Assembly: GCA_039621445.1 (NCBI GenBank) | Contig: CP154954.1 | Location: 45,425,847-45,489,846, forward strand | Direction of reading: 5' to 3' | Source of the DNA: Euglena gracilis | Taxonomy: Eukaryota | DNA length: 64,000 bases | Shown: one piece after another, positions 1-64,000 of the stretch | How the letters are laid out: the number at the start of each line of letters is the position of its first letter | Position numbering within the stretch: position 1 is the stretch's first letter | Made by a program: the position numbers and the translations under genes | The notes under the pieces: generated by a model | The model's input: only the letters and a program-made list of their open reading frames with translations | Database searches by the model: none | What the model was told of the DNA's origin: nothing

Positions 1-743
1 TTCCAACTTGCACAAAAAAACAAGCGCCAGAAAAATAGATTTGGGTGTGAAAATCAAAGTTTTCGATATGACTTCCTTCCATAATATTTGACCCCCACCC
101 AATTTCAAGTCCAAGGAAAAGCCTCACTTCGACCACAATCCTAAATCCAGGGAACACCCTCACCAGGCTGAATTTGACCAAGTGCCCTGGAATGCCTGGA
201 CAGGCAGGCACCATCCCCCCCTGCTGGTCATGTGCCAAAAAGTGCCCCAAAATGGGCGTTTCTGGGCTTCCGGCGTCTTTGGCGCCAGAAGTGCCTTGCC
301 CGAGCGCCCAGGCACTTTTGGCAACATGCCCTACCCCCCCCCCCCCCGCCCGGCCTTGGAGTGCCTGCCCAAGCACCCTCCCCCCCCCCCCGGCAGGGGG
401 TCGGCGCCGCCTTTCTTCCCTCTGCACCTTTCAACACCTCCTTGAGCCAAGGCGAATGAAATCCTCAAATGCCATACCAGGCCAGTCATCAAAAGCAGCC
501 ATCATCGGTGTATGATATTTGCGAGTGACTCATTTTTGAGCAGTTTGCTCAACCACACTTCGGGGAAAAGGGTTTTCTGGCTGCAATGTGGTCTGAAAAA
601 GATTTGGCACCGGATGAAAAATTCATTTTACCCAAAAAAATTCACAATCAAAATACTCCCAAAATATTGTTCCCATGATATTTTCACCCAGAATCATTTG
701 CAGTGATTTTTCCCTTGGACTGCAGATGAAAATGGGTCCCAAC

Positions 744-1094
744 CATACAATTGCTTACCGACCCCCGGGGGGGGGGGGGGGCACTCCACTTTTTTAAAAA
801 CCAGTCAGTCACTCATTTTCAAAAAACCAGCCAGTCACTACCCCCCCCCGGGGGGGGGGGTCGGCCACTCAGAAAAACGGCCACTTTCCAGTCACTTTAG
901 GCCATTTTAGGACCAAAAATTTTTTCCGGCGCCTTCGGCGCCGGGGTCACTCAAGCCACTTTTGCCCACTCCTGGCCGACCCCCCCCCAGGGGGGGAGGG
1001 GTCCGGGCCAAAACCAGTCAGTCACTCTGAAAAAACCAGTCACCCCCCCCCCCCGGGGGGGGGGGGGGTTGGTCAGTGCTTAAGCAATTGCCTG
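744..1094. mobile_element. hAT-type MITE, family A (copy 1, intronic)
   Basis: Ends CATACAATTGCTTA...TAAGCAATTGCCTG; perfect 8-bp TSD GTCCCAAC (736-743, 1095-1102); near-identical copy at 32345-32701. Confidence 0.9.
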
Positions 1095-1265
1095 GTCCCA
1101 ACAAAAAAATAGTATACCGCAGAACCAGTGATGGTTCATGACAGCAAAACCACAATAGATGCTTGTCTTATTCCAATGCATCGCAGAAGGTATTTGCCAG
1201 CACCATGAACCTATGCCAACTCAACAAAATCTCAAAAACAAGCAGTTGTCCAGAAAAAAGCACAC

Positions 1266-1339
1266 CTGCGAGCCTTCTTCGGGCTGCGGCTCACCTGGCT
1301 GGGGCTGCTGGACCGCTTCTCCCTGGCCCCCTCGGCCTT
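1266..1339 (-). CDS. Exon of CID/RS gene (KAEGAREKRSSSPSQVSRSPKKAR)
   Basis: RS-like peptide continuing the 2253-2325 exon across the 1346-2249 MITE; donor AG|GTGTGC; frame depends on one base in a G-run. Confidence 0.55.
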
Positions 1340-1345
1340 GGGGGC

Positions 1346-2249
1346 CAGGGACGGTTTTAAGACCGGGGGGAGGTCCCCCATACCAACCCAGAAGGTACCC
1401 CTACCCCCCCCTGGGGGGAGGGGTCCGGGGACCCACTTTTGGGGGGCCAATTCTGGGGTCAAAAAAAATTCGCTTCGCGCCAAAAAAGGCCAAAAAGTGG
1501 CCAAAACCCACCAAGCCCTTTGGAGGAACTCCCCTGGGGGGTGGTAGGGAAGGGGAGGTAGGTTCGTAGGAGGTAGGGTCGCGCCGCCCAACCATTTTGC
1601 TGCTTTGGTTGGACCGCAGCCGGCCGCGGCCCGACCCAAAAAAATCTTGGTTGGGCTGCGGGCCAACCATTTCCGATGCTGAAATCATGAAATTCGGTTT
1701 GGTTGGACCGCGGCCACCCAACCACAACAGACCCAGCGAACTGCATCGCACAATGGCGGTTAAATTGGCTCCTACAGGGTACTCAGCGAACCCAGAAGGC
1801 CGCCCAACTAGGGTTAATACACATGGGGGGACCCTCGCTCGGCGCCTTCCGCACTGCTCAGGTCCCCCCATGTTTTTAACCCTCTTTGGGTTCGCTGAAT
1901 ACCCTGTAGAGGCCAATATACCGAAGTTGAGTGGGAAGGTTTGAACTGTTTGCATGAGAATCTTAACCCTAACCCTATTCCTTCAAATAATGTCATAAAA
2001 TCTTTTTGTTTTGTGATAACCTTTTGCAGTTTGCTTGGGGCCGCGGCCCAACCAAATCAGAATTCTGACAGCAAAGTATGGCCGTGGTTGGGTCGCGGTC
2101 GGCCGCGGCCCAACCAAACCCCTGTTTTGGTTGGTTGACGGCCGGCCGCAGCACCTACCTCCCACGAACCCGTGACATCCCACCCCCCCCCTGGGGGGAG
2201 GGGGGGTCCAATGGACCCCTCCTCCCAAACTTTTAAAAAAAAATCCCTG
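1346..2249. mobile_element. hAT-type MITE (CAGGG...CCCTG) with nested insertions; candidate non-conventional intron
   Basis: Termini CAGGGA / TCCCTG; flanks CTTGGGGGC vs CTTGGGGC; end sequences resemble the MITEs at 12264, 33864 and 47689. Confidence 0.75.
1561..2170. mobile_element. Nested MITE with 17-bp TIR, itself containing a ~36-bp inverted-repeat element (1765-1916)
   Basis: GGTTCGTAGGAGGTAGG ... CCTACCTCCCACGAACC; inner TTGGCTCCTACAGGGTACTCAGCGAACCC / GGGTTCGCTGAATACCCTGTAGAGGCCAA. Confidence 0.65.
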
Positions 2250-2252
2250 CTT

Positions 2253-2325
2253 GGGGCCCTTGCGGCGGCTGTTGCTGCGGCTGGCGCTGCGGCTGCCTCT
2301 GTGGCAGCAATGGGGCCTGGACTGC
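2253..2325 (-). CDS. Exon, RS-rich (QSRPHCCHRGSRSASRSNSRRKGP)
   Basis: Acceptor TTTTGCAG; phase 2 matches the donor at 3200; no GT donor before the MITE. Confidence 0.65.
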
Positions 2326-3199
2326 CTGCAAAATGCTGTTTGCTGATATTTAAAGCTGTGCACCCACACAATTGTGGCTTGAAAAAAGGGGGGGAGGGCA
2401 GAAAAGTGGAGACGGTATTTCCTTATTTCATCATTTCGCACCATTTTGTGGATGGTGCGCGGGGGGGGGGGGGTGCAAGCAGGCCTAATAATTTCTTAAG
2501 GCGCCTTCAAAGCCTTAAAAACCTTGAAAACCTTGCATTTTTTTGGAAAAAAGAAGTCACAAAATCAAGAACAAGCCAACTCCAGGAAAAAAGATGATTT
2601 TTGGCATCCCTTGAACATTGTGCATTCACCCAATAAATGTGTTTTTGGACTTTTCATTTTCAACCTGGACCAACGTTGGTTCGATGCCTGGCTAGCTCTT
2701 TGATGTCCCATGGAAAATAGACGCCTTAAAATTTTTAAAAAAAATCAAAATGCCTTTTTTAAAAAAAAACAACCTGAAAAACCTTTAAAAAAATGAAAAA
2801 TTGCCTCAAAATGGCCCCAAAATCATGATGCCTGTGTGCAAGGAACAAAGACAGATTGAACCCCCCTCCCAAATATAGAACCCTCCTGGGGTCCTTGATT
2901 TAGCGACCAAATATTTGAACTTCACTCTCTGAAATGGGGCTTTTGAAACGGGGAATAAAAAAGCACCAAAAAAATTGAGGTTCGGAATTTCAGAGACAAT
3001 TTTTTTGAATAAGTGCGGCCTGATAAATTTCGTCCACCAATTCCAACCAAAGCAAACAAAAATACTCTCCAAAAATGGTCTAAATTGTTGCACATGGTGA
3101 AGGGAAAATGGTAACCTTCGGATCGGCAACATTCTTGACCAAATTTGGAACACCCCTCCGAGGGTTAGAACTGGTTCTATATTTCAGGGGAGTACACAC

Positions 3200-3349
3200 C
3201 GGCTGCGCGTGGAGTGGCTGCCTTTGCTGCGGCTGCGGCTCTTGCTTCGGCTCTTGCTTCTACTGCGGCTCTTGCTGCGGCTTCGACTTTGAGTACGCTG
3301 TGCTGCAGGTGAACTGGCCTTGTCTCCAAGCCTTCGGAAAACCTGAGAC
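3200..3349 (-). CDS. Exon, RS domain (SQVFRRLGDKASSPAAQRTQSRSRSKSRSRSKSRSKSRSRSKGSHSTRS)
   Basis: Acceptor TTTTGTTTCAG after a (TC)n tract; donor CG|GTGTGT; repeat variants are synonymous in the RS frame (AGC/AGT, CGC/AGA/CGA, AAG/AAA). Confidence 0.8.
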
Positions 3350-3356
3350 CTGAAAC

Positions 3357-3360
<4 letters not shown>

Positions 3361-3423
<63 letters not shown>
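3361..3423. repeat. (GA)n microsatellite; further GA tracts at ~5770, 6118-6163 and 6184-6204
   Basis: Direct inspection. Confidence 0.95.
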
Positions 3424-3427
<4 letters not shown>

Positions 3428-3447
3428 CTGGTTCCTGGTTTTCCAAG

Positions 3448-6117
3448 GTGTGGAAGTGGCTCCACTCCAGCCTCCACCGCGCTCCCCCAGCCCCATGGGC
3501 CACAGCCCTCCCCCTCGATGAGGCCCATGCCCCCTCCCAGGCCGACTTTCTCTCCGTCTTCGGCCACCCCGCACCCCTCCCCGGGGGCATCGACGACTTG
3601 CTGGCCGAGATGACGCCGCCCCCTTCCCCCTCCGCCTCCCAGCCCTCCGACATGGATGTGATGATCATCGACCGGGAGGCCCACGTGCGCCACGGCAAGC
3701 AGCAGGCCCCGAGAGGAGCGTCCCGATCCGTCCACTGGCCAGGGCTCAGAGAGGGGGACGCCCCAGAGGTGAGGTGCGCCCAATTCGTGAGCAGCAAGGG
3801 CAAGGACCCGGGGGTGATGCCGCCAAGGATCCCGCCCCCGGCGAGCCCGGGCGAGCCTCTACCGATCAGTCAAGAGGAGGGGGACGCCCCAAACAGCCGC
3901 AGCACCAGGCCGGCCCACACCGGGGCGGGGTTTACGCCGGGCAGTGAACCGGGGGTGACGCCGCCAAGGATCCCGCCCCCGGGGAGCCCGGGCGGGCCTG
4001 AGGACAGCGAGGGGGACGCCCCGAGCCACGGACTGGCCCACACCGTGACGGGGTTTACGTCGGGCTGTGAACTGGGGGTGACGCCGCCAAGGATCCCGCC
4101 CCCGGGGAGCCCGGGCGGGCCTGAGGACAGCGAGGGGGACGCCCCGAGCCACGGACTGGCCCACACCGTGACGGGGTTTACGTCGGGCTGTGAACTGGGG
4201 GTGACGCCGCCAAGGATCTCAGCCCCAGGGAGCCCGGGCGGGTCCGTGATCGTGCTGCCAGGACCGGCCTCAGAGCCGAGGGGGGACGCCCCAAGCGACA
4301 GGCTGGCCCACACCGGAGCGGGGTTTACGCTGGGCGGTGAACCGGGGGTGACGCCGCCAAGGATCTCGCCCCCGGGGAGCCCGGGCGGGCCTGAGAGTTG
4401 CCAGCCCACGGCCATGGAGACAGAGACGGACGCCCTCGAGGGGGTTGCAGCGCAGCCAAGCACCGCCTCCCAATCCCCCAGCGCCCCAACGGCCCCCACA
4501 GCCTCCCAAGGCCCCCCTCTCTCCAACCCGGACTCCGCCTCCCCAACCCCATGCCTCCCCCCACCCACCCGTGAGGTCCTCCAGGAGCGGGTCGTCATCA
4601 TCGAGAGGCAGGTCCCCGTTCCCGTGCGGGAGCCTGTCTTCGTGGATCGGGTCATCGAGCGGGTCGTCCCGGTCCCGGTGCAAGTCCCCGTGGAGGTCCG
4701 GGTCCCCATGCCCGTCCCCGTCCCCGTGGAGGTCCGGGTCCCCATCCCCATCTACCTCCCTCCCTCCGCACCACAAGCCCCCTCCATCGTGCAGAATGTG
4801 CATCTCAACGCACTCACCATCGGCCCCTCCTCCTCCTCGTCTTCCTTGGCCCTCCTCCAAGGTCTCCCCATTCCCGCCATCGAGGCCCCCAACCGCCTCC
4901 TCCTCACCGCTCCCCCGTCGCCACCCAGCGACACCACCGACGACGACACCTCTTCCCAAGGCCCCACGAAGAAGAGGAAGTTCACGTCGTTGAGTGAGTG
5001 GCCTGCCGAGTGGCGAGCCAAGTACGAGGAGTGGAAGGCGGTGCTGAAGGACCCACGAGAAGCAGGACGAGGACAAGCCATGTACGAATCATGGGACCCG
5101 GACCTGCAGAACCAGGTCTGGGCCTCGTGCGGCCCCCAGCGGCGGAGCATCATCCAAGAATGGCAAGGAGCCGCAGCAGCCCAGAACGTCGAGCGCCCCG
5201 CGGACCTCGAGCGCCAGACGCATGACTGGCATGAAGGTGCCAGGATCGGGGAGGCCGACCATCCCGGTCCAAGGCGCCACCCCCACGGCCCCCACCAGGG
5301 CCACCAACCCTCCGGGAGCCACGTCCCCGGAGTGAGACCGAGCCAAGTCCGGGCGGGTGGCAGGCAGCGTGGTGCCTGTGCCCCGCCAACCCCGTCCGCA
5401 GGGGAGCAAGCGAAGCGGGATTTGCCCCGGCCCCAAGCCCCTTGGCGACCCAACAGGGAAGCGGCCCGTGGGCGCCGCCCTGGGGATGCTTTTTCTTCAG
5501 CAGCCATGAGATCTTCTAGACCCTCTCGCCCTGGGAGTGCGCAGGGCAACCCAACCCGAGGAGAAGAAAGAGACCGAAGAGACGAAGGTGTCGCATGGAC
5601 ACCGGTGCAGAGCCGGCGAGGGGCGGCACTGCACAAGGAGATCAAGAGGATGGCGGACAGCATCTCCGCCCTCAGCGCGGAGCTGAAGAAGCTACAAGAA
5701 AAATGCCAAGCTCAACGCCACTTTCGGGGGGAGTCGGAGCCCCCAACCACGTCAAGACCATCGCGGAGAGGAGAGAGAGAGAGAGAGAGGGAGGCAAGGG
5801 CCGGCCCCCCTCCGATCCCCTCTCATCCCAACCCATGGGATTCCCTTCAAGGCCATCGTCGCGGCGGACGGCGTCGGCAACGGCGGCAGAAGGAGACCAT
5901 GACCAGCACGGACGCGGAGGCGGCGACATCGCAGGTGTGCCACCCCCGGCCTGCCGGAGCTGGTATCTCCGGCCCTCCAGTTCGGGCCGCACCGGCTGGA
6001 GGTGGGCGTGCAACCCGTGCGAGGCCTCCCCCCTCTGCGGCACCCCCCCACCTCCCTCCCCATCCCCTCCCATCCCCACCCCCACCCACACCCAGAATCC
6101 CCCGTCCATATCAATCA

Positions 6118-6165
<48 letters not shown>

Positions 6166-6228
6166 CATCCATACCAATTTCCAAGAGAGAGAGAGAGAGA
6201 GAGAAAGAGAACCATGTTCCTTGAGTAA
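3448..6228 (+). CDS. Long intronless ORF, probable 5' part of a non-LTR retrotransposon, antisense within a host intron
   Basis: 926 open codons (first ATG at 3610); 41-aa tandem repeats, VPV repeats, PTKKRK, a W-rich domain, GARIGEADHPGP motif and a coiled coil; bounded by (GA)n; no RT or endonuclease visible. Confidence 0.55.
3805..4395 (+). repeat. ~123-bp in-frame tandem repeat, about 5 units (GVTPPRIPPPGSPGG...)
   Basis: Unit starts near 3811, 3952, 4075, 4198 and 4345. Confidence 0.9.
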
Positions 6229-6268
6229 TTACAACCAACCTGCTTTTGTGACTCTGGCTTACCCCAAG

Positions 6269-6764
6269 CAGGGGTTTTCTTAAGGATCCGGGGGGGGGGG
6301 GGGGGGGGTTCCGCGGGCCGGCTGGAAAAAGGTGCTGGCTGGACTCCCTTAGTTGCACTCAGGCTTCTTTTCTGTACATGGCCGGCGCTAACTTCGCTTC
6401 TGGCCCAGTTGTCAGGTGAGTGGTGAGTGGGGGGTGGGTCCGGCCGGCTGGGAGCTGGACCCGGTGGGTACCCAAAAAAACACCCGAAAAAGCCGAAATA
6501 CAGCTGGGTTGGCATTTTTCAGCCAAATTTAGGTGAAACCCCAAAAAGCACCCAAAAATGCCATTTTTGGCCATTTTTTGACCCCTTTCTTCAAAAATTT
6601 TCTCTGCCAGGCTGGCTTTGCTGGGCTGGCCCAAACTTTGTTTCAGTGGACCCCTGGGGGGGGTCCACCACAGCCTGGCTGGGAGGTGCTGGCTTGAAAA
6701 AAAAGTGATGGCTGACTGGACCCCCCCAGGAAGCAAGGCCCCGTACAGCTTAAGAAAACCCCTA
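6269..6764. mobile_element. hAT-type MITE
   Basis: CAGGGGTTTTCTTAAG ... CTTAAGAAAACCCCTA; TSD degenerate. Confidence 0.65.
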
Positions 6765-7940
6765 CCCCAGAGGCAGGTTCAACCTTAGAGCTTTTCCAAC
6801 AAGGTTTTTTTGAGAATTTTCAAAGTTCCCAAAAAAATTACAAACGCCACACAAAACCACAAGGAAGCATGACGCAACCGTTTTCCCAATTATGCTCCCA
6901 GAATGTATGGGGGTTGGGCCTGAGACCAGGGCATTGCTTAATGAGGGGAGGGGGAGGGGGGGTCCAGGTCAGAAGCTGGAAAATTTGAGCTGGCTGGAAT
7001 AAGGCTGCTGGCTAATCCCCCCATGGGGGTCCCCCGGGCTTGAACTGGGCCAGACTGGGAGTCGAACAGGGGATCAAAACATTGAAACTCCAAAAAAGCC
7101 CAAAAAAAACTGCCAGGGGTGTAAAAAAAAAACACGGGGTTTTTGACCCCAAATTTGCCCTGGCCAGCCCAAATCCGACCCATTTTTGCAATTTCTGGCC
7201 ATTTTTGCATGTGTGAAAGCCAAAGATCCGTTTCTGTCAAGCCCAGGGGGGCACCTTGTGCAATGTGGTGCCTGCCCAAAGCCCCCTTAGGCTGCACTGA
7301 GGCTTCTTGCCTGTTTATTGCCGCCACTAACTTCGCTTCTGGCACCCCCCCCCCGGGGGAGGGGGTCATTTTTAGGCCCCAGTGAGGGCTTGATTTTTGG
7401 CGGTTGTAAACATCTTTTTTTTTCAGAGTTTGCAAGTCGCCTTTTGTGAATCAAAAAAAAAACACCATCAGCCCATTCTTTTCAGCGGCACTTCAAAAAT
7501 GCGCTGCCAGACAAAATGGAGCTTGACAAAATGCATTTCAGCCAACTTTAATAGGTGGAAAATGTATCGACCCTGAAGGATTATTGTAGAAATAATTCAA
7601 AACAGGAAAATGCTGATGAGGATGATGAATATTTTGTGAAAATGGTGCCAAAAAGTTCTCTGACACTCCATACCAAAGACACAAATTGGTTTGAGATGTA
7701 CCAAAATTCAACTTCAAAATTCTTTGATTAAATTTTCAAGGAAAAAGTGGGATGATTGAAAAACAAAACAATTTCCTCACCTAACAGAATACCAATCAAG
7801 CGAAACAGAAAAATGTTTTTCCTGTCCTTCTGAAACCCATTGTGGTTGGGTATTCTTTTGCTGTTTTAGGAATTTATAAAGACAGACCTATGCAGGATTA
7901 TGCAGGATCCCCCTGCAGGGAATCTTTAAACTCAGCACAC

Positions 7941-8086
7941 CCTTTCCGCAGCAGCCTCCGACCATAGCCTGCAGGCCCAACGTTAATATCGTGCCAGTTG
8001 ACGTTTGCATTCTCCGGCTCCGGAGTTGGGGCGCGCGTGCTGTCGCTGTGTCGGCTGCTGGAGCTGCTGCTGGAGCTACTGGAGCT
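7941..8086 (-). CDS. Exon (poly-Ser, RHSDSTRAPTPEPENANVNWHDINVGPAGYGRRLLRK)
   Basis: Donor GG|GTGTGC, phase 2 matches the 3349 acceptor; 5' boundary set by a non-conventional intron. Confidence 0.7.
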
Positions 8087-8235
8087 GGGCCCAGCCCCTC
8101 CCATTCATTACCATGCCATGCCAAAGCCAGCCAACCGAGGCACTCAGCTTCTCAGTTGCAGCGTAAAGACTGCCGCAAGCCTTTCAGCCTGACGCGGCAG
8201 ATTTCTGTTGCAAACGGCCAAAGGAGGGACTGCAC
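8087..8235 (-). other. Non-conventional intron (149 nt)
   Basis: T|GTG-CAGTCCCTCC ... GGAGGGGCTG-GGCCC|A; 10-bp stem with one G:U pair; in-frame join GRSAS|SSSSS. Confidence 0.75.
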
Positions 8236-8466
8236 AGAGGCACTGCGCCCGCGTTGGGCAGGCTGAGGCTCCGCGGGAGGCATGCTGCTGGGAACCTCCA
8301 CGCTGGGGGCGGCCACCGCTGGTATCTGTGACGGGGTGGTAGAGCTGAGGATGGATGGGTTGGCATACATCACACAAGGGAGTGGCGGCCGGCTTGTTTC
8401 GTCCCCAAACAGCTTGACTTCAGATCCTGGCCCACAGGGGTGGTCAGCTGCCATTTTCTTTTGTAA
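8236..8466 (-). CDS. Exon (LQKKMAADHPC...PAQRGRSAS)
   Basis: Acceptor ACCGACAG after a T-rich tract; 77 open codons. Confidence 0.6.
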
Positions 8467-8733
8467 CTGTCGGTTTAAAAACAACAACAACAACTAGCTG
8501 TGAAAGGGCACCACAAGGGCATCAACTTCTCGTCCTACTTCAAACGACCTAAAAATGCTTTCTATTGGGGAATAGATGTGGTCCCCATTTGGGAAAGGAA
8601 TGTGCGTGGGATGTTTGGGACGTCATCACAGGAGTGGGGCTCCAACAGCTCAGCGGGAAGGGGGCCCCCGCACACCAGCGGGGAGGAGTACTGGCAGGCG
8701 AAGCGGGGGAGGCAGCGCCACTGCCCATCGGCA

Positions 8734-9270
8734 CCTTGCTGCAGGAAGGGGCCGCAGCGGAAGCGGAAGTGCAAGCCACACTGGGACCACCGCAGGGCGG
8801 CGCCGGACGCCAAGGAATGGAGGGAAGCCGGCACATCGCCGGGAACCGTCGCACAGACCCTTCCGCGCGATGGCTGCAAACGCATTGCCTCGGGCCAAAA
8901 CAAAAACAAGGAGGCAAAAAACCAGAAACACGCAGCAATGCTGTACGTTAATACTAATGCTGATGCCAATGCTGTGACCCGATCAATTAAATTGAATCAA
9001 ATTAGATAGATCAAATTAAAACAAAAATGTGGACAGCAAAATTTTATTTGAGAGGATCAAATCACTGCGGCTGGATCAACCCCTCGCGGGCCGTCACACA
9101 GCCAGCGGGCCCGCCCTGCGCTGCTCGGTGGGTCGGGGCCTCCGCGGCAGGCACGCCCTGGGCGGTCCTCGCCGAGGACTCCTCCTGCTGGAGCTGCTCG
9201 AGCTGCTGAAGCCGCTGGAGGTCCTCCGCCCCCTTCGCCAGCTCCTCCAGTGACTTCTCCTCCGCGCCGA
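8734..9270 (-). CDS. Two candidate exons (~9065-9265 AEEKSLEELAKGAEDLQRLQQLEQLQQEE...; ~8734-8873), boundaries and frame uncertain
   Basis: GC-rich coding-like composition; plausible splice sites. Confidence 0.4.
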
Positions 9271-9680
9271 CATGGAACGGGGGCAAACGCCACCGCGCAG
9301 GGGTGAGCGGAACGTTCGGGGGCCAACGTTGGGTTTGGCTGGACGGTTGGCTGGGGCGATCAAACGGTTGACCACCAGCATTTTGTCACGGGTTCCATGC
9401 AATTTTTACCGCCCTAGGGTCAATTCCACACTTCCAAAAACCAGTCAGTCACCACCCACCACCTGGTGGGGGGGGTTGGCCACTCTGAATCCCAAGGGGG
9501 AATTGACCACAAACGTAAAAAAACAAATGGCAAAAAAGGGTTTTTTATCGCCTTCGGCACTGGGTATTTACTTTCATTTTTTTTTGCAGACCACCCCCAA
9601 GGGGGAGGAGGTCTGAGCCAACAACCACTCAATCACTCTGAAAAAAACAGTCACAAACCCTGGGGGTCTGCCAGTGACTA

Positions 9681-10239
9681 CCCCCCCTGAATAGAAGCCC
9701 TCTCCCCCCCGAATAGTCCCCCCCCCTCAGTTTTCGACCAACGTTCCGAACAGTGCCCCCCCCCCCGAATAGTAGGCCGCTCCCCGTGGGTTGTCTGTCA
9801 ATTGAGACGGCAAATGCTTTGGCTTTGGCTTCTTCAGCAATTGGTAAAATGAGCATATATTGCAAAAACTGGAGCCTACACTGGTCAAATGTGGGGGGGG
9901 TGTGGGGGGGTGTGGGGGGGGGGTGTGGGTGGGTGGGGTGTGGGGGTAAACGTTTAGTGCAGGGCTCCAGTTTTTGCAATACCTCTAAATGAGGGTTGGA
10001 TGGTTTTACGTTTAATGATCATGCATCCACAAGAGTAACATTTGCAGCAGATTTGACATGGTTTGGAAGGTAAGACATGTAGACCCACGAAGAAATTTCT
10101 TCGATAATTCTCGAACCCACTGGTTTTCGACCACTTTTCCGAATAGTGCCCCCCCCCCCCCCGAATAGAAGCCCCCCCCCTCGGTTTTCAACCAACGTTC
10201 CGAATAGTTGCCCCCAGGGGCTTCTATTCAGGGGGGGGG
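9681..10239. mobile_element. MITE with CCCCCCCTGAATAGAAGCCC TIR and subterminal repeats
   Basis: Inverted GGGCTTCTATTCAGGGGGGG at ~10218-10239; partial copy at ~33660-33740. Confidence 0.65.
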
Positions 10240-10403
10240 TTAAGTGACTGAGCGATTGTAGTGGGCTTGGGTCTCAGATGTCAGGATGTTGAACTTGGCG
10301 CGCATTGTCTTGCCAAATGTTAGCCCACCTAGTGTGGAATATTTTCTGTGGAGATATAAACATATAAATTGTTCGACATTGGGTGGATTGACGGCGATGG
10401 CAC

Positions 10404-10444
10404 TTGAACGAAACAGCAAACTGCTGCAGCTGCAGGATCTGATC
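10404..10444 (-). CDS. Candidate small exon (DQILQLQQFAVSF)
   Basis: Acceptor ACTCAG, phase 0 matches the 11950 donor; donor uncertain. Confidence 0.45.
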
Positions 10445-10704
10445 CTGAGTCACAAAGGGCATACGATGGAACCAAAATGGCACGCCGATTTGACTGGTAA
10501 AGCCGCATCAGCCAGCCCTGAGCCAACAGGTTTAACTTCCCTTCCAGGCTGGAATGTGTGAAAAGGGACAAAAAAGACACGCAATAGGACGCTCTCAATC
10601 AGGTAATTATGGCAAACAACTACTGATGGTTGGTCACCATTGTCACAAACATGAGCACATTTTCGAGCAATTTACTCACCAAAAAAAACTCACAACGATC
10701 CAAT

Positions 10705-11110
10705 CAGGCTTTTGCTTAAGGGATTGCAGTACCCCGGGGGGGGGGGGGCTGGACTGCAGCTAGTCCAAATTTGGCTAGTGGGATTTCAAGCAGGCCCCCC
10801 CCCGGGGGGGTCTGCTAGCAGGGCTAGCTAGTGTAAATTTTTTTCCAGTGACCGGCGCGAAGCGCCAGAAACTTTTTTTGGGAATTTTTGGAACAAAATC
10901 AGCCAAAAACCTATTAAAACCCTCATTTCCACCTCGGCGCGCAGCGCTGGAGGAAAAAAAGGGGAAAACTGGAGGAAAAAAATTCCAGTTGGGGGGACCC
11001 CCGGACCCCCCCCCCCCCCGGGGGGAGGGGGGTGGGTCTAGCTAGTCCATTTTTTCCAGTGTCTAGCCGATTGGCTAGCCAGTACCCGGGGGTCCTTAAG
11101 CAAAAGCCTG
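10705..11110. mobile_element. hAT-type MITE, family C (copy 1)
   Basis: TIR CAGGCTTTTGCTTAAGG / CCTTAAGCAAAAGCCTG; perfect TSD GATCCAAT; inverted copy at 34779-35209. Confidence 0.92.
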
Positions 11111-11949
11111 GATCCAATGCTTCTGCAATGTGACTTGCATGATTTTCATCAGGCTGGTCTGAAAAATGAAATCCCACAAATGAAAACAAGAATTTTTTGC
11201 AACACCCCTTGTGCGAAAGGCAAAATTTATTCACCGTTGTCAAGTATTCGACTGATAGATCAGGGGCAAACAAACAAATCAACGGAAAAACTTGCACAGG
11301 CGTTCATCTTCAAAGCATTTTAAAGCCTGAACAAAGATCGTGGAACGTAAAAATTACAGGAAAATAATACTTCAGAAAAAGCAAATTTGGGAAGATTTCA
11401 ATTTCGAAATTCAGATTTTGGGTGCAGAGTTGTAACGGCGCACACCATGCAGATCAGTCTGAATACCCTGCAACCCCGGGGCGGGGGTTGGGCAAAGTGG
11501 GCATCGTACACCGAAGAACTTTTGGACCCCAAAATTGACCCCAAAAGCGGTCCCCCAAGCCCCCCCCCCCCCCGAGACCCCCCCCCCAGGGGTGGGTAGG
11601 TGGATCCCGACCACCAAAAACAAAAAAACCTCTGCCCCGACGCCATCCACAAACTTCACCTATTTTTCTCTTCATTTGGAGTGTTTTTTTGAAGGCTTTG
11701 GCACCATTTGAGCTTGTTTTGGAAGGCTTTGTAAGCCAATTAAAGAGTTTTGTTTGTTTTGTTGTTGAACAACAACATCCACATGCACATATGAGTTGTA
11801 CACATATGAGCAGGTGGTTTTATCACCAGAAACCCCCACCCGTCAGACCAACTGGCTGGGCGACTCACCAACCCCTCCCAACGCAAGTGATCATTTCCAT
11901 TACATTGATTCCCTGAACAGTGCAAAGGGAATTTGGAGAGCTCTGGCAC

Positions 11950-12110
11950 CTGAAGGTGGCACTGCTGCTGGTCTGGGGTGTCCGGGGGTGGCCCGCTGAA
12001 CAGCGCCGGGGCGGCAGGCGGGGGCGGGGGCGGCGGGGGCGGGGCTGGCTGGGGGGCACTGGCCCCAGTCCCCTCCGCGAATGGCCAGGCAACGGGCCGG
12101 GGATTGCCCA
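11950..12110 (-). CDS. Exon, Pro-rich (GNPRPVAWPFAEGTGASAPQPAPPPP...QQQCHLQ)
   Basis: Acceptor CTTCTCTCTCAG, phase 1; donor CAG|GTGCCA. Confidence 0.75.
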
Positions 12111-12263
12111 CTGAGAGAGAAGGGCCACGTAGTCTGTCTTTGTCCCCAGGGAAAAAGGCAGCCACCTTTCGGTGTAAGCCGTAACAGAGGGATGTGATGG
12201 GCACAAATACATGCACAATGGCTAAATGCCCTGTTTGCTTTTGTCAACCATGATCACTCCACC

Positions 12264-12541
12264 CAGGGGTTTTTTTTAAGACTGGGGGGAGGGGGGGTCC
12301 CCCCACCCACCCGCCCACCCCCTGGCCGGGGGGGGGGTGGGTTGGGACCCAACCCACTTTTCCCTGAAAAGGCCAAAAAATAACAAAAATGCTAAAAAAG
12401 GGCACCTCTTTCAAAAATTTTCGGTGCCTTTGGCGCCGAAAAGTATATCCCACCCCCTGGGGGGACCCCCCCCCCTGGGGGGGCTCGGCCATACCCCCCC
12501 CCTACCCCCCCCCAGGGTCCAAGACTAAAAAAAAACCCCTG
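12264..12541. mobile_element. hAT-type MITE, family B
   Basis: CAGGGGTTTTTTT...AAAAAAACCCCTG; TSD ACTCCACC / ACTCCAAC. Confidence 0.85.
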
Positions 12542-12739
12542 ACTCCAACAGAAGAGGGGAACCAGCTCTTGGCAAGGGAGGTTTTCCCAACATTTTGGAT
12601 GAGTGTTCACAAAAATCAGAAAAAGCAAATTTTGATCGAAACTGTGTCAAATGAGAGAATTTGCCTTGAACTGGATTGTTGGGCAAAGATTGCTCAAACC
12701 AGACAGAGGGAGTGCGGAGTGGAACTCATGGGCCAGCAC

Positions 12740-12884
12740 CTTCAACGCTGGGGATGACGCGCATCTCCACCTCCACCGCCGCTGCGCGTTCTTCGGTGTG
12801 CAGCTGCGTCAAGTCCTCGGTCTTCAGCCGGATCTGCATGCCGCCGCTGCTGGGCGGGGCGGTGGCGGGCAGTGGGGGCGGGCC
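12740..12884 (-). CDS. Exon (GPPPLPATAPPSSGGMQIRLKTEDLTQLHTEERAAAVEVEMRVIPSVE)
   Basis: Donor G|GTGCTG, phase 1 matches the 12110 acceptor. Confidence 0.75.
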
Positions 12885-13408
12885 GAGGGCAGGCTTTTGT
12901 TTGTGAAACAGCACTCCGACACCATCAGGGGGGGGGGGGACTTTGATGCGAATTCGGCGTGGGAGAACCCGAACGTGCAGAAAACTGGGCACTGCGGTTT
13001 GGTTGCGGCCGTGGGGCCCACCCAGCCAGGAATTCCTGGAAAAGAAAGGGGGGGTTGCCCTGCCGCGTGTCAGCCAGTGGACCGGGATACCCTAAGTGTT
13101 GTGCCTGCCCTCCAACTGGTGGGCAGGCAGGGGGGCAGGGCCACATGGTGGGTATGCCAGCTCGCAAGGACAAATTCCTTCGGTACTGAAGGCATCTGAA
13201 GGATACCCGTTGAAAGCTTTGAAAAGAAAAAAGAAAACCTGGTGGGGGGAGTCCAACCCACCCCACCCACTAATGGATATTCAATGGACAACCCCCTTCA
13301 TACACGACCCAAGGGGCTCAGGGTCAGCTCTGGGGGGGGGGGGTGAACACATTGCCGGGTTTTGGCATGGAGTTTGACACCAAAGAGAACAGGAGGAAAA
13401 GCCTGGCA
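12885..13408 (-). other. Non-conventional intron (524 nt)
   Basis: T|TGC-CAGGCTTTT ... AAAAGCCTG-CCCTC|G; perfect 9-bp stem identical to the family C MITE ends; in-frame join PPVPP|GPPPLP. Confidence 0.8.
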
Positions 13409-13474
13409 AGGAGGCACTGGTGGTAGAGGTGGCTGCATTTCTTCCACAGGCGCAGCCATGATGCGGTCCACAGT
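13409..13474 (-). CDS. Exon (TVDRIMAAPVEEMQPPLPPVPP)
   Basis: Acceptor TTTCTCCCAG, phase 0. Confidence 0.75.
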
Positions 13475-13924
13475 CTGGGAGAAAGCGAATACAATTCATA
13501 CAGTTCATACAACAAAAAAACAAAAAAAATCAAAAGCTACAAAAAAAACTGTAATAAAAACGAACAATAATAATGATAAATATGAATATGATAAAAAAAA
13601 TGAAAATGATAAATAATGATAAATATGAATATGATAAAAAATGAAAATGATAAATTCAAAAGAGATGCCCATCACCGATGCAAACTCAATCCAAACTAAT
13701 CCATCCCAATCCACACCAATCCACATTGCTAACCTCACCATTGAGATAAAATCAAAACACTTTCCACCCCTTTCAGAACGAAGACTGGTAATCTACTTGG
13801 GCTGTTAGCCCCTCTCAAATACAGAGGACATGAAACAGTGGGCTTTGCCCTTCCCCCAACCCCAATGTTCACATGGCATGGATGTGCGGTGGGCAACATG
13901 CCTGGCTGGCCCATGCCGCCACAC

Positions 13925-14065
13925 CTCTTCTTCGCGTGGAGGAGGGTTGGCGGCCTTGGGGGCGGGTCTGCGGTCTTCGGTCAGCCGCCGCACGCCACTC
14001 CGCCGCATTTCGGCGTCCGCCACGCGGCGCTGCAGCTCGTCCCTCTCCCTCTCCAGCTGGAGAAG
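13925..14065 (-). CDS. Exon, coiled coil (LLQLERERDELQRRVADAEMRR...PPPREEE)
   Basis: CTACAG acceptor and GAG|GTGTGG donor; 47 codons. Confidence 0.75.
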
Positions 14066-14569
14066 CTGTAGGCGGCGCCAGGGCGTCGCGTTCCACCGCA
14101 ACCCGTACCCCCAAGCAGGCTTCTTTGAAGACTTCCCCAGGGGTTCCCCACCCAGCCTGGCTCCGGACCCCCTTTTGATGCAAAAAAGGTTTCTTGTTTG
14201 TTCATTTTTTTAATGCCAGCGCGGACTTCGCATCTGGCCGGGTGTGTTCCGTGTGGTGAGTGAACATGCACGCGCACAGGGGAGGAGGTCTTACAAGCCA
14301 AAAAAAAAAAGGGCCTGCCCCCAAGTCCCTGCAACGTCTCTGAGTCCCGGTAACGTGCGCCCTCGGCAATGATGTTTGCCCGCCTGCGGGCAAACATCAA
14401 CCAATGCCATTTCTGCAAAAAACCCGGGGGTGTCTGAGGCACACTGCGTCGGTGGTGCATTTTGGGGGGGAAAAACAAGCAGTTCAGGGCGAAGGAGGGT
14501 TCCTCCAGAGTCCGTTGGGAGCCCACCCACCACTGGGTACACGGCGTCCCCTTTGGCAATGTCCCGGGC

Positions 14570-15350
14570 GGTGCCGCTCCTGCAGCAGGGCCAGCTCGGG
14601 GTCCACCGCCAGCAGGGAGGAGGAGGGGGGCGGAACCGGGGGGAGCGGGAGGGCCCCGTCCCCGACAGCAAATGGCGAGGGGCGTCGCAGGCCGCCGGGG
14701 TCGGAGGGAGGCACAAGGCACAGGAGAAGCCAGATGTGGGGGGGGGGAGGTCGAGAATAAGGAAAGATGCGGACTTTCTCCCTCGCAACAAATGAACGTC
14801 CACTTTCTGAGCAAAAGCCGTATTTCTCGTCCATTGGATGGCGGTGCCACCACAGCTTGGCTTGCCATGCGTTGAACTGGAAAACACTTTTTTTTTTGAC
14901 TGGGAACCCACCAACCCAGATTGGCCCAGATTGCCTGAATGGTGTTGCACTGAGAGGTGCACTGGGGGACCCGGGGGCAGGGGGGGGGGCGTCGGTGGGA
15001 GTGGTGCTCCGTAGTCTCGCAGGCTGGGGGGAGGCAGCGGCCGGTCGCAGCCAAGGCTTCCTGTTTGCCACCAGAGGCCAGGCTGGGCGGGGCGGGGTGG
15101 GCCCCAGGCCCTCGCTCCGGAAGGCGGTGGGTGGGGGTGGCATGGGGGGCAGCGGTGGGGCCGTGCCGGGGGTGGGCGCGCCCTCGTCCACCAGGGCCGG
15201 GGCAAGCCGGGGCACACCGAACGGAGTGGGCGACCCGGAATGCAACAGCGTTCGGAACGTTCTGTGCTCTGACTCGCCGGAGGTTCGGCACTGGCAATGC
15301 GGCGGCCCAGCAATGTCAACGGCGGCCAAATCCTCCACGTCCATTGCACC
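14570..15350 (-). CDS. Candidate Pro-rich exons, possibly split by a non-conventional intron at 14716-14940
   Basis: Frame of ORF 14484..15356 gives a low-complexity Pro/Ala peptide; outer boundaries unresolved. Confidence 0.45.
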
Positions 15351-15455
15351 CAGCAATCACACATCAGTTGGGCAGGTGAGTGGGAGAATTGATGGCCTCT
15401 CTCAAAGGCGAAGATGCAATTGGAAGTTGGTCATTCCACCGATGACGTGTCGGAC

Positions 15456-15588
15456 CTCATACACAGCAAGGCGGTGGCGGGTTTCTGGCAGAGAATCCTG
15501 TGCCACAGCCAGGCCACAAGGTCCTCTGGGGGTTTCGGCAACGTCGACGCCAGACTGACGAGGTCGTCGGGAGGGTGGGGTTGGGGCC
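15456..15588 (-). CDS. Candidate exon, frame uncertain
   Basis: Acceptor CTCTTTTCAG and donor AG|GTCCGA; two open frames. Confidence 0.5.
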
Positions 15589-16065
15589 CTGAAAAGAGGT
15601 GCCCCATTCAGCGAAAAGGCGCCTGTCCCGGGGCAAGAGTTATATGATTCAACCCTGTCTGTTAACATATTTACGGCATTGGTGAACAGAAGCATAAAGG
15701 GTTTTGGGAGATGGCCTTTTTGCCAAGCTAATTTTGTAGATCCGGTTGGACCCTGGTCGGGCCTGGTTCTAGCTGACATACGTAACAAAAAAGGGCGGTG
15801 CCCATTCAGAAATCATTTGCAAAAGAGTATTCTGTGACACACATCAAAATCACGAGATAACATTTTGGGTCATCCAGTTGCCCCAATAAAAAAAAACAGA
15901 AGACCACTTTTGAACCTTTTAGTCAAATCATCACATACAGTATAAGACAAGGACATTTTCTTCAAAGCATGCATTCTCATCTTTAGTTGCCACCAATGCA
16001 ACTGGAAAACCTCCAAGACAAGGAAAAATAGAAAAAAACTTCAACTGGAAAGCAAAAGAACATAC

Positions 16066-16131
16066 GATCTCGTGGAGGAGAATGCTGCATGCGAGCTGCT
16101 CCGACTGGCCCAGCGTCATGAGCTGCATGCT
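16066..16131 (-). CDS. Candidate exon (66 nt)
   Basis: CCTTCAG acceptor and C|GTATGT donor; GC-rich island in AT-rich flanks. Confidence 0.55.
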
Positions 16132-16557
16132 CTGAAGGCCGCATAAAAAAAAAGCAGAATGTTACATTGAAAGATGTAATCTGCAATTTGAAACCTTCAC
16201 AGAGCTGCCATTATTGGAAGACAACTGAAACATGAATGAGCAACAATGAATCTCAAATCAGAGAAACAATATGGGGAGGGGGGGGTTCATTTAGGGGAGG
16301 GGGTACGTAGAAATTTTTGCAGCAAGCCCGGTCCTATGAAACACCCGCCCCACATTCAACAAGCTGAGCCCTGCTAATCATGTATGAAACATATAACAGC
16401 ATTTTGAGACAGCATTTTGAGACTTTGTGAAAAGAACACACACGCACACACACAGGGGTTGGTGCTTATCCATCGTTGGGGGCCAAATCCTCATCCATAG
16501 TCATCCATAGTTGTCCGTAGATATCTGTAGTTATTCGTAATTGCAAAAACGCTTGTA

Positions 16558-16951
16558 ACCCCCCTGATAAGTGCGCCCTAATTATGCGCAGTGCCCCAAT
16601 TAATGCGCACCACCAAAGGGTCCCAAACTACCTCCCTAAAAAGTGCATCCCCCCAAAGGAGAAACTGTTGCCACATCAGGTCAGAGCACACAATTATGCT
16701 GACTTTAAGTTCCTTCTCAATACTGTCTTCCTCAGACCAAATACTTCTATCATCTGAGCCCAAATTTGACACATAGTCACCTGACTCATTGCTTGACATC
16801 ACAAGAATAGGAAAAACTGAAAAAGAGTGGTGGAAAATTTAGTATTTTGTGCCTTGCCGTGAGCAGTGCCCCAATGAGTGCACGCACCCCTGCAGGGTAC
16901 GAAACTATGTCCTTAAAATACGCGCACCCGTGCACTTTTTAGGGGGGAGGT
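16558..16951. mobile_element. Degenerate MITE, TA-flanked
   Basis: ACCCCCCTGATAAGTGCGC ... GTGCACTTTTTAGGGGGGAGGT. Confidence 0.45.
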
Positions 16952-17300
16952 TATTGACTGGGCCAAACACCCAAAAAAAAACTGCAATGAAATACAATGA
17001 GGAAAGGCGGATTAAATGCAACCTCTGAGACGTCCAAATACCAATCAAAAGAATTTGACTGGCATCCAAATGCTGATGTGCACGATGCATGAAACACCTC
17101 CCGTCCTCTCAGTCAAAAGCCCTCCTCAGTTATGCCAGACCCCATATCCATAGTTATCCACATTTATCCATACATATCCATATTTATCCGTAATTTATCC
17201 GTGGTCATCCGTATTTCGGGTTTCGCACTTCTCCGTTCTTATCTGTAATTATCCAGAGTTATCCATTTCAGGATAAGCACGGATCCTGAATCACAGATGC

Positions 17301-17355
17301 CATACATACATACATACATACATACATACATACATACATACATACATACATACAT

Positions 17356-17395
<40 letters not shown>

Positions 17396-17407
17396 ACACA
17401 CACACAC
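17301..17407. repeat. (CATA)n-(CA)n compound microsatellite; a (TA)-rich tract at 17806-17862
   Basis: Direct inspection. Confidence 0.95.
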
Positions 17408-18330
17408 AGGCAGGGGCAAAGAAAGATAAAGGCCGCCGAACGGTCGGCCCCCACAAGGGATTTGCCCATCCCTGTGTGGTGACCCCAACAGTGGCAATGT
17501 TCAGTCCTGGGGGGAGCACGCGCGGCAGAGGCCAAACATTGTGGGGAGGGGATGTGCGGCCGAACCGGAGAGGCCGGCCAGCCGGGACCCAAACCCCACT
17601 CCTTCAGTAACCCCAACACCCCAGTGCAGGGTCGTGGGTAGCAGGGCCCCCCTTAGTTGCACTAAGGCTTCTTGTCTGCTTATGGCCGGCGCTAACTTCG
17701 CTTCTGGCCCAGTTTGCTGCGTGGTGAGTGGCCAGGGACCCCTTACACCAGTCCTCTTTTGTTGCTCCCCCTGGCCGTAGGGGGGGGGCCTGCTACCCGC
17801 CTGCCATATATATATATATATGTGTATATATATATGTATGTATATATACATATATATATATACCATTTTTGAAATTTTGGGGGAAATGGGTATTTGGAAG
17901 GGTGTGTTGGATCGTTTTGGGATCTTATTTTGGAGATCTGCTTTGATCAACAATTCCTTGATGTAAGGAACTGTTGGCCCTTTGTCCCTTTGGCTGATAA
18001 ACCAAACCAGATCCCACCAACCCCAGGGGTTCATGAATGGTGGATTTATCCACTTGGAAATGAAGACATTGCATACCAATCGTTCTTCCGACTTTGGGAA
18101 GATGGGGGATCCCTAGCATGGATATTCATGGATATGAAACTGACATTGATGTCTTTCTGTGGCAACCATGCAGAAAAAATCTTGCAACCCCACCTTGATA
18201 ATTGTTCAATCATTTGTGAGGTTGGCTTGGCAAAAAAAAACTGCGCTTTTTGTGGCATTTTTGCCGCACACTCCCCCCTGAATTCAGCTTGATGTGGTGT
18301 GCCCAAAGCGCGTGAGGAGCGACGATGGAC

Positions 18331-18507
18331 CTGTCTGGCAAAAGGCCTCTTCGTTTCCTTGCCGTCCACGCTCCCGACTTTTCTTCTCTTTCTCCTGCTG
18401 GGCTGCCCGAGCTGCCTCCTCCTTGATGCGTTGGAAGACCTCCGGAGGGAAGACGGCCATCTCCGCCCACGTCCGCAGGAGTTTTGCATACTTCTGCTGA
18501 TTGGACC
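18331..18507 (-). CDS. CID exon 4 (SNQQKYAKLLRTWAEMAVFPPEVFQRIKEEAARAAQQEKEKK...)
   Basis: CID C-terminal LLxTW...FP motif; CCGCAG acceptor, phase 1; G|GTCCAT donor. Confidence 0.85.
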
Positions 18508-18968
18508 CTGCGGTGGCACAGAGATGTCACCCCGGAAAGACCACTGGACAGCTCTCCTACTGACCCTGGCCCTCTGGGTACCTGATCTTTGGCAATGTGG
18601 AAAACCTTGGTGCCCTGTTTGCTTCCCTAAAAAAGATATTTCCCAATATTGTGGAACCAATAGAAGCGTGGGACCACCACAAGCCCGCCCTCGGTCCGGT
18701 CCACCGCACGCGCACCCCCAATTTTAATGGGAAGCCTCCAGAAATAAACAGAAATCAAACAGGTCCAAAAAAGGTATCAAACAGGTCCAAAAAAATAGAA
18801 ACGCAACTCCCGCTGCTGAAAGCGGCGGTCTGCCATCAATGCACCAGCACTTTAATTCAGAGACGGGGATTATAAATGGCAATGCTCTTTCGGAAGAATC
18901 AGTGGAAGACACCCTGGTGAAAGAGGGTGGTATCACAAACAAGGGAGGATGAAAGGGAGGAATGACAC

Positions 18969-19111
18969 CAGTAATTTGCATATTCCGGCAGGCCATTTTG
19001 GGTAAATGCTCAGCGAATCGGTTCACATAGACTCCACCAACGTTCTTTGCAATGGAATCCAACAGATACCAAGCGGCCAATTTAGCATCACCAGTTGCGC
19101 TGTAGATCCTC
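18969..19111 (-). CDS. CID exon 3 (RIYSATGDAKLAAWYLLDSIAKNVGGVYVNRFAEHLPKMACRNMQIT)
   Basis: Pcf11-type KLxxxYLLDSIxKNVG signature; AG/GT boundaries with matching phases. Confidence 0.9.
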
Positions 19112-20046
19112 CTGTTCGGATCAACAAAGAGGTTCTTGACGGCAAGAAAAAGTGCAAACCAGCCATCTCTCAACCATACAATTATTTCTGACCCCCGGGA
19201 ATCACTTCTGTTTCAAAAACCAGTCAGCCCTCCCAGGTGGCTGATCGTAGTGACTGACTGGTGTTCCGAAAAAAGTGGCGTGGGTGACTCTGGAACCCAA
19301 AGGAATTTTGACCACAAATGTGAAAAACAGGACAAAAAAAATTTCCGGGTCCTTCACCACAAGGTCACTTTTGTGGTCATTTGCCGACCCCCCCCCTTTC
19401 CCAGCACCAAGACACACACCATACTGGAGGGATCAGATTGTGCGCACATGTGCGCGATTCGTCACATCAAGCGCATATGTGTACGATTGGGGGGGTCATG
19501 GGTGCGCACGAGGAAGTGCGCATATGCGCGCGATCGTGTTGTGCGGTGTGTACATGTTGTTCCGGGCTTGTTTCTTTTCTCCAAGCACCGCCAGTTCCTG
19601 GAATGCTGACGGTCCAGGGACTTCTTTGGTGAAAAGGCTGTCTGAGATAGAGGGACCTTCAGATCAAAAGAAAATAGATTTGTGATAAAATATTTCCAGA
19701 AGCTGAAAGGAGATGGACAACAGCTTTTGGTGCTGTTTCACCATATCTGATAATACACCTAATGCACCAAACCCTCCCTCAAAATTTTATTGAAACCAGC
19801 CAGTTTTTGAAATTTAAGATTCTTTTGACTACTGTTTATGTGTTTTTTGTGTCGATCAATCCAATTCCGGCAATAAAAAACATACATTTGTGTTGGGAGC
19901 TTACAAGCGCTTAGTCACAGGCTGACCCCCCGAGGGGTGGGTGACTGGTTTTTTCAGGGCGACTGACAATTTTTTGCCTGGACTCCCTCCCCCCCCCCCT
20001 GGGCCCCCAACACAGGCGGCGACATTGAATAGACCAAGTGCCATGT

Positions 20047-20445
20047 AAACCCCCCCAAATATAACCCCCCTTGGTGAATTATTATTTGGACACTCGAAGT
20101 CTGGGTGGGTCTAGGGGGGGGGGGGTAATTATTTGGGGGCCCATTATTTGGGGGGGGGGGAAATTCGAAGTCAAAAATCGACCCAAAAACCCCTCCAGAG
20201 GCTCCAATGGTCACATTTTCGGAATTGTTGGTCCTTTTTGAAAAAAAAATTGGTTCTTTTTTGCATATTTTCTGCACCAATTTCATCCATTTTCGTGGTT
20301 CTTTTTGCAACATCTCTGCTGCTTTTTCCCTCTTTTTAATGCCTTCACAGCTGCAAGAGAGGAGGGTTTATTACTTGGGTGGCTGACGTTGGTCCTCGGG
20401 GGGGGGGGGTATTATTTGGGGGGGTTATTATTTGGGGGCGGGTTT
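20047..20445. mobile_element. MITE with AAACCCCCCCAAATA-type TIR
   Basis: Inverted TATTATTTGGGGG repeats at the right end. Confidence 0.5.
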
Positions 20446-20493
20446 AGCATTCGACGCTAAAACCTCTCATACACATTCACATCCACATCATAC

Positions 20494-20608
20494 CTTTCAA
20501 TTGCATACACAATCTCCTTGGCATGATCATCCATGGCGTCCTTGGCGATGCTGGTCAGGGTGTCGATGGTCCACTTCTCGGGCTGGGTCAGCTTTTCCAA
20601 GCTGGAGT
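20494..20608 (-). CDS. CID exon 2 (YSSLEKLTQPEKWTIDTLTSIAKDAMDDHAKEIVYAIE)
   Basis: Matches the Pcf11 CID start pattern SSLExLT...I..LT.IA; donor AG|GTATGA. Confidence 0.88.
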
Positions 20609-21195
20609 GGGGGCAGGGGGTCGCTCCCGACTGGCTCAGACCACCAGACCTGCCAAAGATTCCACAGACCAAGCGTCTTTTTCTGGCCCCGGGGGTTACC
20701 CCCACCCACCCAGCCTGCCCCCTCCCCACAAAATCGGGCCATCTGAAAGCAATTCACTCAAGGATGGATATTGATATTGGTTTTAGGGGGGGGTGTTCCC
20801 GATAAATTTGGATAGACTGGCACCCCCAATATCCTCGATAAAAGTCAATAAACCGATATGATCATTTTGTGCCCCGATACCCTCATTTTTATGATTTGGA
20901 GAATCCAAAAATCGCCCAAAAAAAACAAGAAAAGTGCGTTACTCCCCCCCAAATAAAGCCGATATTTCACGATATTTTTTCGGGACCCGATAAATTCAAG
21001 ATTTTCGATAAACCCGTATGGGCCGATATCCAATATCCGTCCTTGGTTCACAAAATTTTTCCAGCACTTCTTGCCAAAACCGGCCTCTGGCCTGGGAAGG
21101 GGGGTCCGGCCTCAGACCCGGGGGGGGGGGGGGTTCTAAGTTGGAAAAAAAAAGAAGAAGCCTCCACAGAGAGTTCCCTGAAGCGAACCCTGGCA
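20609..21195 (-). other. Non-conventional intron (587 nt) within CID helix 1
   Basis: T|TGC-CAGGGTTCGC ... GCGACCCCCTG-CCCCC|A; join gives KDYYSSLEKLT, colinear with the recalled Pcf11 DYxSSLEDLT. Confidence 0.82.
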
Positions 21196-21290
21196 AGTAA
21201 TCCTTCACAAACTGGAAATCCAGCGGGGCCTCGGCAGGGCTGACGGGAGCCCTTGACGGCAGCACACCATTGCGCAGCAAGGGGGATTTG
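21196..21290 (-). CDS. CID exon 1 (KSPLLRNGVLPSRAPVSPAEAPLDFQFVKDY)
   Basis: TTCGTCCAG acceptor; no in-frame ATG, so further exons lie upstream. Confidence 0.75.
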
Positions 21291-22268
21291 CTGGACGAAC
21301 AGCTTTAAATGAAACACGGCACCCGTTTCTTTCACAGCAGCAGGGCTTGGGTAAGCATGGGTGTGGACCGGGTCTTGGCCAAAAGGGCGTGCACGACACT
21401 GGGCAACCTTGAAGTATCCAGTGGTGATGGACCTGTGTGGTGAGGGAAGGGACAGTGAAGGGACTACGACTAAACCGGCAACCAAAACTCAGAGACTGGA
21501 CCGTATGCTTCAATTTATGCACCGAAAAACAAACAAACAAACAACTCGATGTGGTCCAAAGATTTTGTCTCACGCCAAAAGCAGAAAACACAACATATTT
21601 TGCTGGGAGAAATACACCTGGGCTTAGCAAACAAAGCATACGTTTCACTGTTGGACTTGGGTGGTCCACCAATGCGCTGGAGTTGCATTACAAATCTGGG
21701 CCAGTTTAAGCCAACTTTAGGCCTATTTTAGACCGCATTTCGATGGCCTTTCTGAGGCCAACTTAGGGAAGAAAAATTATTTTTGGCACATTTCCATCCA
21801 GCCAAAACGCAAAAAAAGGGTTTTTGGACTTGTTTTATTATTTTGATCCCCGTGCACAATCAAAAACGTTGGTTCAATGCCCGGACAGCCTTCGGACTGT
21901 CCTAGAAAAGGCACTTTCAAATGCCTTAAAATTTTGGAATTTTTTTGAGTTAAAAAAAATGCCCATCCAAGCCCACCCACCTGCTTTTTATTCAAAAACC
22001 CACCCACCCACCGAAAAATGTCCAGAATCGGCCAAAACCCTCGAAAAGAATTTCTGGCACGGCCTTTGAGGATGCCGAAGCACGGTGTGCGGCACAACGT
22101 GTGTGACACCGTAAACACTTTGCACACCGTGCGTCTTTCGATGAAATTTGTCCCAAAAATGAAAAATAATTATCAACAATTTTCTGACAATTTTTCTTGC
22201 GTTTCGGATTGATTTTCGCCCAAAAATCAGCACCAATTTTTTTCTCAAAAATATTTTGGTACTGAAAG

Positions 22269-23749
22269 CAGGGGCAGGGAGATATTCCGGTCGGCCGAAA
22301 ATTTTATTCCGGTGTTTTATTCCGGTTTATTCCGGGTTATTCCGGTTTATTCCGGAATTTATTCCGGTTTATTCCGGTCAATTCCTGTCTGAATGGACTT
22401 AGGATTTTTTCGAAGTACAATTGGGCCGAGGCGCTCACCCGGGCTACAGGAATGGGGCTGCTTTCCTTGGTTGCCCCGCCCCGCCAAGTGGTCACTTCGC
22501 ACTTGGTGATGCGGATCATCACATCACATCACAGCCCCGGCCTTTTTGGGAAAAACGAGCCGATGAAAATTGGTTCTTGGGGTTTTCTCTTGAGGCGGGT
22601 CCCTGGCACCGCTGTCTTTTTTTCTTCCCAAAAATTGTCCTGCCAAGTGTCTTAGGCGGCCTAACTCGCACTTAGCTTTGAAACCATGCGTCTGTGACGC
22701 CGGTTCGGGCTTGAAGCTGGCGTCTGGAGGACCCAAAATCAAAACTGCCCAAAAGTGCCCAAAATGGTTTGTAGTCATGTGGTAAGCACATCTGGGCAGT
22801 TTTTTGGGGGGTCTTCTGCCAGAAATTGGGCTTTTTTGTTCAACAATTTCCATTCAGCCAATTTTGGGGAAATAGAATACCATGCAGCATGGCAGAAATC
22901 TAAGGCCATCTGCTGAAAGCCCTTGAGAAGAGCTTTCAATCGATGGGCAACATGGCAGCTGAAAAAAGGAATTTCGAATTTCCAAACAGGGTCGGAAAAT
23001 GCGACCGCCGATTTTCAGAGCGCTGTGCAATGTGGCTGAGTTCTGTCGGTACCAAGCGAAAGGTCTTGGGGCAGGCAAACCTTCATGGACAGATCGCAGA
23101 GCCTAAACCCCCCGGAGTTTTGAACCCTTTTAAAATAGAGCACAGGCTTAAAAACACCAAAAGGGCCTGTTTCCTGGGTCCCATCGTTTGCACCTGCTAC
23201 CGTGGAAGGTCCCCGCGGAACCAGAGGGCCAAAAGGGTGGGTTTCACCGCTGGGCTTCAAAAAGAATGCAACGTTGCGCTTAAACGCAATGCAAAAATCA
23301 AAACCTGAAGTGCGAGTTAGGCCGCCTGAGAGTGTTATTACCCCCTCGCTTTGTCCAATGGGATCCCTGCCCCCAAAGATCACAGCGTAGATATTGTCCT
23401 AGTTCATGTCCCTTTGGAAAGAACTCAGGGACAAACATTCACCAAGTGCAGCCCCACAAGTGGGGATAAAATCCAAACAAAAAATGCATTCAATCAGGGG
23501 AAGAAACAGGCAAAGTGAAGGTGTGCTCCTGATATCAAATGCCGATTGTGCTATGCTTGCGCTCTTTTGTTGCTCTTGTGGTTTTGAAACCTGAAAATAT
23601 ATCAAACTTCACCTTCATTGCCTTTGTGTCTTGCAGAATTTTCAAGCCATTGGCTGGCACTTTTATTCCGGTTTATTCCGGTTTATTCCGGTTTTCGCTA
23701 TTCCGGTTTATTCCGGTTTATTCCGGACCGGAATATCTCCCTGCCCCTG
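22269..23749. mobile_element. Non-autonomous hAT-like element, nested in an older inverted-repeat element (~22070-23800)
   Basis: 24-bp TIR CAGGGGCAGGGAGATATTCCGGTC; subterminal (TTATTCCGGT)n; flanking CTGAAAG duplication. Confidence 0.85.
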
Positions 23750-24135
23750 CTGAAAGACACACGGTGTGCACGGTGTGCCGCACACCGTGTGTCGGCATCC
23801 CCTTTGGCCAGGCTAGACTGACCTGTGGGACACCTTGGGGGGGGGTCCAGCAGCCCTAACCCACCCACCACCCACTCTTAAACCACCCCCATACATCTCT
23901 TTACGGGAGGGGTTGCACCCAAACATTCTTTAAAGACCCGGATTTGCTGGGCTCGGGCTAGAAATTTAGACTGGCCAGTGATGAGTGGGCTGGGCTGAAA
24001 TTGGATAACTCAAAAAAAATTACCTGCAAGGCACAGTTTCCCCTTCAAACTCTCAAAAACACCATTTCCCCTTCACCATTTTCGACCACTTTCTCTAATT
24101 TTTGGCGCTTTGTGCCGAATTTTTTTGGCAGCAAC

Positions 24136-24202
24136 TTGGAGGGGGTAAGCGGCTGGGTTGGGATAAAATTGGGGCTGACTCGCAGCTGCTGCAGCCAGGG
24201 GC
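24136..24202 (-). CDS. Candidate exon (PLAAAAASQPQFYPNPAAYPLQ)
   Basis: TTTTGCAG acceptor, phase 2 matches the 24530 donor. Confidence 0.5.
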
Positions 24203-24529
24203 CTGCAAAACCTTCAAGAGACATATGGTCACTGCTCCAGACTCACTACAGCTAACATCAAACACAACTTGGCACATAACCCAATGTCAGAACAGCCATA
24301 TGATGGTCCCTTGGGATTTGGGGGTCGGTCCCATCTTCATGATAATCGTCATTAATCTTCATAATATCTCCATCTTCATAAGCAGTGGGTCCACTGGCGC
24401 TTTTCCAACAACATGGCAACCCCCGGCAGTGGCATGGGGCGGCCATTTAAATCATAGATCCAGTGAACCCCTGGGACAACAGGCGCAACCCCTCCCCTTC
24501 CCTCACAGCATTGCATGATACAAACAAAC

Positions 24530-24882
24530 CTGCAGAGTATCCAGTTTGGGGAGGAGCCACAGGAGGGGCATAGGAGGCCTGCGGGACTGGGAATGGGGCG
24601 TGTGGCTGAAAAGAGCCGAAATCCGAAGGTCGGTGAGGGGGGAGGGGGACGGGGAGTGGCCTGTGCCCAACGACATTCTGAACCCGCGCACTGGGGAAAA
24701 AAGGGGGGCAATGAGCACAGTTCGCCAGCGGGCCTGGGGATGGGGGCAGGCCTGACAGGGGGTGGGAAGGGGGTGGGGGTGGCAAATGGAGGGGAAAAGG
24801 TGGGCGTCCCTTGGGAGAGCAAATGGCTTGGCAGAGGAGGGGGGGAGCGTGGTATCGTTGGGGCTGCGGTGCTGGGGGGCAC
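24530..24882 (-). CDS. Exon, Pro-rich (VPPSTAAPTIPRSPPPLP...)
   Basis: TTTTGTTCAG acceptor, phase 0; AG|GTTTGT donor; 117 open codons. Confidence 0.65.
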
Positions 24883-25945
24883 CTGAACAAAAGGTCCCGC
24901 AAAAGAATAAACAATGACTGACAGATTCCTCTGCTCCAAACCACCGCAAATGCAACCAGGCGTCTGCCCCAACACTGAATGCAACAGGATTCGTATTTGT
25001 ATTCGTGAATCAGAAATTACCAAAACGTGCCGAAAACAGAAATTTCTGAGAGGGAGTAAACGATGGTTCTTTTTAACTTCGGGCTTTGGGGCAGAGATCC
25101 ATAGAAATTCGAGGCCAGTCGTGTAAAAGACAGATTTTAGAACTTGTGACAAAAACAGAGACATTTTGATACACACATACATACACATCTGGGGTCAACC
25201 CCAGCCAGGGCTGTGTGGGAAGTGGGTCAGTGGGTGTCAACCCCCTGCCCTCCCCTGGGTCCAAAAAAAACCTCTGAAAGGAACGTTACCTTCCCATGCT
25301 CACCAAAGACATGTAGAATTTTCAACAGAAAAAAAAGCCAAATTTTGGCACAAAAAGAGCAAAAACATTCATATTTAAATTTCATATTCATATTTATTTT
25401 TCTTTAAAATTGCCATCGTTTGTTGCAGACACAAACAATTTCTGAAGCCAAAGGGGTCCCGACCCTCTGGGGGAGGGGTTCAGCTAACAACAACCTTCTT
25501 CTCCAGCCAACAATTCCAGCCTCCTACCTGGCTGGAGGTTCGCCAGCCAGGCTGGAGGCTTGCGAACCTCCAGCTTGGCAAAGCCTGGTTTGCCAAGCTG
25601 GAGGTTTTTTCCAGCCTGGCGAACCCGGGCTGGACCGATAAAGGGTTCGAATTGGCCAAAAACGGCATTTGGGTTTTTTTTATCTTTGGGCTTTTTCCTC
25701 GAAATTTTGGGCGATAATTTTCAACCCAGTTGGATTTGGGCTTTTGCCAGCTTTCAGGAATCAACTGGGTGCAGTCAGGCAACCGGTTGGCAATCCGGCA
25801 ACCACACCCCTGGTGTCGGGGTTGGGGAGGGAGGGAGGGAGTTAACAATTCAAAATAAAAATACAAAAACATTGATCTCTTGATTGAGGTTGAGATTGAG
25901 GTTTTAAGAACCGGGGAACACCACACGGCAAAGATTTCTGCACAC

Positions 25946-26089
25946 CCATTCTAGACGTTCCGTCTCTCTCATGCAGAACCACTGAACCATTTCTGGAATT
26001 GAGACATCTGGGCTAAAATGGTGGCCAAACTCACGAATAGCCCTCATCCGTAACTCCTCTGGTGACAGCTCCATCAAATCATCAGCAAG
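25946..26089 (-). CDS. Exon (LADDLMELSPEELRMRAIREFGHHFSPDVSIPEMVQWFCMRETERLEW)
   Basis: CCTGTGCAG acceptor and TGG|GTGTGC donor; 48 codons; helical, protein-like. Confidence 0.7.
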
Positions 26090-29000
26090 CTGCACAGGAA
26101 TGGAATGATAATGGGAGAGGAAAAAAACGCTTTTCAAAACACCCTGTTCACGTCCTTCATCATTTCCCTTGTATCATCTCAATCGCAAACCTTGGGAATT
26201 GAACCAGAACCAAAAATTGACCAAAGGACGCACAGGGCCCCCCCCCCTCGGGGTTGGCTAAAAGAGGGGGGGGGGGGACATGGCCCCCCGCTTGAACAGT
26301 GACGCGGTCCGGGTGACTGACTTTCAGCCCGGTGCAAAGCGCCGGACCGAAAACTTTGACACCCCAAAACAGCCAAAAGTGCCATTATGGGCACTTTTGG
26401 GCAAAATTTGTCAAAAAAATTTCGGTGCAAAGTGCCAGAAGGGAAAAAAAAATGCCCTTTGGGGGTCCCGGGAACCCCCCAGGGGTGGTCTGGACCCCCT
26501 TGTCAGGTGAAGGGGGTCCGGACCCCCCCCCCCCGGTCCGGGAGGGGGGGATGCCCAAGCAAATTTCCCTTGATAATGGCCATTTTTTAGGCCTCAGCAT
26601 CTTCGGTGCCAGGGAGTGTGCTATAGCACTGCTACCCCAAAATCCGACCTCCCCCGGGGGGGGGGGCGGGAAAGAGGGAGGGGGGGGGGGAAAAAGGGGG
26701 GGGGGGGGGGAAAGAAAGAAAAAAGGAAGACAAGACAAACCGGGAGGTTAGGATAGCGAAAAAAAAAATGCCACCTTTTATAGATTTTATAGAGTACTGG
26801 GATTTGATCGCGAGAAGGGACAGGAAGAACTTGTGAGAAAGGGCAAACATGCGGCTGAAAACTCCTTGAAACAAACAGCCTCAAAAGATGTGCAGAACAA
26901 ACAAAAAATATGCAAAAATATGTGCTTTTGGCCAAGAGAAAGGCAAATTGTCCACAAAACATGCAATCTCGCACATTCTTTCTTTGTCGATGTGCGCAAT
27001 TGCGCAAATTGACAAAATTTTTTTTTAAAAAAAATCCTTGAACCGTCAACTGCACTTGGTGAAACAGAAACATGTAGGATGCACACCTCATGAAACACAT
27101 TAGGAAACACGAAGGTTCCAGTTTATCATCCTAACGAGCTTTCTGATGTATCTGAGCGACAGATTCGTGTTCTTGTCTGTCAAACAGGTGGGCTGTGCAC
27201 CCTGGCTGTTACGACTATGGGCTTTGGAACGTCCCTGCTGCCTGTAACTGCCGGGTGCCGCACATTTGTTTGATGGAGTCCAACTTTCCACCATTTGGAC
27301 AATGTGATGTGCAGCTAAATCAGAGAAAAAAACACACACCAACCGCTAACACAAAATATGTAACCCCCGAATAGAAGCACAGGTGCGCTTATAGCGGACC
27401 GCCGCCTCCGTCGACGGGGTGCACTTCTAATTGGACCACACCTGCGCGATAACAGTTGGCGTGCGCACTTGCGCACACTGATCATTGTGGTGCAAAACGT
27501 TTGAAACTATTGTGTGGTGAAAAAAAAATTCCAGTTTCATGTAATGCGAAATGTGCAGGAGAACACACCCTATGACAAGAGAAAATTTGTCTCTGCTCTG
27601 TGTGCAACTTTGTACATCTCATCTCCAACCCGCACGATCGATCGTTTTCGCATCATTGGTTTGGAAATTGCCGGGAGGAATTGAGGACGTGTAACCCCCG
27701 TGATTGTTGGGCATTTTTCTTCAAAAATGACGACTTCTGGGATTTAAAATTTCTGCATGTTTAATCTTCCTGCGGCCGGGAATTGTTCTTCTGTTTTATC
27801 ACGGTCTCATTGTTTCCTCGGAAAACAAGCAACGCACCAGTGCGTTGCACAATATCTGGGTGTTAAGTCCCAGTGCTTTCACGCAACCCCACTATGTGTA
27901 ATAATTAAATATTCTCTGCCTCTAAAACAGTGAGATTTGTGGCCACACTTCTGATGCTGCTATTTTCAATTGTTTCCATGGACTCGCAGCATGCCCCCCC
28001 CCCAGTCTGTCGTCCTGGTTGTGGGGGATAACATAGCACCCCTTGGTGGTTGCTGAAGCATAATCACCCGTCGTCACCTGATGTGATTGTTGCAGCAAAA
28101 CCAAGCCAGGGGGGCAAGCGGCGGGAGTTTTCGAGGTCCACCCATTACCGCCGTTGCACATGTGCCCGCGATGTGTCTGTGGTGGGCCACCTATTAAAGG
28201 CCCACAATCTACAATCTCCACATAGACGTGTGGTAGATGAAATTGTACTTCCCAAGGAGCCATTGAAGGTGGTGTTTGTGGTCATGTTTGATGTGTTCTG
28301 TCTGAAATTTATTGTGGACGCAAATGCACACGTCATAATGGTGTGCCCATTTCGTACTTCGACGGCGTGCATCTTTACACACGTGTTTGGTGTGCACAAA
28401 TGTGTCATGCCAACCACATGCGCAACTTCGCAAACTGACCTTTACTTATTCCGACCTGGTGTTTGATACCAGTGTTCTTTCAATGCATGTGTCTGTTTTC
28501 AGAGAGAGACTGCGTTGTAAGCCCTTCCGCTTATTGTTGTTTAGAAAGGCTCAGGCGCGAGGCCTGTTTGTGTGCCATGACACTAGATTGCATCCCTTTG
28601 CACAAATGCACATCAGGTCGGTTGGCGCAAATGCACATTAATGGTGTGCGCATTTGCGCAAAACGGACCTCATCTTCTCTCCCAAACTCGCAGTGTTTGT
28701 CGCACTGTTTTCAGCAGTGTGAATGCTGGGGGATTTATGGCCGTTGTTGGGCACCCTGGAGTGGTCGATGTGCAAAATTGCGCACGTCGACATCCTTTCT
28801 TTGTTAAAACCGCGGCTGCAATACATCATTCCAATGAAATTTGTGTGATCCCCTCACCTGTTTCATCGCGATAAAATATGGCCGGACGCATCCCCGCTGC
28901 AAGTTCGGTGGCGACTCCTGACCCTTCCCTCCCCTTCGGACCACTTTCCCTTCACCCTGCACGGGCCTTCACAAAAAACCCCGGGCACGCCCTCCTTTCT

Positions 29001-30783
29001 GCGTCCCTGTCCAGCGACGCAACTGGACCCACCTTAACCCCCCCATCCTTGTTTCCGTGCTCCAACAAACGTCCAAAAACACAAATCCGAGGCCGAAAAA
29101 AAATAATAAATTGCGTCAAAACCCCCGGAGGGAGCCAGCCAGCCGTCAGCAACCAGTGAGGAGAGCTGCATTACACAAATGGGGGGAGGCGGCACCGGGG
29201 GGGTTTTGGTGATTTTCCACTTTGAGGGGATAAGTCCGGGGGTTTTTGTGACATTCCTGCTTCAAAAAAGCAAAAAAAAAAAACGCAGTTCCCAGGAAAG
29301 CCAATGCCAAAAACGAGAAATTGCCCGCATTTGGTCCAACCCTGCTTCCTCTCGGTCTCGCCCCTTCTTGCAACATCGGCGCCGGAAGCGATTCTTGGTC
29401 GGGTTGCAAAAATGCGCAAATCGATGCCAGATGTGCCGCTTAAGATCCTCAAAATAGGCCATCCACAAGATCCCCACTGCATTCATTCTCCTATCTTCAG
29501 GGGTGTATAATTTCCGGGGCATGACAGCTCTGCTCATTCGGGGCAGGGACCATACCATTGCTTACTGACCCCCTGGTGGGGAAGTGGGGGGTCATTTTCC
29601 ACTTTCAAAAACCAGTCAATCACTTTGCAAAAACCAGTCCCCAACATCCTGCCCCTCCCCCGGAGGGGGCAGGTCAGTCACTTTGACCACTCGGCCAAAA
29701 ATGGCTCAAAATTAATGGATTTTCGTCAATAATCCAAAAAAAAACTGCAATTCTGTGCCACTTTATGGATTTCTTTTGCCAACCTCCCCCAGAGGGTTTG
29801 GGCCAAAAACCAGTCAATCACTCTGAAAAAAACCAGTCACCCCCCAGATGAAGATCGGCCAGCAACAAAATGATTGTGGCCTCCTATCCACATGGGGCAG
29901 GAAAGCCTGGTTGGCGGGGTGGGGGGCACACCCCCCATCCGCCAGGATGCGGATATGTGTGTGGTCGACCTACCCCCACCCAGAACCATCGGGATTTGGG
30001 GATTTATGCACAAACTTGACAGGGGGCGCAACTACACGACTCGAGATACAATCCAGTGCTTCAAGCCAAAAAGGAAAACATATCCCCTGCATTTTGGGGG
30101 GTCCTTGTTCAAATTGGAGGCATTAAGATACCAAAAGCAACAAATATCTCCCCAAATCAAGCTTCACAAATTCTATCTAAGCTTCACAAATATCGCAATT
30201 TTGGGATTTCTGGGATTTTTGGGATTTGGGGAAAAAACTCTGTCAAAACGTTCTGGAACTTCTGTCACATTTTTGTCAAAATGTCAAAATGTCAAAAATC
30301 CAGAAAAGTCAATATGAATTCTGACATTTCTTTGCGAGGATTTGTCAACCAACTAAGAATATGGAGGGCGCCAGTGGTTGCGATATTTCCATACATTCAT
30401 GCATCCATAAACATGAATTATAAGGATAGCTCTGATGAAGCAGGAAAGATGCAACCTTCTCCAACTTCGCAAGCCAGACACTCTTCTGATCACCTGTGGA
30501 AAAAAATTGAGATAATTGACCAGATTACAAAATCTTTGATGTGGCAATGATGAAAACACTTAGAATTCTTCACAAAGGCAAGAACATCAGGGCACTGAGT
30601 TGGGTCCCCCCACCCACCCAGCCCAGCACGGGACCCCCCCGGGGGGGGACCCCAAAACTCGGGCCATCTGAGGGCATTTCCGCAGTCGCTGTCAGCATGA
30701 TATGCTGACAGTCCACTGTCAGCATATCATGGATTGCTGAAAGCGCTGTTTGTGCCTTGGTCCATCGAGTCAAGGCGCAGAAT

Positions 30784-30962
30784 CCTTGACCCCACCTTTG
30801 AACAACACATGATGGCAACCCTGTCAAAACAGGCTGAGAGTCTGCCAAGGTGACCATTTTGGGCTGAAATTGTCTAAAATGGCCACCTTGGGAGAGTCAC
30901 TGCACTCTCAACCTGCGTTGACAGGGTTGCCATCATGTGTTGTTCAAAGGTGGGGTCCAAGG
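30784..30962. repeat. ~40-bp inverted repeat (foldback / MITE)
   Basis: GACCCCACCTTTGAACAACACATGATGGCAACCCTGTCAA and its exact reverse complement. Confidence 0.85.
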
Positions 30963-31879
30963 CTACCCACCCCATATGGACCACCTCGCCCCCCTCGCCT
31001 AAGCTGGGGTTGGAGGGGTGAACGAGAGGGGCAGAAATCATAAAAATTTGGCTCTCGTGAAACTCGTCAGTGCAAGGCAGCAGAGCTGGCTGGGGCATTG
31101 CTGCGTGGGGCAGGGTGTGCCAGTGTGCACATATCCCATGGGCTGCAGAGGCTTTGGGGCTGGGGGTTGGGTACCACCCACAAAATTTGGGGGTGTACAA
31201 ATAATTAACACCCCTGCTGTGGATGCTGCCAAATCTTGTAATATTTTTATCCAGCACCTCACATATGCAGCTGTGCACATTACACGCAAAAAGGGAACTT
31301 TCCCTCCATAAAAAAAATCAACCCCAAAACAGGCTTTCTTTTCAGCAGCACAGAACCCGGGGGGGTTGCTTCAAGAAAACATCAAAACCTCCCAGGCTTT
31401 GCCAAATGAATCCATATCTCCAAACCCCCCCGCTTATAAACCCCCAGACCCCCCCAGGTAAAAATCAAAATGCTTTTGGTTTTCGTTGAAATGAATTTTT
31501 TTGTTTATTTGACGACATAAATGACCCCAACATACAAAACAAATTTTACAGCGATTCCAAAAAAATGCAAAGATGAGGAGAATTTTTTCTTCCATTTTAC
31601 CCCAACACCCCCCCCCCCCCCGTGCTCGGCCCAACCATTTCTTAAACGAAAAACATCAAAGTAAGCAGTGTCCTTACAAAAAGGGAAGTGGGAGGGTGTG
31701 GGGGGGTAGAGGGGGCATATATGGCAAAATAAATTTACGCCCTCGCCCCCCTCAGAGGGGGGAGGGGCGGGGGTGGTCGGGGGGGGGGGCGTGGGGGGTC
31801 TCATCGCAAAGAGCGCAGCACTATTCAAAACTGGGTTAAAAATGGGGGGGGTTATAACGAGGGTGAGGTTGGCAAACAC

Positions 31880-32098
31880 TTTACTGGAGGAATCGGTTTG
31901 CAGACCTTCAGCTTCGTCTGGCACTCCTTGCAAATCAGCTGGAACCGCGCGGCTTGCTGTGACAGTTGTGCCAGCAACCTCCAACCTTCCTGCTGCTATC
32001 AGTTGTCTTGCGGTCTCTGCATCCTTGAACGTCAGGAATCCAATCCGCCCTCCGTTGCGCGCCAACGTGATGACCCAATCCACAGGCCCATAAACAGC
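31880..32098 (-). CDS. Exon encoding most of an RRM (AVYGPVDWVITLARNGGRIGFLTFKDAETARQLIAAGRLEVAGTTVTASRA...)
   Basis: RNP1-like RIGFLTF, YGPV and a terminal beta-strand pattern; GTGCAG acceptor. Confidence 0.8.
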
Positions 32099-32263
32099 CT
32101 GCACGTTGTGATCAACAGAGTTGTAACAGCATTCTTTGACAAAAGTATTTTTTTTTTGATGCAAACGCCGATGCCATTGTAACCCGTTGAACATTTGTTG
32201 AACCCCAATCAGAAGCCCCGGCCCGCTGGGCCCCCTCCAGGCCACTCCCTAAATGGAAGCCAC

Positions 32264-32725
32264 CAAGGCTGGAAAGGGGCCAGTGGCCAGGAAAATGGTG
32301 CTGACTGGCTGGACCGCCCCCATGCAAGGCGGGATTTGACCAGCCATGCAATTGCTTACCGACCCCCGGGGGGGGGGGAGGGGGGTCACTCCACTTTTTT
32401 TAAAAACCAGTCAGCCACTCATTTTCAAAAAACCAGCCAGTCACTACACCCCCCCCAGGGGGGGGGGGTCGGCCACTCAGAAAAACGGCCACTTTCCAGT
32501 CACTTTAGGCCATTTTAGGCCCAAAAAAATTTTCCGGCGCCTTTGGCGCCGGGGTCACTCAAGCCACTTTTGCCCACTCCTGGCCGACCCCCCCCCCCCG
32601 GGGGGGGGGAGGGGGGCCGGGCCAAAACCAGTCAGTCACTCTGAAAAAACCAGTCACCCACCCCCGGGGGGGGGGTCGGTCAGTGCTTAAGCAATTGCCT
32701 GTGACCAGCGCTGGGGGGGTGCATC
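32264..32725 (-). CDS. Candidate first coding exon split by a MITE (32705-32725 + 32264-32339): MHPPSAG|QIPPCMGAVQPVSTIFLATGPFPAL
   Basis: CCCTCCGCAG|G-ATG; frame continues only if the MITE plus one TSD is removed; STIFL is RNP2-like. Confidence 0.5.
32345..32701. mobile_element. hAT-type MITE, family A (copy 2)
   Basis: CATGCAATTGCTTA...TAAGCAATTGCCTG; perfect TSD TGACCAGC; degenerate relatives near 9396, 19175 and 29551. Confidence 0.92.
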
Positions 32726-33863
32726 CTGCGGAGGGCCAATAAACAAAACATTGTTACGTTGTTGACATGATGGCGCAATGTAAGGCATGGAGCATTTTCT
32801 TCGCATTTCCTTTTCATTTTCATCTGGTCCCAAAGTTTGCAACTGTTTTGTGCAACATTTGAAATGTTTTTTTTAATAAAAAAAATGCACATTTCCCACC
32901 AATGGTTTAAATTTTTCTGTGCATAAATCCAGAGCAAAAACACATTCAAGATTCATAACCCAGGGCATATTATCATTTCAGTCACTGGCCGACCCCCGGT
33001 TTCAGACCCCTTTTCACCCCCCCCCCCCCAGGTGGGTCGTCAAAGAAACGCCAAAGTGAACTGGCGCTGAAGGCACAAGAAATTTCTGGTTGATTCTTCC
33101 TTCCTGAAAGGAGCCCCCAGGGGTTGCTAGTCACACTGATGTTCCAAAGGAAAAGTGGGGGAATGGTTTTGGGAAGAGTGGGAGTGACCCCAAGGATTTT
33201 TTTTCACAGTGGTCGAGATCTGTTGAATTTGAGCCTTTTCATTCCCAGTGACCTAGGCCTGCGGCCAAGGACCCCGGGGGGGGGGGGGGCTGGGACCACC
33301 CACCAGGGCAGAACGGGAATCGGCCAAATGGGTGGTGGGTGGGGGGGTCGACCACCCCCCACCACCTCTTCCAGTTTTTCTGGTGGCAGTTTTTGGCAGG
33401 CAGGCAGGCACCCCCGGGGGGGGGGTCTGCCTGGTTCTGGGCAAAAAAAAAACTGCCCAAAAACGTGGTTTCCTGGGCGTCTAGCGCCTTTGAGGCAATG
33501 TGCCCTCCTTTGGGGGGGGGCAGGATCTGGGTGCCTTGGAGTGCCTGCCTCTGTCGGCCTCAACCAGGGCGCTTTTTTACCGACCCCCCCCCAGGTCCAG
33601 CTCAGAGCCTCATTTAACCAATGGCTGAAGAAGCCAACCACGGGGCAGACTTTTCGGAGGGGGGGGGGCACTATTCGGAACGTTGGTCGAAAACCGAGGC
33701 TTCTATTGGGGGGGGGGGGCTTCCATCCAGGGGGAGGGTTTATTTGACCCCCTGGGAGGGGTCAAGTTTTCTGAAGCCGCACCCTGGCCTCAACTCAAAA
33801 AAAAAACCCTGCCCCATACCTTTGAAAGGCCTGAAAAAGCTGAAAATGACGGCAATTTCAAAG

Positions 33864-34126
33864 CAGGGGTTTTTTCAAGACCGGGGGGGGGGTCCCCCCA
33901 CGCCCCCGGGGCCGGGGAGTCCCGGGGGACCCAACCCACTTTCCCCCCAAAAGTCCAAAAAACACGAAAAATGCTAAAAATAGCACCTTTTCAAAAATTT
34001 TCGGCGCAAAAGGTGCCAAAAAAGTATATCCCACCCCCCTTTGGGGGTACCCGCCCCCCTGGGGGGGCTTGGCCAGACCCACCCACCCTACCCCCCCCCC
34101 GGTCCAAGACTAAAAAAAAAACCCTG
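33864..34126. mobile_element. hAT-type MITE, family B
   Basis: CAGGGGTTTT...AAAACCCTG; perfect TSD TTTCAAAG. Confidence 0.9.
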
Positions 34127-34778
34127 TTTCAAAGTTATGTCTGGGGTGTTGATTGCATGAAGGTGTGCAAAAAGATAGGAGCTATTTACATTGGGATGAA
34201 TAATTATCTCGAAATCTCCCTCTCTCTCTATACCCCCCCCCGAAGTTGGCAGCACAAAATGGCGCGGCCAATGTGTTAGAGGAAGACAGACCCCCAAAAG
34301 CACGAAATCTGCAAGGAACCTGAATTTGGGTCTTGATATTTGAATCATTTGTGTCATCTGGCAGGCCTCGTAGCTGGACAATTTCTTCTCCAGGAGAGAA
34401 CATCTGTGCACGGTACACAATGCAACAGCAGCCTCACAGAACCACAATGCCCCCCTTTTGGACAACGTGGTCCACTGCACCTCACACTCTCTTCCAGGGC
34501 AGGGGCAGAAGGCGCTGCCGCCTGCAATCATACGGCCCAGGGAGCGGTGAGGTTCAGGAGACAAAGAACAAAAAGAAACAGCACCGGGGTGGTGCATCAT
34601 TGGTAGAAAAGAAGGAGCTGCATCAAAATGTTGCACATCTGTGATCAGCAGCAATTCAAACAGCAGCAGGCCTTGCAATGTTCCACCCCTCAATCCTTTG
34701 CTCAGAAGCTTTGATAAGCAACAGTGATTGAAAAATTGCAAGCATCGATTTCCACTTTCCTTAACATTGCACTCCAAC

Positions 34779-35209
34779 CAGGCATTTGCTTAGGGACCCC
34801 CGGGGGGGGGGGGGGTACTGGCTAGCCAATCGGCTAGACACTGGAAAAAGTGGACTAGCTAAACCCCCCCGGGGGGGGGGGGGTCCAGGGGTCCCCCGGA
34901 CTGGTAAAAAATTTTTCCTCCGGCGCTGCGCGCCAGAGGAAAATGAGGTTTTTAACAGGTTTTTGGCTGATTTTGTTCCAAAAATTCCCAAAAATGGCCA
35001 AAAACGGGCATTTTTGGCCATTTTTGGGGGTCCCAAAAAAAATTTTCAGCGCTTCGCGCCAGTCACTTGAAAAAAAATTTCCATTAGCTAGCCCTGCTAG
35101 CAGACCCCCCGGGGGGGGTCTGCTAGAAAACCCACTAGCCAAATTTGGACTAGCTGCAGTCCAGCCCCCCCCCCCCGGGGGGTACTGCAATCCCTTAAGC
35201 AAATTCCTG
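34779..35209. mobile_element. hAT-type MITE, family C (copy 2, inverted)
   Basis: CAGGCATTTGCTTA...TAAGCAAATTCCTG; perfect TSD ACTCCAAC. Confidence 0.92.
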
Positions 35210-37426
35210 ACTCCAACACCAAACTTCCCATTGGTATCAGACAACCTGGCGCCCACAAAGCGCTGGGTTGCCTGCCCAAACCTTTTAGAGCAAAATGCAA
35301 TCCCCCCGATCTTGTACCCCCTGAACTTGCCCCATAACCGGGGGCAAGGGTCAAAACCCAGAGAAGGCAGGACATTTTTGGAATCCCCCCAACCCTGTAT
35401 GAGAGAGAATTGTCTGCAGCATGGGATGTTCTGACAAATGACATAGAGCAAACGATGCCTGACTCCTTGTTTGGGTAATGCAGACCAGACTCTTTGGGGA
35501 AAAGGTTTTACCACCCGAAAAAAATTGGCCAGCTGAAAGTTGGTCAAAGGCTGAAGACTTCCGAAAACTTTTCAAGGGAAAAGGATTTAAGGAGCTCAAT
35601 TGCCAAATTCATTTCAAATTTACCATTTATGCAAATGTGAATTTTTGAACTGTGTGTTCTTTTGGAGGACTGAGAAAAATGCATCACAAGAAAATTTTGC
35701 GACATGAACTGCAAAGGACAGCACTGCAGACAAACTGCAGAGCAGTGCAGGTGACAGCCGATGAGGTTCGCATTCAACCGGAGAGCATTTTATCTGAATA
35801 GGATTCTCTTCTGGGGGGAGGGGGCTTGAAAGTTGGCGAACTTGACCTGTTAATACATCAGAGTGGGTATTTTGCCGACTCATCAGCTGATTACAAAGAT
35901 CGATCAATTGGAACAACCTCAGTTGAAACTAGCCGCAGCGAGCATGCACTGTGCTCAGGGACCATGCATCAGGGATAACCAACTGTTTTTGGTTTGCCTT
36001 GAATCAACTGGTGAAGAAAAAAAATACCATTTTCTTTCTCAATGGGATGTGTGGGTATGGAAAATGAAAAATGGGGAAATGGTGGCAAATTTTGACAGAT
36101 AATGTGACACAAAATTGGGGCAATTGTGACTCTGTACTTGTTCTGCGAGCTATTTTTAGATCCTAAATTGAACTTGCCAACAATTTTGGTTCCAAAAAAA
36201 AGTCTGAAAACAGATTTGTCACGCATTTTTTTGGTCCAAGGTAATTGTTGGTTGGGAGTGTGACTCCTGAAGCCAAATCTTTAATGTCAATGATAAAAGG
36301 GGTGCCTCTCTGATTTCTACGTGAGGCTGGAGGTGGTTTCAAAGAGACTAAGCAGTCCCCTTCAAGAACCTCAAAGGCCGGCGGGCTCGATTTTGCCAAA
36401 TGCAAAAATTTTGCAAAAAAAAATGGAAATATTCTGGGTGTAATGCAAAGACATTTTTGAGAGGTAATGTGCAGACAAATTGGTGTCAAGCGAGTTCCTA
36501 AATACCTTTGGCTGTGCTCCCCCCGGTCGGATCTGGGTGCCTTGGAGATGGATAGTGGCGTCTGTGAGCCTTTTTTTTAAAAAAAAGTCAAAAGACGGAA
36601 TGCAATTTTTTTCGGCGCAAAAAAACTGTTGTCACCTCTGGGCAAATGCATTTGGACAAAAAATGTTGTTTCCTAAGCAGATGCGAAATCTATCGTGTAC
36701 ACAATGGAGTTGCAGGTCAGGTACGGCCACCCTCCCCCCCAAAGAAGAGACCTTTGCGGATAAACAGGTTTTGGGACCTGGTCTTGCGCCCCCCCCCCCT
36801 GTTCAAAGGTGCAGGTCCAAAGAGCAGGCATGACCCCCCAGGTAGGGGGTTGTCGGGGGTTCAATGAGGGTTTTGCATCCGGTTAGCACAGGTTGGTGGG
36901 AAAGGGGGGGGGTCCAGGGGAGCAATCGCAAACGCTAACCAACTTCATTGGGGAATCAGCCCCCAGATTGTTTCTACCTTCAGAAGCCCCCCTATGGTGT
37001 GTCATCTGACAACACCAATGGCAAAGTGGAGGACCACAGAGGAAGTGTCTCCACACAACACATTCGCAAAGCTCTGGAAAGAAAGCGAGCTCTGATGGCC
37101 CAAATGTCTGCAAAGGAAGAAAATGTTTTCAACCCCCCAAAATCCATCCATTTTCCAAAAATCGAAATTTTGCCATCACTTTTCCCTGCTATTTTTGGTT
37201 CCCATAATCTTGCATCCTGTCATGTTGTCCGTCATGTGTCGGAACATCAGTCAAGGGGGAGGTGACAAGCACAAGCGGAAGGTTGACCTTGTGTGATGAG
37301 TGGATGAGTGGATGACGCAAGCGCTTTTTGAGCCCCCAAAAAGGTAAAGGTAAACCAGCTGCATTTTACCATCAGCACATTGTTACCCCAAATATTGAGA
37401 TGTGAGACATTTCCTTTGGCATCTGC

Positions 37427-37832
37427 AGTGAAGACAAAAATTACGGGAGACAAAAATTACGGGGAAAAAAATGTGGGAAAATTTTGCTTTTGAAAATATT
37501 AATTATGGGAAGATTTTCATTTTGGAAGACAACGAGATAAATTTTCAGTTTTTTCAAATTTTTTTGTCCGGTGCAAATGTGTTGTGTGTGGTGACCATGT
37601 CTGCGATGGTTGCTTTTCTGACCACATCTGCAGTTTGCCCCATTTAGACCTTGGAGTGTTCTCTGTCCATTGGGACTTTCACTCTTCGGTTTGTGTTTTG
37701 CGAACCTCTTTGGAGTCACCACATATGAAAGGCGTAGGAAAGGTACGCCGGACAAAAATTACGGGGAAAAAATGATGGGAAAATCGGGGTGGTTTCCCAT
37801 AATTTTTGTCTCCCGTAATTTTTGTCCGCACT
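37427..37832. mobile_element. MITE with GACAAAAATTACGGG repeat TIRs
   Basis: Inverted CCCGTAATTTTTGTC repeats at the right end. Confidence 0.7.
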
Positions 37833-38585
37833 TCCAACAACTAGCATAAGTTTTTGCACTTTTGAACTTTCTCCCCCACCCAGGGTTGTTTGTTTAACCA
37901 ACGGTCAGTTAACTACACCTAGTGTCCGAAATGTTTGCCCACGGCCAACAAAAACATTTGCCCAAACCAGTCAAAATTTTCGCCCAGCGCCCACAAAAAA
38001 ATTTGCCCAGAGCTGTCAAAAATTTTTGCACTCCGCTGCCAAAAATATTTGCACTTGCTAAAAAAATGTTTGCCCTCCGTCATTTAATTTTTGCACAATG
38101 AAAAAAAAACCTTTCAAATGCACCGGTGTTTGCAGATGAATTCTCAACGACGAATCCAGTGCATTTGTGATGTTCAAGATTTTTCGCAACTCCAGAACCA
38201 AAAATTGGTATTTGGAAATGTCCAAGAACTCCTGTCTTTGATTTTTCTCAATACCACGGGTTGGCGTTTGGAGTTTTATTGTCCATGTACAACAAATTGT
38301 ATTCGAAAAACGGCTCAAAACGGCTTGAAACGAACCAATGTAACTCATTTTGTCAAAGGTTGGAATGAAATGGGACAAATTCTGAAGTCAATCGGCTTTT
38401 GCAGCACGTCCGTTTCAAACCATTCATTTCCGCTTTCTGAACCATTCTGGTTGGTTTTGGGGGGTTCCAACAAAATCATTATTCAAGACGCAGCATTTTG
38501 GACGGAGACTGCGTTTTAAGACACAGACCTCATGCCTGAAGTCCGGCGGCGTAGACGCAAACCCTGTCCTGAGTCCCTGCACCTA

Positions 38586-38769
38586 CCTCCCCCCCCTTGT
38601 CGTTGACACGCCAATGTTCCAGGAGAGTGCCGTTGACACGGGGGGTGTGTCAACGACATGCCATGCCAATTTCACTGTGATTCAATAGGTAGTGTTCCAG
38701 AAAAGTGTTGTTGACACGGGGGGGGGGGTGTCAACGACACGCCGTGTCAACGACAAGGGGGGGGGGAGG
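38586..38769. mobile_element. TA-flanked (Tc1/mariner-type) MITE
   Basis: TA|CCTCCCCCCCCTTGTCGTTGACACG ... CGTGTCAACGACAAGGGGGGGGGGAGG|TA. Confidence 0.85.
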
Positions 38770-39244
38770 TAAGACGCGGACTTAAGGGCAAAAGTGCAAA
38801 ACACCCGATCTGTGTGCAAAAATTTTCGGAACGTTGGCAAATATTTTTGAGATAAAGTGCCAAACATCTTTGAGATAACGTGCGAACAAATTTTTAACAT
38901 GTGCAAACATTTTTGAGATAAAGTGCAAAAATATTGACCAAAAGTGCAATTAAATACGGTGTGAAGTGCGAAAGAATCGGGCGTTAGGTGTAACCATGAC
39001 CCCCGCAATTAATCGACTAATTGAGGGGGGGGTTAACCAATCAGTTAGGGTAATGGAGAGCAAAGAAGCCCTGGATTGTTTGGGGGAGGCAAAAAGACAA
39101 AAAACCTCCTCAAAAAAGCTCCTCAGCAATTTTTTTTTTGGAGATTCAGAAGTGCCGGGGACCCGCCGGAAGAGAACATCCCGGTACAATAAACAGGGCC
39201 GCAAAAAAAGAGGCGGGGACCTGTGGTGGCTCACAAGTCAGCAT

Positions 39245-39557
39245 CATGCTTGTGCTTACCAACCGGGGGGGGGGGAGGGGGGGTGGGTGCTATAGGGTGC
39301 CTGCCCCTAGCAGGCACACCCCCCCCCCCCGGGGGGGGATAGGGGTCCGGGCCGGACCCAGAAAATTTTCATTGAAAATGGCCTTTTCCGGGCCCCCGGC
39401 GCCGAAGGCGCCGGGGTCGGAGGGTGGTGCCTGCTAGGGGCAGGCACCCCCCAAAACCCTACCCCCCCCCCGGGGGGGGTCGGATCGGGTGCTATGGGGT
39501 GCCTGCCCCTAGCACCCCCCCCCCCGTGGGGTAGGCACCCGACTAAGCACAAGCCTG
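39245..39557. mobile_element. hAT-type MITE
   Basis: CATGCTTGTGCTTA...TAAGCACAAGCCTG; perfect TSD GTCAGCAT. Confidence 0.9.
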
Positions 39558-40666
39558 GTCAGCATCACAACGATGTGAGGCTGTTGCAGCCATGAAACAA
39601 GGTTCCAAAAGCCCGGGAGCCAGAGAGCAGTTAATTGGTTGACCGAGGGCCCAGTTAATTCAATCGGTTGACCAAAAACAGTCAGTTAATTGATCAACCC
39701 TGCCCCACCGGTGAGCAGCTGGACAATGACGCTTGTCAGTATCTGTGTCTCGACCAAGGGCAAACATACAGGGGAAAGAAAGCTGAACCCACTGCAAGGG
39801 CCCTAGGGAAAATTGGCCATGTTGGAGGAGCCCAGATAACCGCGGTGTAACCGCGGCGTAACCGCGGTGTAACCGCGGTGAGAACAAGAGCAAAGGCATC
39901 ATCCAAATGCTTCATGCCGAGGGTTTGGCCGACATGGGGAGGGAATTGGCCTCCCCCAAAATCCATTGCTGGAAAACTGCAGGGGGTGGTCTTATTTTGG
40001 AGGGTCTTATTTTGGATTTTTTTTTAACAACCGCAACACAAAAAAAAGCATGTTTCAGGTTCTCAAAACATTAAAAATTCTCCTTCGGCACTTTGCGCCA
40101 TGTGTAGATTGGTTTACCGAGCCCCCCCCCCCCCAGTTAGTCACCCCCTTGGGAGGGGAATTTGGCCAAGGGTGACTAACAGGGGGGGGTGACTACCATC
40201 CCCCCCCCCCGAGCTATTCCCCCCCCCGAGCTATTCCCATTGGGGGTACGGGAATAGCTCATAGTCATAGCACCTTTTACAAAGAACTTCCCAAATAAGT
40301 GCTCAAAAATGGCTCCGGTCGGAAAATCGCGGGTGACCAAATTGCGGGTCGGCCCGACCATGGTCGGCCCGACCACCTGGTCGGCCCGACCATGGTCGGC
40401 CCGACCAGGTCGGCCCGACCTGTGTGGGTCGGGCCGACCTGGTCGGTAGGAAACACAATTATCCGCACTACCCCCCCCCCCTTTTTGAAATTTAAGCCCC
40501 CCCCCCTGAAAAAACTTATGTCCAAATCACCCCAAAACCAGTCAAAACCCACTTAAATGGCTCCAAAACCCCCCAATCGGGGGTGAATATGCAAAAACTT
40601 GGGGGCAAAATGCCCATTTTGGGCCACTTTTGGGAAAAACATTGTCTTTGCACATACCTACAAACT

Positions 40667-40833
40667 GGGTCAGGGTTGGGGTTAGGGTTTGGGTCAGGGT
40701 TCGGATTAGGGTTTGGTATGGGGTCAGGGTCAGGGTTTCGGGTTAGGGTTGGGGTTAGGGTTCAGGTTACGTTTAAGGTTAGGGTTTGGTTTAGGGTTAG
40801 GGTTCGGGTTACGTTCAAGGCTAGGCTAGGGTT
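40667..40833 (+). repeat. Degenerate (GGGTTA)n telomere-like tract, interstitial
   Basis: GGGTTA / GGGTCA / GGGTTT hexamers. Confidence 0.85.
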
Positions 40834-42156
40834 ATTGGGGGGCGGGTGGGGGGGGGGGGGGGGGGGCGGCAGCCCCCCTCGCTAGACGACCAAGGGCGCC
40901 GAAGGCGCCCTCCGACAACGGGTGTCTGATTGCACATGCACACAAAACGGTCCAGCAGCAAAGGGATTTTGTTCCCCCCCCCTAATTGAACCCCCCCAAT
41001 TGACAAACCGCCCCCCCCCCCCCTTTGAAAAAATGTTTCACCCCCCCCCCTTAGGCAATACGGTCCGGCAGCAAAGGGATTTTGTTATGGGGGGGCGGGG
41101 GGGGGTGCGGGGGGGGGGGGGGGGTCTGATTGCGCATGCACACAAAACGGTCCGGCAGCAAGGGGATTTTGTTATTGGGGGGCGGGGGGGGGGGAGGGGG
41201 GGGGCGGCAGCCCCCCCCGCTAGACGACCAAGGGCGCCGAAGGCGCCCTCCGACAATGGGTGTCTGATTGCGCATGCACACAAAACGGTCCGGCAGCAAA
41301 AGGATTTTGTTACCCCCCCCCCCTAATTGAACCCCCCCTAATTGACCAAACGCCCCCCCCCCGTTTGAAAAAGGGTTTCAACCCCCCCCTAATTGACTGC
41401 CCGGGGAGCACCCCCTATGCTTTTCCCAAAAGTGGCCCAAAATGGGCATTTTGCCCCCAAGTTTTGGCATATTCACCCCCGATTGGGGGGTTCTGGAGCC
41501 ATTTCAGTGGGTTTTGACTGGTTTTGGGGTGATTTGCACATAAGTTTTTTGGGGGGGGGGCTTAAATTTCAAAAAGGGGGGGGGGTAGTGCGGAATATTG
41601 TGGGTCGGCCCGACCTGGTCGGCCCGACCCACACAGGTCGGTAAGCCACCCACACAGGTCGGGCCGACCACAGGTCGGGCCGACCAGGTCGGCCCGACCC
41701 GCAATTTGGTCACCCGCGATTTTCCGCACGGAGCCCTCAAAAATCGACGTTTTTGGGCAGTTTTCAAAAATCACTTTTTGGCAAATGTGCTCAAAATTGA
41801 CCATTTTTTGCGAACATCCAAAAAAGTTGCCAAAAATGACCCCTTTTGGGTTGCCCAAGGGTCAGGTATGGGAATAGCTCGGGGGGGGGGGACCTAGGTC
41901 CCCCCCCCCCCCCCCGGGTGTTCCCCCCCCCCGTACTGTTCCCATTGGGCCGTAAAGGCTCCCGGGGATGGGAATAGCTCGGGGGGGGGGGAAGGGGCAT
42001 GGTACCTCGGGGGGGGGGTCAATTTATACCCAAATTTTGCCCCCTGCCCCAATTCTTGGGGGTTTCAAGGTTGTTTTTGGGCATTCCAGGGCACTTTTCA
42101 TGGATGGCAACCATAAAAAAAAATTCCGATGGCCAAATTCGGTGTTTTTTTTATAC

Positions 42157-43660
42157 ACAAATTGTGGCTGAGCCCAGATTTCAGCCTGAAAACGTGTTCA
42201 GCCAGGGGCCCCCGAAGGGGGCCCCTGAACACGTTTTCAGGCTGAAATCTGGGCTCAGCCACAATTTGTTTAAAAACGTTTTCAGAGCCCGCCAAATGCC
42301 TGCCCTGAAATTCGTGGTCATGATTCACGCAAGGGGTCAAAAACGCCAATTTGTGAAATTCGGACCCAAAAAACGGCGCCCTCACTGAAAACGTGCCTGA
42401 ACCCGGATGCCTTCACTGAAAACGTGTCATTGACACAAATGCCCTCACTGAAAACGTGCCTGAACCCGGATGCCTTCACTGAAAACGTGTCATTGCCACA
42501 AATGCCCTCACTGAAAACGTGTCACCCCCCCCCTTTTTTTCTTTTTTTCTTTTTTCCCGCAGCCCTGCCAATATGGCCAAACGCACGGCAAACTTTGTGA
42601 ATGGTCTTTTGCCACCTCCCCCTAGGACGGACCCCCTTCATGGCACCTTGCTGGCACAGGGCAACACAAAGAAAAAGTCCGGCTCCGTAGGTGCAGAGCT
42701 TGCTGCTGTTACCAACTGTTTGGAGTTCGCCAAACTGTGTCAACATCGGCAAGCCTCTTATCCTGAGCTGGATGCTTTCTTTGTTGCCTGGACGGGATGG
42801 GAGCTGGAACCCAGCCTGTTGTTCGATGAGGCGAGCGTCATCGAACAGTGTGTGGTCCCCTGACCAACCCCCTGTGCCTCGTGCTGTGTCCCGACTGCCA
42901 ATAAAACACGAGAAATGTGGTTTTTGTGGTGTTGCCATTCCCAAAAATCCAAATTGTGTGGAGCTGAACAAAGTTGTCTGTGACGCCAAACAAACAAAGT
43001 TGTCTGTGAACAAAGTTGTCTGTGATTGGCATATCATTTTCATTGCCAAGATTTGGCAAAAGAGCCAAAGTATGGCTCTTTTGTGTCAAGAAACTGTGTT
43101 CGGGCCAAGACTTAGGGGGAGCCCAGGGGCGGGGACCGCGACGCCGAAGGCGCCGCGGTCGCCCCTGGCCCCCCTAAAACCTTGGCCCAAAACACTGTTC
43201 TTGTTTGAAACCGTGTTTTGGGCGAAGATTTAAGACTTTTAAAGTCTCGAAATCGGCCCAAACACGGTTTCTTTGTGTAAAGCGTGTCGTGTGCCGTGAT
43301 GTCCGCCACTCTGTTTCGTTGTGCTCCAAGGCAACCTAGCCTTCTGTTGTGTTGTAGAGTGCCCCCGACCCGCCTCACTCGTTGAGGACCACCCGGCCTC
43401 GCAACCACACGCCGATTTTTCATGATAGTGTTTTTTGCTTTTTACTCAGGGTTGCCACAGATGCCCTCACTGAAAACGTGCCTGAACCCGGATGCCTTCA
43501 CTGAAAACGTGTCATTGACACAAATGCCCTCATTGAAAACGTGCCTGAACCCGGATGCCTTCACTGAAAACGTGTCATTGCCACAAATGCCCTCATTGAA
43601 AACGTGTTCATGACCACGAATTTCAGGGCAGGCATTTGGCGGGCTGAACACGTTTTTAAA
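42157..43660 (+). mobile_element. Hairpin / IR / direct-repeat / ORF element, copy type 1
   Basis: 113-bp near-perfect hairpin (42157-42269); ~50-bp IRs (42270.. and ..43660); direct-repeat blocks at 42380-42520 and 43465-43605. Confidence 0.75.
42573..42863 (+). CDS. Unknown element-borne protein (MAKRTAN...DPLHGTLLA...ELDAFFVAWTGWELEPSLLFD)
   Basis: Clear homology to 60380..60979; polypyrimidine-CAG acceptor 10 nt before the ATG. Confidence 0.7.
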   Translation: MAKRTANFVNGLLPPPPRTDPLHGTLLAQGNTKKKSGSVGAELAAVTNCLEFAKLCQHRQASYPELDAFFVAWTGWELEPSLLFDEASVIEQCVVP

Positions 43661-45822
43661 GAAAAATATTTCCCTTGGGGGTGACTAACTGGGGGGGGGG
43701 GGCATGGTAGTTCAAATTTTACCCTATCCTTGGAACTCGAAAATTATTTTCTGTCCGAAATTGGGGTTTTGGAAATTTTCAAGGGGAAAATTCCACCATC
43801 TCCGGTGCTTCATGCCGTCGGGGGGGGGTCTTGTTGGGGGGGGAGGGGCTCTTTTTTGATTTTTGCTTGATTGACCCAGGGTCTTATGTTTGGGGGGGGC
43901 CCTTTTGTGTTTGTAGTGATGTTAATTCCACCCCAATTTTGGAATTGGCCACCTTATTCAAGCAAAATTGAACCTGATGTTGTGAATTTTTGAAAAAAGA
44001 TGCAACCACCATGAGCTGAAGAGAGTAACTGTCGATCCAATCAATCCAAACCAAGATCATTGTGTCATTTGAAAGAAGACTCTCCAGGGGTTTTTAGTTG
44101 GACCCCCGGGGGGAGGTAGGGTGTGCCCCCCCCCCCCTGGGGGTGTGTCGAGCCCACCCCCACCCTGGGCCCCAGGAGGGATAAACTTTTCGGTGCCGAA
44201 AGGCCGAAGATTTTTGAAAAAGGTGCTATTTTAGCATTTTTCGCGATTTTTTGACCATCTTCGGTGGACGGGGTCCCCCAGGACCCCGTCCACCCCCCTG
44301 GGGGCTCCACTACCTTGAAAGGCACCTTGCCCGCGTAACCGCGGTGTAACCGCGGTGATAACCGCGGTTTGGGCTCCTCCGTTGCTTTTGGTGGTCAGGC
44401 CAATCATACTCAACCACGGCAGCCTTTCCTTGCACACATAAAAGGGATTTTATTATTGGGGAGGGGGTCTGGGTCAGCCCCCCCCCCCCCAGAGGAGGCT
44501 GAAGGCCGACTAAGTTAGCACTTTACAAAGTTTTCATTCATGGTCGGGCTGACCATGGTCGGCCCGACACAAGAAGTAGCATGGCCAAAAGTGAAGGGAG
44601 TGGCCTGGTTTTTCAGTACCCCAAAAAAGGCCATCACCCATGTGCGCAAAAAGATGGCATTCCCTTTTGGAGCAAAATGGTCGGCTGGCTTGGCCCTGAG
44701 CGGAAAATTGGCCATGCTGCTTCTGGTGGCCGACAGAAATGGCCATTGTGCCACATAACCCTGTCGGCTTTTGCCGACAGGTCGGGCTGACCTGTTCGGT
44801 CCGACTATGTGGTTGGTAGGGCCAACCATATGATCAGGCCTGACCTCCATGGATTTCAGCAAAAGTGCACCTCTGCCCATTGTATTTGCATATAACGAAC
44901 AAGTACCGGATTTTGTCATTTGAGGGGGAGTGCGGGCGCCCGTCAGCATAAAACGGTTTTCAGCGAGGGCGGCCTGGCGCCTTCAGTGCCTTGGGACTGC
45001 CCGGCGTCCACCGTCAGTTACTAGTTGCTGTATGAACAAAGCCCCTGTAGTGTCCCACGGGACCTAGCCAGCTGGCTGAACGGATTTCCCCCCCGGTTTG
45101 GGACCCCCCCCCCCCCGGGAGGCCAAAATTGGGGGGGGAGGAACTTGATGGGGGGTGGGGGGAGGTACACAATGGGGGGGGGGTGAAAGGCATCCAGAGC
45201 AAAAGACGGGTCGGGTTGGGTAGGACTGCCAGAAGCTGGGCCCGAGGTGGGAAAAACAAAGTTGTTTGGCGGGACATGCTCTACTCCATTATGTACCTCC
45301 CCCCAGGAGGTTCATAATGGGGGGGAATGGGTGGGCATGGTGCGTGGAGTTTGAGATGCCGGGTTCAGGACAGAACCGGCGTCCCCCCCCCCCATGGGTT
45401 TCCCGGACGCCAGTTCTGTCCTAAAACCCGGCGTTAGAAACGCCGGTTCTGTCCAAAACCCGGCGTCCGGATCTGGATTATTTTTTATGCCAAAAAATGT
45501 GCGTATTAACCGTAGCAACGAAAATTTCCTTGTCTGAAGAAATGGATGGGAGGCAGAACTGCACAGTGCCAGAATATGATTGATGAGTGGCGGCAGCATC
45601 TAAGCGTTTCTGAAGTTTCCAGGGGGAGGGGGAAGGGATTGCTAGGCATTACAGGTTGCCACAGCCGCAGCGATTACAGGGCAAAACGTATTGCCGGTAA
45701 GCAAACACATTACGACGGGGAAACAGGCCGGGGTGCACCCTCACAACGAGAGCAACACCAAGAGCCATACCGGGGGGGCATCAAGACCAGCGCACGACAG
45801 GTGGCGGTACTCGTGACACACA

Positions 45823-46290
45823 TCACACATGACGGGGCGCTTGCCCCCACGAGTTTTGAGGGAAACCACAAACAGTGCAACTGTCCCCCTCCACTTTTAC
45901 CTCCATGGTTACCACCCGCGCACGGAAGGGGGCGAATGGGTTGGGTGTGTCGCTGGGGTCGCTGTTGACGGCCGATCCCTCCGCCGCCGGTGGGGCACAG
46001 AAGGCGGCGTGGTTGTAGTCCGCCCGGCTGTAGGCGAACATCTGCTGGCGGCACTGGCTGAGGTCGTCGATGGTGAGGTCGTCAGGGTCGATGGGTGGCT
46101 GACAGGAGAGGACTTGGAAAAGAGTTAAGCAGTTGCACCACATCCGCTCTGCAGGCAATAGCCTAACAGCGTCAGCCAGGGGCATGCTCGGCAGAGGGTC
46201 ACGACCGGCTTGCAAAATCTGGGGCAGTCCAGTGAACAATGGGAACGCACAGCATTGAGCGACCTCAATATCGGAGTCCGAATCTGGCAT
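45823..46290 (-). CDS. Putative element-borne ORF (MPDSDSDIE...PIDPDDLTIDDLSQCRQQMFAYSRADYNH), function unknown
   Basis: Protein-like composition; lies between GACGCCGGTTCTGTCCTGAACCCGGCGTC repeat blocks (45355-45470, 46607-46640, 47106-47168). Confidence 0.4.
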   Translation of the reverse strand: MPDSDSDIEVAQCCAFPLFTGLPQILQAGRDPLPSMPLADAVRLLPAERMWCNCLTLFQVLSCQPPIDPDDLTIDDLSQCRQQMFAYSRADYNHAAFCAPPAAEGSAVNSDPSDTPNPFAPFRARVVTMEVKVEGDSCTVCGFPQNSWGQAPRHV

Positions 46291-46678
46291 TCGGGCTCCG
46301 ACTTGAGCTCCGTCTTCAGTTCGGTTTTCTGAACCTTCGGTGGCGGCTGGAGGAATTTGCAGCGAAAACGATGTTTTGTTAAAGAAAGCAACCTGAACAG
46401 CAACGCGGGCGGCCTGGCGAAGCAGGTCATCGCGCCCCTTCACTTTGAGGCTCCAAGGCGGCCCCCAACCCTGCCAAAAATTGGGCACTGGTTGGGCTGG
46501 CAGGCAGAGCGTTGCGGACTACAACGGTGAGGGAACCGCCCATCATTGTGCTAAAAAAAGCCTAAAGGAGAACACAAACAGGTGGGTTTCTAAGTCGTAT
46601 CTGGCGGGACGCCAGTTCTGTCCTGAACCCAGCGTCTCTAAAACGCCGCTTTAAACAAGGGGGGTGGACGCCGGGGTA

Positions 46679-47101
46679 CTTGTCTGTTATCGTACGACGG
46701 ACCCCCCCCCTTTCGGTTATGGTACGACACCCTTTTTTTGGGTTTTTTAGGGTTAATTAAAGGAATAGGGTTAGGACATGTTTGCGCTACATGGCCACGT
46801 TGCGCTACATGGCCACGTTGCGCTACACGGCCGTGAAGCGCAACGTGGCCATGTGGCGCAACGTGGCCATTAGCGCACCTAACCCTACTCCTTCAATAAC
46901 CCCATAATAGCGCTACATGGCCATGTAGCGCTTCACGGCCATGTAGCGCAACGTGGCCATGCAGCGCAACGTGGCCATGTAGCGCACTGTAGCATGAGCG
47001 CACCTAACCCTACTCCTTCAATAACCCCATAACAACCCAAAAAAAGGGCGTCGTACCATAACCGAAAGGGGGGGGGGGTCCGTCGTACGATAACAGACAA
47101 G
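46679..47101. mobile_element. TA-flanked MITE with ~70-bp TIRs and internal inverted 18-bp repeats
   Basis: TA|CTTGTCTGTTATCGTACGACGG ... CCGTCGTACGATAACAGACAAG|TA; (GTTGCGCTACATGGCCAC)n. Confidence 0.88.
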
Positions 47102-47688
47102 TACCGACGCCGGTTCTGTCCTGAACCCGGCGTCCGGGGACGCCGGGTTCAGGACAGAACCGGCGTCCGCCCCCCCTTTTTTGTAGTAGAGCCTTGGGTC
47201 CCATGGACCATCAGCCATGTTCCATGTTCACGCCAAAGGGTTGCAAGGAACAACACCTAAAATTTGAATTTTGACACCGAATTAGGAGTCCCAAAATTTG
47301 CAAAATTCATGCCTCAAAATTAGGAATCTACCTCAATATTTTATCAAAATAGGCTCACCTGCAAAATTTGTTTCCGAAAAATTTTGGCCAAAAGGGGTCT
47401 TAGGTCGGGTCATGGGGGGGGTCACGGAGGGGTCATCACGGGGGGAACACTCTTTGGGATACACCATGATCAGAATTTCCAGGTGAGAGGACACCAAATA
47501 GGAAATGTGTGCAGTGGTTGCGGGGGACACATTGCGCTGAACAAACTGGAAGGAAAACATGGACACACGTAAGGTCACAACCTTCACCCATCACAACAAC
47601 TGGTTTTTTGGGAACTTGTTCGTTCTACGACCCCCACCCCCCAAATGGCACCCCCCAAATGGCAGAGTCGAAGGGTGAGGGTGCGAAC

Positions 47689-47935
47689 CAGGGGTTTTTT
47701 TTAAGACCGGGGGGGGGAGGGGGGGTCCCCCCCACCCACCCACCCCCCGGGTTTCTATTTCTGGGGGGGGCCCCCGGGGGGGGGGGAGGGGGTCCCGGGG
47801 GACCCACAAAAAATGGCCGAAAAAATCGCGAAAAGTGCTAAAAATAGAATTTTTTCGGTGCCTGCGGCCTCCGGGGGGGGGGAAGGGGTCCGGCGGACCC
47901 CCCCCCCCGGGGGTCCAAACTTAAAAAAATCCCTG
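47689..47935. mobile_element. hAT-type MITE, family B-like
   Basis: CAGGGGTTTT...AAAATCCCTG; perfect TSD GTGCGAAC. Confidence 0.9.
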
Positions 47936-50424
47936 GTGCGAACGAGTACCGTTTTTTGTTGGGGCAAGGATAAATTTTTTTGCCTTCTCACTTGTTTTTG
48001 CAACGTTCTTTTTTCTTTCTCCCTTCTTCTTTGTTTCATCACAGCAAGCATGCCGGGACATTACAGAAAAGCCTCTTCAAAAAAAGGACACCAAGCCACT
48101 GGGTGGGGACGCGGGGGGGGGACGCGGGGGACGCAGGGGGGGGACGCGGGGGACGCGGGGGAGCAACCCCCAATGTGATAGTTGGGCACTTTGGGCAGAA
48201 ACTTGCCAAAAATGTCAAACATTTTTGGTGTGGAGTGCCAGAAGGAAAACGTTGGCCTTTTGGGGGGTGTCCCCCGGTCCAGTCGGGGGGGGGGGGACAT
48301 CCCCACTCCACCCTGCCCTGCTTGCTACCTTGGCCTGGTGTTGGAAAACTTTTTGACCACAAAAAGAGTAAAACAACATTTCTGTCAAAAAATTCAAGAC
48401 AACTTCTTGATGTTCAACCCATTAAATGGCATTTCCCCCGGCTTATGAGGAATCTGGTTTGGCAACGCACGTCAACGTAAACAACCATTCCTAAACGAAA
48501 AAAAGAGCAGCTCCAGAAGACAAACCAGAGTAATCAATTTGAGCGTGCACACATACGAGTCCCAAGAGTGAACAGCTTCAACAAATTCAAGTTCAATCTT
48601 TTCAATTTTCAGCCCATCCTCCGCGACTCTGGAGACAAATGACAGAGTGCAATTGGGGTGCAAAAGCAACCAAGACGACGCGCTCCGTTCCGCTACTCTG
48701 AGGGCTTCTTACTTAGGTCGACCACCGTCTCTGTGTCAAGTTGGAGAGCTCTGTTTCCTGTCTCCAAAAATTATCCTCAACTTCAACACTGTCTCCTGCG
48801 GAATTTCCTGGATGGCTGTCGGGTTACTCACCTCCTCCGTGAGAGCATCTTCTCTTCCGGCACAACATCCCTCCAAAACATCTCCGACATTGAGCCGCCA
48901 GGCCGTCAGCAATGTAGTACCCCTGCGCTGGAACCAAATTTACGCTCCCCTTCAACAAAAGCTGTTGGGGCATCTCGGATCCCACGGTGGAACGCACAGC
49001 AGCCCAGCTGGCCGCTTGTGTGGGCTTCTCGCAAAGGGTGCCGGGGTTCAACACCCCTGCCCCCTGGCCCCTTCAGCCTCTGCCGGCAGGGCTAGATAGA
49101 GTTAGAGGGATGGAGGTAGAGGGGGGGGGTCGGCACACCCCTCCCCCCCCCTCACCGACCCCCTCGCCACGCCATTTTACCCCCCCTCCCCCCCCCCCTT
49201 TTCAGACCCCCTCGCCACGCCATGTCAGCCGCGCCAAAGAAAATTTTCTTGGAAAACCCCCGCGCACCCCTCCCCCCCCCTCATGCGGGACCCCCTCGCC
49301 ACGCCAACCCCCCCCCCCTAGCCGGACGGCTCGCCACGGCGTGCCGACCCCCCCAGGTGGAGGTAGAGGTAGCGGCCACCTCTACCTCTACTATCCCCCT
49401 ATGTCACCTCAATATCAAACTTTTAAGGAAAGTGGCTTATCAAAGCAAAGTTATGCCGAATGAAGGCAATTTTAGGGAAAAACACAGAAATTGGCCATTC
49501 TTGTCACAAATCTCTTATGGCAATTTTTGAACCACCCATCCGAATACTTTTTCTCATTCCTAACCTAAATATGATGTGTTGAGATGCTAATTTGCCAAAA
49601 TTGAGGCATTTGGAGCCTTTTGTGGCCTCATTGGCGCCAGTTTATGACATTTTGTGGACATAGAGGTGACACAGAGGTAGAGATGAAGGTAGAGGTGGGT
49701 CAGATAGCGGTAGAGGACTTTGACCTATACCTCCCAGCCCTACTGCCGGACACCCTCCCAGTGGCGTTGGCATCCTGCGATACCTTAGGCTCCCGAAGCG
49801 AGCCGTTGGCAACATGGTTGGCTAATCCTGCCCCTTTGGCCCTCTCCACCCCCGATCATGCTTCACAAACGTGGCGGGCCGAGCGCATGCATGCAATCCG
49901 TTTGCAAAACTGGAAGACAGCGCCCCTCCACGTGACATTGCCCGCCTTTGCTACCAACCTCCTTCTTCCCTCCAAAACTAGATGTCCGTCTTGCCCTCCC
50001 GCGCAGTCAACAGTTATTCAGTTCACAGTCATTCAGTTTTTGCCGCTGATAAATATCGCATGTTGCTAAGGTTTTGGATTGGTTTACCCCTCATCCCCTC
50101 AACTGACTTGCTCCTGCCCCCTCTGTTCGGACTCCATTGATCCTTTTGGTGACCACCTTCTGACGTGCCGCAAAAACGGATAACAGAGAGACAAAACTGC
50201 CTCTGAGATTCCCTCGTGGATCTGTGCCAACGAGCAAGTATTTCAGTTCGCAAGGAGCAAAGTTGCGAATCTGGCACTCATGATGCTGGCCTTACCATTG
50301 AACACCCTTTGGCCCCCTCCCGATGGCCCCTAAATCTCACCCGTGTTCTGCGGACACTGCCAGGTGCTGAACTTGACAAACGAAATCACGCGGAAGAAAG
50401 GTGCGCGTGGCATCAGTGGGAGTA

Positions 50425-50599
50425 CCCCCCCCCTTTATTGTCCCACCGACCTGCCCCCGGGAGGCCCGACCGGACAATAAAGGGGGGGGGGGACAATAAA
50501 GGGGTACCAAAGGAATTTCATTGGCCGGGCAAAAAAAAACCCCCGTCGGCCGGGGCCCAGGGACAATAAAGGGGGGGGGACAATAAAGGGGGGGGGGGG
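50425..50599. mobile_element. TA-flanked MITE
   Basis: TA|CCCCCCCCCTTTATTGTCC ... GGACAATAAAGGGGG|TA. Confidence 0.8.
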
Positions 50600-51770
50600 T
50601 ACTCTGGTATTGCCTTCAACCCATGGGGCTGTCCCGGCCCGGCCGCTGGCAAATTCTCTGTGACAGTGCCGGTTCCAAGAGTTGACAGAGAATTTGTCCG
50701 TCAAGCTGGCGCGGGCAGTAGCCCACCAACTTCGCCTGGCGGAAAGAGCTACAGATCGCACGATGCTGCCCTAGTAAGTGAAGACGTTTACCCCTAAAAC
50801 CTTGCTTTTCGGACCCCTCTCCCGTCTTCTGCGTCCCACCTTCCCGCCCCCTTCCCTCTCTCTAACCATCTGAATCCTCCGAGATTTCGGAAAGAAATTT
50901 TTTTGCAAAGTGTGCACCATCCCCCCCCCCATACTGTTCTCCACCGTACTCTTCCCATCCTGGTTTCAGGAAGACTACGACGGCAGGGCACTTTTTCCCA
51001 CACAATTTTCTTTGTCACCAGCGTCAAATGAAGGTTCTTGTGGTCCCCAAGGCCACCTTGGCATCATCATCCACTTCAACTTTGCTTGGAGAAGTGGTGC
51101 AGGTTTGCATGTCTCCAAGAAAAAAGTTTTTTTAATTGGCTCCTCTTCAGCTTGCCACTGACAAACAACCGGTGGTGGCTCCACCCGCTTCGCCACCTAC
51201 ACCCATGGGGACCCAAGGGAGAGGAGGCAGAATTGGTTACACTGCAGAGTTAGATGGAAGTTATCAAGGTAGTGTTTGTAGTGGAGGTTCGGCAGCCACC
51301 CCCCCCCCCTGGTGGTCGGACCCCCTCGGCACGGCAAAATGGGGACTCCCCCCTGGTCAGCCGACCCCCTCGGCACAGCATGCCGAACCATACCAATGAA
51401 TTTTCCTTTGAGAAATTCCGGCTATCCGCCACGGTGGACCCCCCCTGGGGGACTGACCCCCTCGGCACGGCAAAATGGGGACCCCCCCCTGGTGTCCGAG
51501 GGTCCTCATCAGACGTGCCGAACCTCCAGTTGTTTTCGCCTAAACATTCCCATTTTGGGGTATTCTGGCCAAAACATTGGTTTTTGAGTCGTTTTGGCTG
51601 GTTTCAGGTTCATACTTGCAATTACCCTCACCCCCCCCCCCTATTTGCCCCCCTAATTGGCTAATTGGGGGGGGGGTCTTATATGGGGGGGTCGGTCCCG
51701 GCCAAAGGGCCGGCCTTCGGCCGGCCAGGGGGGGGGGTCTTATATGGGGGGGTCGCTGAGCTCTTACTGG

Positions 51771-52216
51771 CAGTGGCTGAAAACTTCCCCCCCCCTAGGG
51801 CCGCATTTTTCGGACCATTTCAGGGGGGGGGGGAATTTTCGGACCCCTGGGAGCTTAAGCCCCGGCCGTGTCACAGAGAACCATGGAATCTGAACCTAAG
51901 ATGGACATAGCACCTGTTGGTGCACGAAACTCAAATATGGCTGTTTGTTGAAGACCATTTTGCATTGGACGACAACATTTGCTTCATGATGGTTCACAAG
52001 GACAAAAAATCGCTACCACGGCATGTATAAAAAAAGGAATTCCTTCCAAAAAGTCCTTGCCTTGCGCCTTTGTTGACCTTTTTGGAGGGGGGGGACTTGG
52101 CTTTTTCAAGGGGGGGGAAATTTTCGGACCCCTGGAAGCATAAGGTGGAACCGCCAAAATCTGGCCGATTTGAGGGGGGGGGAAATTTTCGGGGGGGGGG
52201 AAGTTTTCAGCCACTG
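51771..52216. mobile_element. MITE with CAGTGGCTGAAAACTTCCCCCCCC TIR, inside a larger IR-bounded block (~51626-56426)
   Basis: Inverted GGGGAAGTTTTCAGCCACTG; TSD not evident. Confidence 0.7.
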
Positions 52217-53857
52217 CTAGTATCCCTTTATGGGTAAGAGCGAAGCTTACCACTGGTCCCCCCCCCCTCGGGGCCACCTCGGGAACCGGCGGATTATCAC
52301 CATGATCCTGGCCCCGTTCCCGAAAAATTTTTTTTCAGTCACGAGCGACTGGATTCCTAGTTTCCGAATCACCTGGGTTTGACCCCCAACTCCCCGCCAG
52401 GCCCGAGTTATTCACGCGCGAAGGGGTCCAAACTGGGTAGGATTCGCCAACCCCCCCTGGATAAGCCCCCCCCCTTTGGACGGCCAAAAAATGTCAATTT
52501 TCAAAATATCTCCAAAATGAAGCAAAATCAAAGGAAATGTCCGGAGACCTAATTTGAAGCCCTTGGAACGCCCCATCTACCGGTATTTTGATTTCCCCGC
52601 AACGCCCCGTCTAGCCCGAGATACGGCCGTTTTCGGCGCAGCTGGCCGTTTTGTACACTTTTCCCTCTGTTCGACTTAGCCGTTTTCGGGGGGTGGGGGG
52701 TCAAAAAATCGATGTTTTCAAAATTTCTCGAAAATGATGCAAAATCAAAGGAAATGTCCAGAGACCTAATTTGAAGCCCTTGGAACGCTCTATCTATTGG
52801 CATAGGCGGGGGGGGGGGGCTCCGCCCCCCCCCGCACCCCCCCTCAAATAAAAAAATCCCTTCTGTGTTTGCAACATACTCGGGGGCTAAGTCGTTTTTG
52901 TGGCTCACTTTGGCATAGGCGGGGGGGGCTCCGCCCCCCCCCCCCGCACCCCCCCCCCCTCAAATAACAAAATAAAAAAAAAAACCCACACCCCCTACAA
53001 GGCGGGGGGGGGCGACAATCAGCCCATCCTGTGCGCATATAGGGTGATGATGGGCAGCTCCCCCCCCCAAATTGTCACCCCCCCAGTGCCAAACGGTAGA
53101 CTGGGGGGGGGGGGTAGTGGGTAGTCGGCCGACTAGTCGGCCGACTACCCAATTGGTCGGCCGACTAGTCGGCCGACTAATTGGTCGGTAGCTAGTCGGC
53201 GGGGGGGTAGTGGGTAGTCGGCCGACTAGTCGGCCGACTACCCACTCTAATGTACTAACGGGTCAAAACCGCCGACTTTTAAGCCCCCCCCCGTGGGAAA
53301 ATTTTTTTGTCTAAATCACCTCAACGCCGGTCAAAACCCACCCAAATGGCTCCAGAACCCCCCAATCGGGGGTGAATATGCAAAAAAATTAGGGGAAAAT
53401 GTCCATTTTGGGCCACTTTTGACAAAAGTACACCTCTCCCCATTGAATTTTTGATATATGTCAAAATTTGCACAAAAAAAGGGTCTTATCCCCCCAGGTC
53501 TATTGCCAACATAGAAGGGATTTTGTTATTTGAGGGGGGGGTGCGGGGGGGGGGGGGGCGGAGCCCCCCCCCCCCCCGCCTATGCCAAAGTAAGCCACAA
53601 AAACGACTTAGCCCCCGAGTATGTTGCCAACACAGAAGGGATTTTGTTATTTGAGGGGGGGGGGTGCGGGGGGGCAGAGCCCCCCCCCCCGCCTATGCCA
53701 AAATGAGCCACAAAAACGACTTCGCACCCGAATATGTTGCCAACACAGAAGGGATTCTGTGATTTTGGTTTCATCGCAGCTCACCGCCTAGCCCGAGATA
53801 CGGCCGTTTTTCGGCCAATTTTGGCCATTTTGTACACGTTTTCCACTGTTCGACTTA

Positions 53858-54530
53858 GCCATTTTCGGCCAAAAAAATCGAAAAAAATCGAAAAATTTTT
53901 TTTTGCCCAAAACGATGTTTTTTGGCCTCCCGGACCCAGAAAAACTGTTTTTGAGCCGAAAATGAGCGTTTTTCGACCCGCCAGCACCCCGTTCAGGGCC
54001 GCCAACCCATTGACTTCGGGCCAAAACCGGGTCAAAAAAGTCGAAAAAAATCGAAAAAAAATTTTTTGCCCAAAACGATGTTTTTTGGCCTCCCGGACCC
54101 GGAAAAACTGTTTTTGAGCCGAAAATGAGCGTTTTTCGACCCGCCAGCACCCCGTTCAGGGCCGCCAACCCATTGACTTCGGGCCAAAACCGGGTCAAAA
54201 AAGTCGAAAAAAATCGAAAAAAATTTTTTTGCCCAAAACGATGTTTTTTGGCCTCCCGGACCCGGAAAAACTGTTTTTGAGCCGAAAATGAGCGTTTTTC
54301 GACCCGCCAGCACCCCGTTCTGGGCCGCCAACCCATTGACTTCGGGCCAAAACCGGGTCAAAAAAGTCGAAAAAAATCGAAAAATTTTTTTTTGCCCAAA
54401 ACGATGTTTTTTGGCCTCCAACTGTTTTTGAGCCGAAAATGAGCGTTTTTCGACCCGCCAGCGCCCTGTTTTGGGCCGCCGACCCATTGATTTTTTGCCC
54501 GAAACGATGTTTTTTGGCCTCCTGGACACG
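53858..54530. repeat. ~163-bp tandem satellite (~4 units; another unit at 55437-55651)
   Basis: CCAAAACCGGGTCAAAAAAGTCG recurs at 54021, 54184 and 54347. Confidence 0.92.
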
Positions 54531-54570
54531 GAAAAGGGGTTTTCGAGCCGAAAATGGGCGTTTTTCGACC

Positions 54571-55439
54571 ATAATGGCCATCATGGCCCGTGATGGCCAT
54601 GATGCGCATCATGACCGGTGATGCCAATGATGCCAATCATGGGTCATAATGTGCATGATGACCCATGACCAATGATGGCCATCAGGACCAATGATGGCCA
54701 TCAGGACCAATGATGGCCATCAGGACCAATGATGGCCATCATGACCCATGATGGCCATCATGACCAATGATGGCCATCATGACCCATGATGCCCATCATG
54801 ACCAATGATGGCCATCATGACCCATGATGCCCATCATGACCAATGATGGCCATCAGGACCAATGATGGCCATCAGGACCAATGATGGCCATCAGGACCAA
54901 TGATGGCCATCATGACCAATGATGGCCATCATGACCCATGATGGCCATCATGACCAATGATGGCCATCATGACCCATGATGCCCATCATGACCAATGATG
55001 GCCATCAGGACCAATGATGGCCATCAGGACCAATGATGGCCATCATGACCCCTGATGCCCATCATGACCAATGATGGCCATCATGACCAATGATGGCCAT
55101 CAGGACCCATGATGACCATCATGGGCAATGATGGCCATCATGACCAATGATGGCCATCAGGACCAATGATGGCCATCATGACCCATGATGGCCATCAGGA
55201 CCCATGATGGCCATCATGACCCCTGATGCCCCTGATGATGATGATGATGATGGCCATCATGACCCATGATGGCCATCATAACCCATGGGCATCATGACCA
55301 ATGATGGCCATCACGACCAATGATGGCCATCATGGCCCATGATGGCCATCATGGGCCATGATGGCCATCATTGGTCATGATGGCCATCATGGGTCAACCA
55401 ATGATGGCCATCATGGCCCATGATGGCCATCATGACCAA
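54571..55439. repeat. 19-bp minisatellite with palindromic core TGATGGCCATCA
   Basis: (ATGATGGCCATCAKGACCM)n. Confidence 0.95.
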
Positions 55440-55661
55440 CCGGGTCAAAAAAGTCGAAAAAAATGGAAAAATTTTTTTGCCCGAAACGATGTTTTTTGGC
55501 CTCCCGGACCCGGAAAAACTGTTTTTGAGCCGAAAATGAGCGTTTTTCGACCCGCCAGCGCCCCATTTTGGGCCGCCGACCCATTGACTTCGGGCCAAAA
55601 CCGGGTCAAAAAAGTCGAAAAAATCGAAAAAAAATTTTGGGCCCGAAACGATTCGCTGGGA

Positions 55662-56043
55662 CGCCGGGCCGCCGGCCGGCCCGCCGGGCCGCCGGCCGCC
55701 GCTGGCCGGGCCGGGCCGGGCCGCCGGGGCGCCGGCCGGTCGGGCCGGGCCGCCGGGCCGCCGGCCGGGCCGGGCCGGGCCGCCGGGCCGCCGGGCCGCC
55801 GGCCGGGCCGGGCCGGGCCGCCGGGCCGCCGGCCGGGCCGGGCCGGGCCGCCGGCCGGTCTGGGCCGGGCCGCCGGCCGGTCTGGGCCGGGCCGCCGGCC
55901 GGTCTGGGCCGGGCCGCCGGGCCGCCGGCCGGGCCGGGCCGGGCCGCCGGCCGGGCCGGGCCGGGCCGGCGGCAGGGCCGGGTCGGGCCGCCGGCCGGGC
56001 CGGGTCGGGCCGCCGGGCCGCCGGCCGGGCCGGGCCGGGCCGG
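55662..56043. repeat. Nearly pure GC simple repeat (GGCCG / GCC)
   Basis: Direct inspection. Confidence 0.95.
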
Positions 56044-58523
56044 ACCGTCGGTGGTGGGGGCGCGCTTATCAAGAGCTCCCCAAGAGTGCCGGTCAGGCTT
56101 ATTGGCCGTTGGCCGGGGTAACCCCCCCCTAACGTGACCCCCCCCCCCCCTATATGTCACCCACCCCTAATTGTCGCCCTCCCCCCCCCTTGGGGGGCGA
56201 CAATTACCTAGGGGTGGGGGTGCCCATGGACCCATGGACATGCATGGTAAATTGAGTACCCCCACCCCTAATTGTCACCCACCCCTGATTGTCGCCAGGG
56301 GGGTCAAAACGCTCCCTGGGGGTGCCATATGGGGGGGGGTCACGTTAATTGTCCCCCCCCCCCCCTAATTGGCTACTTGGGGGTCCAAAGGAGCCCGGCC
56401 ATTAGCCAAATAGGGGGGGGGTGAGTCGGGTTGCGGGGGGGGGGGGTTGCGGGGGGGAAATCAATTTTCTAGGACTAAAATTAGGAATCGCCAAGCCCCA
56501 AAATTTGGATGATGTCACCGCAAATTAGGAATTTCCACACATCAAATTTGGATTTTGGTCCCAAATTAGGCATCTCCAACCCAAAAATTTGACCCATTGC
56601 CCCTTTTGGAGCCAAAAATACGCACCACAACTATATTTTAACCAAAATTAGGCATCTCCCGCCTAGAAAAAAAATTTCCCGAACTGGGCCTCTGCAAGGT
56701 TCCCGGGCTGTTTTTAAACACGTTGTTTAAAACAGGTTTTTTTCCTATTTGTGGTGTTTTATTTAAAAAAAACACCCTTTTTTAAAAACAAAAAACCGTT
56801 TTTAAACCGTTTTTTATTCATGAAAGTTTTGCTTTGTTTTAAAACAAAAAAACGGGAACCTCTGGTCGGGTTGCGGGGGGGTTGCGGGGGGGGGGTTGCG
56901 GGGGGTTGCGGGGGGGGGGGACACCCCTGTAGCGACGTCCAACAGCAAAACAACCAAAAGGTTCAATGAAAAGTCATGTTCTTAGGGGGTGTATCCCCCG
57001 CGACCCCCCCCCCCGCGAACCCCCTCCCCGCGACCCCCCCCTGCGACCCACACATGGAGGGTTTCCGCATCCCAGTAAGAGCCAAAAAATGGCGCCTAAT
57101 TAGGAATTGGCACCCAAATTAAGAATCAAAATTGCCAAAAATGTGACAAATTCCTAATTAGATCTGTTTTTGGACCCAAAAGTCCTAAAAATAGGTCCCG
57201 TCTGATGTAAGTGAGGTCACACTGGTCACACGTGACCTGTCAAAGCTGCCACGTTCCCCCCGCGACCCCCCCCCCCCCAGCGACCCCCCCCCACCACCCG
57301 TACACCCCCTTATCGCCAACCTTAAAAATTTCCGCCCCCCCCGGCCAGGAACCTTTCACCACCCAGCCCCGCAACTTTTGCCGGTCCTTTGCCCCCAACC
57401 CCGCCTTTTTCGCCGCATTTGGATGTTACTCCCGGGACCCTTAGCAGTTGAAAATGGGCACACCAGCACTGCCTGCTGCAAAGGCATCAAATGTGCATAA
57501 AAAAGGCATGGAGCATGTGCAAAAATTGCGCAAACATGTGAACAAAGATATGCCAAAAATGAATATTTTCAGGAAGTGCCTGGGACCCTTGAGGCATTTC
57601 TTTGGTCATTTTGGGCTAAAAATGACCAAAAAATGACTAAAAAAAATGGAAATAGCAGCCCAAAATGGCCAAAAAAATGGCTTGAAATGACCTTAACCAG
57701 CATTCCGGTCGTCGAAAAGGAGGACATTTGTCAATAGTAAAAAAAAAGACATTTATCCTTGTCAGTCAGAAACCTAGGGAATAATTTACATCGGTTTTGT
57801 CAAAAATATTACGGCGAGACCATTAGAGCATGAATGCTGCCCCGTCATTTATGGACCCGGCTTTTCGGGGGCGTTTGGACGGACCAACCTAGCCGCCTGG
57901 CAGACCAACCTAGCCGGCTGGCAGACCAACCTAGCCGACCAACATGCCGGCTGTCCAGCCGTCCGTCCAGATGAAAGCCACTGTCGCTAGCCGCCCGGCT
58001 ATCCAGACCAAACAATACGCACGCCGCACGCAGTGATGGCTAGATAAGGAATGAATGTGTTCCGGCGGGGGACTAAGTTTGTCTGGGCCTAAGTTCGCCC
58101 GGGTGAATGTTCGGACCAGAGTACGGCCCGCCTGTTGGCTTTAACCCGTAGGAACTCGGACAAAAAGATGCCTGCTAGAGGCACCCGCCCCCCAAAGAAA
58201 CTTGTGGCCATTGAAAATATGAAAAAAAAACTGCACCCCCCCCTATTTTTCAGCTTTCTTGAGCAAAGAGAACTTGTTGCACAGCAAAAAAAGAATGCAA
58301 TGAACAAAAAAACAAGTTTCAGAAGAAAACGAGCATCTCATGATAAAACGTTTCTGGTCAAAATCTGGCACCATCTGGCACAAAACAAAAAAACCCTAAA
58401 CAAAGCTCCTGCCGAAGAAAAAAAAAACTGGAATACCCATGTGGGAGGGCGGACATGAATGTGGGATTGGCCATTCCTAACGCGGACCGGGGTTTCTGTT
58501 TTTGACAAATGTCTAAATGTCAT

Positions 58524-58786
58524 ATTACCAACCCCCCCTCTATTTGTCCCCCCCCCCTAATTGGCCAGAGCCCAGGTGGCCAATTGGGGGGGGGTACTCA
58601 TTTCAAGGGAAAATGTCTTTATTCGGGCGTTTTAAGGGGTTCGCGACTGTAAAGGACGTCTAGGTGGCCAATTAGGGGGGGGTTAGGGGTAACCCCCCCC
58701 CCTAATTGTCCCCCCCCCCCAATTGGCCAGAAGGGGGGTCCGGGCCGCCCGGAGGGCGGCCAAATAGAGGGGGGGGGGTTGGTAAT
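58524..58786. mobile_element. MITE with ATTACCAACCCCCCCTCTATTTG TIR
   Basis: Inverted CAAATAGAGGGGGGGGTTGGTAAT. Confidence 0.75.
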
Positions 58787-59000
58787 GTCAATTGTCTATT
58801 AGAAACCCTTGTCATTTGCCAAATTTGGGAATGCTGACCTTAACTTGCCAAAAAGTAAAAAAGTTGGCCCAAATGGCCAAGAAGGTTCACAGCACACCCG
58901 CCCCCACTTTTTTTTGCCGGGGGAAAGTATTTTATAAAAATATTCATTGGAAATATACTTGCAGAGCCATGAAAACTTCTCTTTGCCCTCCTGTGGCTTT

Positions 59001-59232
59001 TGTGACCGTGTTTAGAGGCCCGGCCGTTTTTTGTGAACAGGTGAACACAAAATAACAGGGCATATTTTCGTGAACAGGGTTTTTCGCAGAAAAAGTGACA
59101 AAAAAGTGCCTGAAACCATGGCGTAAAGCACATTAACAAAATACAGGGCAGGCGCCAGGCCTCTCTAAACACGGTGCAGAAAAATTGCGGACTATGGTCC
59201 GTACCCAGGCCAAGTAACGGGTCAAGGGCACC
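59001..59232 (-). mobile_element. ORF-less short derivative of the 60403-61415 element
   Basis: Same IR ends (ACCGTGTTTAGAGGCC / GGCCTCTCTAAACACGGT), one repeat block, and a degenerate hairpin arm TAACGGGTCAAGGGC. Confidence 0.75.
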
Positions 59233-60379
59233 TAAAAGTACCATGCCCCCCGGTAGCGTCACATACCTGGCTCAACCACAGGGCGGGTATGGGACACATC
59301 GGGGGGGGGGGGGACACTATCGGGGGGTCAACAAAAATTCCTTTACCATTATGATTCATTTAGCATTATGATGACCAACAAACGCTTCATTTCCCTTGAA
59401 AAATAATGTTTTTCCTTAAAAATGATTTTTTTTCCTTTCAGGATCTGTTCCCTGCACGGCTTTGCTTTTGTTATGGCAACCTCTTGGGTATGGCAGCATT
59501 TAAGAGGATTTCAAGAGTTTATTTATTTATTTATTTATTCAGCTCGAATTTGGGTCTTCTCAGATGGTCAACCAAAATATACGCCATGCGCGTTGTTGTG
59601 ACTTCATCAATCTGGTTATGCCCAAGTCAAAGCATCGCCCACATCGGGGGGGGGGGTTGACAGATTTCGGTTAAAGGTTGTTGTTCTGGTTTTTGTTTCC
59701 CCCAAAAGAAAGCAACACACAGTGACATTTCTGTGCCTACAAAATGATCACTCCCAAGTGTTTTCCTGCACTGCTTTTTCAATGGTTTCCTTGGGAAGAC
59801 CGATTATTTCGATTAATCACCCCCTGGCCGAATGAACGATCAATCAAGGGGTGGCGAACGATTAATCAAAAAATCGATTAATCGAAACAACCTTACCCCC
59901 CAAAAAACTTCGCAAAAATCGAATTTTTTTTTGAGGCCAAAAATGGCCAAAAATGGCCATTTTTTTTTCGGACATAAAATGGCAAATTTAGGGCAGCGCG
60001 TGGCCCAACAAGCTTTTTTATATCAAAAATGGCCAAAAATGGCCAAAAATGTCCACTTTTTTTGGACCCGGAAATCACTGATTTTTGGGTGCGCGCAACC
60101 TGCGCGGCCATCCTTGGACCCCCCCCCCCCCGCGGCCGCTCACCCCCCCCTGCTATGCCTAACCTCCTATCAGGGGGGGGGAGTTGGTTTGGGTTTGGGT
60201 GTGGCTCTCACACGGGGCGCAGTGCTGCAGGTCGATGTGGGCGTACCCAGCACCGCGCCTCCCGCGGGCAGCCCGAGCCATTTGTGGAACAACTCCAGGG
60301 ACTGAAAAGGAAGGGTATTTTGGGGGCGGGGTTTATGCAACTAGTCGAAACATTGGCATTAATGGTTGGCATTAATTCC

Positions 60380-60979
60380 TCAGTGTGTAAACATTATGAC
60401 ACTGTAACCGTGTTTAGAGGCCCGGCGCCTGCCCTGTATTTCGTGGCTATGAACACGGAAAACAGGGCATATTTTCTTAACCCGGCAATATGCCCTGTTT
60501 TTCGTGGTAAGGTGAACACAAAAAACAAGGCATATTGCCGTGTTCAGGGTTTTCTCCCAAAATTTAAGGTATCCCCTGAACGTCAATGCTTTCAATTGTC
60601 GGAATTTGAATTGCTGGCCACACTGTGCCCGGCGTTGGTCCTCGCATTGTTTGATGACCGCTTGCCCATCAAACAACAGTGCAGGATCAAGCTCCCAAGC
60701 TGCCCAAGCACAAAGGAAAGCATCTAGCTCGTCATAGACAGCGCAAAGCGCATTGCAGACGTCCTCGAATTCAAGGAGGTGTGCCAATGCGGATTGCTCT
60801 GTCCCTTCTGAACCGGATGCTTTCTTTTTGGTAGCCTCCGCCAGAAGGTTACCATGCAAGGGGTCAACAGCAGGGTTCTTTCTTTTTTCCCAACCCTGCT
60901 TAATTGTGGCCAAAAATTCAGGAACTTTTGGGGGTTGTGGCAACATTCGGTCCATGGTGTTGGCAGCTTTCTTTGCCAT
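60380..60979 (-). CDS. Unknown element-borne protein (MAKKAAN...DPLHGNLLA...ELDAFLCAWAAWELDPALLFD)
   Basis: Homologous to 42573..42863; CTTCCTCAG acceptor 14 nt before the ATG; C-terminus reads into the repeat block. Confidence 0.7.
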   Translation of the reverse strand: MAKKAANTMDRMLPQPPKVPEFLATIKQGWEKRKNPAVDPLHGNLLAEATKKKASGSEGTEQSALAHLLEFEDVCNALCAVYDELDAFLCAWAAWELDPALLFDGQAVIKQCEDQRRAQCGQQFKFRQLKALTFRGYLKFWEKTLNTAICLVFCVHLTTKNRAYCRVKKICPVFRVHSHEIQGRRRASKHGYSVIMFTH

Positions 60980-61415
60980 TTTTCAAAAACAGACTGAGGA
61001 AGAACGCAATGAGTATAAATAAATAAAGCAAATGGCACAAGAACATTTTCTAGGACGCCGTGGCCATGGTTTGGGGCATTGGGACATCATTTTCATTCAC
61101 TGGTTCCTTACCATGAAAAACAGGGCATATTTTGTTAACCCGGAAATATGCCCTGTTTTTAGTGGTAAGGTGAACACGAAAAACAGGGCATATTGCCGTG
61201 TTCAGGAATTTTCCAGGAAAATCAACAAAAAAGTGCCCGAAACCATGGCGTGAAGCATACCCACGAAATACAGGGCAGGCGCCGGGCCTCTCTAAACACG
61301 GTTACAAAAAAATCGTGGGCCATAACCCGTATTCAGGGCGTATAACGGGTCAAGGGCGCCTTTGGCGCCCTTGACCCGTTATACGGCCTGAATACGGGTT
61401 ATGCCCACGATTTTT
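60403..61415 (-). mobile_element. Hairpin / IR / direct-repeat / ORF element, copy type 2
   Basis: ~45-bp IRs (60403.. and ..61306); ~90-bp direct repeats at 60458-60548 and 61115-61206; 108-bp hairpin at 61308-61415. Confidence 0.8.
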
Positions 61416-62551
61416 ATATAGAGAAGGTGAATACTGGTGAGGTGGGTGGGATTTGCATTGAGGTGACGAAGGCGGCAGCAATGACGGGGTGAGGGGATGC
61501 TTCCGTTGCCGAGGGCATGGCGATGGGTCAAATGAGGTGCCAGAGTGCCCCAACCGTAGTGGGGGATGCTGAGCAGTGAATGGCAGCAGCACCACGGCGG
61601 TGAGGGGGGGGGGGCAACCGACAATTGAAGAGATGGGGATTGGACTCTGTCTGTGGCTGCTTCAACAGAGGTGGAGCTGGACTGGGTTGGGCTGTGCTGG
61701 GGCCCAGGGCACGGCACAGTTGCTCATATTTTGCAATGTGATTGTGGATGTCGTTACAGATTCAATGCCGCAGCCTTGTGCAACAGTCCCTCTCCCCACC
61801 TGCCATGGAATGGCCGTATCGACCTCCCACCTGGGAAAATGTATTTTAAGGTCGTGAAAAAAAAAACTGTGACACATTGAGGCAATTTGTTTTTGCCAGT
61901 CAATGGTCCCACTGCTGTATAATTATTAATCATTTGGATTTTGGTGGCTGGCACACTGCCACCATGGGTAGAGAACCAAGGTTGCTGCTTATGGCGGCCA
62001 AGGTCAGCTGCGGTGGGAGAGCCATGTGATTTGGCTGGGCAATGTCTTGTGTCTCTCCGGGGTGATGCTAGATGTTGCGGGTCCTGTCCAACTTTGGTGC
62101 AGCATCACCGCGGTCATTGCACAAAAAAAAACAGAAAAGAATGAAACATTTCAACAAGACTCGCGGAACCTAGCCACTCTTTCAAGGTAAATTTTGTCAC
62201 TTCGTTGAAAACTTTTTAAATGGAAATCCTTCACGATGACAATAGAAGGACCCAAAAATCGGACGGAATTGTCAGAATTACAGCCGGCGCCCCTATTTTT
62301 TGAAACGCTTTGACACATTCTTGAAACGTTTTGACAGAGCTTTTGAAATATTTTGACGGTATTCAGGAAACGTTTTGACAAGGTTTTTGGACGTTGCTGT
62401 GCGCAAATTTTGAAATACTTTGACAAAATCTTTGAAATGTTTTGACAAAATCTTTCAAACAAATTTGACAAAATCTTTGAGACTTTTTGACAAATTTTTG
62501 GTGCATTTCCATGTCATTATGTCATTGTATGGCCAATGTCTGTCCCGCAGG

Positions 62552-64000
62552 ATGCCTCGTCTGAGGTCCACCAATGTCCGCCGACCAAGGATTGCACCTG
62601 CAGTGTTGCGTTCTTTCAAATTGTTTGTCATTGAGCATCCTGATCATACATCTCTTTAACCACCTTGAGAAGAGTTGCTTTTGGAATGTGCATGTGGCGG
62701 GGATTCAAAGGAAGGTCCTGGAGGGGGATCTCATAAGGTCCTGGGACTTTCTCCTGGTTTGTAAAGGAGGGGGGGGATGGGAAGTTCCTGGCCTCCTTGG
62801 GGGGAGGGCTTATGTTTGCCCTCCTGAAAAAGGCAGAAAAGGGTTCCAGGGAAAAAGGGCAGAATGTGCTCAAGCATGATTGCATTTCTTGTGTGCAACC
62901 CATAGGCTGTTAATGAGAAGTCTGATCTCGATGCCAACCTGCGTGAGCTCATGTCACGATCCTCAATCAATGTTGGTTGAATTGTATTTTGTTGTACCTT
63001 CATTCAAAAGATAGATTTTTTGATCCGGTGATGGCTGGGGGTAAAAAGTGTTCAACTTTTTTCTGAATTGCAACCTTAAAACTAACACGGCATTCACCGT
63101 CTTTTTGGAAAGCCTCAAGGATTGCGAACTTCTTTTAAACATCCGTTAAAAAAATGACTTACTTTGAGCTTTCCTTCATTTGAAACTGTTTTCCCGCTGA
63201 TGCCGTCAACCCACAAAGGCCGTTGGCAATGAAGGTGGTTGTTCTTCAAAGACACCAACAGTGTGATCAGTGTGTCGCTTGCGTGCTGAATTAATTGAAT
63301 CTGGCTTTAGTGATCACTACCATGTTGCTGAACGTCCTGGATCTAAACGTGCAAGGAATTTGCTCATGGAATCGAGAGTCAAGAAGATCTTGACGCAAGA
63401 TTGTTCTCTTTCCCTTCGAGCCGTGAAGCGCCGTCTCAGGCGACGAGCAGAGCCTTTTCTCAGTTTTTTTTTTTTCGGACAGTTTTCATTTTGATTGGGT
63501 GAGTGGGGGGTAATCACCTCGTCTGAGCTAAAATTCAAATACACAGCGTTGTAGAGTTGAATATGAATTTTTTCTGAGAAATAAAATGGAATTATTACCG
63601 AATATTCAGATTTCCTTAATTGTTTTCCGAAAAATGAAATAGAACTATTTCCAAACTTTCAGTTTTCCTTAATTAATTGGCACTCAACAGATGACAACCA
63701 ATTGTCGATGAGACTTAGAGAGGGCCTGAGGTTGTTTCCACATCCTTGCATCTGAAAGGACCATCAGGAGGACGTTGAAAAATATGGGCTGGAGCAGGAA
63801 GCGTACATCTCGTGTTCCTGATGTTCGCAACTTGCAGGCAACCCTTTTTTGGATTTCAACTTTTTTTGTTTGTTTTCTGGGAACCAAAAAACGTGCTCAA
63901 CATTTTATTAACCAGCACAAAAAGAAGGGTTGTTGTCATCAAAACCTGGTTGCTCGAAAGCAGTTTGCAATTTGCATCTCTCCACTCAACAACAACCAAT
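62552..64000 (+). pseudogene. Degenerate, probably intron-containing IS630/Tc1-mariner transposase (N-terminal HTH region), running off the window
   Basis: ASERTIRRTLKNMGWSRKRTSRVP (63748-63820) is typical of the IS630/Tc1 second HTH; RPGSKR...KKILTQDCSLSLRAVKRRL upstream; internal stops; DDE domain not in window. Confidence 0.7.

What the first reader, a model, noticed from the sequence alone, without database searches (positions are those of the whole stretch)
1340..32704. MITE-to-intron continuum: non-conventional intron geometry (3+5 nt) equals the 8-bp TSD of co-resident hAT MITEs
Seen: seven CA(G/T)...CTG MITEs with perfect 8-bp TSDs, and three non-GT-AG introns that restore the frame when cut 3 nt before CAG and 5 nt after CTG. 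Since 3+5=8, such splicing removes an element plus exactly one TSD copy, making an exonic insertion scarless. One gene shows all stages: an intact MITE with perfect TSD (32345), a MITE with nested insertions (1346), an intron keeping only family-C TIR ends (12885) and eroded stems (8087, 20609). Established: euglenid non-conventional introns pair CAG(+4..+6) with CTG(-8..-6), hAT elements make 8-bp TSDs, and a transposon origin has been proposed. Inference: active hAT MITEs are generating these introns, and splicing reads the TIR stem.
Basis: partly seen in the sequence, partly recalled or inferred. Interest (0 to 1): 0.9.

Follow-up and report, generated by a model that had tools for sequence, protein, structure and literature searches.

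The report
Euglena MITEs spliced as non-conventional introns
Small transposons with 8-bp target duplications sit beside non-GT-AG introns that share their end sequences, and one such transposon inside a coding exon is spliced out of the RNA together with one copy of its duplication, which gives direct support to the old idea that these odd Euglena-type introns come from transposons.

Summary
The core observation holds. My scan finds exactly seven CA(G/T)...CTG elements with perfect 8-bp TSDs, plus an eighth with 7/8; reversed and shuffled controls gave none at 7/8 or better.

RNA contigs and raw RNA reads show 12 junctions on the minus strand, none of them in the DNA-like run. Six are GT-AG and six are non-conventional (NC).

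The element at 1346-2249 matches the B MITE family at both ends. It lies in an RS-rich coding exon and is spliced out with a 7-nt slide, leaving one TSD copy. One TSD copy has an extra G, so the geometry is N3/N6. This fits the published code N3CDG...CH'GN5-6|R (PMC12501133).

Five of 14 NC-intron ends share 8 or more bases with the window's MITE TIRs, against a background of 1.5%.

Corrections:
- There are two genes, not one.
- MITE 32345 lies inside a conventional 2,221-nt intron.
- The 8087 stem is strong, not eroded.
- For 20609 only the 3' boundary is supported.
- "hAT" and "active" are unproven.

A MITE origin is already proposed in print. The 3+5=8 link and free-standing MITE families were not found in my searches.

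The parts
736..1102 (.). MITE A1 (element 744-1094) with perfect 8-bp TSD GTCCCAAC. Its ends are CATACAATTGCT / CAGGCAATTGCT.
   Evidence: It is 91% identical to A2. The CAT end breaks the NC code.
1340..2252 (-). Non-conventional intron that is a B-family MITE (element 1346-2249, 904 bp, concentric inverted repeats) plus one TSD copy. It reads N3-CAG...CTG-N6 and lies in the RS-rich coding exon of gene A.
   Evidence: Joint 1336->2250 (skips 913, slide 7) in X1, X2 and 6 X21 reads, 0 in X20. End homology to B1-B3. Inner inverted repeats. The reading frame KGPK|AEGAREKRSS is restored.
8087..8235 (-). Non-conventional intron of gene A: GTG-CAG...CTG-GGCCC|A, closed by an 11-bp terminal helix.
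   Evidence: Joint 8086->8236, slide 0, in X1, X2 and 7 X21 reads. Sequence. Folds.
10697..11118 (.). MITE C1 (10705-11110) with perfect TSD GATCCAAT. Both TIRs are CAGGCTTTTGCTTAAGG. It lies between genes A and B.
   Evidence: Word depth in X20 is very high over this bin (table 2).
12256..12549 (.). MITE B3 (12264-12541) with TSD ACTCCACC/ACTCCAAC (7/8), downstream of the gene B 3' end.
   Evidence: It is 78.5% identical to B1.
12885..13408 (-). Non-conventional intron of gene B: TGC-CAG...CTG-CCCTC|G. Its ends are CAGGCTTTTC / CAGGCTTTTG, which match the C-family TIR for 9 and 10 nt.
   Evidence: Joint 12884->13409, slide 0, in X1, X2 and 1 X21 read..
14074..14569 (-). Non-conventional intron of gene B: GCC-CGG...CTG-GCGCC|G (slide 5, shown at k=3). 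It is flanked by the 8-bp repeat GCACCGCC/GCGCCGCC (7/8).
   Evidence: Joint 14070->14567 in X1 and X2 contigs only. Sequence. CGG-CTG introns are shown to be spliceable in PMC12501133 (section 11).
14684..14940 (-). Non-conventional intron of gene B: ATT-CAG...CTG-CGAC|G (N3/N4, one base short of the code). Its 5' end CAGGCAAT matches the A-family TIR for 8 nt.
   Evidence: Joint 14683->14941 in X1 and X2 contigs..
15043..15088 (-). A 46-nt non-conventional intron of gene B: GCC-CAG...CTG-CGACC|G (k=1 of slide 3).
   Evidence: Joint 15041->15088 in X1 and X2 contigs.. Fold.
20609..24476 (-). Inferred non-conventional intron of gene B: TCC-CAG...CTG-CCCCC|A. Only its 3' boundary is supported by RNA.
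   Evidence: The piece 20493-20608 is 116 nt ('side'). Phase 1 is needed and met, and the model gives a continuous 750-aa ORF. Contig length bookkeeping fits: 865 nt upstream against 857 expected. The 5' end CAGGGGTT matches the B TIR for 8 nt.
12726..34403 (-). Gene B: 16 exons in my model, with 10 GT-AG and 5 non-conventional introns. Weak RRM at the N-terminus, CID-like middle (by eye), Pro-rich and coiled-coil tail.
   Evidence: Junctions. The four upstream GT-AG introns come from exact mapping of database protein P0001. Two introns (16065-15589, 15464-15262) and 24476-20609 are inferred. RRM_1 scores E=0.044, below its cut-off.
1200..8900 (-). Gene A (partial): an RS/Ser-rich protein whose 3' end runs past the stretch I laid. 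It contains NC introns 1340-2252 and 8087-8235 and GT-AG introns 2299-3199 and 8326-8675.
   Evidence: joints share a contig depth of 112.9/60.6, different from gene B at 83.2/73.1. Frames. The exon or exons between 3200 and 8086 are not resolved.
32337..32709 (.). MITE A2 (32345-32701) with perfect TSD TGACCAGC. It lies inside conventional intron 1 of gene B.
   Evidence: Intron 34319-32099 is GT...AG.
33856..34134 (.). MITE B1 (33864-34126) with perfect TSD TTTCAAAG, also inside conventional intron 1 of gene B.
34771..35217 (.). MITE C2 (34779-35209) with perfect TSD ACTCCAAC, upstream of the gene B start codon.
   Evidence: It is 73% identical to C1.
39237..39565 (.). MITE C3 (39245-39557) with perfect TSD GTCAGCAT. 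One end is CAT.
47681..47943 (.). MITE B2 (47689-47935) with perfect TSD GTGCGAAC.

Best explanation
The window is Euglena-type nuclear DNA. This is inferred from the intron code; the run labels are coded. It carries three related families of small non-autonomous DNA transposons. Their TIRs follow the pattern CAGG..TT..TTAAG, they are 247-431 bp long, and they make 8-bp target-site duplications.

When such an element lands in an exon, the transcript folds so that the TIRs pair. The non-conventional splicing system then cuts 3 nt upstream of the 5' CAG and 5 nt (sometimes 6) downstream of the 3' CTG. Because 3+5 equals the TSD length, the element and exactly one TSD copy are removed, and the original reading frame is restored. 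The insertion therefore behaves as an intron.

Over time the interior, the outer TIR and the TSD decay, leaving only the CAG/CTG-closed stem. This gives the graded series seen here: 1346, then 14071, then 12885, 14684 and 20609, then 8087 and 15042.

Shown:
- the MITEs and their 8-bp TSDs
- six NC junctions in RNA
- one MITE-family member spliced out with its TSD
- enrichment of MITE TIR sequence at NC intron ends

Inferred:
- the direction of evolution
- that the ruler and the TSD length are causally linked
- the transposon superfamily
- the nature of the cutting enzyme
For: 1. Eight elements have TIRs plus 8-bp TSDs (7 perfect, 1 at 7/8). There were 0 such pairs in one reversed and three shuffled controls.

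2. One search shows 12 junctions in X1 and X2 contigs, none in X20. Nine of the 12 also appear in X21 raw RNA reads; 14070->14567, 14683->14941 and 15041->15088 have 0 raw reads. Six are GT-AG and six are non-GT-AG.

3. All 6 NC introns can be placed with N3 before C(A/G)G. The acceptor spacer is N5 in 4, N6 in 1 and N4 in 1, and the first exon base is a purine in 6 of 6. This matches N3CDG...CH'GN5-6|R. It also matches the finding that the donor spacer is fixed while the acceptor tolerates +1 (PMC12501133, abstract and sections 7, 8, 11 read).

4. Intron 1337-2249 has both termini homologous to B1, B2 and B3 over about 50-70 nt. It has flanking repeats CTTGGGG(G)C, and the mRNA keeps a single copy with the ORF intact.

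5. Intron 14071-14566 is flanked by GCACCGCC/GCGCCGCC.

6. Five of 14 NC-intron ends share a prefix of 8 nt or more with one of the 16 MITE TIR ends. The background is 31 of 2056 CAG sites, or 1.5%. Leaving out 1346 and the inferred 20609 intron, 3 of 10 ends do so; my hand binomial gives about 4e-4.

7. Five of eight free-standing MITEs satisfy the CDG/CH'G core in both orientations.

8. NC intron ends pair more strongly than conventional ones, at -12 to -25 against -5 to -16 kcal/mol.

9. Independent literature: a newly gained NC intron in E. agilis gapC carries eight-nucleotide direct repeats (PMC4770533, passages read).
Against: - Only one intron (1346) is a clear family member. Introns 8087, 12885, 14071 and 14684 have no blastn similarity to any MITE beyond the termini.
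- Four of the six RNA-verified NC introns have no TSD-like repeat. Their 8-bp flank matches are about 0-4 of 8, counted by eye.
- The 7/8 repeat at 14071 lies in GCC-rich sequence, where chance matches are likelier.
- Three of eight MITEs (both A copies and C3) have CAT at one end and would fail the published code.
- Two introns are off the 3+5 sum (3+6 and 3+4).
- MITE copies are 73-91% identical, so they are not obviously young.
- The two ends of one intron are not independent, so the statistic overstates significance somewhat.
- X1 and X2 are only guessed to be RNA. Three NC junctions (14070, 14683, 15041) rest on these contigs alone.
- A loose code plus frame restoration is easy to satisfy by chance: there were 153 candidates in about 500 nt.
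Confidence: 0.72

Rival explanations
1. This is coincidence or convergence. NC introns and the MITEs are unrelated classes that both need CAG...CTG-closed hairpins. The 1346 element is a single MITE that happened to fit the splicing code. The other NC introns have a different origin, and 3+5=8 is numerology.
For: Four of six verified NC introns have neither a TSD nor internal similarity to MITEs. The code is short and easily met by chance. Three of eight MITEs do not fit it.
Against: TIR prefixes of 8-13 nt recur at 5 of 14 intron ends against a 1.5% background. A second intron has a 7/8 8-bp flank. An 8-nt repeat is published for a newly gained NC intron (PMC4770533). For a ruler that must restore the frame after an 8-bp duplication, a spacer sum of 8 is the only value that works.
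Confidence: 0.12
2. The direction is reversed and mobility is at the RNA level. NC introns are the primary mobile units, for example excised circles that reinsert, and the intergenic 'MITEs' are strays of that process rather than products of a DNA transposase.
For: NC introns are reported to be released as full-length circular RNAs (review PMC11282704, passage read). No transposase ORF was found in the window.
Against: A constant 8-bp duplication of varied target sequence at 8 of 8 elements is the signature of a staggered DNA cut. Five of the eight free-standing copies (A1, C1, B3, C2 and C3) lie outside the gene B introns and have no mapped exon beside them; A2 and B1 lie inside a conventional intron, where reverse splicing has no reason to place them. 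The A family has a CAT end that would not be spliced yet has 2 copies here with perfect TSDs.
Confidence: 0.06
3. The flanking direct repeats come from double-strand-break repair during intron gain, as proposed for the E. agilis gapC intron, and not from transposition.
For: PMC4770533 interprets its eight-nucleotide repeat this way (abstract and passages read).
Against: Break repair does not predict a fixed repeat length, conserved TIRs, or multi-copy families with the same architecture in intergenic DNA.
Confidence: 0.05
4. The link is the same as in the best explanation, but the elements are not hAT. They belong to another superfamily with 8-bp TSDs, such as Merlin, P or an undescribed one.
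For: Two Merlin families with 8-bp TSDs are reported in E. gracilis (PMC8101967, passages read). No hAT transposase was seen here. No paper in the library holds Euglena + hAT + MITE.
Against: Merlin TIRs begin with GG in all families described there, whereas these begin with CA. From memory rather than from any call, CAG(G/A)G termini with 8-bp TSDs are typical of hAT; the B-family end CAGGGAT resembles that of maize Ac.
Confidence: 0.35

Closest known systems
Euglenid nonconventional introns with the code 5'-N3CDG...CH'GN5-6|R (Nomura et al. 2025, PMC12501133; Milanowski et al. 2014 and 2016)
   Same: They have non-GT-AG borders and a CAG/CTG-closed terminal stem. The donor spacer is 3 nt, the acceptor spacer is 5-6 nt, and the first exon base is a purine. 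The CGG-CTG variant and frequent direct repeats at the borders are also shared. All six RNA-verified NC introns here fit, or are one base off at the acceptor.
   Different: The papers propose a MITE origin from the inverted repeats but do not describe free-standing MITE families. They do not state the TSD length or note that 3+5 equals it. The 2025 paper set aside 'slidable' introns with direct repeats when deriving its consensus (section 5 read; section 11 re-examines all junctions).
Introner elements and other transposon-derived introns (Micromonas, Aureococcus, Amoebophrya, Fritillaria; review PMC11282704)
   Same: A MITE-like element with TIRs and a TSD becomes an intron on insertion. Excision removes the element plus one TSD copy, so the exon is restored.
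   Different: In those systems the spliceosome uses GT/AG or variant dinucleotides supplied by the element and the TSD, and the TSDs are 3-5 nt. Here the cut sites are set by distance from a TIR stem. The TSD is 8 bp, and the machinery is thought to be non-spliceosomal. I did not test the machinery.
hAT-superfamily MITEs
   Same: They have 8-bp TSDs and short TIRs starting with CAG. Position 7 of the TSD is A in 7 of 9 and position 2 is T in 5 of 9. The hAT consensus nTnnnnAn is recalled from memory.
   Different: No hAT transposase or autonomous partner was seen. The A and C family ends CAGGC and CATGC do not strictly fit the recalled YARNG terminus.
Merlin transposons of Euglena gracilis (PMC8101967)
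   Same: They are the only DNA transposons with 8-bp TSDs that I found reported for E. gracilis.
   Different: Merlin TIRs start with GG, whereas these elements start with CA.

Membership tests
Euglenid nonconventional intron (code of PMC12501133) | No GT/GC-AG borders at any position allowed by the slide | tested here: met
   All six introns (1337-2249, 8087-8235, 12885-13408, 14071-14566, 14684-14940, 15042-15087) meet this. The ends are listed and checked.
Euglenid nonconventional intron (code of PMC12501133) | Three-nucleotide spacer followed by CDG at the 5' end | tested here: met
   6 of 6 within the allowed slide: AAG-CAG, GTG-CAG, TGC-CAG, GCC-CGG, ATT-CAG, GCC-CAG.
Euglenid nonconventional intron (code of PMC12501133) | CH'G followed by a 5-6 nt spacer at the 3' end | tested here: inconclusive
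   5 of 6 meet it (four N5, one N6). Intron 14684-14940 has N4.
Euglenid nonconventional intron (code of PMC12501133) | Purine as the first base of the downstream exon | tested here: met
   6 of 6: A, A, G, G, G, G.
Euglenid nonconventional intron (code of PMC12501133) | Terminal base pairing that brings the splice sites together | tested here: met
   Duplex energies of the 22-nt ends are -12.4 to -25.3 kcal/mol, against -5.1 to -16.1 for six GT-AG introns. Terminal helices appear in the MFE folds. The z-scores are modest.
Euglenid nonconventional intron (code of PMC12501133) | Excision independent of the spliceosome, with release as circular RNA | not testable with these tools
   Known only from the literature (review PMC11282704, passage read).
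MITE (non-autonomous TIR DNA transposon) | Terminal inverted repeats | tested here: met
   In 8 of 8 elements the 12-nt ends have 2 or fewer mismatches. The shared pattern is CAGG..TT..TTAAG.
MITE (non-autonomous TIR DNA transposon) | Target-site duplication of fixed length with variable sequence | tested here: met
   The TSD is 8 bp: perfect in 7 and 7/8 in 1. Seven different sequences are seen.
MITE (non-autonomous TIR DNA transposon) | Small, non-coding and present in multiple copies | tested here: met
   The elements are 247-431 bp. Families A, B and C have 2, 3 and 3 free-standing copies in 64 kb; the intron element at 1346-2249 is a fourth B-family member. X20 word depth over the C1 bin is 328,601, against about 50-150 in unique bins. 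This is a rough guide, not a copy number.
MITE (non-autonomous TIR DNA transposon) | Evidence of mobility, such as empty sites or insertion polymorphism | not tested
   No genome is held for this window. The only DNA-like run laid (X20) holds the left junction of the 1346 element (table 8).
hAT superfamily | 8-bp TSD | tested here: met
hAT superfamily | Terminal motif YARNG and weak TSD consensus nTnnnnAn (both recalled from memory) | tested here: inconclusive
   B-family ends CAGGG fit the motif; A and C ends CAGGC, CATGC and CATAC do not strictly fit. TSD position 2 is T in 5 of 9 and position 7 is A in 7 of 9.
hAT superfamily | An autonomous partner encoding a hAT transposase (DDE core and hAT dimerisation domain) | not testable with these tools
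   No ORF of 180 aa or more in the window looks like a transposase. I sent 17 ORF translations to Pfam and got 0 families. No whole genome is held.
Merlin superfamily | TIRs beginning with 5'-GG (PMC8101967) | tested here: not met
   All 16 TIR ends begin with CA.
Introner-type transposon-derived intron | The intron equals the element plus one TSD copy, and the element belongs to a multi-copy family | tested here: met
   Met for 1 intron (1337-2249). Not shown for the other five.

The most novel reading that the evidence does not exclude
The euglenid non-conventional splicing system is a molecular ruler matched to the 8-bp target duplication of one transposon lineage. It measures 3 nt and 5 nt from the TIR stem, so any code-compliant CAG...CTG MITE is a scarless intron from the moment it enters an exon. 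This match, rather than slow decay of older introns, would explain why most Euglena introns are non-conventional. It would also mean that intron gain there is ongoing transposition. A bolder corollary is that the cutting activity itself descends from, or co-evolved with, the element's own transposition machinery.
Probability: 0.4. Interest if true: 0.85.

Novelty: new member of a known kind. Interest (0 to 1): 0.62.

Why it matters
[quoted passage not shown] The 2013 paper states that no transposable elements had then been identified in euglenid genomes (PMC3935182, passage read).

This window supplies three missing pieces:
- real MITE families with a fixed 8-bp TSD
- a family member caught functioning as an intron in RNA
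- a simple arithmetic reason (3+5=8) why such insertions are harmless

This turns the hypothesis into a genome-wide test that existing assemblies and RNA-seq can answer. It also suggests that the 'slidable' introns set aside in the 2025 code paper are the youngest and most informative ones. In my searches I found no paper stating the TSD length match or describing these families. Supplements were closed, and subscription papers are not in the library.

Tried and rejected
- The genome search 'own': no genome is held.
- The look-up of sequencing runs: no RNA holder was listed on record among the contig runs; they are labelled 'RNA?'. I laid X1, X2, X21 and X20 anyway. Only 20 kb (1200-21199) could be laid, so 32345 and the 5' end of the 20609 intron could not be tested with reads.
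- Rfam at gathering threshold on the whole window: 0 matches.
- Pfam on 17 ORF or exon translations: 0 families. P0001 scores RRM_1 at E=0.044, below its cut-off. My 'CID-like' reading of exons at 20.6, 19.0 and 18.4 kb is by eye and memory only.
- The search for homologous proteins with the CID-like ORF and exon, longer proteins: nothing.
- The search of earlier findings by place, words and sequence: nothing.
- blastn of the NC introns against the window: no internal similarity to MITEs.
- I enumerated introns that restore the frame and fit a loose N3-CDG...CHG-N5-6 or GT-AG pattern in 15088-15600. There were 153 candidates. Frame restoration alone is therefore weak evidence, and the hidden intron there stays inferred.
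- I considered a short 115-nt intron 20609-20723 with a start codon at about 20745. I rejected it because no such joint is listed, although both contigs would span it, and the contigs carry roughly 860-1,130 nt more upstream (bookkeeping). The model through 24476 gives a continuous ORF.
- Merlin assignment: rejected on the GG-terminus criterion (PMC8101967).
- MITE C2 as an exonic insertion: a 296-aa ORF spans its empty site. It has no Pfam hit, looks non-protein-like, and lies upstream of the gene B start codon. This is left open.

Full report
**What is in the sequence**

I made two independent scans. One started from identical 8-mers flanking 12-nt inverted ends. The other started from CA...TG inverted ends and then scored the 8 flanking bases.

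Both return the same seven elements with perfect 8-bp duplications:
- 744-1094
- 10705-11110
- 32345-32701
- 33864-34126
- 34779-35209
- 39245-39557
- 47689-47935

One search adds an eighth element, 12264-12541, with a 7/8 duplication. Every other pair scoring 7-8 of 8 lies in a 19-bp palindromic satellite at 54.6-55.4 kb. One reversed and three shuffled copies of the window gave no pair at 7/8 or better.

The elements fall into three families:
- Family A has two copies that are 91% identical.
- Family C has C1 and C2 at 73% identity, plus C3.
- Family B has B1 and B3 at 78.5% identity, plus B2.

All three families share a terminal pattern, CAGG..TT..TTAAG. Seven different duplicated sequences occur, so they are target-derived. 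They show a preference close to nnnCCAAC.

**RNA evidence**

No whole genome is held for this window. One search offered 19 small-share contig runs guessed to be RNA, one large-share run (X20, probably DNA) and four raw RNA-seq runs.

I laid X1, X2, X21 (raw RNA) and X20 on 1200-21199. Twelve junctions are present in the X1 and X2 contigs, and none is in X20. Nine of them are also seen in X21 raw reads.

Read on the minus strand, six are GT-AG:
- 2299-3199
- 8326-8675
- 13475-13924
- 16132-18330
- 18508-18968
- 19112-20493

The other six are not GT-AG:
- 1337-2249, slide 7
- 8087-8235, slide 0
- 12885-13408, slide 0
- 14071-14566, slide 5
- 14684-14940, slide 1
- 15042-15087, slide 3

Three of the non-conventional junctions (14070, 14683, 15041) rest on the two contig runs alone. 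The 5% sample of X21 had no reads there.

**Geometry**

All six non-conventional introns can be placed with three bases before C(A/G)G, and all six then have a purine as the first exon base. The spacer after CTG is as follows:

| Intron | Acceptor spacer |
|---|---|
| 8087 | 5 nt |
| 12885 | 5 nt |
| 14071 | 5 nt |
| 15042 | 5 nt |
| 1337 | 6 nt |
| 14684 | 4 nt |

This matches the code defined genetically by Nomura et al. 2025, N3CDG...CH'GN5-6|R. That work includes the CGG-CTG variant. It also found that the donor spacer is rigid while the acceptor tolerates +1 well and -1 poorly (PMC12501133; abstract and sections 5, 7, 8, 11, plus passages of the discussion, read).

The ends of the non-conventional introns pair more strongly than those of the GT-AG introns. 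Introns 8087-8235 and 15043-15088 fold with a closing terminal helix. The 8087 stem is therefore not eroded.

**The key case**

The interval 1337-2249 consists of a 904-bp element (1346-2249) plus nine bases.

The element's first roughly 55 nt and last roughly 70 nt align with the ends of B1, B2 and B3. Its interior is a set of concentric inverted repeats. This is compatible with nested insertions or with a foldback structure.

It is flanked by CTTGGGGGC on the left and CTTGGGGC on the right. The mRNA carries a single CTTGGGGC. The reading frame of an Arg/Ser-rich coding stretch (...RRKGPK|AEGAREKRSSSPSQ) is continuous only after removal.

No placement within the slide gives GT-AG or GC-AG ends. 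With the donor fixed at N3, the extra G falls in the acceptor spacer. This gives N6 and a purine at the exon start, which fits the published tolerance.

This is a MITE-family insertion in an exon that behaves as a non-conventional intron and leaves one TSD copy. An unspliced low-depth contig also spans the left boundary (X1 record 1, depth 5.9 against 112.9).

**Is there a continuum?**

- Intron 14071-14566 is flanked by GCACCGCC/GCGCCGCC, a 7/8 match, although the context is GCC-rich.
- Intron 12885-13408 has ends CAGGCTTTTC and CAGGCTTTTG. These match the C-family TIR for 9 and 10 nt.
- Intron 14684-14940 begins CAGGCAAT, which matches family A for 8 nt.
- The inferred 20609-24476 intron begins CAGGGGTT, which matches family B for 8 nt.
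- Introns 8087 and 15042 share only CAG.

Against 2,056 CAG sites outside the MITEs and the satellite, a prefix match of 8 nt or more to any of the 16 TIR ends occurs at 1.5%. Among intron ends it occurs at 5 of 14. Leaving out the 1346 case and the inferred intron, it occurs at 3 of 10. My hand binomial for the second count is about 4e-4. The two ends of a stem are not independent, so the true significance is lower but still clear.

Beyond the termini, none of these introns resembles a MITE.

The graded series is real as a pattern. Reading it as stages of decay is an inference.

**Gene models**

*Gene A.* Junctions from 1336 to 8676 share one contig depth (112.9 in X1, 60.6 in X2). Junctions from 12884 to 20493 share another (83.2 and 73.1).

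*Gene B, 3' end.* The downstream transcript has an in-frame stop at 12726. X2's contig runs on to about 12683 (bookkeeping).

*Gene B, upstream exons.* A profile-free search of 1.84 billion representatives with the RRM-like ORF found P0001 (176 aa). Its five segments map at 100% identity to exons beginning at 34403, 32098, 30493, 26089 and 24882. The exons are separated by four GT-AG introns.

*Gene B, full model.* I added the junctions, two inferred GT-AG introns (16065-15589 and 15464-15262) and a non-conventional intron at 24476-20609. The result is one continuous 750-aa ORF from 34403 to 12726.

*The 20609 intron.* Its 3' boundary is supported because the aligned piece to the right of 20493 is exactly 116 nt. 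The 5' boundary is inferred from three points:
- the phase matches (G|AC)
- the code fits (TCC-CAG...CTG-CCCCC|A)
- the contig length bookkeeping agrees (865 nt upstream in the model, 857 expected for X2)

*MITEs A2 and B1.* A2 (32345) and B1 (33864) lie inside the conventional 2,221-nt first intron. A2 is therefore neither exonic nor an intron of its own.

**What does not fit, or is unproven**

- Three of the eight MITEs (A1, A2, C3) end in CAT on one side. In both orientations they break the CDG/CH'G pairing that the knock-in work found essential (PMC12501133 section 7). They are not ready-made introns, and none of the three has a mapped exon beside it.
- 'Active' is not shown. Copies differ by 9-27%, and I saw no presence/absence difference.
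- 'hAT' rests on the 8-bp TSD and CAG termini only. No transposase-like ORF is in the window.
- Merlin elements with 8-bp TSDs are reported in E. gracilis, but Merlin TIRs start with GG (PMC8101967, passages read).

**Relation to the literature**

- The MITE-origin idea appears in Milanowski et al. 2014 (PMC3935182, abstract and passages read). That paper also states that no transposable elements had then been identified in euglenids.
- It is repeated in the 2024 review, which labels the CAG/CTG as TIRs and the border repeats as TSD-like (PMC11282704, passages read).
- It is repeated again in the 2025 code paper.
- Milanowski et al. 2016 report eight-nucleotide direct repeats at a newly gained gapC intron. 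They read them as break repair (PMC4770533, abstract and passages read).
- The 2025 paper notes direct repeats at 84.4% of introns and excludes such 'slidable' introns from its consensus.

In eight library searches I found no paper that describes free-standing MITE families in a euglenid. None gives the TSD length or points out that the two spacers sum to it. Supplements were closed, and subscription-only papers are not covered.

**Verdict**

The kind of thing is known: transposon-derived introns, and euglenid non-conventional introns with a proposed MITE origin. The new content is the concrete families, the spliced MITE and the 3+5=8 match. I rate it as a new member of a known kind, of solid interest because it makes an old question directly testable.

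Noticed in passing
window 54580-55430: A satellite of about 19-bp units built on the palindromic words ATGGCCAT/CATGACC. It produces hundreds of false TIR+TSD pairs in any MITE scan.
   Followed up: partly
window 3313-6228 (+), inside gene A: A 971-aa open frame flanked by (GA)n and (GAGAGA)n runs. It contains internal ~120-bp repeats and has no Pfam hit. X20 word depth is 10,000-28,000 against about 50-150 in unique bins. It looks like a highly repeated element sitting in an intron of gene A.
   Followed up: partly
window ~40300-41730: A long-TIR or foldback element. Its arms of 144 nt or more are 95% complementary (40499-40642 and 41417-41560). Outer arrays of GGTCGGCCCGACC repeats continue the inverted symmetry outward, and the true ends were not found.
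   Followed up: partly
window 52797-52977 / 53521-53701: A second large inverted repeat: 181 nt, 82% complementary, 543 nt apart.
   Followed up: no
window 1761-1920, inside the 1346 element: A small palindromic unit with 34-nt arms (TAAATTGGCTCCTACAGGGTACTCAGCGAACCCA and its complement). It is nested at the centre of further inverted repeats at 1604-1636/2086-2118 and 1561-1577/2154-2170.
   Followed up: partly
window 7038-7139: A 102-bp segment is skipped in one X20 contig only (joint 7037->7140, slide 0). It may be a copy-to-copy indel in a repeat rather than an allele.
   Followed up: partly
window 14684-14940 (-): This non-conventional intron happens to begin with AT and end with AC. Its other features are those of the CAG/CTG class, with a 4-nt acceptor spacer outside the published N5-6 range, yet it is spliced in both contig runs.
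   Followed up: partly
window 17290-17400 and 17840: (CATA)n and (CA)n microsatellites lie in the 2.2-kb GT-AG intron of gene B. Word depth is very high in all runs.
   Followed up: no
window 34179-35505 (-): Removing MITE C2 plus one TSD copy creates a 296-aa open frame across the empty site. It has no Pfam hit and an odd composition, and it lies upstream of the gene B start codon. Its meaning is unclear.
   Followed up: partly
window 1323: One X1 contig follows the window up to 1323 and then continues for 255 nt with unrelated sequence (table 7). It may be a paralogue or an alternative junction in gene A.
   Followed up: no
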